A stretch of 64,000 nt of DNA from an uncultured delta proteobacterium. GTDB taxonomy: Bacteria > Desulfobacterota > Desulfomonilia > Desulfomonilales > Desulfomonilaceae. Positions 1-64,000 of the stretch are shown here, piece by piece. The stretch's first letter is position 1. The number at the start of each line of letters is the position of its first letter. Where the stretch lies: NCBI GenBank assembly GCA_963789265.1, contig CAWBKB010000008.1, forward strand, positions 1 to 64,000. The letters are read 5' to 3'. The position numbers and the translations under genes were made by a program. The notes below the pieces were generated by a model. It worked only from the letters and a program-made list of their open reading frames with translations, did not search any database and was not told where the DNA came from.

Positions 1-132
1 CGCAAACCATGCCGCATGCGTATGCCCGTGAGGACTAACGATGGGCAACGTTCGCACATATTCATAGAGGGTCCTGGCTATCTTTCGTGTACCAGGCTCG
101 GCAGGAAACAGACGATCTGGGTGGATCAGCAT
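1..132 (-). CDS. uxaC: Glucuronate (uronate) isomerase, N-terminal part; runs off the window start
   Basis: Hand translation from the ATG at 132: MLIHPDRLFPAEPGTRKIARTLYEYVRTLPIVSPHGHTHAAWFA, matching the UxaC N-terminus with its LPIxSPHGH metal-binding motif. Not in the ORF track. Confidence 0.75.
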   Translation of the reverse strand, partial: MLIHPDRLFPAEPGTRKIARTLYEYVRTLPIVSPHGHTHAAWFA

Positions 133-576
133 GACTTCAACGGCACCTTGTCGCTTCGCATCGGCGAATGGCGATGCAGGAGCGGCGCTGGGTTCCGACC
201 ACCAGCATACACGTCATCGTGTTTCTTTAGGTCTCCGGTAGTTTCGTCATCAGCAAACTATCGGCGATTGCCGTGATTTTCGTCGCGACCACTGTGGCCA
301 TTCGGATGGTCAATGATTTCACAGTGGCTTTGTCTTTGGTGGTTCGCCAGACAATAGGGAGATTTACGAGCTGGTGTGACATTAAGCTTTGATTCACAGA
401 CCGTATAATCAGTTGGAGTGCGGCATCTACACAAAGCCCAGCCATACCGCTTGGGTGTCAGTCCCAGTTCATCGCAATCAGGCACTAAAAAAGACGACTC
501 TGCGAAATATCCTCAAGATCGCCGACCTGCTCGATAAGGTCTAAGAATTTTTGGGGTCAGGTCATGTCCAAAAGGA

Positions 577-673
577 AAAAGGGGTCTACTCTTGGCTCAT
601 TCCGAAGTTTCGCCGCGTGGAGTAACACGTAGAACCTGAGTCAAGAGGAGACTTGCCCCCTCACTGACCCCTG
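577..673. repeat. GGGGTC-type REP-like inverted repeat, same family as 10577-10660
   Basis: GGGGTCTACTCTTGGCTCA ... TGAGTCAAGAGGAGACTTGCCCCC imperfect inverted repeat. Confidence 0.6.
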
Positions 674-825
674 ACCAGGAACAAGGAGGCTGTAAAGAAG
701 CGGTTGCAGCTATTGAGGTCCAAGGGTCTTCTGAAAAGGCTGGCTGAACCGCAAATGCCCTGATAATGATGTAGAGCTTCCGGGTGCTTCAATAGGACGT
801 TCTCCGCCGTGATGGGAAAAAGTCA

Positions 826-854
826 TAGACATCTCACCGTTTCAGTAATATTAT
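826..854 (+). promoter_or_regulatory. Probable sigma70 promoter of tRNA-Pro
   Basis: TAGACA-17 bp-TATTAT, ending 8 bp before the tRNA. Confidence 0.55.
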
Positions 855-862
855 AATCATGT

Positions 863-939
863 CGGGACGTGGCTCAGCCTGGTAGAGCACTGCATTCGGG
901 ATGCAGGGGTCGCTGGTTCAAATCCAGTCGTCCCGACCA
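863..939 (+). tRNA. tRNA-Pro (anticodon CGG)
   Basis: 77-nt cloverleaf: acceptor CGGGACG/CGTCCCG, anticodon stem CTGCA/TGCAG with loop TTCGGGA, T-loop GGTTCAAATCC, encoded CCA. Confidence 0.97.
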
Positions 940-1053
940 GAAATTCAAGCTCGCTAATTTATCAGTGCGCACGAGATTTTTCTTTATTTTGGCGCATGCG
1001 CCGTTGGCGATGGTGTAGTGAGACATTAATCATACAGCAAGAGAGATGGCCAG

Positions 1054-1314
1054 ATGTCGGAAGCATGTGCTAAAGAGCCTAACGAAGAGTATGCCGCTTC
1101 TATCAACCGGGCCGCTTACGGCAAAGAAAGGGTGAGGATCGCGCGGGAGGGGCAAGACATTGCTGCTGTGATCCCGATTGAAGACCTGGAATTGTTGGAG
1201 GAATTAGAAGACCGGCTAGACGTCTTGGAAGCGTTTGATGCGATTAAAGAGGCGTTTCAAAAGGGCGGTGTCATTCCTTGGGAACAATTCGAGGCTGAAT
1301 TAGATCGGTCATAG
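1054..1314 (+). CDS. Phd/YefM-family type II antitoxin
   Basis: 86 aa with 'INRAAYGKERVRIAREGQDIAAVIPIEDLELLEELED' and an acidic C-terminus; directly upstream of a RelE toxin. Confidence 0.85.
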   Translation: MSEACAKEPNEEYAASINRAAYGKERVRIAREGQDIAAVIPIEDLELLEELEDRLDVLEAFDAIKEAFQKGGVIPWEQFEAELDRS

Positions 1315-1321
1315 GATCGTC

Positions 1322-1636
1322 TTGGCTTATCGCATTCTTATCACCCCAAAAGCTCAACGGCAAATTAAAGCGCTCCCCCACCCCATTCAGGACCGAATCC
1401 GCTCGACCATAAGAGCCCTGCGCGACAATCCATATCCGCCAGCTACGAAAAAGCTGAAAGGTATTGAGGGAGAGTATCGCATCAGGGTAGGCGATTATCG
1501 GATAGTGTACGTAGTAGAAGGACAGCTTCTTCTGGTTGTCGTTGTGACCGTTGGGCATCGAAAGGACGTTTACGAGCAATTAAGGAAGAAATATCCTTTG
1601 GAATACTTGCAATCTATCCTCAAAGGCGAAAAATAA
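1322..1636 (+). CDS. relE: RelE/ParE-family type II toxin
   Basis: 'PYPPATKKLKG..GEYRIRVGDYRIVYVV...VVVVTVGHRKDVY' RelE signature; TTG start. Confidence 0.9.
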   Translation: MAYRILITPKAQRQIKALPHPIQDRIRSTIRALRDNPYPPATKKLKGIEGEYRIRVGDYRIVYVVEGQLLLVVVVTVGHRKDVYEQLRKKYPLEYLQSILKGEK

Positions 1637-1650
1637 TTCTTAGCTGTAAG

Positions 1651-1786
1651 AGCCTTGAAAATCTTGCTTACAATTTGCTAACATCTTGATCGACTGAGAC
1701 GGACTGAAACGGATTCAATCGGATCGAGGCATATTGAAATGACTTGAGTTTCTGGACAGGTTGTTGATATTATAAGGGTGAAAAGG
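1651..1786 (+). repeat. Upstream arm block U1 (copy 1), repeated at 9342-9478
   Basis: CTTGAAAATCTTG...GACTGAGACGGACTGAAACGGATTCAATCGGATCGA.GCATATTGAAATGACT...TTTCTGGACAGG...AAGGGTGAAAA, shared with the block before att copy E. Confidence 0.9.
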
Positions 1787-1834
1787 GCATTCGGGATGCA
1801 GGGGTCGCTGGTTCAAATCCAGTCGTCCCGACCA
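1787..1834 (+). repeat. tRNA-Pro 3'-half direct repeat (att core, copy B)
   Basis: 48/48 identical to 892-939. Confidence 0.95.
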
Positions 1835-2212
1835 AAAAAGCATTGAGGAGATCAGGGTATTATGCTTGCATGGCGTTGCCCTGATTTTGTCGCTCTGGGG
1901 CTTGGTGTCCAAATAGTGTCCATTAAGAATTCAGATTCGACGCCGCATCATGTTCTTCGGTAATGCGATCAAGAACACTCACAGCCTTTCCACCAGCCCA
2001 ATACCCCCAAGCTGTTTTCGGATAAGATGTCACCGAGAACTTGCGCTTGACCAGGGGCCCGCGGTGAGGCACCCTCAGAAACAGAACAAGAGATGCCTTC
2101 TCGCGGACCTGATCGCGGTTTTGGTGTACTGTTGACTTTTTGAGAGTCCACTGCGATTAGTTCCATGGATTACGATGCTGGCCGCCAATAGTACCTAAAA
2201 GAGGACGACGTT

Positions 2213-2551
2213 ATGACAAAGTTGCACGCTATCTTAATGGTATTCCTTTGTTTTGCGTCTCTTAGTTCCCAAGCGTTGGCAACCGATGCCGTGGCCCTCA
2301 GAGGCTTTCCGGTAATGAAAACTGAAGAGGATTTTAGAAGATTGCTTGAACTCTTTGAAACGGACGACACGAAGGCTGCGGCCGACTATCTTAAGGACCA
2401 CGGATTAGTCATGGCCAAAGGCACCGAAGTAATTCTTTCAGTGGTCGGCTGTGACGGACGATGCGTAAAGTTCAAAGTCAAGGGCGGCCAAACAGAATAT
2501 TGGACTGTACTCATAATGGATGGGGAAAAGGTATTTGAATACAAGAAATGA
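2213..2551 (+). CDS. Exported hypothetical protein
   Basis: RBS GAGGA, signal peptide ending ALA, 112 aa. Confidence 0.7.
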   Translation: MTKLHAILMVFLCFASLSSQALATDAVALRGFPVMKTEEDFRRLLELFETDDTKAAADYLKDHGLVMAKGTEVILSVVGCDGRCVKFKVKGGQTEYWTVLIMDGEKVFEYKK

Positions 2552-2594
2552 GTCTGAGGTTTCCGCGTCGAATCTCGTTGCCGGAAACAGGCTA

Positions 2595-4730
2595 ATGACT
2601 GGCGTGAGTCCTGTAAGAAGGATTGCCACCGAATTAGGCATCAAGATCGAACAGGTGTCGGCAGTGGCTGAGCTTCTAGCAGACGGCTGTACGGTGCCTT
2701 TTATTGCCCGCTACCGCAAGGAGGCCACCGATTCTCTGGACGAAGTCGGCATAACCGCTATTCGAGATCGTCTGGAACAACTTGCAGAACTCAACAAGCG
2801 GCGTGAGGCTATACTCAAATCTCTGGAGGAACGTGAACTCCTCACGGATCACCTTAGAGAAACGATCATGGCCGCAGAGTCAATGGCGGAACTGGAAGAC
2901 ATCTACTTGCAGTATCGGCCGAAGCGGCGAACCAGGGCTGCCATAGCCCGTGAGAAGGGCCTCGAACCGCTTGCGGAACAACTTTATGGACAGGGTTCCA
3001 TTGATCCGACAGTCGAAGCTCGGGGCTTCGTCGATCCCGACAAAGGCGTGCTTACAGCAGAAGATGCTCTGGCAGGAGCCCGAGATATCATCGCGGAAAA
3101 AATTAACGAAGACTCGGCAGTACGCGCGGCCACACGCCGACTTTTTCTTGGAAAAGCGCAGGTACGATCCAGAGTGATTGCAGGAAAAGAAAGCACGGGC
3201 TCGAAATACCAAGATTACTTCGACTGCCGTGAGAATATATCCTCAGCTCCTGGACATCGACTGCTTGCCATGTTCCGAGCCGAAAAAGAAGGCATAATTT
3301 CGCTTCAGATTCGCCCGCCTGAAGACGAAGCCCTGGAGCTGCTCGAGAAGTTGGTTATCAAGGCTCGCAATGAAGCCGCGCGGCAGGTGAGCCTGGCGCT
3401 TGAGGACGGGTATAAACGATTGCTCGCCCCTTCCATGGAGACAGAAACCCGCCAAGAGGCCAAAAAACGGTCTGACGAAGAAGCCATCCGAGTCTTTGCG
3501 GAAAATCTCCGTGAACTCCTTTTAACCCCGCCTCTAGGGGCGAAACGCGTGCTGGCTTTGGATCCCGGCTACCGCACAGGCGCAAAGCTGGTCTGCCTTG
3601 ATGCTCAAGGAAAGCTGCTCCACCATGACACAGTTTATGTCGCCCAATCTCAAAGATTGGCCGAACAGGCTGCTACGACAGTGAAGGAATTGTGTCGACG
3701 TTTTCAGATTGAGGCCATTGCAGTTGGAAACGGGACCGGCGGCCGCGAGACTGAGGCGTTCATCCGGTCTCTCGGTCTGCCGAAAACAATTGCGGTGGTT
3801 ATGGTAAATGAGAGCGGCGCATCGATATATTCCGCCTCCAAGGTTGCCCGAGAAGAGTTCCCAGACCAGGACGTCACAGTCCGCGGATCGGTATCCATCG
3901 GACGTCGCCTGATGGACCCTCTTGCCGAGTTGGTAAAAATAGATCCGAAATCCATAGGCGTCGGCCAGTACCAACACGATGTGGATCAGGCGGCGCTGAA
4001 GCGCAGCGTGGACGACGTGGTCATGAGCTGTGTGAATCGAGTGGGCGTCGAGGTAAATACTGCCAGCAAAGAGCTTCTGGCCTATGTTTCGGGATTGGGA
4101 CCTGTCCTGTCCAAAAATATTGTCGTGCGACGTGACGGCAACGGCCCTTTCCGATCGCGAAAAGAGCTTCTCAAGGTTCCTCGGCTTGGACCCAAGGCAT
4201 TTGAACAGGCTGCCGGATTTCTGCGGATTCGCGATGGCAAAAATCCCCTGGATTCAAGCGCAGTGCACCCTGAAAGCTACCCTATAGTCGAGCAATTTGC
4301 CCGCGACATGGGATGCTCTGTGACGGATCTCATGGAAAACTCTGAATTGCGCAAAAAATTACGCCTCGAGAATTACATTACCGAAAAAGTGGGACCAGCC
4401 ACCCTGAAAGACATCATGGCGGAATTGGCAAAGCCGGGCCGAGATCCTCGAGACAAATTTGAACCCTTCAGTTTCGCAGAGCAGATAACTTCAATCGAAG
4501 ACGTCAAACCAGGCCTGCGGCTGCCGGGCATTGTGACAAACGTGACCAAGTTTGGAGCATTCGTAGACATCGGAGTCCATCACGACGGACTTGTTCATAT
4601 AAGCCAACTAGCGGACCATTTTGTGAAGGACCCGGCAGAAGTGGTAAAGCCACAGCAAAAGGTGATGGTATCGGTGCTGGACGTGGATGTGGAACGAAAC
4701 CGTATTTCACTGTCCATGACGAAAAAGTAG
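2595..4730 (+). CDS. tex: Tex-family RNA-binding transcriptional accessory protein
   Basis: TVPFIARYRKEAT, YqgF-like LALDPGYRTG, VNESGASIYSAS, DPKSIGVGQYQHD, HhH repeats and a C-terminal S1 domain (GAFVDIGVHHDGLVHIS). Start placed at ATG 2595. Confidence 0.95.
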   Translation: MTGVSPVRRIATELGIKIEQVSAVAELLADGCTVPFIARYRKEATDSLDEVGITAIRDRLEQLAELNKRREAILKSLEERELLTDHLRETIMAAESMAELEDIYLQYRPKRRTRAAIAREKGLEPLAEQLYGQGSIDPTVEARGFVDPDKGVLTAEDALAGARDIIAEKINEDSAVRAATRRLFLGKAQVRSRVIAGKESTGSKYQDYFDCRENISSAPGHRLLAMFRAEKEGIISLQIRPPEDEALELLEKLVIKARNEAARQVSLALEDGYKRLLAPSMETETRQEAKKRSDEEAIRVFAENLRELLLTPPLGAKRVLALDPGYRTGAKLVCLDAQGKLLHHDTVYVAQSQRLAEQAATTVKELCRRFQIEAIAVGNGTGGRETEAFIRSLGLPKTIAVVMVNESGASIYSASKVAREEFPDQDVTVRGSVSIGRRLMDPLAELVKIDPKSIGVGQYQHDVDQAALKRSVDDVVMSCVNRVGVEVNTASKELLAYVSGLGPVLSKNIVVRRDGNGPFRSRKELLKVPRLGPKAFEQAAGFLRIRDGKNPLDSSAVHPESYPIVEQFARDMGCSVTDLMENSELRKKLRLENYITEKVGPATLKDIMAELAKPGRDPRDKFEPFSFAEQITSIEDVKPGLRLPGIVTNVTKFGAFVDIGVHHDGLVHISQLADHFVKDPAEVVKPQQKVMVSVLDVDVERNRISLSMTKK

Positions 4731-4904
4731 ATCCCGACCGGTCCCCGGAATTTGCAGCGCTTGTTTTGGTGATTCTGAAGAGCAATGACCGTCTGCTCCG
4801 GATAAAGAGAGAACGGTTTGATACCGACATAGATCGTCGGTATTTTGTAAGCTGAGGATTTACTTACGACGATTTACGGTAGCGGAATGTGTTTCGGGGC
4901 GAGG

Positions 4905-5029
4905 CGCTCAGGGTGCCTTTATGAGAGAACACACAGACGATCGGATCCGCCGGCTGGCTTCGAAATTGGCCCACGAAATGCAGCTTCAGATCATCAGGCC
5001 GGCAAATGAGCGAAAACAATTGACCTGAT
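4905..5029 (+). repeat. Degenerate remnant of downstream arm block D1
   Basis: CTTCAGATCATCAGGCCGGCAAATGAGCGAAAACAATTGACCTGAT matches 6769-6814; there is also a CTCAGGGTGCCTTT partial match. Confidence 0.65.
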
Positions 5030-5228
5030 GTATCCATTCACTTACGTGCGGCAAAGGATTGTCATTGCGAGCGAAGCGAAGCAATCCCTTCCTTCAAACG
5101 GCGCTTAGATTGCCGGTGGGACGGGCATCTTGCCCGTCATCCCCAATAGACAGGCTGGAAGCCTGTCCCACCATGCACTCCTCGCAATGACAGGAGCCAG
5201 AAGATTCCCCGCGTAACTGAAGGAATAC
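5030..5228. mobile_element. MITE family A (17-bp TIR, 8-bp TSD) carrying nested REP-like hairpins
   Basis: TIRs GTATCCATTCACTTACG / CGTAACTGAAGGAATAC; flanks GACCTGAT / GACCCGAT. Confidence 0.85.
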
Positions 5229-5274
5229 GACCCGATCGCTCGTAGGTTCCCAACAAAGATTCGTTTGCAAGACA

Positions 5275-5640
5275 TCAGGCAGCAGAACTGTCTTCTTGCC
5301 ACAGGCCGATTCGATTGCCGTTAGGGTCGAGCAGAACCGCAAACCAGCCTGTTCCCTCAACGGGTTTCCGTGGCACCACGACCTGTGCCCCGAGTTTTTC
5401 GGCCTTTTCCAGAGACTCTTGCACAGATTCCACCTTTACGTAGTTGACCGGCGTATGTGTTGGACCCTGGCGGGCGGTCATTCCGCCTTTGATCTTGTCA
5501 GATCCCATGTCGATCTTGTAATATCTGAACGCACCAGGAATCTTCTCAAAATTCCAGCCGAAAAGCTCTCCGTAGAATTCTTGCGCCGAACTGAAATCGT
5601 CGACAGGTACCTCAAAAAAGCAAACTGTGTTAATCATCAT
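5275..5640 (-). CDS. VOC (glyoxalase/bleomycin resistance) family protein
   Basis: 'VCFFEVPVDD...AQEFYGELFGW' and 'GWFAVLLDPNGNRIGLWQ'. Confidence 0.9.
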   Translation of the reverse strand: MMINTVCFFEVPVDDFSSAQEFYGELFGWNFEKIPGAFRYYKIDMGSDKIKGGMTARQGPTHTPVNYVKVESVQESLEKAEKLGAQVVVPRKPVEGTGWFAVLLDPNGNRIGLWQEDSSAA

Positions 5641-5804
5641 ATTCCACCGCACCAATTCTTGATTTGTTTACACGAAGAAAGTGCTCTACTGACAAGTCTC
5701 ACTTTTCCCGGCATCTGTAAGATTGGATGCGCTGGTACCTGAATCGATTCACAATGCAAATACTATCCCCACCAAAAACATCACGGAAGACAAAGATTCT
5801 GCCC

Positions 5805-6095
5805 TCAATGCAAGGACTTTCCATAGACGATTATGATCGCCGCTTGCATGACTCTCAAGGCATCTTGCAGGCTTGCACCGGGCATCATTAGCTGGTGTTG
5901 GGGTTTGCCACCTAACTGGGTATTAATGGTTACTCCATTAGAGTATTTCTTCAGCGTGATGCTGTATGGCGCTTCCTTTTCAGGGATGGTGATGGTGCAT
6001 TCTCCCGGGGAAGGGTTGATTTCCGGCTTTATTTCTTTTTCCTTTGCCCGCTGCATCCTATTGACAATTTGGTCAAAAACATTCTTTAAGTCCAT
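5805..6095 (-). CDS. Hypothetical protein
   Basis: 96-aa ORF with GGAG RBS; no motif recognised. Confidence 0.55.
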   Translation of the reverse strand: MDLKNVFDQIVNRMQRAKEKEIKPEINPSPGECTITIPEKEAPYSITLKKYSNGVTINTQLGGKPQHQLMMPGASLQDALRVMQAAIIIVYGKSLH

Positions 6096-6212
6096 CCTGA
6101 TTTACTCCCATATCTCCACATAGCTGCCGAACTATTACGCGCTGGATCTTGAAGCAGAGCACGAAGCGTACAGGCGACACGAATCCAAGTCAACGAAAAA
6201 GGCTCTTATTCG

Positions 6213-6415
6213 GTAACCATTCATTTAAGCGCGGGAAAAGATTGTCATTGCGAGCGAAGCGAAGCAATCTTTTCCGTTGAACGCCGGCCGCTTAGATTGC
6301 CGGTGGGACGGGCATCTTGCCCGTCATCCCCAATAGACAGGCTGGAAGCCTATCCCACCATGCACTCCTCGCAATGACAAGGTTCAGAAGATCTCCCGGA
6401 TAAGTGAATGGTCAC
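6213..6415. mobile_element. MITE family A; cargo nearly identical to 5030-5228
   Basis: TIRs GTAACCATTCATTTAAG / GATAAGTGAATGGTCAC; flanks CTTATTCG / CTTCTTCG. Confidence 0.85.
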
Positions 6416-6616
6416 CTTCTTCGGTCATGGAAGGCATCAATAGGCCATCAGAGGACATGTGGAAAAAGGGCGAACGGCCAATCAAATTTCCGGCGTCATG
6501 ATGACGTACACGTTTTTGTAGGGATGAGTCCCGATGTGCGCAGATGAGGTCCGATCGTTTTTGATTTTTCAAGTGAATCGTACCATGGTCTCAGAATAAT
6601 TGGGGCATTGCCTGTC

Positions 6617-6661
6617 TTCGGGATCCTGAGGTCGCTGGATCAAATCCCGTCGTCCCGACCA
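6617..6661 (+). repeat. tRNA-Pro 3'-half direct repeat (att core, copy C)
   Basis: 40/45 identical to 895-939. Confidence 0.9.
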
Positions 6662-6820
6662 GAATTCTTTGAAGACTGTCAGGGTGTGCCCTTTTCGCAA
6701 GAGCGATCCTTACCGGGCAGGATCTGTTAAAATAGGGTCTGGGAAGTGCGTCCGCATTATATCTGTCGCTTCAAATCATCGGGCCGGCAAATGAGCCAAA
6801 AGAATGGACCTGATCCCTCG
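6662..6820 (+). repeat. Downstream arm block D1 (copy 1), repeated at 8756-8885 and partly at 9525-9550
   Basis: GAATTCTTTGAA.ACTGTCAG.GTGTGCCCTTTTCGCAAGAGCGATCCTTA...GGATCTGTTAAAATAG.GTCTGGGAAG; contains a terminator-like hairpin. Confidence 0.9.
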
Positions 6821-6853
6821 CATGCATGCGAGTTGTTTATGCCTGGCCAAAGT

Positions 6854-7879
6854 TCATAGGAATGGAAGCTCAAACTTTAATGTAGCCACTCCTCCTATCA
6901 AGTACTGATGCCATGTGACCGGCAGACTCTGCTCCACACTAATGTTTTGCGGAACGGGCAGATTCTTACCGAAAATGTTCCCCACCTGTGATAATTGATC
7001 GAAAACTGCGTGAGCCACATCAGCCTTGGCGAACAAGCTCAAAGTAAAGTCTCTTGAGGGTACCACCTTGTACGAAAGAAACGCTTCGGCAAAATACCCG
7101 GACTTCGGGTGAGTGTCTCCAACCGAAATTGCCCACGGGAAGCCTTTTATGGAAAGCGTCAGAGAGTGCTGACCGCTTGAAAGGCTGCTCTTGAAACCAA
7201 AGTAAGGAAAAATACTGTCAAGATTGAAGTCGAGCTTTGGTCGTAAACCTGGAAGCTGACTGAGCACCATTGCTTCAAGAGGACCCGGGAGCGTAATCGT
7301 GCCCTGGAGGTAATCGTACCTGACCCCTGCGAGAACCGCGAACTCTGAAGAGGCATGGAAACAGCCTTCCAAGTCAGTTGCAAACCATGTGGTATCGATG
7401 TCAACATTTCCGCTGACGCCCCCCGAGGTGAACACGCCATTAAGAAATCCCGAGGCTACCCCAGAAACCTCTATATGCCTGTTACTTGGAAGAAAATACC
7501 ATCCCTGGAGGTCTGCCGAAAGCCACTTGTTAACTTGCGCCGGAATAGACAATCCTAACCACACTCCGTTTGTGGACCACTCGAGAGTGCCATTGCCATA
7601 ACCGTTATTAAGAGCATTACCGTAAGCGTTGGCCGTTGGCGCAATCTTTATCGAAGAGGCGTTAGGCGACCAAGCGGCAAATAGCCTCGGAGAGTGGAGG
7701 GAAGGCTCGAGCTGCAAGTAAGAGCCAAACCACCCGGCAGTGACGCCTGTATCCCCAGATAGAGTTGATTGCGGATAATTGAATGGCGTGACCCCAGTGA
7801 GAGGTGCTTGAGCGAAGGAATTTGCCATGCAGATTGCCAGGAAGCTCAATACCAAAAAAGCGATGCCCGCATTTTTCAT
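6854..7879 (-). CDS. Exported protein, probable outer-membrane beta-barrel; paralog of 12940-13869
   Basis: Signal peptide, alternating amphipathic strands, shared motifs with the paralog (GVWLG, GxYxxP, GxRYD, LDxNxxSxxPYFG, IG.xATLxF). Confidence 0.65.
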   Translation of the reverse strand: MKNAGIAFLVLSFLAICMANSFAQAPLTGVTPFNYPQSTLSGDTGVTAGWFGSYLQLEPSLHSPRLFAAWSPNASSIKIAPTANAYGNALNNGYGNGTLEWSTNGVWLGLSIPAQVNKWLSADLQGWYFLPSNRHIEVSGVASGFLNGVFTSGGVSGNVDIDTTWFATDLEGCFHASSEFAVLAGVRYDYLQGTITLPGPLEAMVLSQLPGLRPKLDFNLDSIFPYFGFKSSLSSGQHSLTLSIKGFPWAISVGDTHPKSGYFAEAFLSYKVVPSRDFTLSLFAKADVAHAVFDQLSQVGNIFGKNLPVPQNISVEQSLPVTWHQYLIGGVATLKFELPFL

Positions 7880-7964
7880 ACTACCCCCGATTGCGCGATC
7901 CACTACTTCCGCAGGGTTCGCACAGCATCCGAATCAAAAAAAAAACAACTACAGATTGTTTTTT

Positions 7965-7993
7965 TACATAGCAAAAGGGAAGACTTTTGTCAA
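7965..7993 (-). promoter_or_regulatory. sigma70-like promoter for the 7879 gene
   Basis: TTGACA-17-TATGTA on the minus strand. Confidence 0.5.
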
Positions 7994-8239
7994 CTTTTAC
8001 CGGTCGGATAAGGCTTTCCAGACTATAGTTTTGCCATTTTCTTAATCGCCGGCGTAACGGCAAGGGTTGCCAAAAATACTGGATCTTCAACAAGGTTCCG
8101 GTCAACAGGTCGCTTGTAGGCTTCACTGGAAGCTCACATTTTATCAATTACAGACTCCGGACTTCATTGCGTCGTTTTGTGTTGAACTCCATGACAAGGA
8201 GAGCGATATCCATAGGAAGAATTAGGAAGGGGAAGACCA

Positions 8240-8569
8240 TTGAAAAACAAATACCTTGGTAAATGGCGCATCGAAAAAATGGAACTGTGGGACCAAGACT
8301 TCGTCAATCTCGTTGCACCAGGTCACATAACCTTCAAGCGGGGCAATAAAGGCGCTCTTCAGTTCGGGGCGGTTGATTGCGATCTGGACTATCGAGTCGA
8401 GACGTTCGACAGCGCTGAGCTCATGCAGTTCTCGTTCTTGGGCGAGGACGAAGGAGATACTGTTTCCGGGAGAGGCTGGGCTGTAATTGGCGGAGATGGT
8501 AGGCTGATGGGCAAGATCCTTTTTCACTTTGGCGACGAGTCTCAATTAGTGGCCTCTAAATCACAGTGA
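8240..8569 (+). CDS. Conserved-looking hypothetical beta-rich protein
   Basis: TTG start after a purine-rich RBS; 'GKWRIEKMELWD..G.DEGD.VSGRGWA...FHFGDES' resembles small proteins seen on mobile DNA (recollection). Confidence 0.7.
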   Translation: MKNKYLGKWRIEKMELWDQDFVNLVAPGHITFKRGNKGALQFGAVDCDLDYRVETFDSAELMQFSFLGEDEGDTVSGRGWAVIGGDGRLMGKILFHFGDESQLVASKSQ

Positions 8570-8589
8570 GCATCGAGCCCGAAATCCTT

Positions 8590-8707
8590 TGGCACTTTAT
8601 TGGCCCATTTTGGGGTGACTATGGCCGGTGACAGAGCGCGACTGTTATCAATGGATGTTGTTTTTGCATAATATCGGCAAGACAGCTCTGGGATTAGCTG
8701 GTTGTAA
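8590..8707 (+). repeat. Upstream arm block U2 (copy 1), repeated at 15268-15378
   Basis: GGCACTTT...TTTTGGGGT.ACT...TGGCCG.TGAC...AATG.ATG.TGTTTTT...AATATCGG.AAGAC.GCTC.GG.ATTAGC.GGTTGTAA. Confidence 0.85.
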
Positions 8708-8755
8708 GCATTCCGGATGCATCGGTCGCCGGTTCAAATCCAGTCGTCCCAACCA
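8708..8755 (+). repeat. tRNA-Pro 3'-half direct repeat (att core, copy D)
   Basis: 43/48 identical to 892-939. Confidence 0.9.
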
Positions 8756-8885
8756 GAATTCTTTGAAAACTGTCAGAGTGTGCCCTTTTCGCAAGAGCGA
8801 TCCTTATCTGGCGGGATCTGTTAAAATAGAGTCTGGGAAGCGCTTCTGAATTTGATCTGTCGCGCCAAATCATAAAGCCGGCGAA
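8756..8885 (+). repeat. Downstream arm block D1 (copy 2)
   Basis: Closely matches 6662-6790. Confidence 0.9.
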
Positions 8886-8913
8886 AGTTCAACCTGGTAT
8901 TTCTCCGAAGACA

Positions 8914-9204
8914 TCACAGGCCGAGCCGAGCTTTAACTTCGGCAAGGGGAATGGCCCCCTTCTCTTGAGCCTCTTTGCGAGCTGCTTCAAGCTCCGGAAT
9001 GTCTGCCTGGTCTAAAATGTCGTCAAGCTCTTCCAAGGTCTCCAGATCTTCAAGGGGGACCACAGCAGCAACGCTCTTCCCTTCACGGACAACAATCAAT
9101 CGCTCGCTTGCCGCACTTACCCGTTCAATCGCGTCAGAGATGTGGCTCTCTTCTACCGTGGCCGGTGTGTGGGATATGGTCTGTGCCTCCAAGGGAGAAT
9201 TCAC
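8914..9204 (-). CDS. Orphan Phd/YefM-family antitoxin; paralog of 1054-1314
   Basis: 'ERLIVVREGKSVAAVVPLEDLETLEELDD...QEKGAIP'; no adjacent toxin ORF. Confidence 0.8.
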   Translation of the reverse strand: MNSPLEAQTISHTPATVEESHISDAIERVSAASERLIVVREGKSVAAVVPLEDLETLEELDDILDQADIPELEAARKEAQEKGAIPLAEVKARLGL

Positions 9205-9341
9205 TAATAGTTTAGCACAGAATCTCGCAAATGCAGCCTTCCGGTTGACGCCACATTATGACTCTCTTCTGTCATGACCAACCGGCGCAAAGATGATATA
9301 TGTGCCCGGTCCGAAATCCTGGTCAGAAAATGTGTTTCCGA

Positions 9342-9478
9342 ACGACTTGAAAATCTTGGTTATATTTTGGTAACAACTTGATGGACTGTGACGGACTGAA
9401 ACGGATTCAATCGGATCGACGCATATTGAAATGACTCGGTTTCTGGACAGGTCGTTGTTTTTGAAAGGGTGAAAAAGG
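9342..9478 (+). repeat. Upstream arm block U1 (copy 2)
   Basis: Closely matches 1651-1786. Confidence 0.9.
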
Positions 9479-9482
9479 TCCT

Positions 9483-9524
9483 GGGATGCAGGGGGCGCTG
9501 GTTCAAATCCAGTCGTCCTAACCA
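9483..9524 (+). repeat. tRNA-Pro 3'-half direct repeat (att core, copy E)
   Basis: 39/42 identical to 898-939; followed by the start of the D1 block (GAATTCTTAGAAGACTGTC). Confidence 0.9.
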
Positions 9525-9720
9525 CGAATTCTTAGAAGACTGTCTGGATGTTACGCTTGTGAAGTGAATCCGGATTCTTTCATTCTTATTCCAGATATCG
9601 AAATTGTCGCCTTCAACCGCTTAACTGTTTTTCCACTAGACTGGGGCGATGCAGTAGTGATATGCCGCATACGGATAAGTTGACTTCTCGAATGCAATAC
9701 CGTAATTCTTTGGAAAGAAC

Positions 9721-10098
9721 ATGCCCTTTGTGGAGCTTTTCGTATATCGGGAGACTGATGGAAGCACGCCCTTCCTGGAATGGTTTGAGGGTCAAGATCA
9801 AAAGTGCAAGGACAAGTGTTTCGCAAAGCTAAAGAGATTGGAGGACGAGGGAGTTGCGTTGCGCCGCCCGGTCGCTGATTATGTTGGTGATGGCATCTAT
9901 GAACTCCGCGTGAGGACTGGCCAGGTTCACTACCGAATTCTATATTTCTTCAGCGGGGCCGGAGTGGAGGTCCTATCTCACGGATTAGCCAAAAAGAAGA
10001 GCATCCCGCCAATGGATATTAATCGAGCGGCTAAGCGCAAAAAGCTTTACGAGCAGGACCCTGTGGAGCACTCTTTCAGGTGGGAGCGACCAAAATGA
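9721..10098 (+). CDS. RelE/HigB-like (Gp49-like) type II toxin
   Basis: 'PFLEWF...LRRPVADYVGDGIYELRV...YRILYFF...VLSHGLAK'. Confidence 0.85.
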   Translation: MPFVELFVYRETDGSTPFLEWFEGQDQKCKDKCFAKLKRLEDEGVALRRPVADYVGDGIYELRVRTGQVHYRILYFFSGAGVEVLSHGLAKKKSIPPMDINRAAKRKKLYEQDPVEHSFRWERPK

Positions 10099-10463
10099 CC
10101 CATGAATCGGAAATAAAGTCAGAAGCTCTAAGCTACCTTTATGATCGCTGCTACAAGGACCATCCAGAGCGCCTGGCATCTCTTGAAGAAGAGATGATCA
10201 ATGTTGAAGTGGCGCAATGCCTTTACAATCTTCGGAGCGAGACCGAATTGACCTTAGAAAAATTTGCCGAGTCCGTCGGTGTGGAAGTTTCCGTGATAGA
10301 AGATCTTGAAGAGGCTGACTACGAAGGGAATGCGCTTGCCACCCTGACACGCATAGCAAGTGTGGTGGGGAAAATTGTCCAACTGAAATGGATAGAAACG
10401 AGACCGGAATCGAAAAGTCCAATCGATTCAGGTCATCCGAAAGTGGAAGTTGTCAACGCTTAA
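10095..10463 (+). CDS. XRE-HTH antitoxin (HigA-like)
   Basis: ATGA overlap with the toxin stop; HTH 'LYNLRSETELTLEKFAESVGVEVSVIEDLEEADYEG'. Confidence 0.8.
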   Translation: MTHESEIKSEALSYLYDRCYKDHPERLASLEEEMINVEVAQCLYNLRSETELTLEKFAESVGVEVSVIEDLEEADYEGNALATLTRIASVVGKIVQLKWIETRPESKSPIDSGHPKVEVVNA

Positions 10464-10576
10464 GTATTGAGGGATCTTCCAGACTTTTTGTACACGTTCT
10501 AAAGAATGAAAACGCACCAATAGAGGATTGAAATCGGTCGGCTTTCCTGAAAGATCTTTCGTTTCTGAAAAGGAAA

Positions 10577-10660
10577 GGGGTCAAGTCTACTCTTGACTCA
10601 TCTTCAAGGGACTCGACAGAGGGCGACCCGGCAATATGAGTCAAGAGTAGATTTGACCCC
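10577..10660. repeat. GGGGTC-type REP-like inverted repeat
   Basis: GGGGTCAAGTCTACTCTTGACTCAT ... ATGAGTCAAGAGTAGATTTGACCCC, a near-perfect 25-bp inverted repeat. Confidence 0.85.
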
Positions 10661-10918
10661 TTGCTCAAGCTCCACGTGATGATGCCAAAGAAACAGAATA
10701 GGATAGACAAGGAGATCTTGATCCTGTTGAGTGTCACCGACAAACCTATAAATTGCCTCGGCAGCTCGCCTGTATCCGTCCGTATATGCATACCACGACA
10801 TGCTTTTCGAAGTGCGTGTGAATGAAACGCATGCATTGAGTTTCCACTCATTAGACTTTGTGTAGAGGCTATCTCCTTCTTTAGGATACTCGATTGTCGC
10901 ACATTCCATCTCTTCCAT
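10604..10918 (-). pseudogene. Truncated hypothetical protein (YPILFLxxHxxEL family), ending inside the REP element
   Basis: RBS GAAGGA plus ATG at 10918; the reading frame enters the repeat at 10660 right after 'LLVYPILFLWHHHVELE'. Confidence 0.55.
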
Positions 10919-11008
10919 GTGTCTGACACCGTCCTTCTCTGGTTCGATATTTTCCCCTTGCCGTCGCATATCCTCACTTGTTGGGGAGTAAATTTTTGAT
11001 AGACCAAG

Positions 11009-11153
11009 GTAACCATCCACTTACGAGGGGGAATTGTCGAACCCCTGTCATTGCGAGGAGTGAAACGACGAAGCAATCTAAGTCCTTAGGGGAAGAGATT
11101 GCTTCGCTTCGCTCGCAATGACAATCTTTCGCCGCGCGTAAGTGAATGGATAC
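11009..11153. mobile_element. MITE family A
   Basis: TIRs GTAACCATCCACTTACG / CGTAAGTGAATGGATAC; perfect 8-bp TSD AGACCAAG (11001-11008, 11154-11161). Confidence 0.9.
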
Positions 11154-11234
11154 AGACCAAGATCGTTTTTGATTGCTATTCACAAGACATGCTTTTGTCA
11201 AGGCTATTCATCGAATCCACAGCCGAAGCGTAGA

Positions 11235-11410
11235 GTGTAGTTTGGTGTCCCAGTCGGGTCTATCGGAAGCGAAAGCTGGGAGCGGCTAGAACGAAGGGCT
11301 TGGGAAAGAGGTAGGGAACCCTGGCGCGTTGCGTGGACGGAGGGAGGTCGCCGGGCGATGCCTGAAATCATCCCGTGACCGGCCCGGCGGTAGCCCAAGG
11401 TGGCGACGTC
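11235..11410 (+). other. Structured non-coding segment; possible orphan IS110-family end or ncRNA
   Basis: GC-rich hairpins (AGCGAAAGCT; CGCCGGGC...GCCCGGCG with inner GATG/CATC), no credible ORF, followed by an AT-rich tract ending in CTTGAC. Confidence 0.35.
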
Positions 11411-12024
11411 AGTTCAGGAATATCTGTTTTAATATTATATTTTCATGGGTTATGAGTAAAGCCTTTAACAACTATTAATTTAATTATTGGTTATTCTTTT
11501 AACTTTCTAAAATTTAATGGTACTTTTTTCTTGACTTCTTGTGAGACATGGGCAATTAAATGAAATCAGATAGTTTGACGTGAAGGAAGGGTGTGTTGAG
11601 AAGTTATGCATTTATCCATCCGTTTTATATCAACTTTTAAATACGGTAACTCGCGCATGGGGATCTCATCAGTCCTGATATTCTGATTCCTTTGCAATCC
11701 TCTTGAATGGCGCCGGCATTGAATGTCCTAAACATCCGGGGCTTTACAGACCCTTACCTTGATTGAATGTCCACTCTCAGGGAATGACGGGTCAAAAAAG
11801 CATCCCTCCGCCGGCGCCATTCCTTCTTTACCACATCTTCACAAAATCCATTTCTTCGGCGTTCCCGTTTCAGTAGTTCCTGTGACTCCAAATAAACATC
11901 CGGATGGCCAAACCACCGCTAAATCCGGGCTGAATCCTTTTCAAGAAAACCGCATCTAAAATGAGTAAATTGAAGGACTGTAAATTGTACAGGAATATCT
12001 AAGGCATGACTTGGAGGTTTTAGC

Positions 12025-12333
12025 ATGAAAATCCAACGATATATCAGCGTAATCGCTGTCCTGGTAGTCGGACTGTTTCTCGTGAATGCGTACTGGCCCG
12101 GAGCCACTTTCGCGAAAGGCAAAGTTCAGTGCTACGTGCCTGCGAATTCATGGAGCGTGCCGGCCACGGCTGGTCCAGGGACAGTCTGTACCACATACGT
12201 GCCGTCCACGAAGGCTCCGGTGTGTTCGGTGGTTACAGCCGCTGAAACCCCGTTCGACGTGGTCGCTTCCATACTGCGGTTACCGTTCGACTTAGGAGAA
12301 TGCATACTTGGAAGATGTCCTCAGTCGCCATGA
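12025..12333 (+). CDS. Small exported Cys-containing hypothetical protein
   Basis: Strong RBS GGAGG, signal peptide, 5 Cys, followed by a hairpin. Confidence 0.7.
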   Translation: MKIQRYISVIAVLVVGLFLVNAYWPGATFAKGKVQCYVPANSWSVPATAGPGTVCTTYVPSTKAPVCSVVTAAETPFDVVASILRLPFDLGECILGRCPQSP

Positions 12334-12377
12334 TGGGGATAAACCGGGTCGGTAATTGAGTAACCGAGGCGAAAGCA

Positions 12378-12409
12378 GGTAGGCTCCGGAAGAAATGCCG
12401 GAGCCTACC
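12378..12409 (+). terminator. Stem-loop, probable terminator
   Basis: GGTAGGCTCCGG-8-CCGGAGCCTACC perfect 12-bp stem; no clear U-tract. Confidence 0.5.
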
Positions 12410-12813
12410 GAGTTAACTGAAGATTGTTAATCCTCGGGACAGTCCTGCCAAAGTTGCGAACTCCTATTTTCAGTTCCGGCATGCCGAGATTTTCTTTGGA
12501 GAGTGAAGACCGGGATTGGGCGACGTGGGATCGCGACGTGAAAACGAAAGCCTGGGTGCTGTTTTCTTCTTTGATGCCTTTGGATCCGCCGCCAATTCTG
12601 TTGGCTCAAAATACACTTTTCGAGCCCAGACTATGCAAGGCGTAATTACGAATGTAATGTGTTTGACGTTAGAATTACTACGCCACAACGATTCGTATGA
12701 TACGGATGACATCTTGATTTACGGACACAGGGCGCGGCTCTGCTTCTATCAATTCTATGGCATCCCCGGAATTGCCGGAATTCTTCATGGCCAAGGATAA
12801 TCGCTCTTTTTGG

Positions 12814-12929
12814 CTAAGTATTCAGTTACGAGGGGGAGTTGTTGGCACCCCGCCATTGCGAGAAGTGAAATCCCGCGTCCCGCGGGGCTCGCAATGACAA
12901 TCTTTCGCCGCTCGTAACTGAGGAATTGT
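12814..12929. mobile_element. MITE family A, degenerate
   Basis: TATTCAGTTACGAGGGGGA ... GCAATGACAATCTTTCGCCGCTCGTAACTGA; internal sequence related to 11009-11153; TSD not recognisable. Confidence 0.7.
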
Positions 12930-12939
12930 TTTTTTCCCG

Positions 12940-13869
12940 TCACCACGGATAAAGTAGACCAGGAAAATCAAACGCCAGCGTCGCAGTCGCGCCAATATTC
13001 CAGCTCTCCGAATGATAGGAGACGTCGTATGGTGCGGCGCCGCCCACAAGGGTTTCGCTGAGAGATGTATTGGTCTTTCCATGAAGCCATGTCCCCCTGC
13101 AGAAGATGGCTACCTGCATTGAAGGGGCCACTCTACCGGAATACTGACCGAACAACTCTACAAACTGTGAGCGGGAAAGCGTATCCCGGCCTCCAAGCCA
13201 GCTCTGCGGCCGGATGACGCCTTCATTCTGACTAAGCGTTGACTCAACGTTGATCGTGGCCCAAGGACTGTAGGTTATCCGAACAGTAACTCCCTCCGGT
13301 TGGCCGCACTGGAGGCCGAAATAGGGGATACTGCTGAGGGCGTTCAGGTCAAGCCTCAGGTTGTTGGTAACGAAGGGGGCGAAAAGGATGTTCAAGATAT
13401 CGGGGCTATCAGTATAGAAATTGTGGTGGTCATAGCGAAATCCCAGGACAACCGCACAGGGGCCATTCACTCGATAGGTCCCAAAGGCGTCCAGATACCA
13501 CCAATCGAGATTTGTTCCTATGCTCGCGGTTTGCAGGCGCGGAGTCGCACCCGGGTCCAGGGTGATCGAACCATCAATGTTGTTCGGACAGAGGTACGAA
13601 CCCTGAACAAACAGGCTCACACAGCTTCCGATTTCGGCTTCGGCTCCGCCACCGAGCCAAACTCCTCCGCGATTGGGGATTTCCAGTTTCACATATCGAA
13701 AGAGGGCTCCCGGAAAAGGGCCGTCGCTGGAGGCGGTTAGCGTCTCTCGGCCCCCTTGCAGGGCTACGTATCCGTCAGCCTTCACCTTAAAGGGCGGTTG
13801 ACCCTGTGCAACCCCACACAGGAAAAGCAATGCCACCAAGCAAAGTAGAATACTCCCCGGACTCTTCAT
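12940..13869 (-). CDS. Exported protein, probable outer-membrane beta-barrel; paralog of 6854-7879
   Basis: RBS GGAGGAGG, signal peptide, shared motifs with the paralog. Confidence 0.65.
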   Translation of the reverse strand: MKSPGSILLCLVALLFLCGVAQGQPPFKVKADGYVALQGGRETLTASSDGPFPGALFRYVKLEIPNRGGVWLGGGAEAEIGSCVSLFVQGSYLCPNNIDGSITLDPGATPRLQTASIGTNLDWWYLDAFGTYRVNGPCAVVLGFRYDHHNFYTDSPDILNILFAPFVTNNLRLDLNALSSIPYFGLQCGQPEGVTVRITYSPWATINVESTLSQNEGVIRPQSWLGGRDTLSRSQFVELFGQYSGRVAPSMQVAIFCRGTWLHGKTNTSLSETLVGGAAPYDVSYHSESWNIGATATLAFDFPGLLYPW

Positions 13870-13957
13870 CTCGGATTACCTCCTCCACACCCACCCGCGA
13901 TGCGATGCATCGGGATTCAAACAAATAAGGAATTCTTACAATGAGATTAGCTTTTTT

Positions 13958-13985
13958 AGCATAAACAGAGCGAAAGAAATGTCAA
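13958..13985 (-). promoter_or_regulatory. sigma70-like promoter for the 13869 gene
   Basis: TTGACA-16-TATGCT on the minus strand. Confidence 0.5.
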
Positions 13986-14003
13986 CAAATACTTGTCGCT
14001 CGT

Positions 14004-14285
14004 GTAAGCATTCACTTACGTGGGGGAAGAGGCATTCTGAGCCTCGAAGAGGCGTACTAAGGATAGCCACGCGTGCAACCCGTGGAACACGAATTCTCCT
14101 GGAATTCTGAATGATCGACCCTGAAAGGGTGCCCGCCTGCAACACTTACAGACAGCATTTGGGCGACCCTTCCAGGGTCCTCTTGGACTGTTATTGTTCC
14201 CTTTTCCGTGGGTTTCACCCACGGCTACTTTTGGGTCGCCCCTTTCGGGGCACTGACATCACGCCCCACGTAACTGAATGCAAAC
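14004..14285. mobile_element. MITE family A with a different hairpin cargo
   Basis: TIRs GTAAGCATTCACTTACG / CGTAACTGAATGCAAAC; perfect 9-bp TSD GTCGCTCGT. Confidence 0.9.
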
Positions 14286-14392
14286 GTCGCTCGTAACTTA
14301 GGGATTACCGACCTGTTCTGATTCTTCCTTGATCGGTTTCTTCCATTCCATTAGTGTTGTCCCCACCGTTGGGAAAGTTAACTGGAGGAAGC

Positions 14393-15043
14393 ATGGTAAA
14401 CATCGCGATCGTGGCGCTTGCTTTGGCATTGCTGGCCGGGCTTCTCGTAGCGGAGAAACTGAAACGGTCCGGACTGATCCTGACTTTCAAGACTCCATTA
14501 TCGGCTCTATTTGTGGCGGTCGCAGTAATTCAACCTCACCCCGTCCAGTCTTACTATCATTGGGTACTTGCAGGCCTGGTCCTGGGCCTTATAGGAGATG
14601 TTTGCCTGGCCCTGAAAGGAGACGAGCCTTTCAAAGCCGGTCTCGTAGCGTTCCTGCTCGGCCACATAATGTACGTGGTCGCCTTTTGGGGGCTCACCAG
14701 GCCGCCGGATTGGCTCACCGCCGGACTCGTGCTCATAGTCTTATTTAGTCTTGGAGCCTTCTTTTGGCTGCGCCCGCACCTTGGTGCCATGAGGGCGCCG
14801 GTGGTCATCTATGTCATCGTGATCAGCATTATGCTTGCCGCGGCTTGGGTGGCTTTCCTTAATCCCGGGACGAACGGGAAAGGTTCCTGGATGATTTTCC
14901 TCGGGGCGTTGTGTTTCTATGTGTCCGATCTCTTCGTGGCCAGGGACAGATTCGTGAAGAACCAATTTATTAATCCTCTTTTGGGCTTACCTCTGTACTA
15001 CGCTGGACAGTTCCTCATCGCGGTCTCCGTGGGATTGGTATGA
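14393..15043 (+). CDS. YhhN-family lysoplasmalogenase-like membrane protein
   Basis: 'GLIGDVCL', 'FKAGLVAFLLGHIMY', 'FYVSDLFVARDRF', 'LYYAGQFLIA'. Confidence 0.9.
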   Translation: MVNIAIVALALALLAGLLVAEKLKRSGLILTFKTPLSALFVAVAVIQPHPVQSYYHWVLAGLVLGLIGDVCLALKGDEPFKAGLVAFLLGHIMYVVAFWGLTRPPDWLTAGLVLIVLFSLGAFFWLRPHLGAMRAPVVIYVIVISIMLAAAWVAFLNPGTNGKGSWMIFLGALCFYVSDLFVARDRFVKNQFINPLLGLPLYYAGQFLIAVSVGLV

Positions 15044-15267
15044 TTCAGATTGGGAGGGCACGCGAAGAACCCGTGACGCCCGCGAAGTGTCCGGCCACGA
15101 GCTGCCTTGCCGGAGCATCTAATGCGCCTCTGCTCTTAAGATTTTTGCGATTTCATTACCCCGAAGCTAGGGGACTCAAAGGCTCCATGGTGGTTTTTTC
15201 ATTGCGACCGGCGCTAAATTTTTGCTCTCACTTTTTAGGATAAAGGGGGTAGATCGGGCACAAGACA

Positions 15268-15378
15268 GGCACTTTTTTGGGGTCACTTAGTGGCCGCTGA
15301 CGCACCTCGATCATTTGCAATGTATGCTGTTTTTACAGAGAAATATCGGAAGACGGCTCCGGAATTAGCCGGTTGTAA
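15268..15378 (+). repeat. Upstream arm block U2 (copy 2)
   Basis: Diverged match to 8590-8707. Confidence 0.8.
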
Positions 15379-15426
15379 GCATTCAGGACGTACGGGTCGG
15401 CGGTTCAAATCCGGCGGTCCCAACCA
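15379..15426 (+). repeat. tRNA-Pro 3'-half direct repeat (att core, copy F, most distal and most decayed)
   Basis: 38/48 identical to 892-939; retains GGTTCAAATCC and ACCA. Confidence 0.8.
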
Positions 15427-15472
15427 CAATTAGAGCATCCGTTGTCCATTTGTTGTCCGTAAGGCTTCCGTT

Positions 15473-17701
15473 TCAGAAATTTAGGGTCAAAAGGATCGAT
15501 GAAAGATTTCCATCGGGACCGATTGTCTCCGCGTCATTTCTTCTGAATAGGTCTCTTCCCGCTTTGTCTTCTATCATTTGAATGGATCTTTTCATGTGTC
15601 GAACAAATTCGGCTGCGGGCATCATCTCCCCGTAGGTTCTGGTAAAGGAATATATGCAGACATCATCTTTTTCCATTTCCTGGGCTATGTCCCTAGCGTC
15701 ATTTAAGAGTTGCAAGGCTCTCTTGACCACGCCGACCGTTCGCACGGGAAAGCAGTCCCACCATGCAACCGCCATGCAGAAATAGGTGGTGGGGCGATAT
15801 GCCTGGAGTGAAATCGAATCATCGTGAACTGTAAAATTGCTCATGAAGATTTTTTCTACGAAATCATGTTGGCGTTGCTTGGGAAGCTCTCTTCTCCGGT
15901 AGCCGACCAGCCCACGGAAATCTTCGCTCGGCTGCATCACAACCTCAGGTTTAGCATCGACCGGTTTTTCAGAATTGATGAAAATTTCTTCATCGTTTCT
16001 TAGAATCGCATCCAGTACTTTCACCGTAGCGAGCAGGTAGCCGGACCGGAGCGCGGACGGTGAAACAGTCATACCCCTGCGAAAAAGTTCTTCAGCCTTA
16101 TCGAGCGACAGAAAAACTGCTTTCTTTGATCCTTCGATGTCATGCTGTCCCTGAAAAAAGCCTTTGCCCTTTCGCATATATCTCAAGGTCAGCATGGCTT
16201 TTGCCAGATATATGCCTGCGTATTCACAGTAGAAATCTTCCGCCTGGCTCGTGCAATGCTCTTGGATATATAAAGCTTCTTGTTCTGCCTGTTTAAATAG
16301 GTTTTCACTAATGGACCAAGATTGGGCGTCGAGCGCCAAGTTGCGAAAAAGCAGCATTCGGAAGGTTCTGGCGTTCAAATGGGTTGGGTCGAGACTGAGG
16401 ACGATGCGAATAATCTCAAGAGCTTCCCAAAATCGTCGTCTGTAATAAAGTGTCTTGGCAATTTCCAGACCGAGGAGTGAATTATGGGGGAAGGTAAAGA
16501 ATGTGGTAACGGCATTTTGTTCATCGATTAGTTCTGGTTGTTGGTCCATTTCCACGGGAGGCCAAAGCAGCCTTGTGAGAGCCTCCACAGACGACGGATT
16601 ATTTTGGAGAACTTTGTCTCCCAGCAAACCGGGGACAAAATCAAAATAAATCGTGGTCCACAGCTCCACGATCCACCATATATTAAGGGTTTCCCCGTTG
16701 AACAATGTGGTTTCGAAAGGCTGGCAGCACAGTTCAGCGCGAATATCATTGATTAGCAGGCATTGGCGTACATAGTCAATCACGCGGATGACGGGATCGG
16801 CAGGCAGTTTTGCATTCAAGATAGGAAGCAAATATTTGTCCAAGCCGGCAAATTCCCCCGCGGCGATTCCGATGGACAAGAACCTCTTTTGGGTGCCATA
16901 TCTGGACAATGCCCACCGAACGGCCATCTGATGGGCCAGTGAAACAGCTCTGGTGAGACATTGGCGATAAGATGCCGGGCCGTTGACTTCCTCTTCTTTT
17001 GGGAGATCAACATACAAAGTAGTTATGTCGTGAGACCTGACTTTGCCCCATCGGCCGTGAAGAAATCGGCCCGCTGATTGTTCAATGCACTCTTTAAGGT
17101 GTTTTTTCAGCCAGCTTATGATCTCATGATCGACCACGTCTCCCCTGCTGTACAAGGCGAAGCCCATTCTGACGCCTTCTTTATAATCCGCCGGCTGCCC
17201 GCTTTCACTACACAACTGCATCAATGTCTCAAAATTCCAACTCCCATCCAAATATGCCCGCTCATGACCAATCCAAAACGCGATACTTCTGAGCGCATTC
17301 TGTTTATGGAGCGTATCAGCCGGTTCCCTTTTCAGTCGCGTCAGCATAGAGTTGCTCACCTTGGGTAAGTCAATTTTGTTTTGCGCAAGAAAGGAATTGA
17401 TGCGGCCGGTTAAAGTTCGAGCGGATAAATGAAGTTCCAGGAGATCCTCTTTCTTTTCAAACAACTCCCCAAAACTGAGATTCTTCGGCGGCGTGCAGTC
17501 TCTCGGGGCTTTGGCATTGCTCCGTATAAAATCTCTAAGTTTATCCTGATCCGGAGAGTCGATGATACGATTTCGGACTGCATAATCGACAAATGACTGA
17601 ATGGTTCCGAGGTTCCCGCTGTCTCTCGAAAACGTGACAAATGTCTCAAAAGTCGGGAAGACGGCCAAGAGGGCCGATCTTGCTTTGTCGTTCTTTGTCA
17701 T
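15473..17701 (-). CDS. 742-aa multidomain hypothetical protein (putative HTH + degenerate class III cyclase-like + TPR)
   Basis: Long ORF with GGAGGA RBS; TPR-like 'AKTLYYRRRFWEALEIIRIVLSLDPTHLNAR'; cyclase-like 'LSIGIAAGEF'. Confidence 0.6.
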   Translation of the reverse strand: MTKNDKARSALLAVFPTFETFVTFSRDSGNLGTIQSFVDYAVRNRIIDSPDQDKLRDFIRSNAKAPRDCTPPKNLSFGELFEKKEDLLELHLSARTLTGRINSFLAQNKIDLPKVSNSMLTRLKREPADTLHKQNALRSIAFWIGHERAYLDGSWNFETLMQLCSESGQPADYKEGVRMGFALYSRGDVVDHEIISWLKKHLKECIEQSAGRFLHGRWGKVRSHDITTLYVDLPKEEEVNGPASYRQCLTRAVSLAHQMAVRWALSRYGTQKRFLSIGIAAGEFAGLDKYLLPILNAKLPADPVIRVIDYVRQCLLINDIRAELCCQPFETTLFNGETLNIWWIVELWTTIYFDFVPGLLGDKVLQNNPSSVEALTRLLWPPVEMDQQPELIDEQNAVTTFFTFPHNSLLGLEIAKTLYYRRRFWEALEIIRIVLSLDPTHLNARTFRMLLFRNLALDAQSWSISENLFKQAEQEALYIQEHCTSQAEDFYCEYAGIYLAKAMLTLRYMRKGKGFFQGQHDIEGSKKAVFLSLDKAEELFRRGMTVSPSALRSGYLLATVKVLDAILRNDEEIFINSEKPVDAKPEVVMQPSEDFRGLVGYRRRELPKQRQHDFVEKIFMSNFTVHDDSISLQAYRPTTYFCMAVAWWDCFPVRTVGVVKRALQLLNDARDIAQEMEKDDVCIYSFTRTYGEMMPAAEFVRHMKRSIQMIEDKAGRDLFRRNDAETIGPDGNLSSILLTLNF

Positions 17702-17806
17702 GGACGATTCCTCCGTAAGGCTGAGCCGGGGACTGTTGTTTCACCCAAATCACAACCGTCGCAAATGGAAGAGAGATACACGCGGGTGTTTCGGCGTGAA
17801 ACGCGA

Positions 17807-17820
17807 TATTTCATGAAATA
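17807..17820. promoter_or_regulatory. Perfect 14-bp palindrome in the divergent intergenic region; candidate operator
   Basis: TATTTCATGAAATA, 10 bp upstream of TTGACA (17831-17836). Confidence 0.45.
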
Positions 17821-17938
17821 CTATAAAAAATTGACAGGTATTTCAATACAGGGCAAGCTTCAATTTTTAGGATAACACTAACCAACAATTACTCCCTTCT
17901 AACCCTCTTCAAACTCCCTAGAAAATGGAGGCATTGAC

Positions 17939-20600
17939 ATGGAACGGTACAAGCTTTTTATAGACGGCGAGTTTGTCGAAGCTCAAAGCGGCGCCACGTA
18001 TGAATCCATCGATCCGGGAACCGAGATGCCCATCGCGGTGGTTTCGCAAGCAGGCCCTGCTGATGCAGAGAAGGCTATAGAGGCCGCGCGGCGGGCGTTT
18101 GACAGAGGAGATTGGAACGGTCTGACACCCGCGGCAAGGGCTGAAAAAATCTATAACTTTGCCGATCAGATCACTCAACTGTCCCTCCGCCTGGCAGTTA
18201 CTGAATCCATGGATGCCGGCCAGGTGATTGGTCTCACCAAGTATTGGGGGATGCTTGGTTCTCAGCTATTACGCAATCTGGCCTACTACGCGGCCACCAA
18301 GTTCCCCTGGGAAGAAGAGATTCCTTACGCTGGCAATGTCTTTGCCCCCGGCCGCGATTTCATCAGACGTGAACCGATGGGCGTATGCGTGGGGATCATC
18401 CCGTGGAACTTTCCATTGTCAATGGCCTGTTGGAAGATCGCCCAGGCTATTATCATGGGCAATACCATAGTGTTAAAGCCGGCCAGTTCAACGCCGCTGA
18501 GCGCGCTGATTGTAGGGGAGGCCGTCAAGGCGGCAGGCATTCCCAATGGAGTGGTCAACATACTGGCCTGTCCGGGAGAAGATCTGGGCGGAATCCTCTG
18601 CACGCATCCTGATGTTGACAAGATAGCCTTTACCGGCAGCACGGTGGTTGGCCGTGAGATTATGAAGATGGCGGCCGACACGGTGAAGAAGGTGACTCTT
18701 GAACTGGGAGGCAAGTCAGCCAATATCATCCTGGACGATGCCGACATGGATCTAGCAGTTACCGGTGCTGCATTTGGCACGTTTTTTCACCAGGGGCAGG
18801 TATGCGAATCTGGTACACGGGTTTTGGTTTCATCCAAAATCTACGATGAGTTTGTAGACAAAATGAAGAAGCGGACTGAAGGTCTCCGTATTGGATACCA
18901 GCTCAGTCCGACCACTCATCTCGGGCCGTTGGTCAACGAGATCCAATTAGCCACTGCCGAAAAGTACGTGAAGCTGGGCGAAGAAGAAGGGGCACAACTG
19001 GTCACAGGAGGCGAACGAGTGGAGGTTCCGGGAATCAAGGGTGGGTACTGATTATGCCCCCACGATCTTCACGAACGTGGACAACAAAATGCGGATCGCT
19101 CAGGAGGAGATCTTCGGTCCAGTGGTCTGTTTGGTCAGATTCGACAGCGACGAAGAAGCCGTGGCAATAGCCAACGACTCCATGTACGGGTTGGGTGGCG
19201 GTATTTTTTCAAGCAACACCGGTCGGGCCGAACGCATTGCCCGGCAGATCCACACGGGAACCGTGTGGATCAACAACTACCATGCCTTCGGTGATTTCTG
19301 CCCCTTTGGGGGGTATAAGCAGTCCGGCACTGGTCGAGAATTGGGCCACAGCGGCCTATCTGAGTATACGCAGATCAAGAGAATACACGTGAATTCCCAC
19401 GCTGGAGCGGACAGTAATTTCACTATGGCAATCCTCTCCGATCAAACCAAGATTGCCCTCTTGCAATATAATTGTCCCACCAACATCATAGCCGGGCATG
19501 GGACCCTGGCTTCAATCTATAAAGAGGTGGTCAACCTGGGATGCCGTAGGGCGTTGATACTGACTGACCCGGGAGTTAGAAAAGCCGGACTGACCCAACT
19601 GGTTCAGGATGCTCTGGTGGACTTCTGCGTAGGCGTATTTGACGACATCGCCCAGGATACCGACCTGGATACAGTTGATGCGGCCGTCGCGTTGGCCCGC
19701 GACCTGAAGGCCGATTGTATTGTCAGCGTTGGCGGAGGCAGTGTAATTGACACCGCGAAGGCGGTCTGCGTCACTTTGAAAAACGGTGGTAGGGCCAATG
19801 ATCATATCGCTCTTTACAGACTTCAAGAGCCCCAGACGCCGCACATCGTCATACCCACTACCTCCGGCACGGGAAGCGAAGTCACCAACGTAGCCGTCAT
19901 AAAAAGCAAAACTGCCGGACGCAAGCTATATATAGTCGATACACGAATCATGCCTAACACGGCCATTTTGGATCCGCGCTTCACCATGACTCTTCCCGCT
20001 TCATTAACGGTCACCACGGCCATGGATGCCATGACCCATGCCATCGAAGCGCTTACCAGCACCTTGGCAAACCACATCTGCGATGCCCATGCATTGCAGG
20101 CGATACGATTGATCAGGGAGAACCTGCCTCTTGTAGTTGCCGACGGCAAAAATGAACAAGCACGTCTGAATATGCAGCTTGCCGCCACAATGGCAGGATG
20201 GGCCTTTACGATCGCCCAGGTTGGACTGGTACATTCCATGGCGCATACGGTCGGCATACTGCACAACGTCCCTCACGGTGCAGCGTGCGGAATCATCCTT
20301 CCGCAGGTGATGCGTTTTAATGTGGATTATGCTGCCGATAAGCTTGCTTTGGCTGCACAGGCACTGGGTACCAACACAGCGAGCATGACTGAACGCGAAG
20401 CTGCTCTGGCAGCCGCGGATGCCGTAGAAACTCTCATGAAAAATGCCGGCCATCCGATGCGGCTACGTGAGGTTGGTGTCCCTGAAGAAGGCCTCCCCAT
20501 GGCCGCTTTTCACGCAATCGCCGACACGCCTGCTCTGTTCAATGCGAGGCCGGTCAACGACGCTATGGAGGTACTCGAACTGTACAAACAGGTCTATTAG
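17939..20600 (+). CDS. Aldehyde dehydrogenase - iron-containing alcohol dehydrogenase fusion (single +1 frameshift near 19050)
   Basis: ALDH motifs IIPWNFP, FTGST, LELGGKS, GQVC, EEIFGP, PFGGYKQSG continue in frame into Fe-ADH motifs GGGSVID, PTTSGTGSE, DAMTHAIE, HSMAH, HG. Confidence 0.9.
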
Positions 20601-20663
20601 AGACCTTGAAACCACCGGAAGAGCCGACAACGTCCTACGCATCAGGAAGGAGGATTACACGTC

Positions 20664-21902
20664 ATGGGAAAAGGGAACAGCATTGCGAAGATTTTAGTGA
20701 CCATGGTGTTGGCGATCACCATGCTTGGCATTAGCTCAGTGCTGCAAGCAGAGCAAACGAAACCCATCATCATCAAAGTGGGGTTACCAACAGCCTTGAG
20801 CGGCCCGGCGGCAGCGTGGGGCCAGGCTGGGAGTGAAGCCTATCGCACCTGGATCGAACTATTCAATAAGGAAGGCTTCAAAGTTGCAGGCAAGACCTAC
20901 AATTTCAAGTTGATTGAACTCGACGATCAGAATACCCCCCAGGGCGGGGCCGCAGCGGTCAAGAACCTCATATACAGGGACGGTTGCAAGTTCATCGCGG
21001 GCCACTGGACTTGGAACTTTCCTGCCATAGCAGCCGTGACCAACCCCGCTAAAGTGATTCTTTTGACCAGGAGCGGCAATGATGCCTTACCCGGTGGCGC
21101 ATACAATCCCAAAACAATGCCTTATGTTGTTTTTGCCAATCCATCTCAAGAACAGTTTACATCCGATGTGTTTGCGCTTATCAAAGCATTCCCCAAGTAT
21201 AAAAAAATCGGCCTGTTAGACTGTACTATCGGAAAGGGAATGGGTTGGCACATGGTAGCTAAGGCTCTTGATAAAGCGGGAGTCAGGTATCACAATGAAT
21301 GGTTCCCGTTTGGCACTACAAACTTCGCTCCGTACGTAACCCGGTTCGCAGAAGCCGGTTGCGATATAGTGTACGTCGCGGGGTGGGTCGGTGAAGCTAT
21401 GATGTTTGCAAAACAGCGCTGGGAGATGGGCCACAGGGAAATGAGAGTTGGTCATGCCGGTCCGTTCGTGAATTTAAAGATGTATGATGCAGTCAGTGGC
21501 CATGATGCGGCTCAGGGCTTCATAGGTCAGTATTGGGCTGACTGGGATTTAAAGGAGACCAAGGTAGACCCCAAGTACGTTGCCATGTGCAAAGAAGTGA
21601 TGAAGATTTTGTCGGAGAAGCATGGCAAACCATTTATGTACACAGGCTGGATCGGCTGGCTTCCATCTCACCTGTTGATACTGTCGCAAGCAATGCAAAA
21701 GGCAGGCACTGTGGACGACACCGATGCCATCATGAAGGCCATCCGCGGCGGTACGTTTTCCACGACAACAGGCACATATACAATGTCGGGTGCAAAGACT
21801 TATGGTTCACCCGTAGTTTTCGGGACACCTGGTGCGCTCTCCGAAATCAAAGGAGACAAGGAAGTGTATCTCAGTGAAAATACTTTGAAGCCTCTTCCGT
21901 AG
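20664..21902 (+). CDS. Liv-type (branched-chain amino acid family) ABC substrate-binding protein
   Basis: Signal peptide; 'KVGLPTALSGPAAAWG', 'LDDQNTP'; followed by permeases and ATPases. Confidence 0.85.
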   Translation: MGKGNSIAKILVTMVLAITMLGISSVLQAEQTKPIIIKVGLPTALSGPAAAWGQAGSEAYRTWIELFNKEGFKVAGKTYNFKLIELDDQNTPQGGAAAVKNLIYRDGCKFIAGHWTWNFPAIAAVTNPAKVILLTRSGNDALPGGAYNPKTMPYVVFANPSQEQFTSDVFALIKAFPKYKKIGLLDCTIGKGMGWHMVAKALDKAGVRYHNEWFPFGTTNFAPYVTRFAEAGCDIVYVAGWVGEAMMFAKQRWEMGHREMRVGHAGPFVNLKMYDAVSGHDAAQGFIGQYWADWDLKETKVDPKYVAMCKEVMKILSEKHGKPFMYTGWIGWLPSHLLILSQAMQKAGTVDDTDAIMKAIRGGTFSTTTGTYTMSGAKTYGSPVVFGTPGALSEIKGDKEVYLSENTLKPLP

Positions 21903-21935
21903 CAAAATACGAATGAGCGTGGGAGAAGTAGCGGT

Positions 21936-22800
21936 ATGCCCCCTGCCGGAATATGGATCGATGGACTGATACAAAGCTGTATCTACATGACAATGGCTTT
22001 TGGCATGGTGCTGGTATTCAGCATCCTCGGGATTTTGAACTGGGCGCACGGACAGTTTCTATATGCTGGGCGCTTTTGTGGTCTATTACGCCGTCACCGC
22101 AGCGGGCATACCATTCCCCCTGGGTATATTGATATCGGGGGCCGTTATAGGCGGATTGGGCATTCTGGTAGAGCAGTTCATCATCGAACGCGTCAACGTT
22201 CCAATCTATGGACCATTATCTGTAACCGTCGCAACCATGTCACTCACTTTTTTCTTCGAAGGTGCTGCCAGTATGCTCTTTGATCTTCAGGATAAGGGAC
22301 TGGCAGAGGTGCTCCCGGGAGAGATTAACTTTGGTTCGGTCAGTGTTAGCTATCAGAAAATTGCCGTAGTTATTTTCACCCTGGTCGTCATGAGTGCCAT
22401 GTATGTCGTGCTAAATCATACCAAAATGGGGTTGGCAATTAGAGCTGCGGCCCAGGAGCCGCGTGCGGCCAGCTTGTGCGGAATCAGTGTCCGCCGAATT
22501 TCATTGCTCGTCATGTGCATCGGTTGCGGACTGGCGGCCATGGCTGGCAGCATCATGGCGCCGGTTTATGTAGTCAACCCTTTCATAGGGCGGACTCCCA
22601 TGATCATGTCGCTGCTGGCCATTGTCATTGGAGGCCTGGGCAGCCTGACCGGAGCGATCGTGGGCGGCCTCATACTGGGTTTCGTCAACAGCGTCGTGGC
22701 ATATCGTTTATCTTACCTTTCCGAAGTCGTGCTCTTTCTTCTGGTAATCATCATCCTGCTTTTCAGGCCGCAGGGACTATTTGGGGAACCCCAAAAATGA
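21936..22800 (+). CDS. livH: Liv-type ABC permease (LivH-like; +1 frameshift at TTT 22056-22058)
   Basis: 'GMVLVFSILGILNWAHGQF' joined to 'YMLGAF...GLAIRAAAQE...FRPQGLFG'. Confidence 0.85.
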
Positions 22801-22824
22801 TGAACAATACGGATCACAGAAACC

Positions 22825-23817
22825 GTGGCGCCGCGAATCGCGGCCGGGGTTCTGATTGCGCTAATCCTCGCTTTCCCCATTCTAACCACTAATTTGGCAA
22901 TCCTGTCCATGCTTATAATGAGTGGCATTTGGGCAATTGCAGCCATGGGTTTTACACTGATATTGAGGACAGGCCAATTCAGCCTGGGGCAGGCGGCATT
23001 CATGGCTATCGGCGGTTACACCTCCGCTATACTCACCGTAAGGCTTGGTATTCCGTTCTGGCCCAGTTTCTTTCTTGCAGGGGTCGTTGCAGGCGTTGTG
23101 GCCCTAGTCATCGGCTCGGTTGTGCTGAGGGTCGGAGGCACTTATTTCTCAATTATTACGCTTGCCTTTGGAGAGATCGTGAGAATTATCGCCCAGGAGT
23201 GGGAGCCTGTCACAAAGGGCTCAAGAGGGCTGGTAACACCGCCGCCGGACCCTATCGTCTTGGGGCATTTCGCTATAAACTTTGCTACCAGCGCGGTACC
23301 GTACTATTACTTCATGATCGTTCTTGTGGCTGTGACAGCCTTGGTCTTCCGGCAGATAGACCGCAGTCGCCTGGGAGGAATATTCTTCAGTATAGCTGCC
23401 AATCCGGTACTTGCCGAACATCAAGGCATTCACCTTATGAAGTACCGAGTGATTGCGTTCACCGTGGCAGGAGTGTTTACCGGGTTTGCCGGATCGTATT
23501 ACGCTCATTTCCTGTCTACAATGACGCCGTTAATGCTCGGATTGTGGGAATCCATACAGATAATGATGATGAGCATCGTGGGCGGCGTCAGCTCCATGGT
23601 AGGGGGGCCGCTTATCGGCGCCTTTGTACTGTATATTTTAGGAGCCTATCTGTCGCGTCTTCCCATCTACGGCATTCAGCAACTGCTGTTCGGCGCTGCC
23701 GTAGTGTTGGTGCTGCTTTTCCTCCCCAAGGGGACCGGACTTATTGACCTATGGGCTGAGTTCCGGCGCAAGATCTTTCGAGAAAGCAATTACTATGAAG
23801 GGCCTCCTGCCGGCTAG
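22825..23817 (+). CDS. livM: Liv-type ABC permease (LivM-like)
   Basis: 'TGQFSLGQAAFMAIGGY', 'YFSIITLAFGEI'. The true start may be ATG 22797 if there is a further +1 error at 22820-22822. Confidence 0.85.
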   Translation: MAPRIAAGVLIALILAFPILTTNLAILSMLIMSGIWAIAAMGFTLILRTGQFSLGQAAFMAIGGYTSAILTVRLGIPFWPSFFLAGVVAGVVALVIGSVVLRVGGTYFSIITLAFGEIVRIIAQEWEPVTKGSRGLVTPPPDPIVLGHFAINFATSAVPYYYFMIVLVAVTALVFRQIDRSRLGGIFFSIAANPVLAEHQGIHLMKYRVIAFTVAGVFTGFAGSYYAHFLSTMTPLMLGLWESIQIMMMSIVGGVSSMVGGPLIGAFVLYILGAYLSRLPIYGIQQLLFGAAVVLVLLFLPKGTGLIDLWAEFRRKIFRESNYYEGPPAG

Positions 23818-23829
23818 GATAGGAATTAG

Positions 23830-24594
23830 ATGCAGCTATTAGAATTAAAGAATGTAACGAAAATGTTCGGCAGGCTGGCGGCTGTCTCGAATGTCGACCT
23901 TGGAGTGGAAGCAGGTGAAGTGCTCGGCATTGTGGGCCCTAATGGCTCAGGCAAGTCCACATTGATTAATGTCATCACAGGCTACTACCAACCTACCAGC
24001 GGAACTATATTGTTCAAGGATGAGGAAATGTCCGGGCTGCGCCCCGATCAAATAGCTGCAAGAGGTATAGCCAGGACGTTCCAGTCAAACGTGCTCTACG
24101 AGGGGGCTACCATACTGGAAAGCGTGATGGTAAGCTCGCACTTGCAGTACAAGACGAATAGCTGGCACGCCTTTTTTGAAACCAAATCTTATAAAAGGGA
24201 GTTTGAAAAGACTGCCGGCAGAGCGTTGGCGTTATTGAAGATGCTCGGCCTATCTAATGACGCTTCAAGGCCGGCTGCGGGACTTCCCCACGGTTATCAA
24301 AGAATGTTGGGGGTAGCCATAGCGCTGGCGGCAAATCCCAAGGTGCTGTTTCTCGATGAGCCTACTACCGGCATGAACCACGAAGAGGCCATGTTCGTAG
24401 TTAAGAACATCAAGAAGATCAACGAGCAGGGCATCACTGTCGTATTAATAGAGCACAACATGAAGGTGCTTTTGAATTTGGCTACCAGAGTGGTCGTTCT
24501 CAGCTTCGGATGCAAGATCGCCGAAGGCAAACCGCAAGAAGTGATGAATAAACAAGAGGTGATTGACGTCTATCTAGGTACGGAGACAGTATAA
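23830..24594 (+). CDS. livG: Liv-type ABC ATPase (LivG-like)
   Basis: GPNGSGKS, ARTFQ, LDEPTTG. Confidence 0.9.
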   Translation: MQLLELKNVTKMFGRLAAVSNVDLGVEAGEVLGIVGPNGSGKSTLINVITGYYQPTSGTILFKDEEMSGLRPDQIAARGIARTFQSNVLYEGATILESVMVSSHLQYKTNSWHAFFETKSYKREFEKTAGRALALLKMLGLSNDASRPAAGLPHGYQRMLGVAIALAANPKVLFLDEPTTGMNHEEAMFVVKNIKKINEQGITVVLIEHNMKVLLNLATRVVVLSFGCKIAEGKPQEVMNKQEVIDVYLGTETV

Positions 24595-24597
24595 AGC

Positions 24598-25302
24598 ATG
24601 CTGGAACTGAAGAATATCTGGGTCTATTACGACAAGAATGCCACGGTTAGAAATTTGTCCATGTCGGTTGAAAAAGGCGACTTTGTCACCATTCTTGGCG
24701 CAAATGGGGCCGGCAAGTCGTCAACAATTAATGCCATCAGCGGAATTGTAAAGGTGAAAAAAGGTGACATTCATTTCAAAGGGGAAAGAATAAACGGCCT
24801 CGCTCCTGCCAAGATAGCATCCCTGGGCATTATTCAGGTCCCTGAAGGCAGAAGGCTGTTCCCGCTTCTGACAGTCAAGGAAAACTTACGGTTGGGGGCC
24901 TATCTGCAAAACGACAAGATCCAGGTGCAGAGGTCACTGGAGAAGGCACTGGACCTTTTCCCCGAACTAAAAAACCGGCTTAATGCTAAAGCTCGGGAGC
25001 TGAGCGGCGGGCAGCAGCAGATGGTGGCTATAGCGCGAGGGGTGATGGCTCAGCCGGAGTTGCTCTTGTTTGACGAACCTTCGCTTGGGCTCAGTCCTTT
25101 AATGCGCCAGAATTTGGCTGAGAAAATGAAAGAGATCAGCCGTCGGGGAACGACAGTGGTGCTGGTGGAACAGAACGCGCGGCTCGGACTGATGCTCGCA
25201 TCATACGGCTATGTCCTGGAAAACGGTGAGATGTCGCTAAAGGGCAAGACATCCGACCTGTTTAACAACGAAGATGTCAAAAGAGCATACCTTGGAGTTT
25301 AG
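24598..25302 (+). CDS. livF: Liv-type ABC ATPase (LivF-like)
   Basis: GANGAGKS, VPEGRRLF, LSGGQQQM, DEPSLGL. Confidence 0.9.
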   Translation: MLELKNIWVYYDKNATVRNLSMSVEKGDFVTILGANGAGKSSTINAISGIVKVKKGDIHFKGERINGLAPAKIASLGIIQVPEGRRLFPLLTVKENLRLGAYLQNDKIQVQRSLEKALDLFPELKNRLNAKARELSGGQQQMVAIARGVMAQPELLLFDEPSLGLSPLMRQNLAEKMKEISRRGTTVVLVEQNARLGLMLASYGYVLENGEMSLKGKTSDLFNNEDVKRAYLGV

Positions 25303-25739
25303 CCCAGATTCCGCTCTCGAAATTGAAACTACCCGGTTGATGGATAGGCCTGTCCTTCAGCCACTAATCTGAGCTTCGACGTACCCAGGACCGACGAGCG
25401 CACAATCTCGATGCATCCCCCCTTTCAAATCACAGCCTTCATTGAGACTTGACGGCTACTTTTCAATTTGTATAACGGTAGCTCGATTCCCGCAAAGGCG
25501 CTCTACTTCATCTTTGTGACTGTCCAGCGTGCAGGCAACCTGATACAAGGCCAAAAGTTGTTTCAAAATTTTGTTCGCGACAAGTCTGTGCCCGCGCAAA
25601 AATCAGGTGGCGAATTGTGGCTAAGAAAATCCTTGACAGCGGATAAATATGCAGCTATCAGGATATTGCACTATATGGATAGCCATATATACCAAATTGC
25701 CCGGAACAAACAACCGGATATTTATCCAAGGAGGTAGCT

Positions 25740-26132
25740 TTGAAGAAAATCACATTGATCATGGCGATCGCTGTCTTGCTTTGCGGAATTTCGCCCGCGT
25801 TTGCGGGCGACAAGCTCGACAAAATCATGAGCCTACCGGGAGCGGTGGCGGTAGGACAATTTACCCCGGAAGGGAAACTCGTTCGATACAAGGGAAAGTT
25901 GACCAAGGAAGCGGCGGAGATGGCTGCCAAGATGTGCGGCGTCACTGCGGCAATGTTTGGTAAACAAACGGTAGATTTTTCTAAGAAAACCGGCATGAAG
26001 TGGACGCCTTTCAAAGGGTTCGCCGTGTCCGCGGGAGACTATTCGGTATGTGCAGTGGGCAATACCGGAGTGTTCGTTGAGACGAAAAAGGCTGATTTCA
26101 ATAAGATCTTTCAAGCTCTCGCCACTAAATAA
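25740..26132 (+). CDS. DUF2173-like protein with N-terminal signal peptide
   Basis: RBS AGGAGG plus TTG; 'LDKIMSLPGAVAVGQF..G.L..YKG...AEMAAKMC...TGMKWTP..GFAV..GDYSVC...GVFVE..KADFN'. Confidence 0.75.
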   Translation: MKKITLIMAIAVLLCGISPAFAGDKLDKIMSLPGAVAVGQFTPEGKLVRYKGKLTKEAAEMAAKMCGVTAAMFGKQTVDFSKKTGMKWTPFKGFAVSAGDYSVCAVGNTGVFVETKKADFNKIFQALATK

Positions 26133-26427
26133 AACAATATTTCCGCAAGCAGGGTGTCGAGGGGTCGAGGAGAGGCTTGTTTAACCCAACCCCTCAAACC
26201 GGTCGGCTCTCAAATAAGTAAGAATCGGCAAAGAGCAAACGGCACTGACCTGAGCGCCGTGATGGTACGCAGGTCAGTGGCACCCCACCTCCAGTCAAGA
26301 TCGGGTCCTGGGTGCCATCCAGCGTCCCGCGGGAAGCTTTGTCAGATTCGTGCCGTATTTATCGTCTGATCGAGACCCGATCTCACTTGCTTGAAAGGTA
26401 CTCGGTCGGAGAAAAATTGCTCACGAT

Positions 26428-27144
26428 TTAAGCGCGGGAACGCTTCTCGGAAAGCTCTTCTATCAGCTCTGTTTGAATCTTCTGGATTTCCAAAAGCCGT
26501 TGCCATTGATTCATTGAGAGATGGTCGAGCTTTTCGTGCAAGTGCCGGATTTCAAGCTCGGCCTTAAGATTCACCTTGTAGTCGTACTCCGCCCGCAAAC
26601 GATCCTTCTCCTCCTGTCTGTTTTGGCTCATCATGATTACCGGTGCCTGGATAGCAGCAAGACAGGAAAGAATCAGGTTGAGGAAGATGTAAGGGTAGGG
26701 GTCAAAAGGCTTTTCGAGAAACAGAGCCGTATTTACCGAGATCCACAAAACTAGTACCGCTCCGAATATCCCAATAAATCGCCAACTGCCGCCGAAATCC
26801 GCGATCTTATCTGCGAGTTTTTGCCCCATAGAAAGCTGCTGGTCGTACTCAATGTTCAGATTTTTAGTCAGAAGCTCCTGTTCTCTAAGACTTTCTACAA
26901 CCTGCGCTTCCAGTTCGGTGAGTTCGCCTTTGTCTTGCTTGATGGCCTCCTCAACATATTCGTCCCTGAAGCGATTAAGATCCGCGAGACAGATATAGCC
27001 GTTCGGTGACCAATTAGGGTATGCTGCTTTGATTTTTTCCGTAATAGACCCTCGTACAACCTCTGCCGGTATCACCTCACTGGCTTTTTTGGGCAGTTTG
27101 CAAATCTGACACGTCTTACCTTGATGATTCTTCGTTGCCGTCAC
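26428..27144 (-). CDS. DUF1003-family membrane protein
   Basis: 'FGGSWRFI', 'FDPYPYIFLNLILSCLAAIQAPVIMMSQNRQ', 'NLKAELEI'. Confidence 0.9.
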   Translation of the reverse strand: MTATKNHQGKTCQICKLPKKASEVIPAEVVRGSITEKIKAAYPNWSPNGYICLADLNRFRDEYVEEAIKQDKGELTELEAQVVESLREQELLTKNLNIEYDQQLSMGQKLADKIADFGGSWRFIGIFGAVLVLWISVNTALFLEKPFDPYPYIFLNLILSCLAAIQAPVIMMSQNRQEEKDRLRAEYDYKVNLKAELEIRHLHEKLDHLSMNQWQRLLEIQKIQTELIEELSEKRSRA

Positions 27145-27628
27145 TGTGCCATCACCTCCTGTTGTTTGTCATCGAAACCGGGGATCACGCAGTCCCCTAT
27201 CCAGCGGTCCTCACTGCTTGAGCGGAGTAAATGCCCCGTTGAGGTTACTCGCCGGAAATCAATAGGATTCGTTTTGCATCAGCGATCCCCCCGGCAATGT
27301 GTTTTCTGGCAAATATCATGGAAATTTTCCCGACTTGTAGCTCGGGATGGACCGAATCATCAGGATATCAGAACTGTAACTCTAAAGGAAACGGTGTAGG
27401 GATCTTCTTCAAAAGGGGTTCATAATGATCAGGCCAGGGCACTAGGGCCTAGGGCTATGCGAGATTTTTTGGAGCCAAGGGAACACTGCAGAACCGGCAG
27501 CAAACGACGTGCTCACGCGTATGGTGGAGTGGCCGCTTATGTGGCGCCTGCCCGGGCGCCTGCTATCCACCGACAGCATCATCAGACCGTGACTAATTAC
27601 TGCATTACGGAAATACTGCCGCGTATTT

Positions 27629-27699
<71 letters not shown>

Positions 27700-27775
27700 G
27701 ACCAAAGGCCATTACCCTCACATGCGCTGTTATTTCGTGTAACCGTGTTCAGGAGATAGAGCACTGAGCTGATTA

Positions 27776-28801
27776 TCAACAGATGGAGAAGTATGCTCTC
27801 GGCTCGTGATGCCCAAGGACGCCGGAAGGCTCTTCGGGCAAGTGATGGCTTAAACGGGGGCGTATTACAATGTCCGAAGTTAAGTGGGCCAGTTCTAGTC
27901 GCCGGCCCGAATCTCGACAAGCTACTTTCGGGCCAAGTTTGTTCCGAGGTTTGGAGAAGAACAGAGCACGATGTGCGAAAGGGCTGAGCAAATGTGCGAC
28001 GAAAGGTGTTAGCTTTGCCAGCCCCAAGCCTAAAAGAACTTTGTAAATAAGGCCGGTTTTCCCGCCATGATGTTTCCAAAAGTAATCTTCGACAAAGTCC
28101 GTGTCTTCAAAATAATTGCCGACAAGTTGCACCAGGTGCTTCTTAGTCAAGTACTTTGTCTCCCTCGTAAGGAACTCATGATTTCTCTGTGCAACTTCCC
28201 TGGCTGTCAAACCCTTCTGAGATCTGGTTCTCAGTCCCATCAAGGCCCAAAAGTACAGGTAACCGTATCTCTGGAATAGAGTCCCGAGAGGAACATGCAC
28301 ATGCGCTTCAAGGAAGCGATAACATGCGGGGAAAAAATGCAGACTCCGTCCGCAAGGCTTTAACACTCGCCGTATCTCTGAAAGTGCCCGGTCGTGGTCC
28401 TGCACGTGTTCCATGACATCCCAGGATACGACATAGTCAAAGTAATCATCTTCAAACGGCATTTTGTAGTCTTCGATCTGGATTGTAGTTAACGGCCTCT
28501 CTCCAAGCCCGCATAATTGTTCCTGCTCCATGATCTGTTCGACTTCCGCGGAAGGCGAAACAATATCAGTCCCGAATGCCCTGTACCCAAGCTTGCGAAA
28601 TGCGTAAACCATTCTGCCTGCGCCGGAGCCGAAGTCAAGGATGTTGTCGTCCTTTTTCACCTCGTGGCCCAGGTCTGCGAAAACGTGAAGCAAAACCTCC
28701 ACATTGGAGAAAGCCTGTGCATATTCCACATCCGCTGCATTGTCCGGAATATGTACACCGGCATACAATTTCCGAAATTCGTGCTGCACCGTTGCCTTCA
28801 T
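27776..28801 (-). CDS. Class I SAM-dependent methyltransferase
   Basis: ILDFGSGAG, 'MPFEDDYFDYVVSWDVMEHV', 'LSEIRRVLKP'. The C-terminal ~55 aa may be read-through. Confidence 0.85.
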   Translation of the reverse strand: MKATVQHEFRKLYAGVHIPDNAADVEYAQAFSNVEVLLHVFADLGHEVKKDDNILDFGSGAGRMVYAFRKLGYRAFGTDIVSPSAEVEQIMEQEQLCGLGERPLTTIQIEDYKMPFEDDYFDYVVSWDVMEHVQDHDRALSEIRRVLKPCGRSLHFFPACYRFLEAHVHVPLGTLFQRYGYLYFWALMGLRTRSQKGLTAREVAQRNHEFLTRETKYLTKKHLVQLVGNYFEDTDFVEDYFWKHHGGKTGLIYKVLLGLGLAKLTPFVAHLLSPFAHRALFFSKPRNKLGPKVACRDSGRRLELAHLTSDIVIRPRLSHHLPEEPSGVLGHHEPRAYFSIC

Positions 28802-29187
28802 GGATTCGCTCCTTAAGCCTTACTGCCGGCGAAGTCGATTCGACAACTGGAATCCCGTTCCGTCCCGAGGGAAGAGGGTTAACGATTCTGAAACGAGGTG
28901 CTGAAAGGTAAGCCGGTCACATACCGCTGATTGGAATCACCGCTGTCTTACCCCTCTTGCGTCACTGCTCTTCCAGACGGATCATGAAGCCGGGACATGA
29001 TCCTCTGTCGAGATCTCAGGATTTTCCGTCACTTAATTTCCGACAAATTTACTAGCAAACCTTATGCCAGTGCAAACGAAAAATTGCATACCGGCCGGTT
29101 TTCTTCTCGTGCAGCGACGTGGGCATCTCACAGAGAGCATGACCGGCAGGGACGCCGGTCCTACGGGGATGGTAGGACCGGCGTCCC

Positions 29188-29397
29188 GAAACTGTCTCAA
29201 AATTCTTGAACTGGACGTAATCGTAACACGAAATTCCCTCACCCTGACCCTCTCCCAAAGGGCGAGGGGGCGCTAATAGAGACCTCGGATCAGCTCCCTC
29301 TCCCTCTGGGAGAGGGCTGTGGTGAGGGCACCGAAAATGCTGACCAGGCTCAGTCGTGGCACGATTCTGGGCATCAAATTAGTTTTGAGACAGTTTG
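29188..29397. mobile_element. IS1182-derived MITE inserted in a GTAG-type REP
   Basis: Left TIR GAAACTGTCTCAAAA identical to the IS at 39050; right TTTTGAGACAGTTTG; flanks TCCC / TCTC inside GTAGGACCGGCGTCCC|TGCCG. Confidence 0.85.
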
Positions 29398-29755
29398 TCT
29401 CTGCCGACTAAGCATAAAACGGGCTATTCATTTATGAAGGATTACCATTGTTCTCTGGTGGGTGGCTGTCAACTCGGAAGAAGAAAGTGGAGGCTATTCC
29501 TCTTTTGTGTGGAAAGAGTTCTACAGATAGGGCCGTGCGCGGGCTAATGAGACGAGGAAGGCGGAGGGTCCGTATACTGCGTTAACGCCCAGAATTGAGG
29601 CCGAGCAACCCGTACCCAGATACGGGACCAGGCGCTACAGTCCGAGAGACGCCTAAGAACGGTTACTTGGATCAAGCGGCGCAAGTTGCGGTCTGTCTCA
29701 AAGCTGGGAACCATACGCGAAACACTACTGTCTAAAAGGGTACGGAGGTGAAGCC

Positions 29756-29989
29756 ATGAAAACGTACCGGTTTGTTACCACGACACATCAGGACGTTGTT
29801 GCCGAAACTCTTGATAAGGCTATCGAGGCCTTCAACAGGGTGAGGCGAGCAGGGCTTTCGCCTGAAATCGACACTGTCAGCCGGATAGAGGTCAGGGACG
29901 AAAAGGGACGATGTGTCCCGGTGGACCGCGCGCTGCGGGCTAAATATCCTGTCGCGGACACCTCAGCGGAGATCCGTCTGTCAGCGTAA
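29756..29989 (+). CDS. Hypothetical protein
   Basis: Strong RBS GGAGGTG; 77 aa. Confidence 0.65.
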   Translation: MKTYRFVTTTHQDVVAETLDKAIEAFNRVRRAGLSPEIDTVSRIEVRDEKGRCVPVDRALRAKYPVADTSAEIRLSA

Positions 29990-30160
29990 ATCGTTGAAGG
30001 AGGAGTTTTGTGAGTCGGTGATCGAGGGCGTCAATCGAACAGATGATCCGATCTTCATAATAGGAGCCGAGGTAATTGCACTCTCGGCAACGGGAGGTGT
30101 TTACCCGATTCCTAACGCCGCTTTGGAGCAGTTTCTTTGTGATCAGTCACATACGTGGAG

Positions 30161-30337
30161 CAGGCTTTCCGAAATCCCCTCACCCTGTCGCTCTCCCAAA
30201 GGGCGAGGGCACTCTGATAGGTGCTTTGATGCAGCTCCCTCTCCCTCTGGGAGAGGGCTGGGGTGAGGGCACGGAAAATGCCCACCAAGCTTAATCGTGG
30301 CACGATTCCGGGTATCAAAATAATTTGGGATAGTCTC
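30161..30337. mobile_element. Degenerate copy of the IS1182-derived MITE
   Basis: Internal CCCTCACCC...CTCTCCCAAAGGGCGAGGG ... CTCCCTCTCCCTCTGGGAGAGGG and right end TTTGGGATAGTCTC, homologous to 29235-29397. Confidence 0.75.
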
Positions 30338-30540
30338 TTCAGCGCCGGGCTGCCTGCCTTTTTCATAACTTTGCTGACGGCCGGCCGGAATTGCTGCCCC
30401 ACTGTTTTCTCGCCCGAAGGCTTCACTTGTTATGTCGCTTCTCAGTGATTAAATAACAAATCAAGGATTTATATTGTCTGTGAGTTTCTGCCCGGAAGAG
30501 ACGAAGCTTTCTCAATGCGACGAGGCAGAGGAGACCGAAA

Positions 30541-30858
30541 ATGTTCAATTGTGCGTATGTAACGAAATGGATGTTGAAGGACCCGATTGAAGTGCGGACC
30601 GGGGATCCCCTGGATTTCTCCGCCGCGAAAGCCATTGCGGATCAAAGGGCCCGCGAAATGGCTATGGACCCAATGTTGTTGGCATGGTTCGACAAGAAAT
30701 CAGGAACTTTTGCTCCCGAGCAAATATGCTGTGACCGCGAAAAGCCCAGTTGGCTGGTGTACGCTGAAGAACATGGAGGCGAAATCACGGTGGACATCAA
30801 TAACCAGGAATATGTCTTCGTCTACCGGGGCGTAGAATCTGATGTTTTGACGCATTAA
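30541..30858 (+). CDS. AF1514-like (DUF5619) small protein
   Basis: 'LDFSAAKAIA...PMLLAWFD...KPSWLVYA...GG.I.VDINN.EYVFVY'. Confidence 0.7.
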   Translation: MFNCAYVTKWMLKDPIEVRTGDPLDFSAAKAIADQRAREMAMDPMLLAWFDKKSGTFAPEQICCDREKPSWLVYAEEHGGEITVDINNQEYVFVYRGVESDVLTH

Positions 30859-30919
30859 CTGCCGGCAGTGCATCTCCGCAGACGAACTCATTGAACGGTG
30901 CCCTGCTGATTACCACGTG

Positions 30920-32032
30920 CTAGCGGCAACCTTCGGACTTTTTCTCCTCTAATATCTTCAGATGCAGTTCGCGGAAGGTTGCAGCCGGCGTTTTCATGAT
31001 TATGTCGTCTCTCACGTTCAAGATCACCGCATCAACCGGGCACACCGTCGCGCATACGCCGCAACCGATACACCATTCACGATCTATCACCGGTATGTCA
31101 TCAATCATCTTTACCGCTTCAACCGGGCAGATCGTTGCACACTCTCCACATCCCGTACACTCCTCGAGATCCGTATCTCTCATGAAATACGTGGCCATGA
31201 TAGCATCACGAGGGATTTTTCTCCTTCGGATATTGCCGACGTTCCAGCAGGCGCAGCCACAACAATTACAGTTGTGCTTGATTTCTCCATCTGCATTGTC
31301 CACGAAATGAACGAGCCCAGCCTCTTCTGTGATGCGAATAACGTCGAGGGCTTCTTCCTTGGACAGTTCCCTGGCCAAACCCCGATCAACGACGAAATCA
31401 GCTAACTCATCGAACTTTATGCAGACTTCCGTTGGATGGTCACATCCTTTGCCGAGAAGACGGTACCAGATGCGGCAAGGACAATGTGCCACGGCTACAC
31501 GCCGAGCATCTGTGATGACCTGTTCCATGAGTTGGATGGGAAAGACTGCTTGCAGCCTGGGCTTTACGGCTTTTCCCACCGGAATGTAACGATACTGCTT
31601 GGTTTTACTACCGTAAGCCTCTTGCGTAACCTGTCTATTGAAATACTTTGCCACCAGAAGCGCCATCTTTCGAGCGTGCGGGGTGTCTTCTCCTTTCCAG
31701 AAGAAAGTCTGAGGGAACCCGAATCCTACATGCAGCAAGGCGTATCCGTTTTTCCCGGCAGACGTCGGGCCCGCGTACAAGAATCCTTTTCGCACAAGAC
31801 GTTCAAGAACAGGCTCCAATTCGGTCGCGGGCAGCGAAACTCGGCTCGATATCTCGTCAACACTGACAGGGGAAAACGGTATACCGCCAGTGGGAAGTGC
31901 TATAGCGATTTCTGCTTCGGATGGTTCGAGATTCTCTTTTAGGATTTCCAGCAGTGTGTCTCTGACCGGGTACCCCATGCCTACTTTGCTCAAGTGATCG
32001 GCCAGTCGTTTATAAACGTCTTGGTATTGCAT
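30920..32032 (-). CDS. 4Fe-4S dicluster protein with N-terminal HTH-like region
   Basis: CPCR, CNCCGCAC, two CxxCxxCxxxCP motifs. Confidence 0.85.
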   Translation of the reverse strand: MQYQDVYKRLADHLSKVGMGYPVRDTLLEILKENLEPSEAEIAIALPTGGIPFSPVSVDEISSRVSLPATELEPVLERLVRKGFLYAGPTSAGKNGYALLHVGFGFPQTFFWKGEDTPHARKMALLVAKYFNRQVTQEAYGSKTKQYRYIPVGKAVKPRLQAVFPIQLMEQVITDARRVAVAHCPCRIWYRLLGKGCDHPTEVCIKFDELADFVVDRGLARELSKEEALDVIRITEEAGLVHFVDNADGEIKHNCNCCGCACWNVGNIRRRKIPRDAIMATYFMRDTDLEECTGCGECATICPVEAVKMIDDIPVIDREWCIGCGVCATVCPVDAVILNVRDDIIMKTPAATFRELHLKILEEKKSEGCR

Positions 32033-32457
32033 GAGAGTTCTCCAGGGAATGTCGATTGTTCGTTGGGAAACGGGTGAGGAATAATCGTGTTCGGAGAAGT
32101 GCTAACCCACGGTCTGCGCCAATTGCCGGGTGCTCTCGACCGTGTGGCCGCCTCTTTGAGCCTGATCGTGAGAGCTGGGTGCGCAGACGGGCCGCTGCGG
32201 TCCTGCCAATGTTTTAAAGATATCACACGGACGGGCAAAGAAGAAGATCTCCGGGCTCACGGTGTAGCTTGAGATACAGTGAATGGGATCTAAGCCTGCT
32301 TTTAAGCTAAAAATTGATCGGAACTATTCACTTGCCGAATAATACGATTGCCATTGCGAGGGCGTCAGCCCGTGGCAATCTCCCAACCTGCGAGAAAAAA
32401 TTGCTTCGTCGTTTCATCCCTAAGATAGTAGTGAAAGAGCCGCCTATCGAATTCGAT

Positions 32458-32718
32458 CTAATCCAACTCTTTAATAGCCTCCTCGGCCTCGACAAACGCC
32501 CGGGTTACCTGGGTATCGGACAGAGATGTTCGTTCATAGAGCTGCATGTGGGTTATCAGATCCGAATCCAACAACTTTCTCAGGACCATTTCAAGTTGTT
32601 TTCGTGATAGATTGTACTTCTCCATCAAAAGGGAGTCTCCCAGACCTCTTCTGACATCACGTACCACAGCTTTTGCCTTCAGTTTCCGCATTCGATTCCA
32701 AACCTTATCTGATTTCAC
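32458..32718 (-). CDS. Small hypothetical protein
   Basis: 'KLKAKAVVRDVRRGLGDSLLMEKYNLSRKQL' resembles an HTH-like module I recall as expanded in Desulfomonile. Confidence 0.65.
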   Translation of the reverse strand: MKSDKVWNRMRKLKAKAVVRDVRRGLGDSLLMEKYNLSRKQLEMVLRKLLDSDLITHMQLYERTSLSDTQVTRAFVEAEEAIKELD

Positions 32719-32850
32719 AGGATTTCACAGGCTTTACACGTTCTCACCGACCGCGTCCTGTTTGCCCCCTCTTCATCTCCTCCATCTATTCTGATATTTT
32801 CTTCTTGCAGGTCAACTATTCTGAAGTGGAATATGCGGGAGGAATGAAAT

Positions 32851-33993
32851 ATGCGTGCATTGGTGCTGGGTGGAGCCGGTGGTATGGGGCAGGGCGTTGC
32901 CCGAGACCTTATAAAACAACAGCGGGTCACAAATGTAGTCCTGGGTGATCTATACCCGGACCCGGAAAGATTGGCGCCAAAATTACGCGACAATGAAAAA
33001 GTAAACTTGATCGAGATGAACGTAAATAACCATGACGGCATGGTAAATGCTTTCAAGGACGTTGATCTTGTGATTAACTGTGCCGGTCCGTTTTATAAGA
33101 CTGCCGTCCCTGTGGCAAGAGCGGCTGTCAAGGCAAAGGTAAACTATATTGATATCTGTGATGACTATGAGGGAACCGAGATTCTTTTTAGCTCCGAGAT
33201 AGACAATATGGCCAGAGAAGCCGGGATAACGGTTCTTACCGGCATGGGCTCCGATCCCGGCACTAACAATGTTCTGGTCAAATGGTATGCAGACCGTCTG
33301 GACAGTGTTCACGACATTTACCTCTATTGGGTCGTCAGCATCGCGGAACTTGCCGGAGCCGCATGGGACCACAGTCTTCACATGACGCTCGGGAAGATCC
33401 CGCAATATCTGAATGGAGAACTGGTCCTGGTGGAAGGCGGAACCGAAGTGGTGGCGGAAGAGTTTCTGGAACCGCTCGGCACCTGCCATGTCCGCTACGT
33501 GGGCCATCCGCAGCCTTTGACTATCCCCAAGTATATCAAGGGAGTCAAGAACGTGATAATCAAAGGTGCGCTCATACCGCTATGGGTAGACGAACTGATA
33601 AAAGAACAAAAACATACGGGCTTTCTGGGCCGAGACCCCATTGATATAAACGGAACCAAAGTAATACCTTATGACCTTGCGCTTAAGCTTTGGGAGACGA
33701 TTCCGGAAGGAAGAGATAAAGGTCCCCAGGCTTCGGGTCTCAAAGTCATTGTCAAAGGGGAAAGAGCCGGAACCAAGGTGACTTACACGGCCGATATGGT
33801 CGGGAGGATGGCCCCAGGGACAGGACTTCCCGCATCCATCGCAGCGCTCATGATGGATGCAGGGGATGTGACCGAAAAAGGTGTGGTTGCCCCCGAAGGC
33901 TGCATTGATCCGGGCAAATTCCTTGCAGCATTCTTGAAGAGAGGTGCGAGAATCCATCAGACTGAAAAGATTTCGTCCATGCTTGAGGTTTGA
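32851..33993 (+). CDS. Saccharopine dehydrogenase-like NAD(P)-dependent oxidoreductase
   Basis: GGAGGMG, INCAGPFY, YIDICDD, GMGSDPG, GHPQPLTIP, GVVAPE. Confidence 0.85.
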   Translation: MRALVLGGAGGMGQGVARDLIKQQRVTNVVLGDLYPDPERLAPKLRDNEKVNLIEMNVNNHDGMVNAFKDVDLVINCAGPFYKTAVPVARAAVKAKVNYIDICDDYEGTEILFSSEIDNMAREAGITVLTGMGSDPGTNNVLVKWYADRLDSVHDIYLYWVVSIAELAGAAWDHSLHMTLGKIPQYLNGELVLVEGGTEVVAEEFLEPLGTCHVRYVGHPQPLTIPKYIKGVKNVIIKGALIPLWVDELIKEQKHTGFLGRDPIDINGTKVIPYDLALKLWETIPEGRDKGPQASGLKVIVKGERAGTKVTYTADMVGRMAPGTGLPASIAALMMDAGDVTEKGVVAPEGCIDPGKFLAAFLKRGARIHQTEKISSMLEV

Positions 33994-34248
33994 CGCAATA
34001 ATTCACCACGGAGACCGCAGAGAATTTTGTTTGTTGTGCGCCGGCTTTGTAAGATGTGGTGCCCCTGCGAGACGCTGGCGAACTGCATCGGTCGCGAGAA
34101 AACGGAAGGATCAAGAGGTTATAGATGCGGTGAACCCCGTATGGCGGTGTTCCTACGCAAGTTGTAGGGGGGGGCAAACTCGCCCCTACCATATCTCTTA
34201 ACAAGCTACCATCTTGGTAATTGTCATAGCACATCAGAGGAGACCTCC

Positions 34249-35499
34249 ATGAAAGAGATACCAAAACTGAACATCACCAAGAGCCGGGAACTGTTTGAAC
34301 AGGCAGTCGGCCTGATACCGGGAGGCGTTCTGGGTGCCAGAAAGCCGACCGATTTTATCGACGGAGAGTATCCAATCTTTCTTGAAAGCGGCAAAGGCTG
34401 TCGCCTGGTCGATGTTGACGGGAATAAATTTATTGATTTTATGTGCGGTTACGGCCCCATCGTCCTGGGCTACCGTGAAGAAGAAGTGGATGAAGCGGTC
34501 TACAAACAGATAAAGGAAAAAGGATTCTGTTTCACTCTGACACAGAAATACCAGAATCAGTTGGCTAAAAAGCTGACAGAACTTGTGCCGTGTTCAGAGA
34601 TGAGCATCTTTCTGAAAACCGGCTCTGGTGCAACTACTGCAAGCATTAGGATTGCAAGAGCCTATACGAATAAGCTCAAGGTGATGCGCTGCGGCTATCA
34701 TGGCTGGCATGACTGGTGTGTTGAAATGAAAGGCGGCATTCCACCTAAATTCTATGAAGATGTCTTTGAATTTCAATATAATAACCTTAACCAATTGCAA
34801 GCCCTGATGACCGCCCACGGCAAGGATACCGCGGCCATTATCATGACGCCGTTCGGCCATCCCAATCATCAGAAGATGCAGGTGCCCGCGCCGGGGTTTC
34901 TCGAAGGAGTGAGGGAAATTGCCGACACATACGGCGCTGTGTTGATCTATGACGAAATCCGTACTTGCTTCAGGCTTTCCATGGGCGGCGCCCAGAAACT
35001 CTACGGCGTGACCCCGGACCTGAGTGTTCTTGGAAAAGCAATGGCCAACGGCTATCCCATCTCTGTTGTGACCGGGAAAAAGGACGTCATGATGGCGGCC
35101 GCGGACAAGCTTTTCATTTCCTCGACGTTCTTCGGAAACAGCGAAGGCTTTATTGCCGCGCTCAAGACTATAGAAATCCTTGAGCGTGACAACGTGCTCG
35201 ATAATATATGGGAAAAAGGAGAACGATTTCTTAAAAAGATCCAGGCATTAATTGACAAACATGATGTGGGAGCCGAACTGACCGGCGTGGCCCCGATGTT
35301 CTACATCACCTTCAAAGGGGATGAAACAGGCGCGCACAAACGCAAACGCAAGGATTTCTATACACAGCTCATTCGGAGAGGATTCTTTTTCTCACCTTAC
35401 CATCATGCCTATATAAGTTTTCGGCATACTGAAGAAGACTTGGAACTCACCTTGAATGCAATTGATGAATGCCTGGCCTTTATAAAGGAAAAATATTGA
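34249..35499 (+). CDS. Class III PLP aminotransferase, resembling 3-aminobutyryl-CoA aminotransferase (Kat)
   Basis: DVDGN, GYHGWHDWCVEMKGGIP, YDEIRT, GKAMANG, PYHHAYI; the match to Kat is from recollection. Confidence 0.75.
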   Translation: MKEIPKLNITKSRELFEQAVGLIPGGVLGARKPTDFIDGEYPIFLESGKGCRLVDVDGNKFIDFMCGYGPIVLGYREEEVDEAVYKQIKEKGFCFTLTQKYQNQLAKKLTELVPCSEMSIFLKTGSGATTASIRIARAYTNKLKVMRCGYHGWHDWCVEMKGGIPPKFYEDVFEFQYNNLNQLQALMTAHGKDTAAIIMTPFGHPNHQKMQVPAPGFLEGVREIADTYGAVLIYDEIRTCFRLSMGGAQKLYGVTPDLSVLGKAMANGYPISVVTGKKDVMMAAADKLFISSTFFGNSEGFIAALKTIEILERDNVLDNIWEKGERFLKKIQALIDKHDVGAELTGVAPMFYITFKGDETGAHKRKRKDFYTQLIRRGFFFSPYHHAYISFRHTEEDLELTLNAIDECLAFIKEKY

Positions 35500-35516
35500 T
35501 AACGGGGTAATTTCAT

Positions 35517-35710
35517 TAGTAGGACCGGCATCTTGCCGGTCGCTATTATCCCCGTATTCCCTTTTCGGCCTGTAGGGGCGAATGGCATTCGCCCGGGGCG
35601 ACCGCCGGTCGCCCCTACAGTATTGTAGGATGTGGCGAGCGCAGCGAACCGTATCAGTCGCGAAAAAACCGAACGACCGAGACGCGGGAGATGCGGTTCA
35701 TCCTACGCAA
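35517..35710. repeat. Cluster of GTAG-type REP-like hairpins
   Basis: GTAGGACCGGCATCTTGCCGGTC; GTAGGGGCGAATGGCATTCGCCC..GGGCGACCGCCGGTCGCCCCTAC. Confidence 0.7.
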
Positions 35711-35910
35711 ACTATTCGGTAGGGCCGGCGTTCGGAAGAGGCTAGACTCGGAAGCACAATCTGTCACGACTCCGTGCGGGAACGCTTATACTTTCCCGAT
35801 TTTTGTCTTGCGGAAAGTCTTCAAACGTAATAACTTTAGCAAAGAACGTTACAATTACCGGCCGACACGCATCACACAACCAACGAGATTCGTATTTGTA
35901 GGGAAACGCC

Positions 35911-38890
35911 ATGGCAAAAAGAAAAGGCGTGGGGGACCAACGGGCTCAGATGGACAAGTCGTCGGATAGGTCGGCCAAAATCAAACCTGCAAACCATAAG
36001 GTCCTTGCGCAATCGCAGGCCCATCAAGGGGATGGCGAAACACTTCGGGTGGTCGGCATCGGCGCGTCGGCAGGCGGCTTGGAAGCGTTCGAGCAGTTCT
36101 TCACCCATCTTCCACCCGATACCGGTCTGGCCTTTGTGCTCATCCAACACCTTGACCCCACTCATAAGAGCATCCTCACCGACCTTATCAAGAAATATAC
36201 GCAGATGGGGGTGACGGAAGTCAGAGATGGCATGCTGATTGAGGCCAATAACGTGTACGTCATCCCGCCCAACAAAGATATGGCCATCTTGAACGGCACG
36301 CTTTACCTCATGGAACCTTCTTCCCCACGCGGCCTGCGTCAGCCCATAGACTTTTTCTTTCGTTCCCTGGCCGATGACCTCAAAGAGCGGGCGATCGCAA
36401 TCGTGCTCTCCGGCACGGGAAGCGAGGGAACCCTCGGCTTACGAGCTATCAAGGGTGAAGGCGGGATGGTCATGGTACAGGACCCTGAAACGGCTAAATA
36501 TGATGGGATGCCCAAAAACGCGATTGCCACGGGATTGGTGGACTATATCCTCGCGCCTAACCAAATGCCCGATCGCTTGCTCGCGTACGTGACGCACGCT
36601 CCCGCATACAAACTTCCGGAGAGCGTTGAGAAACCAGCAGAAGAGGGCAATATTGTTCAGAAGATTTTGATCGCGGTTCGGTCGAGGACCCATCACGATT
36701 TCACGCACTATAAGAAAAGCACCATTATTCGGCGCATCGAAAGACGTATGGCCGTGCACCAGCTTGCAAGGAAGCAGGATTACTTGCGCTTTCTTCAAGA
36801 CGATCCCTTGGAGGTCAAGACTCTTTTCAAAGAACTCCTCATCGGTGTGACCAATTTCTTTCGAGAGCCTGATGCCTTCGAGGCATTGCAGAAAAAGGTC
36901 CTCCCTAAAATACTGAACGGGGACAGAAACGTCCGAATATGGGTCCCCGCGTGCTCCACAGGCGAGGAAGCCTATTCAATCGCAATGCTTGCTCAGGAAT
37001 ACGCTACAGAAGCAAAGATCGACACTCGCTTCCAGATATTCGGCACGGACATAGACGAAGAAGGTATAGAGAAAGCTCGCGTCGGTGTGTACCCGCTGAG
37101 CATCGCTGCCGATGTCAGCCCGCAACGCCTCGAAAAGTTCTTTGCCAAAGAAGAGAACCGATTCCGCGTGAAGAAAGAGCTTCGGGAACTGATCGTATTC
37201 GCGGTCCAGAAACGTTATTTCAGATCCGCCCTTTTCAAAACTGGACCTCATAAGCTGCCGAAATTTGCTTATTTACATGAATACCGATTTGCAGAAAAGG
37301 TTGATTCACCTCTTTCATTATGCTCTGAATCCCGGCGGCTTCCTTTTCCTTGGCACTTCCGAGTCGGTTGGATCTTATTCTGATATGTACGCTACGACAG
37401 ATCGAAAATGGAAGCTGTATCGGCGCAGGGAAACGAGCATTCTAGCGACACATCCCGATCTGGAGTTTCAGGTGGCCCCGGAATTGCACGGGACCAAAGC
37501 CGAATTGAAAATGACCAAATACAGCTTCCGTGAGATTGCGGAAAAAGCTTTGCTGGACAACTACCGTGCCGCCGGTGTGGTTATAGACGAAAAACATGAG
37601 GTCATATATTTTTACGGTTACACTGGGAAATATCTCTCGCCGCCCTCGGGGGAAGCAAGTTTCAACCTTCTGAGGATGGCTCGGGAAGACCTAAAATTCG
37701 AATTGGCCAATTCCGTGCGCAGGGCCCAGGCCGAAAACAAAACAGTGATGCGTCCTGCTTTGCGCTTGAAAACTAATGGGGGCTATACGTCAGTAAATCT
37801 CACCGTCAGTCCCGTGCCGGCGCCTTCCAACAGGCATCTGCTCCTTGTGCTGTTCGAAGAGCCCGCCTATCCGAGAGGTGGAAGACAACCAGAAGTATTG
37901 ATCGAGCCTCAGGATGAAACGGGGGTCCAGGCAAGAGTCCGTGAATTGGAGCAGGAACTGGCGTCCACGAAGGAATATCTGCAGACTACCATTGAAGAAT
38001 TGGAGACTTCCAACGAAGAATTGAAATCAACCAATGAGGAATTGCAATCATCCAATGAGGAGCTGCAGAGCACAAACGAGGAATTGGAGACCGCCAAAGA
38101 AGAGCAGCAATCCGTTAATGAAGAGTTGGTGACGGTAAATTCCGAATTGCAGCAAAAGATAGAGGAGTTGTCCAGAGTAAATGACGATATGAACAACTTG
38201 CTCGCCAGCACCCAGGTTGGAACCATATTCTTGGATACCGACATGAATATCCTGCGTTTCACACCCACGGTCACGGAAATTGTCAACCTGATTCAAGGTG
38301 ATGTGGGACGGCCGCTGTCCCACATTGTTTCGAACCTCAATTACGATCGGCTTGTTGAGGACACGCAGGAAGTTCTGGAGGACTTGATTCCGCGCACCGT
38401 GGAAGTCCGGACGAAAGACGGGCGCTGGTTCTTGATGCGAATACAGCCGTACCGGACCATGGAAAATATTATTGATGGGGTGGTTCTGACATTCGTGGAC
38501 ATAAGCTTGCAGAAACGGCAATTAGCCGAATACGCACTCAGTGAAAATATAATTAACACGACTCATGAGGCCTTTCTGCTCTTGGACGCCAACTTGAACG
38601 TCGTCATGGCGAATTCCGCCTTCTTCAAGAAATTTGCGGTGGTCAAGGAGGAAACCGTAGGAAGACGGTTCTACGATCTGGGTAATCGACAGTGGGATAT
38701 CCCGGAATTGCGAACGCTTCTCGAGCAAGTCATTCCGGAACAAAAAGAAGTTCAGGGATTCGAAGTGGACCATACATTTGAAACCATAGGCAGGCGCAAG
38801 ATGATTCTAAACGCGAAGTTGCTCGCGGATGATGGTGCCAATCCGGGACTTATACTTTTGGCTATCGGGGATCTGAGCGAACGACGCTGA
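35911..38890 (+). CDS. CheB-CheR fusion with coiled coil and PAS domains (+1 frameshift at AAA 37210-37212)
   Basis: CheB GIGASAGG / LSGTG.EG; CheR VTNFFRE, WVPACSTGEEAYS, DPPFSKLDLISCRNLLIY across the shift; EELQSTNEEL repeats; PAS. Confidence 0.9.
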
Positions 38891-39049
38891 TGGCTGGACA
38901 GGGGATATCAAAGTCCCCCTTTTGTAAAGGGGGATTTAAGGGGATTTTCAATTAGTTATCCCAAAATCCCTCTGCCGCCATAGGCGTTAAAATGGGGTCC
39001 AAGTCCTCTTCGTCCCGGAGGGACATCGTGATAATAGCCCGGCGATTTA

Positions 39050-40725
39050 GAAACTGTCTCAAAAGTCGATTTTGGGCTCGCGATTCTCAACCGATTCTAC
39101 TAATGAGATGTGAAAAGAGAATCGGAGAGGGAAAGGATTATGCCGCAAATCAGAGCCGACTACAAGCAGGTGTTTCTGCTTCCGCCCGCTATAGATGACT
39201 GGATAGGGCCTGATCATCCAGCGCGCTTCATAGGAGACTTTGTGGATTCCTTGGATTTGGAGGTGCTGGGTTTTCGAGTTCCGAATGGCGAAACGGGCCG
39301 TCCTCCCTATAGTACCGATCTTTTGTTGAAGGCATGGCTCTACGGCTATTTCAGCAGAATCAGGTCATCGCGCAAGCTTGAGAAGGCATGCATGGAGAAC
39401 ATGGGATTGATTTGGCTGACGGGTATGAATGCAGCGGATCATAATACCCTGTGGCGATTCTGGAGGGACAACAAGAAGGTTTTCAAGGGAATATTCAAAC
39501 AATCGGTTCAAGTGGCAGTCAAAGCCGAGTTGATAGGTATGGCGGTTCATGCATTGGATGGAACCAAGATCCCTGTCGGATCATCTCGGGAGAAGTTCAA
39601 GAACCAAGATCAGTTGGAGCGGATGCTTGAGAATTTGGACAAGTGCGTTGCCGACGTCATGACGGAGACAGAGAGGTGCGAGCAAGAGGAGGGTGGCGAA
39701 TGGCGTCTTCCCGAAGCCCTGCAGGACGAGTTGAAACGCAAGGAGCGGATACAGAAGGCCTTGCAGGAATTGGATAAGACTGACAAGAAGGTCGTCCATC
39801 CCTGCGAGCCGGATGCCCGGTACATGAAGAACCGGCGGTCTACTGAGCCCTCTTACAATGCTCAAGCGGTGGCAGACCAACAAAGCGGCATGATTGTGGC
39901 TGAGGAAGTGGTCGACGAAGGCAATGACAATGGGCAGCTTGTTCCCATGCTGGATCGAGTTCAGGAAAATTTGGGCGCAACCGCAGAGGAAACCGTGGCG
40001 GACGCAGGATACTTCGCATCGGCTCAAATCGCGTTGGCCGAAGAGAAGGAGTACGAGGTCTTGGTCGCCAAGTCGTCGGGAGAGTCCGCTGCGGAAAAAG
40101 GCGCTCAATGGGACCCTTATCACGCTTCCCAGTTCGTCTACGACCAAGAGCGAGACGTCTGTATTTGTCCGCAAGGCGCATCGCTGAACTTTCTTCAGAA
40201 GAAAGTCACAGGAAAAAACGGAAACGAGATCCGGCGGTATCGATGCCGGGACTACTTGACGTGTCCTGAACGGTGGAAGTGCAGCAAGAGCAAGAATGGC
40301 CGTCTCATAGACATTAACATCTATCGTGACGCAGTTGAGCGCCACCGCAAGAAACGGGAGGTCCCGGAAAGCAAGACGCTACTCCGAGCCCGCAAGGTGA
40401 TCATTGAGCCGGTCTTTGCATGGATAAAGAGCCACTTGGACTTTAGACGGTGGACCGTGTCCGGATTATCCAATGCGAGGGCTCAATGGTCTTTGATGTG
40501 CGCCACCTTGAATCTCAAGAAGCTCTACAGCCATTGGCTGACGGGGCGTCTGGTGCTAACCGCGGCCTAAGACATCAGGACGGAGAGTGACTCATGGCTG
40601 CCTGAGGCATACTCATAGCCGGCCCCGGCTCGTCGGAGACAAGGGAGGCCAAGGTGCGAGATTAACCGCACCCTACCACCCCGAGAGTCGTCATCGTGCC
40701 ACTACAACCGTTTTGAGACACTCTC
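39050..40725 (+). mobile_element. IS1182-family insertion sequence
   Basis: TIRs GAAACTGTCTCAAAA / TTTTGAGACACTCTC; 4-bp TSD TTTA; single transposase. Confidence 0.92.
39140..40570 (+). CDS. IS1182-family DDE transposase
   Basis: GRPPY, SSRKLE, LDGTKI, YNAQ, ADAGY, CPQG, IEPVFAWIK. Confidence 0.93.
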   Translation: MPQIRADYKQVFLLPPAIDDWIGPDHPARFIGDFVDSLDLEVLGFRVPNGETGRPPYSTDLLLKAWLYGYFSRIRSSRKLEKACMENMGLIWLTGMNAADHNTLWRFWRDNKKVFKGIFKQSVQVAVKAELIGMAVHALDGTKIPVGSSREKFKNQDQLERMLENLDKCVADVMTETERCEQEEGGEWRLPEALQDELKRKERIQKALQELDKTDKKVVHPCEPDARYMKNRRSTEPSYNAQAVADQQSGMIVAEEVVDEGNDNGQLVPMLDRVQENLGATAEETVADAGYFASAQIALAEEKEYEVLVAKSSGESAAEKGAQWDPYHASQFVYDQERDVCICPQGASLNFLQKKVTGKNGNEIRRYRCRDYLTCPERWKCSKSKNGRLIDINIYRDAVERHRKKREVPESKTLLRARKVIIEPVFAWIKSHLDFRRWTVSGLSNARAQWSLMCATLNLKKLYSHWLTGRLVLTAA

Positions 40726-40937
40726 TTTATCGCCGGGAATGAACGGCCAGGAGATCCTTCTTCGTCCCCGAAGGGCGCTCGAAGGATGAATCCTTCGAGC
40801 GCCCTTCGGGGACGAAGAACTGAATCATTGCTCATGGGTCACCCGGCAATGAATTGCCGGGCTATTATCTCGCCGCCCCTCTGGGGCTCATAAGGTTGCA
40901 CGGGTTGCCCTATTTTAACGCATATGCGGGAATCAAT

Positions 40938-41077
40938 GTAGGGGCGCGGACCCGTGTGTCCGCCCGGGGCATCCACGAGGGATGCCCCTACGATGGTCGT
41001 CATCCTTTAATGCGGGAATTGTAGGTATGTAGGGGCACCCCTTGTGGGTGCCCTGGGCGAATGCCATTCGCCCCTAC
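40938..41077. repeat. GTAG-type REP-like doublets
   Basis: GTAGGGGCGCGGACCCGTGTGTCCGCCC..GGGCATCCACGAGGGATGCCCCTAC; GTAGGGGCACCCCTTGTGGGTGCCC..GGGCGAATGCCATTCGCCCCTAC. Confidence 0.8.
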
Positions 41078-41168
41078 CGTGGATTTCCGCGCACGCGGGA
41101 ATTAGGAGGGCGGGCCTCCCGCGGGACGCTCGCGCTTAGGGCTGAAGAACCTCTGGGAGACAAAATCT

Positions 41169-43073
41169 GTGACCAAAATCGACGAACTGCGAGAAAGGGC
41201 GGAAGAGTCCCTAGTGTCAGGTGGTGCGGAACACGTTGATATCTCAGGGCTGTCTTCCGATGATTTGGGAAGGTTGGTCCATGAATTGCAAGTCCATCAA
41301 ATCGAGCTGGAAATGCAAAACGAGGAGCTGCGCCGGATGCAGCTCGAAATGGAATCCGCACAGGCCAGATATTCCGACCTCTATGAGTTTGCACCTGTGG
41401 GCTACTTTACGCTTGATAAGCGAGGCATCATTCGACAGGCCAACCTGGCGGGAACGCGACTGATGGCGGCAAATGCGAAGTCTTTTTTGGTCGACTCACC
41501 CTTCTCAAAGTTCGTTCACCCGGATGATCTGCGCACGTTCCTTTTGCACCTGCGGCAAGTCTATCAAAACGGAGAGAGGCTAACCTGCGAGATCAGGCTA
41601 AAGAGAAGCGGTGAGGAAGTGTTTGTGAGGCTGAACAGCGCCCCGGCCAAGAACACTGACGGAGCAGTGACCGAATGCCTAACGGTTGTGACTGATTTGA
41701 CGGAGCGGAAAAAGGCCGAACAGGCTCTTGCGTACAGTGAACAGCAATTCAGGGCCGTTTGCGAAAGCACGGAAGAAATCATCATCATCAAGGATACATC
41801 GCGCAAATGCCTCTACGCGAACCCCGCAGCAGAGCGGGCCTATGGAATTCCAGCTTCAAAAATGATCGGACGGAGATTCGAGACCCTTATCCAAGATGCC
41901 GATCCCGATCAATGTAAAGAGTTGGATCGGAGGGTGTTTGAAGGGGAACTGATAGAGGAGGAACAGCGCCGCATCTTGAAGGGAGCCCCTCTGATTTTTC
42001 TAGAGACCCGGACCCCTGTGCGAGACAAGAGAGGTAAAGTTAACGGCATACTTTTCCATGCTCGTGAGATTACAGACAGGAAATTGAGCCAAACCACTTT
42101 GGAGCAGGGCGAACCCCGCTATACGTCTGCGGCCATGCAATCTACGCTGAAAATGGCAGCCATCGCCGCCCAAAGAAACGTCACCATCTTGCTGTTAGGC
42201 GAAAGCGGCAGCGGGAAGGACTACGTGGCTAAGTACATTCACGATCATTCCCCGAGATCGGGTGGGCCCTATTTCTCCATAAATTGTGCCGCACTTCCTG
42301 CCGACCTGGCCGAATCAGAGCTTTTCGGCCACGAAAGAGGCTCATTCACCGGAGCAGCAGGGCGAAAAAGAGGGCTGTTGGAACTGGCTGAAGGAGGAAC
42401 TCTCCTGCTCAATGAAATCGGTGAACTCACTCCGCCATTGCAGGCAAAGTTGTTGACATTTCTGGACACCAAGAAATTCACCCGCGTGGGAGGAGAGAAA
42501 CAGATTTCAGTGAATGCGAGGCTCATCGCGGCTACTAACAAAGACTTGCATCGCGAAGTCGAAGAGGGCCGCTTCAGAAAAGACCTCCTTTACCGCCTAG
42601 ACGTGATGAGGATCGAGATCCCGCCTTTGCGTCAGAGAATCGATGACATTCCCGTGCTGATTCGGGAGATCCTGACCAGACTTCAGGCGGACCTGCAATT
42701 GCCCCAGGTGCCCGCTATCGACTCCGCAACAGTGAAACGCCTTCAAAGTTACCACTGGCCCGGTAATGTGAGGGAACTCCGCAACGTTCTCGAAAGAGGA
42801 CTGATACTCGCGGGAAGGGGAGGAATACGGCTGTCCGGCCTGCCCGGCGGAGAGAGTTCTGCCGATTGGTCCTTCACCACGGAATTCCCCACCGATCGGT
42901 CGTTGAATGATATTACGCACGAGCTGAAGCGCTCACTTGTGCTGGAGGCGCTGCGACGATCCCGCGGGAAAAGGCAAGCCGCGGCCCGTCTGCTCGGAAT
43001 ATCCCGGGACTCTTTGAAGCATTATTTGAAGACGCTGGATATTAAGGACCAATTCGGTACCAGCGACGATTAG
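41169..43073 (+). CDS. PAS-PAS sigma54-dependent Fis-family activator
   Basis: HELQVHQIELEMQNEEL coil, two PAS, GESGSGK, ELFGHERGSFTGA, WPGNVREL, C-terminal HTH. Confidence 0.92.
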   Translation: MTKIDELRERAEESLVSGGAEHVDISGLSSDDLGRLVHELQVHQIELEMQNEELRRMQLEMESAQARYSDLYEFAPVGYFTLDKRGIIRQANLAGTRLMAANAKSFLVDSPFSKFVHPDDLRTFLLHLRQVYQNGERLTCEIRLKRSGEEVFVRLNSAPAKNTDGAVTECLTVVTDLTERKKAEQALAYSEQQFRAVCESTEEIIIIKDTSRKCLYANPAAERAYGIPASKMIGRRFETLIQDADPDQCKELDRRVFEGELIEEEQRRILKGAPLIFLETRTPVRDKRGKVNGILFHAREITDRKLSQTTLEQGEPRYTSAAMQSTLKMAAIAAQRNVTILLLGESGSGKDYVAKYIHDHSPRSGGPYFSINCAALPADLAESELFGHERGSFTGAAGRKRGLLELAEGGTLLLNEIGELTPPLQAKLLTFLDTKKFTRVGGEKQISVNARLIAATNKDLHREVEEGRFRKDLLYRLDVMRIEIPPLRQRIDDIPVLIREILTRLQADLQLPQVPAIDSATVKRLQSYHWPGNVRELRNVLERGLILAGRGGIRLSGLPGGESSADWSFTTEFPTDRSLNDITHELKRSLVLEALRRSRGKRQAAARLLGISRDSLKHYLKTLDIKDQFGTSDD

Positions 43074-43110
43074 AGCGATTCTCAAAAGTAATCGCGGAAA
43101 GAGAAAATGG

Positions 43111-43376
43111 CTTGGTGGCGACGGGCATCTTGCCCGTCATCCCAATAGACAGGCTGGAAGCCTGTCCCACCAATCCAAATTAGATGCCGAGACGCATTGC
43201 GTATCACGACGATACTTATGAGAACCCCTATAGATACCGCGGCGCGGGCAGGTGACCCATAGAGGTCGAAAATCGTCACCCCGGACGTCGATCCGGGGTC
43301 CAGTCTGCTCTTGGTAGGACAGGCATCTTGCCTGTCAATTGGGAATGACGGGCAGGACATGCCCGTCGCCACCAAG
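43111..43376. repeat. Large inverted pair of GTGG/GTAG REP doublets between convergent genes
   Basis: 43114-43171 is almost the same doublet as is nested in MITEs 5030 and 6213; inverted copy at 43311-43376. Confidence 0.75.
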
Positions 43377-44667
43377 TCATCCTTGTGGCAGCTCTCCATC
43401 GTGCGCAAAGCCGCGGCCATGAGGCCCCTTGAATACGACGGAAAAAGTAGTGCCTCCCGATTGCCTGCACCCCCGCTCGTCCTTCACATGTTCACACGCG
43501 GAAATGCTACCCGGGCAATGTTCTTTATGGGTAGGCAGGTAGATGCATCTGGCGGTTTCGAACCCAATATCAATGAACCCTTCATCGGCCAGCATTTTTA
43601 ACTGCATCAATTCCAGTCCCTTACCGCCGGCGTTAAAATCGAACGGTTGCTTGGTAGAGTAGCGTTCCGTATCCTGCGTGTGATGGAATGCCTCGAAAAT
43701 AAACATCTGATCCTGCCGGAGAATGCCCACTCCACGATCCTCGACACGTAACACAGGCCCGGAAGGGGATTTTTCCAAAATAACCGTTACGGTTCCGCCA
43801 TCCGGAGTGTTCTCCACGGCATTCTTGACCAGCGTCTCAAGAATTCTAATTAGCACATCAGGATCTATCACCGAGGAATCGACCTGCTGAAGTCGGTGCA
43901 GCAATGCCACAGAGCGACCCGAGCTTCGTTTCCGAAGCGTGTCCAAGGCGTCGATTACAAACGGGATAATGGGGAAGGGCCTGGGTCTATACTCAACGGG
44001 GGCAACGATCTGTTCCACGATCTGCTGAACTTCTTTTAATCGTGCCAGATTTCTTCTGATCCTTATGAGGTTCTTTTGCCGGTCCGCGGTCGAAACATCC
44101 TGGCGCACCAGCTTTGGCAGTGATGCATCTATGATCGCGAGTGGCGTGGTCAGTTCGTGCGAAAGATGGTTCACTGCTCGTTGCCTGGCCCTTTGCATAG
44201 ACTTCCACGCGGTTATATCACGAAGAATAACCAGAATTCCGAGAGGTTTCCCCTGGTGGTCAAGGTATCGCGAGGAACTGACATTCACATCCAGAAGGGT
44301 TCCGTCCTTGGTAATCCTCCTGGTCTCGAAACCGCTCTGGGGTTTTCCATCCTGAATCTGACGTTTGATCTGGGTCAGTGAGGCTTTCAGTTCCGAGTCC
44401 GGCACGAATGGTATCCGTTTGCCGATCAACTCCTCCTTGGTCCATCCGAACAGCCGAGTGAAAGAATCACTGACATATCTTGCATTTCCGTCCATGTCGT
44501 AAATTACGGATCGCGTCCGCGGAGGAGTTTATAGCATTCAGAATGCCCTGAAGAAGCTCTTGAGTTTCACCTGCCTCGGTCTCGGCCTGTTCGAGACGAG
44601 CCGTGAGGCACGTAAGATCGTCCCGTTCGCAAGTGATCGGTATTGATTTGTGAATTTCGTCTATCAT
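43377..44667 (-). CDS. PAS-domain sensor histidine kinase (+1 frameshift at GG 44508-44509)
   Basis: PAS 'ADAI(V)IYDMDG', HisKA 'LSHELTTPL', HATPase 'NAVENTPDGG', 'DRGVGI', 'GKGLEL'. Confidence 0.85.
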
Positions 44668-44929
44668 TCATATATCCTTCTGACGTTACCCGGCTGCCGG
44701 TCGTCTCTTCGGAAATAGTCTAGCTCAAAATAGGTCGACGCGCCAGTGGCTTGCGAAGGATGCGGTGAATCCGCGGCCCCCAGTGGGAATCGCATCATTC
44801 GTGGTGTCCTCGACCGATGCGGCTCATTTCGTTCACAACGACCTACCTTCTTTCTCAAAACGAGTTAGCGCGCGAAAATCGCGGCACAATTCCAGTCACA
44901 AGTGCAGTTTTTAACACTACCGCTGCAGA

Positions 44930-45355
44930 TCACGGTCCACAACTAAATCCGCCCCGCGGGCACCTCTGATAGGGGCTAATCGCAGCAGGAGCAAAGGCAC
45001 AGCCGAATCCGCCTCGCGGACATCGCTGATAGGGGTAAACCAAAGCCGGACTGTCGGCTGCCGGACCCCAAAGTCCCATATAGGCGGCACCGGAGTTTGG
45101 CAGGTCCAGTGGCATCATGCGGGTAGCAAGGGCCGGTACCGGTAAGTTGTTGTTAGCTGGCGGTGGGGTGACACTACCGGTTATGGCCGCCGCCGCCAAC
45201 ACCACTCTGCCGGATGACCGGACGATGGGTGTTACGGACCGGTCTGCCGCCGCGAGACCTGTAGGCAGACTAGTCAGCGTCGGAACTATGAGGACGATCA
45301 GCGACACGTAGTACGCTGGTGCCAATAGGCCTGTGTTGCTTGATTTCCGTGTCAT
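44930..45355 (-). CDS. Exported or membrane-anchored hypothetical protein with duplicated PYQRCPRGGFxC motif
   Basis: N-terminal hydrophobic segment; 60-bp-period repeat whose differences are mostly synonymous, which supports coding. Confidence 0.6.
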   Translation of the reverse strand: MTRKSSNTGLLAPAYYVSLIVLIVPTLTSLPTGLAAADRSVTPIVRSSGRVVLAAAAITGSVTPPPANNNLPVPALATRMMPLDLPNSGAAYMGLWGPAADSPALVYPYQRCPRGGFGCAFAPAAISPYQRCPRGGFSCGP

Positions 45356-45509
45356 GACACTATTTCTTTCCGGGGCGATGCTTAGGCAAAATCCCGATAG
45401 ATACCGCCCACTATGTTCACAATCCCTAAAGATTGAGATGCGAACCCCGTGATTTGGGTTCCGGCCGGTAGGATAACAGTAGGGTGGGCATCTTGCCCGC
45501 CGATTACTA

Positions 45510-46144
45510 TACGCATTGCCAAAAGTTTTGTCCGATTAGAGGTAGCCTGACACCGTCATTCCTGCGGGGGCCGGAATCCAGTCTTTTCAATCCCGCGTTC
45601 CTCGCGGGACTGGACCCCGGCCTTCGCCGGGGTGACGGGTGGTGAACAGGTCATTACTTTTTGCAACGGCTAGATGTTTCCTCGTTCCCGGGCTCTGCCC
45701 GCAAACTGCCTTTATTGTCCCCCTCGGGGAATGGGAGAAAAACCCTCGCCTTCAGGCGAAGACTTCAGTGCGTACCCATTGTACATGTGTGGCACAAGAT
45801 ACAAAGATGGCATTAGGATGCTGGTGAGCGCAGCGAACCGCATCGCTCGCGGTTTTTTCTCGATTGATGCGGTTCCCCCGCGCAGAACGCGGGCTCACCA
45901 GCATCCTAGGCCGATATCGACTCCGGTCCTCTGGCGGCAGCGACCGCCGGATTCATCCGGGGGAGCGAAAATGCCGCCGAAGCCACCGCCTTCAGGCGGT
46001 GGAGCCTTCACTTCGCTATCATAGTCGAGGCAGAGCCTCGCAATAGGCATTCGCAGGCAGTCCCGCGAGACGCGGGACTTTGAACGAGAGATCCGGAACT
46101 CAGAGGCACGATTTCAAGTGAATTTTCAATTTTGAGACAGTCTC
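45510..46144. repeat. Dense cluster of MITE ends and REP-like hairpins
   Basis: CGTCATTCCTGCGGGGGCCGGAATCCA..TGGACCCCGGCCTTCGCCGGGGTGACG doublet, CGCCTTCAGGCG hairpins, IS1182-type end TTTTGAGACAGTCTC at 46130-46144. Confidence 0.65.
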
Positions 46145-46258
46145 TTCAGCCCCGGGCTGCCATGATGCCTCGATTTCGACCCATTCCGTACTTTTGGGAT
46201 AATTTTATCCTGCCCGCCATTGACTATAGATTTTTCTCCGGGCTCTAACAAAAAAGAC

Positions 46259-46308
46259 TTGACAAAAATTCGAGGTCTGAGTACGTTAATTGTTAACGTT
46301 TAAACAAT
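46259..46308 (+). promoter_or_regulatory. sigma70 promoter plus palindromic operator for the catabolic operon
   Basis: TTGACA-17-TACGTT, immediately followed by ATTGTTAACGTTTAAACAAT. Confidence 0.6.
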
Positions 46309-46428
46309 CAAAATATAAACAACTTGGCCCCTGCTTAAAAGGTCCCCTCTGGTGCCGAGCCGAGTGAACTCCTGACCCACAATGACACGGACTTATTCGC
46401 CAAATATTTGGAGAAATGGAGGTCAACA

Positions 46429-47886
46429 GTGAGTATAAAGTCGAAACTGTCTGAAATCGTCGGGCCTGAAAACTTCTCCGATGATCCTGGTCAGTTGCAG
46501 GTCTACGCGACCGATTTCAGCTATTATCGTGCTGGGGCTCCCAATTATGTCGTGAAGCCGTCAACTTCCCAAGAAGTTGCCGAGATTGTCAAATTCTGCA
46601 ACGAAAAAAAACTACCCGTGGTACCGTGCAGTTCCACGGTCCATTTCTACGGAGCCACAATTCCCAAGGAAGGGGGAGTAGTCCTGGACCTGTCCAGGCT
46701 GGATAATATCCTGGAAATCGATCGCGACAATCGTCGGGTGAGATTTGAGGCAGGCGTCACATGGGACAAGCTTACCAAAGAACTCAAGAAAGAGGGCTAC
46801 AGGGTGATCATGCCCTTGACGCCCCCTGCGCAGCGATCCGTGCTCACCGATTTCCTGGAGCGAGAAGAGCCCACCAACCAGGTGTACGACTATGGCGAGC
46901 CTCTCCAGGCCATGGAAGTGGTGTGGCCTACCGGCGAGATCTTCAGAATGGGCTCGGCAAGCGTCAACGGGTATCCTGATTCTCCATCAAAAGGCGGGAA
47001 TCCGTCAGGCCCGGGACTTGATTTTTATCGTTTTTTCCAATGCGCTCAGGGGACCATGGGGGTCGTGACCTGGACCAATTTGAAGATCGAATCCATCCCC
47101 AAGATGGACAAGACCCTCTTCGCGGCGATTGACAATCTCGATTACGCAATGGATTTTCTCCATCGGATTCTGCCCCGAAGGATCGGCCAGGAAATTCTTT
47201 TGTTGAATCGTGTGAATCTGGCTGCGATCCTGGCTGAGAAGTGGCCCGAGGACTTTGATAAGCTGAAAGAAGCCTTGCCTGCTTGGACTTTGATTTTGGT
47301 ACTAAGCGGACTTCTGAGACGCCCGGAAGAAAAGATCGCTTATGAAGAGAATTTTCTCAATCAAGTGCTCAGGGACGAGTTCTCCAATATGAGGCTGGGT
47401 GAAAATTTGCCCGGTTTTCCCGGCCTGAGAAACAAGCTCCTGCCGATCCTGCGTAACCCCTGGCCTGTTGATTTGCCGCACTGGAAGAACCGGATCAAAG
47501 GAGCGTGCCAGAGTCTCTTCTTCCACACGCGGCCGTCCAAGGCTCAGCATTTCGTGACCAAAGTAAGAGAAATCGCCGGCCGATACGGCTATCCGGGCAG
47601 TGATATCGGCATATACATCCAGCCGATCGAACATAACCGAGCGTGCAGACCGGAGTTCAACTTCTTCTACGATCCTGCAAACGAGGCCGAGAAGACCAGC
47701 GTTCGAGCCCTCTACAAAGAGGCCGCCAAGGTGCTTTTGAGTGAAGGAGCCGTATTTACCAGGCCCTACGGTGACCTGGCCCCCATCGTTTATGAAAAGG
47801 CCGCCTCGTACGCGAGTCACCTGAAGCGGCTAAAGAAGGTATTTGATCCAAACAACATTATGAATCCTTCAAATCTGTGCTTCTGA
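46429..47886 (+). CDS. FAD-binding oxidoreductase (VAO/GlcD-like)
   Basis: VVKPST..EV, GGVVLDLSRL, AQGTMGVVT, LKKVFDPNNIMNP; GTG start after GGAGG. Confidence 0.85.
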   Translation: MSIKSKLSEIVGPENFSDDPGQLQVYATDFSYYRAGAPNYVVKPSTSQEVAEIVKFCNEKKLPVVPCSSTVHFYGATIPKEGGVVLDLSRLDNILEIDRDNRRVRFEAGVTWDKLTKELKKEGYRVIMPLTPPAQRSVLTDFLEREEPTNQVYDYGEPLQAMEVVWPTGEIFRMGSASVNGYPDSPSKGGNPSGPGLDFYRFFQCAQGTMGVVTWTNLKIESIPKMDKTLFAAIDNLDYAMDFLHRILPRRIGQEILLLNRVNLAAILAEKWPEDFDKLKEALPAWTLILVLSGLLRRPEEKIAYEENFLNQVLRDEFSNMRLGENLPGFPGLRNKLLPILRNPWPVDLPHWKNRIKGACQSLFFHTRPSKAQHFVTKVREIAGRYGYPGSDIGIYIQPIEHNRACRPEFNFFYDPANEAEKTSVRALYKEAAKVLLSEGAVFTRPYGDLAPIVYEKAASYASHLKRLKKVFDPNNIMNPSNLCF

Positions 47887-47899
47887 GGAGGGAGAAACC

Positions 47900-49225
47900 A
47901 TGGCCGATGAAATGCCTGTCAGATATTACAAGCCCAAGACTGACTTCAAACTCGATGTCACGGATATACAAAATTTCGTCTACGACATGAGCCGATGCAT
48001 CAAATGCAAAGGTTGCACCTGGGTCGATCACACGTACATGCCGGGTCCGAAGTACATGACCCGTTGTCCCAGTGCAACGAAGTATGAGTTTGACGCTTAC
48101 GGGGCGTACGGAAAAATGCGCATCGGACATGCGATGGCTGAAGGGTTGCTCGACTGGAACGACAAAGCCCTGGAGGTTGTGTATGCCTGCACATTATGCG
48201 GAGCCTGCGATGTAGGGTGCAAGCGAAATTTGGATTTGGAAATCGAGCTTTCCCTGGAGTCGCTCAGAGTCAAGGCGGTCAAGGACGGTGTCGGTCCTAT
48301 GCCGGCCCACAGGAAGATCGCCGAGAACATCTCGAAGAGCCACAACATGTACGGCGCTTCGCACGAAAAGCGAACAAGCTGGATTCCCGAGGGGATAACC
48401 CCAGCCAAGAAAGCCGACCTGCTTTACTTTGTGGGCTGCACTGCATCGTACATAAACAAAGAAATCGCCCAGTCTACGGCAAAAATCTTCAAATCCGCGG
48501 GCACGCAATTCATGCTCATGCCGGATGAATGGTGTTGCGGCAACACGCTGTTTTCCGTGGGCATGTTCGATGAAGCCAAAGCCTTGGCTCAGCGAAACCT
48601 GGATGAAGTTCGGAAGACAGGCGCCAAAACCCTTCTCACAAGTTGCGCGGAAGGCTACCGCATGTGGAAGGTGGACTATCCGAAGCTCTTGAACATCTCC
48701 ACTGACGATCTGGGCTTCAAGGTGGTTCATCTGGTGGAATATGCAGACGAGATGATCAAGAGCGGCGCCCTGAAAATGAGAAAGCCGTTTGAAACTCGTC
48801 TGACTTATCACGATTCCTGTAGCCTCACCCGCTTGAGCGACCCCTGGACCCCTTATGAAGGAAAGCGAGGCTGGATGGGCTGTGTGGAACCAAGACTTCA
48901 AAGGAGGCGCGGGAACAGAGAGATATACGCCAAGCCCAGAGACATTCTGAAGGCCATTCCGGGCGTCGATCTTGTGGAAATGCCGAGGACCAGAGAAAAT
49001 GCCTTCTGTTGCGGCGCCGGACGAGGGACTCAGGAAGCCTATCCGGACTTCGCAAAGTGGGCCGCCGCGCATCGGTTGAAAGAGGTCAAGGATATAGGGG
49101 CCGAGACGCTGGTGTCCTCCTGTCCCTGGTGCAAAAACAATTTCGCCCAAGCCGTCAAAGCCGACGGCGATGATGTGCAGGTCCTGGATATTTCGGAAGT
49201 GATCTGCGCATCCATTGAAGGTTAG
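47900..49225 (+). CDS. Fe-S oxidoreductase with CCG domains (GlcF/HdrD-like)
   Basis: CIKCKGC..CP, CTLCGACDVGC, FVGC, WCCG, YHDSC, FCCGAG, SSCPWC. Confidence 0.88.
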   Translation: MADEMPVRYYKPKTDFKLDVTDIQNFVYDMSRCIKCKGCTWVDHTYMPGPKYMTRCPSATKYEFDAYGAYGKMRIGHAMAEGLLDWNDKALEVVYACTLCGACDVGCKRNLDLEIELSLESLRVKAVKDGVGPMPAHRKIAENISKSHNMYGASHEKRTSWIPEGITPAKKADLLYFVGCTASYINKEIAQSTAKIFKSAGTQFMLMPDEWCCGNTLFSVGMFDEAKALAQRNLDEVRKTGAKTLLTSCAEGYRMWKVDYPKLLNISTDDLGFKVVHLVEYADEMIKSGALKMRKPFETRLTYHDSCSLTRLSDPWTPYEGKRGWMGCVEPRLQRRRGNREIYAKPRDILKAIPGVDLVEMPRTRENAFCCGAGRGTQEAYPDFAKWAAAHRLKEVKDIGAETLVSSCPWCKNNFAQAVKADGDDVQVLDISEVICASIEG

Positions 49226-49240
49226 GCTGGGAGGTAAGTT

Positions 49241-50842
49241 ATGGCGATATCCAAAGAAATATATAGAGCATTGGAGGCAATCGCAGGGGCGCAGTATATC
49301 TCCGACGACCCGGTCATCTGCGAAGGGTATAGAAGCGGCCCCGGAGGATACGAAAACGGCTTGGGATATGAACGTGTGATGACCAGAGTCCCCGGATGCG
49401 TGATCATGCCCAAGACCACGGAGGAAGTCCAGAGGATCGTCAAGGTCTGCTATCGTAACGACATCCCCTATGTTCCTTACAGCACGGGGTTTTATGGACC
49501 CCGCTCCCATCCCCACGTTGAGGACGCCCTGCTGATCGACCTCAAACGTATGAACGATTTCATCCTTGATGAAAAGCACTTTTACGTGGAAGTAGGTCCC
49601 GGCATGATCTATTCGCCCATCCAGGAAGAGTGCATGAAGCATGGGGCGTATGTGGTGATCGGGGGCGGCGGAGCACAAGCTTCGGCTATTGCCAACCTGA
49701 TCGGCGACGGCTGGTCTCCGTTGAGCCACCGGATCGGCCTCCCTCACAGGCGCATACTGGGGACCGAAGTGGTTATGCCTGACGGCGAACTCCTCAGGTT
49801 AGGGTCCCTGGCCGAAGGCGACGACCCCTTTTGGGGTGAAGGTCCCGGCCCGGACCTCAGGGGCCTGCTAAGAGGCTACACCGGTCTTCGCGGCTGTCTC
49901 GGTATTGTCACTCGAATGGCAATCAAAACGCTCCCGTTTCAGCCCGAACGCCTCGAACCAACGGGTATTTCGCCCAATACAGCACTCGCTCTCCCTGAAA
50001 AGCGGATCAAATGGATAAACTTCATAGTTCCGTCTAAAGAGGCACAGGTGAAGGCCATGCGGGAAATCGGCCACGCGGAGATTGGGGGCGCGGTGACCAA
50101 GGTGCCCCTCTTTTGGCGTGCTATTGCCAAGGCTGGATGTAAAGAGGAATTTTGGGATCTCTGGAGCAAGGAAAACGAGCAGACCGTTGCCAACTTCTTC
50201 ATCGTGAGGGTCCTGCTCATCGGCTACACGTCCGAAGAGCAAATGGAATACGATGAGCGTGTCCTCATGGACATCATGACGGAAGTGGGCGGCATTGCAC
50301 GCCGTACCAAGCCGTCGGACGAGTCCTGGATAAAGAATGCCGACTCGGCAGGCATGTGGCTCATGTGCGGCGGATATGTGTCCGTGGATTATGTCATTGA
50401 AACTCTGACTCAGTCGCCTGACCACGGCCCTGCTTATGCCGATTTGAAGAAGAAATACACTCCGCCGTTGATGCCCGATTATGGCGATCCCGGCTGGTTC
50501 CAAAGTTTCGAACTCGGCCACCAGGGCTACTCCGAATTCCTCGTGTATTGGGACCCCGACGACAACACCGACCCGGTTGATCAGTTCTATGTGGACACAT
50601 CCAAGATGAACATAAAGAATCGTTTCTACACGTCTTTGCTGGGTCCGCATCAGCCGCTCTATCTTACGGGACCGAATTACGGGCCCAACTACCACGAGTT
50701 TCTGCTCAAGGTGAAGAATGAGTTCGATCCCAAATGGAAATCTCATCCTCCGGTTCCTTTGGCCCATGATGTCTTTGTAGAACGTGCGCCATGGATGCAT
50801 CACCTGAAGGATTGGGAGCGGCCGGACGATCTTCCAAAATAG
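49241..50842 (+). CDS. Second FAD-binding oxidoreductase (VAO/GlcD-like)
   Basis: MPKTTEEVQ.IV, IDLKRMN, EVVMPDGELLRLG, PGPDLRGL, LGIVT, KNEFDP. Confidence 0.85.
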   Translation: MAISKEIYRALEAIAGAQYISDDPVICEGYRSGPGGYENGLGYERVMTRVPGCVIMPKTTEEVQRIVKVCYRNDIPYVPYSTGFYGPRSHPHVEDALLIDLKRMNDFILDEKHFYVEVGPGMIYSPIQEECMKHGAYVVIGGGGAQASAIANLIGDGWSPLSHRIGLPHRRILGTEVVMPDGELLRLGSLAEGDDPFWGEGPGPDLRGLLRGYTGLRGCLGIVTRMAIKTLPFQPERLEPTGISPNTALALPEKRIKWINFIVPSKEAQVKAMREIGHAEIGGAVTKVPLFWRAIAKAGCKEEFWDLWSKENEQTVANFFIVRVLLIGYTSEEQMEYDERVLMDIMTEVGGIARRTKPSDESWIKNADSAGMWLMCGGYVSVDYVIETLTQSPDHGPAYADLKKKYTPPLMPDYGDPGWFQSFELGHQGYSEFLVYWDPDDNTDPVDQFYVDTSKMNIKNRFYTSLLGPHQPLYLTGPNYGPNYHEFLLKVKNEFDPKWKSHPPVPLAHDVFVERAPWMHHLKDWERPDDLPK

Positions 50843-50892
50843 GAGAGCGACTGGAGCATTGGCCGGAAATTGTGGCGCCGATGAGCCATCAA

Positions 50893-51101
50893 AGTCCCCT
50901 TGTTTCCAAGGGGGATATAGGGGATTTTCGATAGGTTAGCTCCAAATCCCCCTACCCCCGCTTTACGAAAGAGGGGAGCAAATCGGTGAGTCAGCGTCTA
51001 TGTGGCAAATCCACGATCAGTAGGACGGGCATCTTGCCCGTCGTCATTGCCGCATACGCGGGAATGCGGTATCCGGACGACCGGCAAGATGCCGGTCCTA
51101 C
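50893..51101. repeat. CCCCCT..AAGGGGG-type repeat (also truncated at 38911-38974) and a GTAG REP doublet
   Basis: Direct similarity to 38911-38974; GTAGGACGGGCATCTTGCCCGTC..GACCGGCAAGATGCCGGTCCTAC. Confidence 0.7.
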
Positions 51102-51428
51102 TGTGTCCTCATTCGCGCCTACGCGGGAATGAGGTGGGACCGGGCTCCCCGCGAGACCGCGAGGTCATTTACGAGCCGCCGGCGAGGTCGCAGGCGCGAC
51201 CCCGAATCGGAGTCCGGAGCGACGAGTGACCGGGGTCCTGGTTCTCAGGCAGAAGCCGGCAACGACAAATAAAACACAATTCTCCGCGGTCTCTGCGTTC
51301 TCCGCGGTGAACTATCAGTCGATGCCCCGTTAGTACCAGAACCGTGGCAAAAGAGAGTTCGACGATGTAACATGGTTAGCAGCCTATAAACCAATACATG
51401 AAGCGTAAAACAAGAGGCGAGATCTACC

Positions 51429-52373
51429 ATGGAAGATCTTAGAATTGCGGTAGTCGGGATTGGAGCAACGGGCACAGTCTTGGCAGCAGCCCTGCTCAAA
51501 CAAGATCCCGAGACCATTTTGGTAGGGCCCAGGCCCGGTCTGCGAGAAGCCGTCAAAAAGAATGGAATCAAAGTCTCAGGTCAGCTTGAATACCACGTTC
51601 CTGTTCGCAATTTCTTTAACAGCATCGGGACGATGAAAGACCTGAACCCGAATCTTATATTTCTTGCCACCAAAACGTTTCATCTGCCCCATGTTTTGGA
51701 AGAAATCAAGGAAGTGTACCGGGATGGAACCAAGATCGTCAGCACCCATAACGGATTGGGAACAGAAGATGTCATTGCCGAAACTTTTGGTGCCGACACA
51801 GCATTCCGCATGTCCTTGAACTACGGTGTTTCAGTGAAAGGGCCCGGCGAAGTTGAAATAGCCTTTTTCAATCGACCGAATCACCTCGGAAGCGTGTCTG
51901 AGAAAAACAAAGGGCTTGGTCTGAAGATCGCCAAATTGTTCACCGATAGCGGATTGGATACCGAGTGTGTCGATGACATCAAGCTCTATGTGTGGAAGAA
52001 AATGATTATGAAATGCACCATGGCATCGATATGTGCGGTCACCGACAGGACACTGAAACGAGTGCTGGATTTTCCGCCCACCAGGGAAATAGCAGAGAAC
52101 TGCTTCAAGGAAGTGCTCGCCGTGGCAAAGGCCAGGGGCTACGACCTGGGAGAAGAATATATTCGTGACGCATTCAGCTATCTGGAAAAAGTGGGCGGTC
52201 ACAAAGATTCCATGTGCTACGACATCGTCAATAAGACTCCCACGGAAATAGATTTTCTTGGCGGAAAGGTGGTCGAATATGCGCGGGAATCGGGCATCTC
52301 AACACCTTTCTATGTTGCCATGACGAATTTGGTAAAGGCAATGGAAGACAACTACTTGCAAAAGCAACAGTAG
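51429..52373 (+). CDS. panE: 2-dehydropantoate 2-reductase (ApbA/PanE) family
   Basis: GIGATG, LATK, HNGLG, WKK, KDSMCYD, TEIDFLGG. Confidence 0.8.
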   Translation: MEDLRIAVVGIGATGTVLAAALLKQDPETILVGPRPGLREAVKKNGIKVSGQLEYHVPVRNFFNSIGTMKDLNPNLIFLATKTFHLPHVLEEIKEVYRDGTKIVSTHNGLGTEDVIAETFGADTAFRMSLNYGVSVKGPGEVEIAFFNRPNHLGSVSEKNKGLGLKIAKLFTDSGLDTECVDDIKLYVWKKMIMKCTMASICAVTDRTLKRVLDFPPTREIAENCFKEVLAVAKARGYDLGEEYIRDAFSYLEKVGGHKDSMCYDIVNKTPTEIDFLGGKVVEYARESGISTPFYVAMTNLVKAMEDNYLQKQQ

Positions 52374-52400
52374 CATGAACGCGACGGGAAATATTTCGAG

Positions 52401-53984
52401 ATGACCGGGAGCAAATGGGTCCACGTGGGCACTGTCTTGAAAATGAATGCCATCAACTACCCTATGAAATTGGGATGGCAGGATACCAAGAGGGAATTCA
52501 CGTTCAAGGAATGGAACGAGAAATCCAATCGTTTTGCAAACGGTCTGGAAGGCTTGGGAATAGGTTTCAAAGATACTTTCGCGGTCATTTCCTACAACCG
52601 TGGGGAATGGATGGACATATATGCCGGTTGTGCAAAGGGCGGCCAAGTGATCGTTCCTGTCATGTTTCGTTTGGCAGGGCCCGAAATTGAGTACATCGTA
52701 AATCACTCGGAATGCAAAGGATTTATCGTTGAGGCCCCTTTTGTGGAATTGATAGATTCAATCAAAGACAGACTTACCGTTCCCAAGAATTCATATATAT
52801 ATCTCGGAGATGGCCCACCGCCCGAAGGATACGTGGGGTATGAAGAGCTTCTGGAAAGGTCTTCACCAGATGAGCCGGATCGCACGGTGAGCGGAGATGA
52901 TGTCTGGAACATCATGTACACTTCGGGGACTACCGGCCGTCCCAAAGGTGTGGTGCGAACCCATGAAAGTCATTTGGCCCATTACGTGTTGAGCAACATC
53001 AACATGGGCGTACGGCCAAGTGACAAAGTGATGCTCGTCATGCCCATGTGTCATGTCAATTCCATACAATATTCATTCCCATACACGCTGGTTACGGCCC
53101 CGGTGTTCGTGTACAACACGATAAGCTTCGATCCTGAAGACTTCCTGCGGGTAGTCGATAAACATAAAATCGTCTTTACGTCATTGGTTCCCACGCATTA
53201 CCGGATGATTCTGGATTTGCCGGACCACATTAAGGCGAAATGGGACGTCTCATCTGTTCGGCAACTGCTGATATCCTCCGCGCCCGCAAGCAAAGAGCTT
53301 AAGCTTGCCATCATGGACTATTTCAAGAATGCGGAACTTTGGGAGGCTTACGGGAGCACCGAAGGAGGATTGGCCACACTGCTGAGGCCGGAAGACCAAT
53401 TAACGAAACTCGGCTCCATCGGCAAAGAAATTTTCGGCACAGATCGAATCAAGCTTCTGGATGCGGATCGAAATGAGGTCCCGGACGGAGAAGTTGGAGA
53501 ACTGTTTTACCGGGCACCCTGCGTTTTCAAAGAATATTTCAAGGATCCGCAGAAGACCGAGGAAGCGTTCCACGGAACGTGGTTTTCTGCCGGAGACCTG
53601 GCAAGACGTGACGAGGACGGCTATTACACGCTGGTTGACAGGAAAGCCAACATGATCATTACAGGAGGCGAAAACGTCTATCCTTCGGAAGTGGAGGGCG
53701 TGCTTCAGTGCCATGAAGCTGTCAAGCAAGTAGCTGTGATCGGAGTGCCGGATAACAAATGGGGCGAAGCGATCAAGGCGGTGGTGGTGCTCAATGACGG
53801 ATTTGAACCAAGCGAGTCCTTGGCCCAGGGCCTTGTGGATTTTGCCCGAGGAAGAATCGCCGGATACAAGCGCCCGAAGAGCATTGACTTCGTAAGAGAT
53901 GCGGAGATGCCAAAAACAGCGACCGGCAAGATCCTCCATAGAGTGCTCAAGAGTCGCTATACAGGTCTCAATCGTGGAAGCTGA
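52401..53984 (+). CDS. AMP-dependent acyl-CoA synthetase
   Basis: YTSGTTGRPKG, EAYGSTE, SAGDL, DRKANMIITGGENVYP, PKTATGK. Confidence 0.92.
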   Translation: MTGSKWVHVGTVLKMNAINYPMKLGWQDTKREFTFKEWNEKSNRFANGLEGLGIGFKDTFAVISYNRGEWMDIYAGCAKGGQVIVPVMFRLAGPEIEYIVNHSECKGFIVEAPFVELIDSIKDRLTVPKNSYIYLGDGPPPEGYVGYEELLERSSPDEPDRTVSGDDVWNIMYTSGTTGRPKGVVRTHESHLAHYVLSNINMGVRPSDKVMLVMPMCHVNSIQYSFPYTLVTAPVFVYNTISFDPEDFLRVVDKHKIVFTSLVPTHYRMILDLPDHIKAKWDVSSVRQLLISSAPASKELKLAIMDYFKNAELWEAYGSTEGGLATLLRPEDQLTKLGSIGKEIFGTDRIKLLDADRNEVPDGEVGELFYRAPCVFKEYFKDPQKTEEAFHGTWFSAGDLARRDEDGYYTLVDRKANMIITGGENVYPSEVEGVLQCHEAVKQVAVIGVPDNKWGEAIKAVVVLNDGFEPSESLAQGLVDFARGRIAGYKRPKSIDFVRDAEMPKTATGKILHRVLKSRYTGLNRGS

Positions 53985-54159
53985 GAGCAGAATCGCCCGC
54001 AAGGTCGTAGAACCATTTAGCAGCGACAGTAGGATGCCCACCCTACTAAATCGGATATCGACAAGATCCGGGCCTTAATCGCCGCGACTTTTTGGGGAAC
54101 GCTCCGGCCGGGTCAGCCGCTATCGGTATCGGTTCAGCAGGATAAAAAAGGTGAATAGA

Positions 54160-55309
54160 ATGAATGAAGCTGCCTTCAATAGTGAAGAGCACCAGATTTT
54201 TCGTGACTCATTCAGGAAGTTTGTGGCCCGAGAAATCACCCCTCACGTTTCAGAATGGGAGGAAAAGCGGGCCGTGCCGCGGAGTATATGGCTCAAGCTG
54301 GGGGAACAAGGCTACTTGTGCCCGTGGCTTCCGGAACAGTATGGAGGGCCTCGGCTTGGGATTCGAGTACTCTGTCATCATTAATGAAGAGTTGTTACGG
54401 GGCAATGCATTTGGCGTGGAAGTCCCCCTTCATAGTGATGTCGCGACCCCATATATCTTTTCTTATGCATCTCCGGAAATGAAAGAGCGATGGCTTCCCA
54501 AGTGCGCAACAGGCGAAGTGGTAACGGCTATTGGGTTGACTGAGCCAAACACCGGCTCGGACCTGGCTGCCATTCGTACAAGGGCCGTGAAGGATGGAGA
54601 TTTTTATGTGATCAACGGGCAAAAGACCTTCATTACAAATGGCTACTTTGCGGATGTTGTCGTTCTAGCTGTCAAGACCGATCCGGGTGCAGGTCACAGA
54701 GGGATCAGCCTCATCCTGGTAGATAAGAATGCCCCGGGATTCCATCGCGGCCGAAAATTGAACAAAATGGGATATCACATGCAAGACACGGCTGAACTTT
54801 TTTTCGAGGATTGCCGCGTCCCCGCTGCGAACCTGCTCGGCGAGGAAGGAAAGGGCTTCAAGTACATGATGCAGAAGCTCCAACAGGAACGCCTGGAAGT
54901 TTCCATCAAGTGCCAGGTCTTGGCGGAAGAAGCCCTGAAGGAGGCGCTGAATTACGTGAAAGTTCGCGAGGCGTTCGGCAAACCCATAGGGAATTTTCAG
55001 TACACTGCATTCAGGCTGGCCGACATGGCCACCGAAATTCAACTCGGCCGCACCTTTTTGGACAGCCTGATAAAGGAACATATCGAAGGAAAGAATATAG
55101 TTCAGAAAGTTTCCATGTCCAAATATTGGCTCGGCGAGATGGTGAACAGAATCGCGTATCAGGCCGTCCAGCTTCACGGCGGCTATGGATACATGGAAGA
55201 ATATCGAGTCTGCAAGATCTATCGGGATGTCCGTTGCCTGTCTATCTTTGCGGGGACAAGCGAAATCATGAAGCTGATCATCAGTCGCGGTCTGGGGCTT
55301 AATCCATGA
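54160..55309 (+). CDS. Acyl-CoA dehydrogenase (+1 frameshift at GGG 54346-54348)
   Basis: PEQYGG joined to LGLGF; LTEPNTGSD, NGQKTFITNG, QLHGGYGY, IFAGTSEIM. Confidence 0.9.
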
Positions 55310-55382
55310 CAATCACAAGCATGCGGTGCCCTGACAAGTTATCGGAATTCTACTGAAGTTAAAGACCATGTTACGAGGCAGT

Positions 55383-55463
55383 GTCATTGCGAGGAGTGAA
55401 ACGACGAAGCAATCTATTTCTGTTGATTTAGAGATTGCCACGGGCTTACGCCCTCGCAATGAC
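55383..55463. repeat. GTCATTGCGAG-type REP-like doublet
   Basis: GTCATTGCGAGGAGTGAAACGACGAAGCAATC..GATTGCCACGGGCTTACGCCCTCGCAATGAC, as in the MITE A cargo. Confidence 0.8.
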
Positions 55464-55548
55464 ACTAGCGTGCTCTGCCAAATGAACAATTCCGTAAAGT
55501 ATTACTCGGTTGAAAGCGCATTGGCATTACATCGAAAGGTGAAAGAAG

Positions 55549-56046
55549 ATGAAACACCAGATCAAATTCAAGGTGAATGGCGACGAATACTCGCTGGCGG
55601 TTGATCCTCGGCGAACACTCAACGAAATGCTTCGCGAAGACCTGAACCTGACGGGCACCAAGCTCGGCTGCGGAACCGGCGATTGCGGAGCTTGCGCTGT
55701 CATGGTGGACGATCGCACTGTCAGCTCATGCTTGACCCTGGCCGTGTCGGTGCATGGAAAATCCGTCAAAACAGTGGAGGGCCTGGCACCTTCGGGTGAG
55801 ATACTACACCCGATACAGGACGCTTTTGTAAAAACAGGGGCAATTCAATGCGGCTATTGCACGTCCGGAATGGAAATGGCTGCGCTCAATCTCTTGAACC
55901 ACAACCCTTCACCGACCGAGAAGGAAATTAGAGCCGGCCTTTCCGGGCATCTATGCAGGTGCACAGGATACAACCAGATTGTGGAAGCTGTCTCGGTTGC
56001 AGCGGAAACGATGAAGCAAAGCAAGTCAGAAGAGGTAGAGCGATGA
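55549..56046 (+). CDS. Xanthine dehydrogenase family [2Fe-2S] subunit
   Basis: GTKLGCGTGDCGAC, QCGYC, LCRCTGY. Confidence 0.93.
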   Translation: MKHQIKFKVNGDEYSLAVDPRRTLNEMLREDLNLTGTKLGCGTGDCGACAVMVDDRTVSSCLTLAVSVHGKSVKTVEGLAPSGEILHPIQDAFVKTGAIQCGYCTSGMEMAALNLLNHNPSPTEKEIRAGLSGHLCRCTGYNQIVEAVSVAAETMKQSKSEEVER

Positions 56047-56918
56047 GACTACCAAAATTCGAATATTTTGCCCCAAAAACATTGGAAGAGGCCCTGGTCC
56101 TGCTAAAAGAACAAGGGAAGGGCGCTTATGTGATGGCCGGAGGAACAGACGTCATGGTCAAAATGACTCACGGCCGTCTAAAGCCCAAGGCAGTGATCGC
56201 ACTAGGTGAAATCGAAGAATTGAACGGTATTCGTTTCGATGCGAAAGAAGGGCTTACCATCGGAGCAACCGCACGGCTCGCGGAAGTAGCTTCCCATCCT
56301 GACATTCTGAATCACTACCCGGCCCTTGCTCATTCGGTTCAGGTGATGGCTAATGTCGAAGTCCGCAACATGGGCACGGTCGCAGGCAACCTTTGCAATG
56401 CTGCTCCTTCTGCCGATAGTGCGCCCCCGCTCATAGTCATGGGAGCGGAAGTTACACTGGCAAGCGTCAGCGCGAAAAGGCGGGTGGCCCTGGACCGGTT
56501 CTTCAAAGGACCCGGACTCACGTCAATGGAACAAGGGGAGATCATGACTTCCATACATGTGCAGCCGCCTCGCTCCAGGTCAGGCGCTTCGTACATGCGT
56601 ATATCAGCTCGCTGCGGGGTGGACATTGCCGCTGTGGGCGTCGGGGTCATGGCCGATTTCAACGGTGAAGGCTGTAAACAGGCAAAAATTGTGCTTGGTG
56701 CAGTTGCTCCCATTCCCATGCGTGCAGAGAAGACTGAAGATCTTCTGCAAGGCAAGGAATGGACTGATGAACTCATCGAAAGGGCCGGAGAGCAGGCCGC
56801 GGAAGAGGCCAGGCCGATCTCGGATGTTAGAGCGAGCGCTGAGTGGCGAAAAGCAATGGTGGCGGTATTGACCCGGCGAACCCTTCAAGAAGCTCATGCG
56901 AGGGCAAGCAAAGGCTAG
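56043..56918 (+). CDS. Xanthine dehydrogenase family FAD subunit (CoxM-like)
   Basis: AGGTD, RNMGTVAGNLCNAAPSAD, ISDVRASAEWR; lacks the HcrB [4Fe-4S] insertion. Confidence 0.92.
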   Translation: MRLPKFEYFAPKTLEEALVLLKEQGKGAYVMAGGTDVMVKMTHGRLKPKAVIALGEIEELNGIRFDAKEGLTIGATARLAEVASHPDILNHYPALAHSVQVMANVEVRNMGTVAGNLCNAAPSADSAPPLIVMGAEVTLASVSAKRRVALDRFFKGPGLTSMEQGEIMTSIHVQPPRSRSGASYMRISARCGVDIAAVGVGVMADFNGEGCKQAKIVLGAVAPIPMRAEKTEDLLQGKEWTDELIERAGEQAAEEARPISDVRASAEWRKAMVAVLTRRTLQEAHARASKG

Positions 56919-56940
56919 CGCGTACGGAAAGGAAAGAACC

Positions 56941-59268
56941 ATGAAACAATACAACATAATAGGAAAAGATGTGCCGCGTACGGATGCTCCGGTCAAGGCA
57001 AGGGGAGCCGCCGTATACACGGATGACATGAAGCTGCCGGGAATGCTTCATGGCCAAATACTAAGAAGCCCGCTTCCGCATGCTCTGATTAAAAGTATCG
57101 ACATCGGCAAAGCAGCTTCTTTGCCTGGCGTTAAGTGCGTAATCACCGCGGAGGACACACCCAAGATCAAGTATGGCAACTGGCGGCTGTTTGCGGAGAC
57201 GCAGGACGAGTATCCGCTCGCGGTTGACAAAGTGCGGTTCATAGGCGACGAAGTGGCCGCTGTGGCAGCTTTAGACAAAGATACCGCAGAAGAAGCTTTG
57301 GATCTCATCAAGGTGGAGTACGAGGAACTGCCGGGTATCTTTGATGTGGATTCGGCCACACAGCCGGGCGCCCCGGTTCTCCATGATTACTGTCCCTCCA
57401 ACGTCAGCGTCAATCGAAAGATCAAATATGGCGACGTGGAAAAGGGCTTTGCGGAATCGGACTACGTAAGAGAAGACACTTTCAACGTTCACGGAGTGAG
57501 CCACGCATATCTCGAGCCGTGCGCGGCGTTAGCCCAGGTCGATCTGGATGGGAGAATTACTCTCTGGACTTCCACTCAAGTCCCGTACATCGTGCAATGC
57601 CTGCTGGCTTCAACGCTCGGTATGCGAGAAAACGATATTAGAGTGATCAAACCGTACGTAGGAGGCGGTTTTGGCGGGAAAATGGAATTGCGCACATGGG
57701 AATTCTGCGCTGCTCTCATGGCTAAGATGACAGGCCGGCCTGTTAAGTTCACTCTCAGCAGGGAGGAGGAGTTTCTTGCAGGCAGGCGCAGGCATCCCAT
57801 GAAGATCCACTCCAAAGTGGGGTTCAAAAAGGACGGGACGCTCGTTGCCAAGGATCTGAAAATCTTGCTGGATGGCGGAGCATACAATGCAATGGGGCCC
57901 ACGGCAACGTTCTTGTGCGGAAATTTCGGTGCGATGTTGTACCGCTATCCCAACTATCAGTTTCACGGACAACACGTTTATACGAACAAGCCGCCCGCGA
58001 GCGCTATGCGCGGTTTCGGCGCGCCGCAATCGCTTTACGCAAGTGAAATCCAGATGAATCTGGCGGCGGAGGAGTTGGGGCTCGATCCTATTGATATCAG
58101 ACTCAAAAACGCCCAGGTCACTGGAGATGAAATTCCTGACGTGGCTACTATCAGTAGCTGCGGCTTCATCGACAGCATAAAAGCGGTCTCTGAGATGAGC
58201 GGGTGGGAGGAGAAACGGAAGAACCTCAAACCGGGTCAAGGGATTGGTATCGGTTGCTACAGTTTTATTTCTGGTGGCGTGTTTAACTGGTTTAATACCC
58301 AATATCCGTTTTCTGCGGCGGAAATTAGGGCTTTTTCCGACGGCACCGTGCACCTCCTGACTATGGCGGCCGACATCGGGCAGGGTTCGGATACAGTTCT
58401 CAAGCAGATTCTGGCGGAGCAGCTTGGGCTGCAAATGGCGGATATCCGCATCACTTCTGCGGACACGTCGATGACACCCCAGGCAGACTTGGGCGCATGG
58501 GGGAGCCGGCTGACCCTTATGGCGGGAAATGCAGTCATGGATGCCGCGAAGAAGATCAAGGATCAGATATTTGGAGCGGTGTCGGCGCGGTTTAATCTCA
58601 ACGTCATCCACGAGCTCGAATGCAAAGATGGAAGAGTTCAGTCCAAAGCCAAGTCCACTTACGGGGTGAGCTTTGGGGAAGCTGTGGCTATGGTGCAAAA
58701 GGCGAACAGGGGAGAACCGCTTGTGGTTCGCGGATCGTACACTCCGAGGGACAAGGGAATGGTGACCCCTGCTTTTGGTTTTGGAGCCCAAGTGGCTGAG
58801 GTGGAGGTTGACAAAGAAACCGGCCTTGTGGAGGTCAAGCAGATGTGGACCGCCCACGATTGCGGCACTGTGATCAATCCCAGAGCAGTTGAAGGACAGC
58901 TCGCCGGTTCAATTCAGATGGGCCTTGGATACGCCTTATCCGAGCAATTGGTGATGGATGGAGGCCAGACTCTCAACACCAACTTCGCGGATTACAAAAT
59001 GCCAATGGCCACGGACATGCCGCCCAGCCAGGTGGCCCACGTTGACACGTATGAACCGGAGGGACCTTTGGGGGCCAAAGAGTGCGGAGAGGGCCTTGCC
59101 TCTCCCACAGCGCCGGCGATTTCGGACGCTGTATATCACGCGACCGGCTATCGGTGTAAAGATCTGCCCATAACTCCGGAGAAGATTCTGAAACATCTTG
59201 AAAGTGAAGAGCAGTCACGCCGCTTGCAAGAGGTCGCGGCCGCGGAGGTGCAATTCAAAAGAAGGTAA
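56941..59268 (+). CDS. Xanthine dehydrogenase family molybdopterin subunit (HcrA-like)
   Basis: HAYLEP, STQVP, VGGGFGGK, AMRGFGAPQ, DIGQG, GSR, VEGQL.G, GAKECGE. Confidence 0.9.
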   Translation: MKQYNIIGKDVPRTDAPVKARGAAVYTDDMKLPGMLHGQILRSPLPHALIKSIDIGKAASLPGVKCVITAEDTPKIKYGNWRLFAETQDEYPLAVDKVRFIGDEVAAVAALDKDTAEEALDLIKVEYEELPGIFDVDSATQPGAPVLHDYCPSNVSVNRKIKYGDVEKGFAESDYVREDTFNVHGVSHAYLEPCAALAQVDLDGRITLWTSTQVPYIVQCLLASTLGMRENDIRVIKPYVGGGFGGKMELRTWEFCAALMAKMTGRPVKFTLSREEEFLAGRRRHPMKIHSKVGFKKDGTLVAKDLKILLDGGAYNAMGPTATFLCGNFGAMLYRYPNYQFHGQHVYTNKPPASAMRGFGAPQSLYASEIQMNLAAEELGLDPIDIRLKNAQVTGDEIPDVATISSCGFIDSIKAVSEMSGWEEKRKNLKPGQGIGIGCYSFISGGVFNWFNTQYPFSAAEIRAFSDGTVHLLTMAADIGQGSDTVLKQILAEQLGLQMADIRITSADTSMTPQADLGAWGSRLTLMAGNAVMDAAKKIKDQIFGAVSARFNLNVIHELECKDGRVQSKAKSTYGVSFGEAVAMVQKANRGEPLVVRGSYTPRDKGMVTPAFGFGAQVAEVEVDKETGLVEVKQMWTAHDCGTVINPRAVEGQLAGSIQMGLGYALSEQLVMDGGQTLNTNFADYKMPMATDMPPSQVAHVDTYEPEGPLGAKECGEGLASPTAPAISDAVYHATGYRCKDLPITPEKILKHLESEEQSRRLQEVAAAEVQFKRR

Positions 59269-59580
59269 CGTGCCGGCGGGAAAGGCATCTCTCTCTAAGC
59301 CGCGGACAATGCGGCTCACTCTTACGATTGGGCGGACTGGAAAGTCCGCCCCACAGATCAGGGGCAATCCCAATAACCAAATTAGTGGCGCAGGCTTTCC
59401 AGCCTGCGATCTTCAAGAGTACACTTTCTGCTCTGCATTTTCCCTGTTGAATCAGGTGGAAATCCAAATTTAATCCAATGAACACAGGATCACTCGCCAA
59501 TCAATTGTCTCGTCGTCCTGGTAATTGAGATCGTTAGCTGTTGGAGCGGTCAATTCGGTGGATCCCGGTAAACCCTACGA

Positions 59581-60049
59581 CTAGGTTTGTCGTTCATCCT
59601 TTGTTCGGCGCAGAATATCTCTCAATATGTTCAGGAGTTCGGATTTCTGTTCATCGGAATACATCATCAAGTATTTTTGGAAGCTCCGCTCTTTCCGATC
59701 TGAGATGTCCCTCAACACCTGAATTCCTTCAGGCGTGATTTGCAGCCTCTTCAGGCGATCGTCATTAGGGTCGCTTGTTTCTAATAATGAATCCGTTTTG
59801 CTCTAATCTCTTGGCGATACCTGTCATGTTTGCGCTTGAAACCAACATGATTCTGTTCACGTTCCTCATGGTATTTTGGCCGTTTTCGGAAGCATCCAAA
59901 ACCCTGAGGAGATTATATTGAGAGAACGTAAGGCCCCATTTCTTAACTACCGCCGAAGCGCTTCTCTTGAAGCGCTCGGCGATCCGGACCATCGCCATCA
60001 GCACTCTTTCATCTATACTCATGTCGCTCTTGTAGCGGTGATCAGACAT
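59581..60049 (-). CDS. MarR-family transcriptional regulator (+1 frameshift at TTT 59778-59780)
   Basis: 'GLTFSQYNLLRVL..SANMTGIAKRLEQNGFIIR' continues as 'TSDPNDDRLKRLQITPEG' to TAG at 59581. Confidence 0.88.
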
Positions 60050-60078
60050 GATGCTGCAAGGATCTCCAAATCAGCTAT

Positions 60079-60129
60079 TTTATTCAATATGTTAACAATA
60101 AAAGGTTAGATTGTCAACGTTTAGACTTT
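60079..60129 (-). promoter_or_regulatory. marR promoter with two operator-like boxes
   Basis: Minus-strand TTGACA-17-TAACAT; ATTGTCAACGTTTAGAC (+, 60110) and ATTGTTAACATATTGAAT (-) resemble the 46289 palindrome. Confidence 0.55.
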
Positions 60130-60179
60130 ATCATCGGCAGGTTACTTTTTGGGGACGCAACGGCCAGATCCGGAACCGC

Positions 60180-61358
60180 TCAATAAAACTTGATCCAGTC
60201 CGACGCGGGTTCCAATGTCCCCTTAGCGGGATTCGACTGCAAGATCCGAGCGACGGGAAACCTGTTGTCCCTGATTGTCAACGGCGGCGTGAGCCCTCCC
60301 GTATCGAAATGCTTTAAGGCATGGAGGGCCGTGACCAGTCCCTCCCCGTTCAACTGACCTGCTGTATCCGCTTTTCTGAGACACTCCACGAAAATCTTTG
60401 CCGCGGTGAATGTCACGAGATACATCAAAGTTCGGTATTTAACCTTGGGATAATGCTTGGCAGTATAGTCCCGAATCTTCTTTATCATCGGCACGTCTGT
60501 CATCCACCAGTAAGAATAGGGGCTCACCGCCAGAAATGTCGGTCCGTTCGGCCCCAGTGCCTCAACAACGTTCTGATCGGCTCCCCAGATCATGACAATG
60601 AATTTGCTGCTCAGCCCCGCGTCGTGGCATTGTTTGATCAAAGTCGCGTTCTGAGGACCGACCCAACCTTGCAAGAGCACGTAATCCGGATTCTTGCCCT
60701 TGAGTTCCTCAATTTGTTTCGAATAGTCACCGCCCCTGATGTTACCGGCCACCTCGGCGACCAATTTCAGCCCCAATCTATGACAAACGATGCGTCCGTA
60801 AGGCAGGGGATCCTCGCCGAACGGGCCTTGAGAGTAGAAGAAAGCTACTCTTGCGTTCTTCCGGGTTTCTGCGATGTGCTTGAGAGCAACGGCAAACTGG
60901 TCCCCGTATGTCGGACCGACTACGAACATTGAGGGAACCCCGCTAAAAGCCAGCTTCGCTGAAAAAGAGGTTGAGGTATAGAGGACTTTGTAACGCTTTC
61001 GAATCAAAGGTGCAGTAGCCAACGCTACCGGCGTGCCCGAGCCGAAAAAACACAACGGGTTGTATCTGGCCATCATGCTTTTAAAGACCCTCACGCCAAC
61101 TTGGGGATTGTATTGATCGTCTTCCATCACCTCACGAAGCTTCTTACCATTGATTCCGCCTTCCTCATTTGCCATACCGAGGGCATCTCGGACGCCGGCT
61201 TCAAGCTCCTCGGTCGTTGCCGCAATGCTCGGTGGCCCTCCAGGGGACAAACTGAGTCCCACAGTAATTGGCTCCTCGGCCGCAACTCCGTGGAACATTG
61301 CGAAAGTGAGAAACAAAGCCAAAAAGAGCACCAATGCCGCACTGACATCTTTTTTCAT
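60180..61358 (-). CDS. Liv-type ABC substrate-binding protein
   Basis: Signal peptide, 'ANEEGGINGKKL...DDQYNP', PFGEDP. Confidence 0.85.
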   Translation of the reverse strand: MKKDVSAALVLFLALFLTFAMFHGVAAEEPITVGLSLSPGGPPSIAATTEELEAGVRDALGMANEEGGINGKKLREVMEDDQYNPQVGVRVFKSMMARYNPLCFFGSGTPVALATAPLIRKRYKVLYTSTSFSAKLAFSGVPSMFVVGPTYGDQFAVALKHIAETRKNARVAFFYSQGPFGEDPLPYGRIVCHRLGLKLVAEVAGNIRGGDYSKQIEELKGKNPDYVLLQGWVGPQNATLIKQCHDAGLSSKFIVMIWGADQNVVEALGPNGPTFLAVSPYSYWWMTDVPMIKKIRDYTAKHYPKVKYRTLMYLVTFTAAKIFVECLRKADTAGQLNGEGLVTALHALKHFDTGGLTPPLTIRDNRFPVARILQSNPAKGTLEPASDWIKFY

Positions 61359-61496
61359 CGCCCCCTCCTCTAGTACGAAGTTTACAGTTTTGGCAAAATC
61401 CTAATGTTATCTCCTCGAAATGACCGGGCCATCCCCGTCCTGTAATCACAGAATGATAGACGGGCACTGGTCTCAGGACGTTTGAGGGACAGAGGA

Positions 61497-63138
61497 CTAG
61501 GTCTCGGTACGCTTTTGCTCTTCGGCACGGATTTCTCGCCGAAGTAGTTTTCCCACTTTTGATTTGGGCAGCATGTCTCTAAATTCTATGTATTGTGGTA
61601 TCTTGTATTGAACCAGCTTCTCCTTGCACCAACGTAACAGTTCATAACCCGTAATCCCTTTCACATCTTTCTTGAGGACTACGAAAGCTTTTATGCGCTG
61701 TCCCACCTTGGGATCGGGCACTCCCACCACACATGATTCGATCACTGCCGGGTGTTCCTGAAGGACCGCTTCTATTTCGGACGCGGAGACCCGATAGCCT
61801 TTGTGTTTGATAGTATCGGCAGACCGGTCAACGAAATACAGAAATCCATTCTCATCTTGCTTGACGATGTCCGATGTTCGGTACCAGAGTCGTCCGTTTA
61901 TCTCGACAAATGAAGCTTTGGTTTCCTCCGGCTTGTTAAGATATGCTCTCACCATTCTGTCCGATGAGACCAGTAGTTCCCCGGGTTGCCCGATGTCAAC
62001 CGGATTGGTGCCGTCAGAATCGACAACCATGATCTGCTTGCTGGGCAGCTTCAAACCCATGGTCAGAGGAGGGATCTCCTTGCCCGCAGGGGCCATAACA
62101 ATTCCCCCGCACGTTTCGGTGGCACCGTAACCTTGAACGATATCGATTCCGAAGCGTTTCTTCCAGCGATTCGAGACTTCCAAGGGAAGGACGTCTCCAC
62201 CTGAAAAGCAGTACTTCAACGGAGAAAGGTCGTATTGGTCACCTCGGACGTGCTCTAAAACCATTCGATAAAATGCAGGGACACCGATTATGCTCGTGGC
62301 TCTGTATCGCTGTATAGAGTCGAAGACCGCGTCGAGATTGACCCGAGGGCTCACCAGTATGGTGCCGCCGCCGACGATAATCGTGGACAGACTACATGTC
62401 TGTCCCAGAACGTGAAACAGCGGTGCACCACCCAGGATCACGTCCCGATCTTTGGGAAACAGTGGATCTCGCACCGAAAGCTGTTCTTCGGAAGAAACAA
62501 GGAATAATCCGTGTGAAATGGGAACACCTTTCGGGTGTTTGGTCGTTCCGCCGGTATACAGGATCTCTGCTGCGTCGTCTTTTCCCACGCCAGGTTCCGG
62601 AGCCGGAGGATGGGATTCGGAGAGCATGTCTTTCATCAAGCTGATGAAATCGGCCTGCTCTACTTTGCCCCTGGGGACTTTGTCCGCGATAAGTCCGAAT
62701 ACCCGTTTCCACATTGGGAGCAAGTCAGCCAAATTCGTTATGATAACCCGTTCGATTGAGGTGTTGGGCATGGAGCGCTTGACATAGCCGTAATTCCTGT
62801 CAGCGCATACAACAGCTTTTGCCCCCGTATCCGTAGCTATGTATTTGAGATCAGTATCGGTGTAAATAGGAGTGATGGGAACCGCAACTCCTCCCAATCT
62901 CTGAATCCCAAGCCATGCAACGACAAACTGGATCGAGTTGGGAATATACATCACGATACGATCACGCTCTTTCAGACCTACAGAAGCGAGAGATGCCGCG
63001 AACCGCTCGGCCATATTGAGCAGTTTTCGGTAAGAGGTACTTCGTGCCAAGAAACACCACAGCGGCCTTATTGGGGTACTTCTGCGCCATTGCCTCAAAG
63101 GCTTTGAAGATGGTGGGGTACTCCGGTTCCGACGTCAT
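61497..63138 (-). CDS. Long-chain acyl-CoA synthetase (+1 frameshift at GG 63036-63037)
   Basis: ATG 63138 'MTSEPEYPTIFKAF..FLGTKY' joined to 'SYRKL'; YTGGTTKHPKG, QGYGATE, PKSKVGK. Confidence 0.9.
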
Positions 63139-63153
63139 GGGAAAATCCTCCGT

Positions 63154-63900
63154 TTACACACCGAAATACGCTGCCTTCACCTCGGGGTTGTCCATTAGCT
63201 CCAGGCCGCCGCCTTCCATGGTGAGCATGCCGTTCTCAAGGATGTGGCCGTGGTCGATCATGGGAAGGATGGGTCGTGCGAACTGTTCGGATATCACAAT
63301 GGTAAGGCCGGTTTCAGCGTGGATTGTCTTTATTGATTCAACAAGAGTAGTTTGCATTACAGGGCTTAGGCCCAGCAGAGGTTCGTCCAGTAGCAGAAGT
63401 TTCGGTTTTGCCATGAGTGCCATGCCTATGGCGAGCATTTGCTGCTCGCCACCGCTAAGAAACCCGGCCTTCCGCGTTTTGAGGCGTACGAGAGTAGGAA
63501 AGAGGTGAAACACGTAATCTATAGTCTTTTTCACATCTGATCTTTTACGCAAATATCCCGCAATCTTCAAGTTCTCAACGAGATCCGACTCGCGGAATAT
63601 GGGGTGTCGCTCTCGGCAGAGCACCATACCTCTCTCAACCCGATCACTGGGATACATGTTGGTGATGTCTTCACCCTCGAACTTTACGACGCCGTAAAGG
63701 GTAATCCTTTCACCGCCTTTTCGCTGCTCCTTGATCTTGGTATCGATGATCAGCCCCGATATGGTATTCATCAGCGTGGTCTTGCCTGCGCTGTTGGAGC
63801 CGATAACGGCTACAATGGACCCCGGTTCGACTTTCATGTTGAAATCGTTCAGCGCCAGGGCATTCTCATAAAAGACCATAAGATTGGATATTTCAAGCAT
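63154..63900 (-). CDS. livF: Liv-type ABC ATPase (LivF-like)
   Basis: GSNSAGKT, LSGGEQQM, LDEPLLGL. Confidence 0.88.
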   Translation of the reverse strand: MLEISNLMVFYENALALNDFNMKVEPGSIVAVIGSNSAGKTTLMNTISGLIIDTKIKEQRKGGERITLYGVVKFEGEDITNMYPSDRVERGMVLCRERHPIFRESDLVENLKIAGYLRKRSDVKKTIDYVFHLFPTLVRLKTRKAGFLSGGEQQMLAIGMALMAKPKLLLLDEPLLGLSPVMQTTLVESIKTIHAETGLTIVISEQFARPILPMIDHGHILENGMLTMEGGGLELMDNPEVKAAYFGV

Positions 63901-63967
63901 AAGGTCCCCTGATTGCAGAGTTCATGTTCGGGCATTTAACGCACCAGCAGCCAATGAGGAGGTACCA

Positions 63968-64000
63968 CTACTCGGTGCCTAGGTAAGCTTGTTTCACCTC
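63968..64000 (-). CDS. C-terminus of a LivG-like ABC ATPase (partial)
   Basis: EVKQAYLGTE-stop, the typical LivG ending, upstream of livF. Confidence 0.6.
   Translation of the reverse strand, partial: EVKQAYLGTE

Follow-up and report, generated by a model that had tools for sequence, protein, structure and literature searches.

A tRNA-Pro(CGG) locus of a Desulfomonilaceae-like bacterium as a probable decayed array of tandem CIME-like units

Successive island insertion followed by integrase loss is a known route to variable regions in bacterial chromosomes. CIMEs and tandem accretion are defined, and a three-step scenario is given, in PMC5704250. Newer elements are described as pushing older ones outward, with scattered partial tRNAs and fragmented integrases, in a further report (bioRxiv 10.1101/2020.12.28.424599). 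In this study, we describe an array beside tRNA-Pro(CGG) that is probably a decayed tandem-accretion array of CIME-like units.

The array resembles CIMEs and tandemly accreted ICE/IME-type islands, for example the ICESt1-related elements of Streptococcus thermophilus, in that attL/attR-type 3'-end repeats bound its units, integration genes are lost, and units are stacked in tandem. It differs in its uncultured Desulfomonilaceae-like host, in its tRNA-Pro(CGG) target, in units as small as 0.8-0.9 kb with a TA (toxin-antitoxin) pair only, and in backbone lying between scars; no conjugation or mobilisation genes were seen, and cis-mobilisation is putative. The Dehalococcoides tandem ssrA islands, as described in PMC3146451, likewise have many small-RNA 3'-end direct repeats downstream; some lack an integration module and are proposed to be cis-mobilizable, and the farther-out region appears fixed and vertically inherited. 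Their recombinase is a CcrB-like serine enzyme and their repeat measures 20 bp, whereas the present locus points to a tyrosine integrase and has long arms and repeats of 42-48 bp. Prochlorococcus tycheposon islands at tRNA genes (bioRxiv 10.1101/2020.12.28.424599) also lie side by side with a partial tRNA between them and with remnant tRNAs and fragmented integrases; here, the integrase lineage and the host are different, no replication/packaging modules were seen, and TA modules prevail among the remnants. Like the present array, chromosomal integrons with TA cassettes (PMC13108822) have an ordered site array, small cargo, and several TA pairs, but this locus lacks intI, attI, and a Pc promoter, its repeats are halves of a tRNA, and its units are multi-gene, on both strands, and have their own promoters.

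The stretch of DNA analysed (64 kb; the window) begins at the end of contig C8, with just 862 bp upstream of tRNA-Pro(CGG). This is the single tRNA found in the window by ARAGORN, and Rfam concurs. The copies of its 3' half were located by BLAST and by a Hamming scan of both strands.

676-862, + strand: tRNA upstream region, paralogous to that of the tRNA-Pro(CGG) on contig C6 (264 bp, 676-939, against C6:462617-462880, 93%)
863-939, + strand: intact tRNA-Pro(CGG), integration target (attL side) (ARAGORN; Rfam RF00005, 65.3 bits)
1787-1834, + strand: att copy 1 (48/48)
6617-6661, + strand: att copy 2 (40/45; 41/48 over 6614-6661)
8708-8755, + strand: att copy 3 (43/48)
9483-9524, + strand: att copy 4 (39/42)
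15379-15426, + strand: att copy 5 (38/48)

An earlier note on this DNA had reported five same-strand 3'-half copies; both searches confirmed their identities and spacings, and shuffles gave none. All five lie on the + strand, as does the tRNA, and the units between successive copies measure 895, 4827, 2094, 769, and 5902 bp. Apart from the tRNA and the five copies, 28/48 was reached nowhere else in the 64 kb on either strand. A 22-mer from the 3' end, allowing <=3 mismatches, matched five places (the tRNA and copies 1-4), and the same search in 100 shuffles gave 0 matches. The earlier note had called the copy nearest the tRNA perfect and the farthest the most decayed; with distance, the decay is not monotonic (100, 85, 90, 93, and 79%). 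Copy 5 shows one compensatory T-stem change from T-A to C-G, read from the sequences. As in conventional tRNA islands, 3'-end direct repeats bound the units and an intact tRNA stands at one end. The acceptor stem of the tRNA at 863-939 is fully paired; the second tRNA-Pro(CGG) of the genome (C6:462804-462880, 2.5 kb from the end of C6) differs in the first two bases. A promoter-like site (TAGACA-17-TATTAT, 826-854) lies upstream of the tRNA, and 814-939 is 85-88% identical to the tRNA loci of the related genomes G004, G006, and G002.

The repeats extend into shared flanks: 1654-1786 with 9346-9482 (88%), 6662-6791 with 8756-8885 (86.5%), and 8608-8707 with 15275-15378 (78%). These and the other arms are as follows.

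940-985, + strand: left-arm relic, 46 bp, homologous to the left end (terminator-like hairpin and last integrase codons) of integrase-bearing islands in a sister species
1654-1786, + strand: right arm, main type, with phased repeats and conserved TGAAAT (88% to 9346-9475)
1835-1927, + strand: flank with a terminator-like hairpin, homologous to the sequence 3' of the intact tRNA in G004, G006, and G002
6662-6791, + strand: left arm of att copy 2 (86.5% to 8756-8885; 72% to C6:462974-463089)
8582-8707, + strand: right arm, second type, before att copy 3
8756-8885, + strand: left arm after att copy 3
9346-9482, + strand: right arm, main type, before att copy 4
15275-15378, + strand: right arm, second type, before att copy 5 (region 15275-15426, 78% to 8608-8760)

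The array holds at least two right-arm types and at least three left-arm types. The main right arm has three phased 10-bp repeats, CGGACTGAAA, CGGATTCAAT, and CGGATCGAGG, at 1700-1729. Its family comprises 15 copies in 9 genomes, each immediately 5' of a partial tRNA-Pro copy, and the columns conserved across the family are the phased repeats and TGAAAT. The second type closes the distal end of a 6.7-kb unit in G013 (L066 7961-8095), where a 219-aa integrase is kept, and also occurs in L121. On the tRNA side, 859-985 matches G001 (L063 6533-6407, 88%) and 890-985 matches L065 7997-8092 (84%); the G001 counterpart of 940-985 overlaps the 3' end of an integrase ORF. Segment 1787-1922 matches L059 16383-16247 (79%) and L061 7046-6910 (78%). 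As in CIMEs, putative attL and attR sites are kept, with cores and arms present and the arm repeats conserved in the 15 copies.

The earlier note saw no recombinase gene in any unit, and none was found here within the sensitivity of the searches. Of 12 PF00589 matches genome-wide, 0 fell on C8. Pfam scans of 34 ORFs and of 93/109 further stop-to-stop frames of >=55 aa (the 16 frames inside Tex, described below, were dropped) revealed none of the recombinase families, and tblastn of three relatives' integrases against 1-24000 gave a best E of 0.6. By these searches, the array has no integrase next to the tRNA-proximal att site, where a conventional island carries one; in having lost these genes, and in showing no conjugation or mobilisation genes, it agrees with CIMEs. 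Nor does this genome hold, elsewhere, a tyrosine integrase flanked by the same arms, as the earlier note had envisaged. The nearest integrase paralog (64% identity) serves a 42-kb tRNA-Val island, bounded by tRNA-Val and a 41-nt 5'-half copy. A 35-aa integrase fragment lies at C1:375003.

Relatives, that is, MAGs labelled Desulfomonilaceae, carry a tyrosine integrase family of roughly 360-420 aa. In 76/80 family loci, the integrase end is <=300 bp from a tRNA or tRNA 3' half, and 74 of these 76 integrases are convergent with the tRNA. tRNA-Pro(CGG) is the neighbour in 20 of the 80 loci (19 convergent); a cognate integrase family thus uses this very site in related genomes. In G001, a 423-aa integrase lies 10 bp from intact tRNA-Pro(CGG), and two further integrases adjoin partial copies, one of 389 aa and the other a near-identical version of the 423-aa gene that is broken into two pieces. 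In G013, two units stand in tandem and both have an integrase of their own; an HTH_17 gene lies just upstream of the integrase in G013 as in G001. A decay series is seen in the fetched loci, where an integrase follows 7/31 CGG-type att copies. These seven comprise three whole genes, one broken into two pieces, one of 219 aa, and fragments of 58 aa and 35 aa, the last being the one at C1:375003 of this genome. When 940-1834 is deleted in silico, the tRNA and its flank match the arrangement in G004, G006, and G002; compared with these three congeners, unit 1 (895 bp, Phd-ParE) looks like an insertion.

The genes between the copies are of mixed origin.

1054-1314, + strand: Phd/YefM antitoxin, unit 1 (Pfam PF02604, 1.8e-6, 28.1 bits, just below the Pfam 29.8-bit cut-off)
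1322-1636, + strand: ParE toxin, unit 1 (Pfam PF05016, 1.4e-14)
2213-4730, + strand: o112 and Tex (transcription accessory protein), unit 2 (six Tex domains in Pfam)
5030-5220, with further copies at 6213-6400 and 11010-11155, strand not assigned: MITE-like dispersed repeat (many copies on every large contig)
5275-5655, - strand: VOC/glyoxalase-family protein (Pfam PF00903; 94% identity in G001)
6854-7903, - strand: o349, exported, outer-membrane beta-barrel-like, cargo of unit 3 (signal peptide and aromatic C-terminus in the translation)
8914-9204, - strand: Phd2, orphan Phd/YefM antitoxin (Pfam PF02604)
9721-10463, + strand: HigB-like toxin (Gp49 family) and HTH antitoxin (Pfam PF05973, 1.7e-16; HTH_25 sub-threshold, 4.2e-4, 20.5 bits against a 24.6-bit cut-off)
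12940-13869, - strand: o309, exported, outer-membrane beta-barrel-like (translation; paralogs on C1, C5, and C3)
14354-15043, + strand: YhhN-family membrane protein, unit 5 (Pfam PF07947, 3e-42)

The cargo list of the earlier note had left out the largest gene of the array, the 736-aa Tex (2520-4730), which is single copy in the genome. Tex is 85-94% identical in 6/6 congeners and 67-78% in other genera, and its identity tracks taxonomy (94, 85-88, 67-78, and 63-65%). G002, G004, G005, and G006 retain the o112-Tex pair, and no tRNA-Pro fragment was found near it in the fetched flanks of these four genomes. The genes beside Tex in G006 and G002 are orthologous to those of C8:52-60 kb and run in the reverse order. 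G006 and G002 also have a YhhN downstream of tRNA-Pro; it shares 72-75% identity with the one described here, and the TyrRS of these two genomes 85-87%. Judged from these comparisons, o112-Tex is vertically inherited backbone inside unit 2 and YhhN has long been part of the tRNA-Pro locus. Since two units carry inherited backbone genes, rearrangement besides insertion would have shaped the array.

Comparison with relatives differs by unit: o112-Tex (unit 2) and YhhN (unit 5) are vertically inherited, whereas unit 1 is absent at this site in G004, G006, and G002 and unit 3 in G001, differences that are observed and whose direction we infer. Phd-ParE is the only cargo of unit 1. This TA pair has orthologs (81% nt) on G004:C46 and on G002:C2, and no piece of a tRNA lies within 1.5 kb of them. 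G001 lacks unit 3 and also 5029-5248, the place of the MITE-like repeat. o349 is a 27% paralog of o309, and a family search for it gave no match. Phd2 is 94% identical in G001, 81% in G003, and 78% in G015; its ParE partner has been lost here and is kept in G015, G003, and G069. The HigB-like toxin and HTH antitoxin have paralogous pairs elsewhere in the genome.

We consider it likely that tRNA-Pro(CGG) is a hotspot in a Desulfomonilaceae-like host, at which repeated tyrosine-integrase island insertions were followed by decay to CIME-like remnants. In each island, the integrase gene would have lain at the end nearest the tRNA, in convergent orientation to it, with an excisionase-type HTH_17 gene just upstream. 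The island's attP would have combined a right arm bearing phased 10-bp repeats, a copy of ~48 bp from the 3' half of the tRNA, and a left arm that contains a terminator-like hairpin. On integration, the tRNA would be rebuilt from the island's copy and the earlier 3' half displaced outward, so that later arrivals would stack beside the tRNA (tandem accretion). Deletions may then have removed every integrase, leaving att scars and arms, a few cargo genes, and TA modules, which would resist deletion. In chromosomal integrons, TA pairs have been proposed to stabilise the array. At least one rearrangement may have put the chromosomal backbone o112-Tex between scars. With integrases deleted, scars and cargo left, and backbone between scars, the units would be CIME-like remnants rather than cassettes of dedicated capture. 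We infer the order of events, the loss of integrases by deletion, and the stabilisation by TA modules; the sites may still be able to recombine.

The earlier note had offered two alternatives, eroded tandem islands and an integron-analogous capture system with a trans-acting integrase. The former is strengthened by cognate integrases beside the tRNA in relatives, by arms beside att copies of other species, and by the 46-bp relic. The traces of derivation by deletion from an autonomous element are this relic and the shared arm types only, and several observations sit less easily with decay. The relic could be conserved not as a dead gene but as a piece of an att arm, none of the five units contains an integrase fragment long enough to be recognised, and the main right-arm type was found at the far end of no sampled island with a whole integrase. 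Arms and att copies are 74-98% alike between genera, which suggests constraint and sites in use rather than passive scars, and if C6 joins C8, a gap between them could hide an integrase. The latter alternative, a dedicated capture platform in which mini-circles are inserted at the tRNA by a resident integrase whose gene lies elsewhere, and are expressed as cassettes, is extremely improbable. The att-type sites are ordered on one strand, and the small TA-rich cargo recalls the TA cassettes of chromosomal integrons (PMC13108822). However, no integrase flanked by these arms was found genome-wide and none at all on the contig, and the closest paralog belongs to the tRNA-Val-bounded island. The units contain from 1 to >6 ORFs on both strands, inherited Tex and YhhN among them, rather than single promoterless ORFs in the same orientation, each with an attC; at the array end stands a tRNA gene and not intI with its attI and cassette promoter. 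The repeats are tRNA halves, and Rfam matched nothing but the tRNA in 1-18000. The diversity of right and left arms and the ordinary islands with their own integrase at tRNA-Pro(CGG) in relatives also argue against such a platform. An assembly or binning artefact, in which repeats were mis-joined or another strain's contig entered the bin, is very unlikely, even though the bin comprises 9 contigs with an estimated contamination of 6%, the window abuts a contig end, and another contig has the second tRNA-Pro locus, 93% alike, at its end. Copies 2-5 differ from one another and from the tRNA, and the arms are just 78-88% alike; they are therefore not collapsed or duplicated reads. Tex and the rest of 1-16000 occur once in the genome, and G001 independently has the order o61, o112, Tex, VOC, o96, Phd2, right arm, partial copy. 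Short contigs from run X1 match eight places located between 2.6 and 15 kb of the window, with 0 differing letters in seven and 1 in one.

A further explanation concerns the small units alone: units 1 and 4 (895 and 769 bp) and the corresponding units of G015 (1134 bp) and G003 (981 bp) might be non-autonomous mini-integrative elements, each no more than an attP made up of a right arm, a 48-bp core, and a short left arm that carries a TA pair, excised as ~1 kb circles and integrated in trans by the integrase of a co-resident or incoming island of the same family. This is unlikely. In a weaker version of the capture alternative, the integrase of an arriving island may act in trans to move TA units of ~0.8-1.1 kb. 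Among the sampled loci, 4/4 distinct att-flanked units <1.2 kb consist of arms and a Phd/ParE module or remnant, nothing else; this pattern fits retention by TA addiction, or possibly trans-mobilisable mini-elements, and is as compatible with a mini-element as with erosion. Unit 1 is arms and TA genes only between 48/48 direct repeats and is absent at the site in G004, G006, and G002, and in G004 and G002 its TA genes are found, without the arms, in chromosomal surroundings that are unrelated. Arms of the same kind enclose two TA pairs that differ from each other (44-48% identity) and lie in opposite orientation, and the arm repeats are conserved across genera. The Phd2-ParE unit lies between tRNA-Ala(CGC) halves in G003 and between tRNA-Pro halves in G015 and G000, and has therefore moved at least once. 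However, the divergence of the Phd2 module tracks the species tree (94/81/78% in G001/G003/G015 against 94/88/78% for Tex). Near-identical copies were not found in different genomes, nor was a cognate integrase in this one. Circle and empty-site junctions were likewise not seen, in data with little power to reveal them. The restriction to att-flanked units is partly an ascertainment effect, and TA addiction alone predicts TA modules as the last survivors of deletion.

Similar arrangements occur elsewhere in this genome. A second integrase-less array lies at tRNA-Pro(GGG) (C5:788772-798849), and tRNA-Val half copies on C6 show a like pattern.

The G000 genome (6.06 Mb, nine contigs) contributes the first 64 kb of contig C8 to the window, in which ARAGORN detected a single tRNA, tRNA-Pro(CGG), and Rfam concurred. 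Copies of its 3' half were searched for on both strands of the window by BLAST and a Hamming scan. The tRNA, the five copies (att copies 1 to 5) and the units between them are as follows.

tRNA-Pro(CGG), its 3'-half copies and the units that they delimit
863-939, tRNA-Pro(CGG)
940-1834, unit 1, Phd/YefM and ParE
1787-1834, + strand, att copy 1, 48/48
1835-6661, unit 2, two small ORFs, 736-aa Tex, VOC enzyme, small ORF, two dispersed MITE-like repeats
6617-6661, + strand, att copy 2, 40/45
6662-8755, unit 3, exported protein resembling an outer-membrane barrel, small ORF
8708-8755, + strand, att copy 3, 43/48
8756-9524, unit 4, orphan Phd (Phd2)
9483-9524, + strand, att copy 4, 39/42
9525-15426, unit 5, HigB/HigA-like pair, small ORFs, second exported barrel-like protein, YhhN
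15379-15426, + strand, att copy 5, 38/48

The array is confirmed. Both searches recovered the five copies of the earlier note, all on the + strand, and the unit spacings given there are exact. No further site of at least 28/48 was found by the Hamming scan on either strand of the rest of the window. A 22-mer of the tRNA 3' end occurred, with at most three mismatches, at five places in the window versus none in 100 shuffles. Decay with distance from the tRNA holds for the nearest (100%) and farthest (79%) copies, but the fall is not steady (100, 85, 90, 93, and 79%). Derivation of copies 2-5 from other tRNA-Pro genes was rejected, as all five copies are nearest to the CGG gene.

The small cargo listed in the earlier note (toxin-antitoxin [TA] genes, a VOC enzyme, exported proteins, and YhhN) is present, but the list missed the 736-aa Tex. 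In line with the statement that no unit encodes a recombinase, none was detectable. PF00589 had 12 matches genome-wide and none on C8. No recombinase family was detected in 34 ORFs. The same held for 93 additional open frames, taken from 109 with a length of 55 aa or more after the 16 internal to Tex were excluded. tblastn with three sister-species integrases as queries gave no match better than E 0.6 in 1-24000. The unnamed ORFs had no match in NCBIfam, PHROGs, or PADLOC. A dispersed MITE- or REP-like repeat of approximately 150-190 bp was observed at 5030-5220, 6213-6400, 11010-11155, and 12871-12921; many copies of this family lie on every large contig of G000, and the copy at 5029-5248 is missing at the same place in the related genome G001.

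Because o742, a 742-aa ORF (15473-17701, minus strand), is placed where an integrase would lie, ending 46 bp past copy 5, it was examined as a recombinase. Searches of Pfam, NCBIfam, PHROGs, PADLOC, and PDB sequences gave no match for it, and none of the 69 other genomes of the family that were searched contained a homolog. Elsewhere, 345 homologs were found in Thermodesulfobacteriota-type MAGs; the best 120 of these are almost all approximately 742 aa long with 55-70% identity, and some sources name a TPR repeat protein. No evidence from the domain, family, and homolog searches points to a recombinase, and this candidate was rejected. o742 was probably acquired horizontally. Beyond it, at 17939-20600, lies an adhE-type aldehyde/alcohol dehydrogenase in two overlapping frames split near 19041-19051, the first covering Aldedh profile positions 1-340 and the second positions 350-460 plus Fe-ADH. 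The split is a frameshift, a pseudogene, or a sequencing error.

Sequence similarity was also found in the flanks of the copies. In the right arms (before the core), the 133 bp preceding copies 1 and 4 are 88% alike, and approximately 100 bp preceding copies 3 and 5 are 78% alike. In the left arms (after the core), the 130 bp following copies 2 and 3 are 86.5% alike and resemble the flank after a second tRNA-Pro(CGG) on contig C6. The earlier note suggested looking for a tyrosine integrase elsewhere flanked by the same arms; no integrase adjoins any of these arms elsewhere in G000. The main right-arm family comprises 15 copies in nine genomes of four genera, each immediately upstream of a partial tRNA-Pro. 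Its conserved columns contain three to four GGA(T/C) motifs approximately 10-11 nt apart and TGAAAT; the corresponding window repeats, at 1700-1729, read CGGACTGAAA, CGGATTCAAT, and CGGATCGAGG. We interpret these repeats as putative arm-type integrase sites. Promoter-like sites within the right arms (1655-1684, 1744-1773, and 8645-8672) were given little weight because the 18 sigma-70-type sites found compare with 12.3 +/- 3.7 in shuffles. The second right-arm type, that of copies 3 and 5, ends a 6.7-kb unit of G013 that retains a 219-aa integrase, and it also occurs in locus L121. Immediately after the tRNA, 940-985 is 88% identical to the stretch following the tRNA in G001, where the counterpart holds a terminator-like hairpin and the last codons of an integrase.

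The cognate integrases were found in relatives. The tRNA is present in 41/41 genomes of the first sample, many with extra 3' halves. In G001, a member of the same genus, a 423-aa tyrosine integrase (PF00589 and Int_N) ends 10 bp from the intact tRNA 3' end in convergent orientation; a near-identical copy, split in two pieces, lies beside a partial tRNA, and a 389-aa relative adjoins another partial copy. G013 carries two tandem units, each with its own integrase (364 and 219 aa) beside a partial copy. An HTH_17 gene is directly upstream of the integrase in G001 and G013. Across the fetched loci, a complete or fragmentary integrase comes after 7 of 31 CGG-type copies, the pieces including 58 aa in G004 and 35 aa in G000 (C1:375003). 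Species-representative genomes were then scanned with an alignment of four integrases as the query, yielding 80 loci, nearly all in MAGs labelled Desulfomonilaceae, Desulfomonile, or Desulfomonilales. In 76 of the 80 loci, the integrase ends no more than 300 bp from a tRNA or tRNA 3' half, convergently in 74 of the 76, and the targets include Val(CAC) (21), Pro(CGG) (20), Glu(CTC) (11), Ala(CGC) (10), and Glu(TTC) (8). The nearest homolog in G000 (64% identity, C5:382144-383388) belongs to a 42-kb tRNA-Val(CAC) island and not to a Pro site.

Several further att-associated structures were observed. The 42-kb island (C5:382005-424362) has as its limits tRNA-Val(CAC) and a 41-nt stretch that duplicates the 5' half of this tRNA perfectly; the island integrase lies upstream of and co-oriented with the tRNA, an unusual 5'-side layout. 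Two orphan tRNA-Val 3' halves occur at C6:162857-162905 and C6:169778-169829. In G001, a 288-aa tyrosine recombinase and a 424-aa ORF form a two-gene module beside partial tRNA-Pro (L064 4818-6962 and L065 5425-7569); five loci of the recombinase were found there, four with an identical score and one slightly off, and the module looks like a separate mobile element landing in or near att sites. Half or partial Pro(CGG), Val(CAC), and Asn(GTT) lie within 1 kb on one strand in G003 (L070 7016-7995), a mixed stack of att scars.

Comparison with relatives suggests which DNA was inserted and which was resident. In G004, G006, and G002, the tRNA is preceded by FtsJ, TyrRS, and a small ORF, a context that in G000 belongs to the C6 tRNA copy. 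In these three genomes, the intact tRNA is followed by a sequence that matches the one after copy 1 (1835-1927), so removing 940-1834 restores their layout, and on this comparison we read unit 1 as an insertion. The flank after copy 1 was also considered as the native downstream flank of the tRNA; because a tRNA-Ala-type copy in G003 is followed by a hairpin flank closely similar to it, it may be an island left arm instead. Orthologs of the unit 1 TA pair in G004 and G002 are 81% identical, without arms and with no tRNA fragment within 1.5 kb; those in G004 adjoin orthologs of C1:746 kb.

G001 shows, with 85-94% identity, the order o61, o112, Tex, VOC, o96, Phd2, right arm, and partial copy; unit 3 is absent there, and the intact tRNA is inverted. 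Tex is single-copy in G000 and was found in 6/6 congeners (85-94% identity) as well as in other genera (67-78%). G002, G004, G005, and G006 retain the o112-Tex pair, and the flanks fetched for them contain no tRNA-Pro fragment. The neighbours of the pair in G006 and G002 are orthologs of C8:52-60 kb in inverted orientation, from which we infer that backbone DNA came to lie between att copies through a rearrangement that had one breakpoint inside the array. YhhN is an old resident of the locus, since it lies downstream of tRNA-Pro in G006 and G002 (72-75% identity; TyrRS there, 85-87%). With backbone genes in two of the five intervals, the array offers a lesson for annotation: an interval between repeated tRNA halves is not necessarily a mobile cassette.

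Read evidence came from Logan contigs aligned to 1-18000; these were short and shallow, and uncovered parts were left uninterpreted. No usable excision joint was found in these data. A joint from 890 to 15394 in run X1, which has one 22-letter side and includes 16 foreign letters, was rejected as evidence of excision; its source is probably the tRNA of another organism. A joint from 1835 to 9527 in run X3 (side of 40) was also rejected, as it comes from a relative approximately 6% diverged, whose att copy may just be a closer match for copy 1 than for copy 4. Exact scans of metagenome contigs, in which the species is possibly absent, gave neither the empty-site pattern (tRNA 5' half, 48 N, copy 1 flank) nor the junction expected of a circularized unit 1 (right arm, 48 N, left arm).

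We consider it likely that CIME-like units accumulated here by tandem accretion, at a tRNA-Pro hotspot used across the family, and that the resulting array has since decayed. The locus fits the known tandem-accretion/CIME kind: passages of PMC5704250 describe tandem accretion and CIMEs that lost integration and transfer genes and kept attL and attR. Tandem ssrA islands, some without an integration module, are described for Dehalococcoides in part of PMC3146451. For Prochlorococcus islands, sections of a preprint describe the outward displacement of older elements by newer ones, and remnants with partial tRNAs and fragmented integrases (bioRxiv 10.1101/2020.12.28.424599). The integron analogy of the earlier note fails on the integrase and on cassette structure, and the repeats here are tRNA halves.

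The smallest units bear on a different explanation. In all fetched loci, four distinct pairs of same-type tRNA halves lie less than 1.2 kb apart.

Mini-units between tRNA halves
Unit 4, 769 bp
Unit 1, 895 bp
G003 unit, 981 bp
G015 unit, 1134 bp

A Phd/ParE module or remnant was found in 4/4. These 0.8-1.1 kb units could be minimal integrase-less integrative elements, a complete attP of approximately 250-300 bp with Phd-ParE as the sole cargo, moved in trans and retained by the toxin. The tRNA-targeting integrases of passing islands would move them, and they would be selfish "TA on an att site" elements seeding and stabilizing tRNA hotspots across Desulfomonilaceae. The 4/4 count leaves room for this. 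The mini-units are located at tRNA-Pro(CGG) and, in one genome, tRNA-Ala(CGC): the G003 mini-unit has a Phd2-type pair and a similar arm, but between tRNA-Ala(CGC) halves. However, Phd2 identity tracks the species tree (G001 94%, G003 81%, and G015 78%) and therefore speaks against recent spread; we regard movement in trans as unlikely. The pattern also fits TA modules as the last survivors of deletion. The recurrent att-TA-att mini-unit is the only part that possibly adds to current knowledge; should it prove mobile in trans, it would represent the smallest type of integrative element and would directly connect TA addiction with how integration hotspots persist.

For one site, in an uncultured lineage that has received little study, the loci show island decay at several stages: whole integrase islands in sister species, a truncated integrase in one relative, the 58- and 35-aa fragments (the latter at another site in G000), and, in the window array, bare att scars with TA modules.

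The second tRNA-Pro(CGG) of G000 (C6:462617-465392, L013) lies in the TyrRS context typical of the genus, and the contig ends 2.5 kb away. Changes in the first two bases of this tRNA break the acceptor stem, whereas the C8 copy is intact. It is followed by a left arm resembling those after copies 2 and 3, as well as by an AMP-binding enzyme and a 108-aa DnaA_C-HTH protein with paralogs at C1:91548-91829 and C4:128597-128878 (185 bp from tRNA-Ala(CGC)). C6 may join the start of C8.

A second integrase-less array in G000 lies at tRNA-Pro(GGG) (C5:788772-798849; L014 2773-12850), with no PF00589 match nearby. Its three partial copies end at 791183, 797320, and 798849 (45, 42, and 35 of 48 versus the GGG gene) and delimit units of 2335, 6137, and 1529 bp, whose cargo comprises a FIST protein, a trypsin-like peptidase, a 1526-aa ORF, MaoC, and DUF1295 proteins. 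Another GGG-type half copy is located at C8:107630-107677 on the minus strand.
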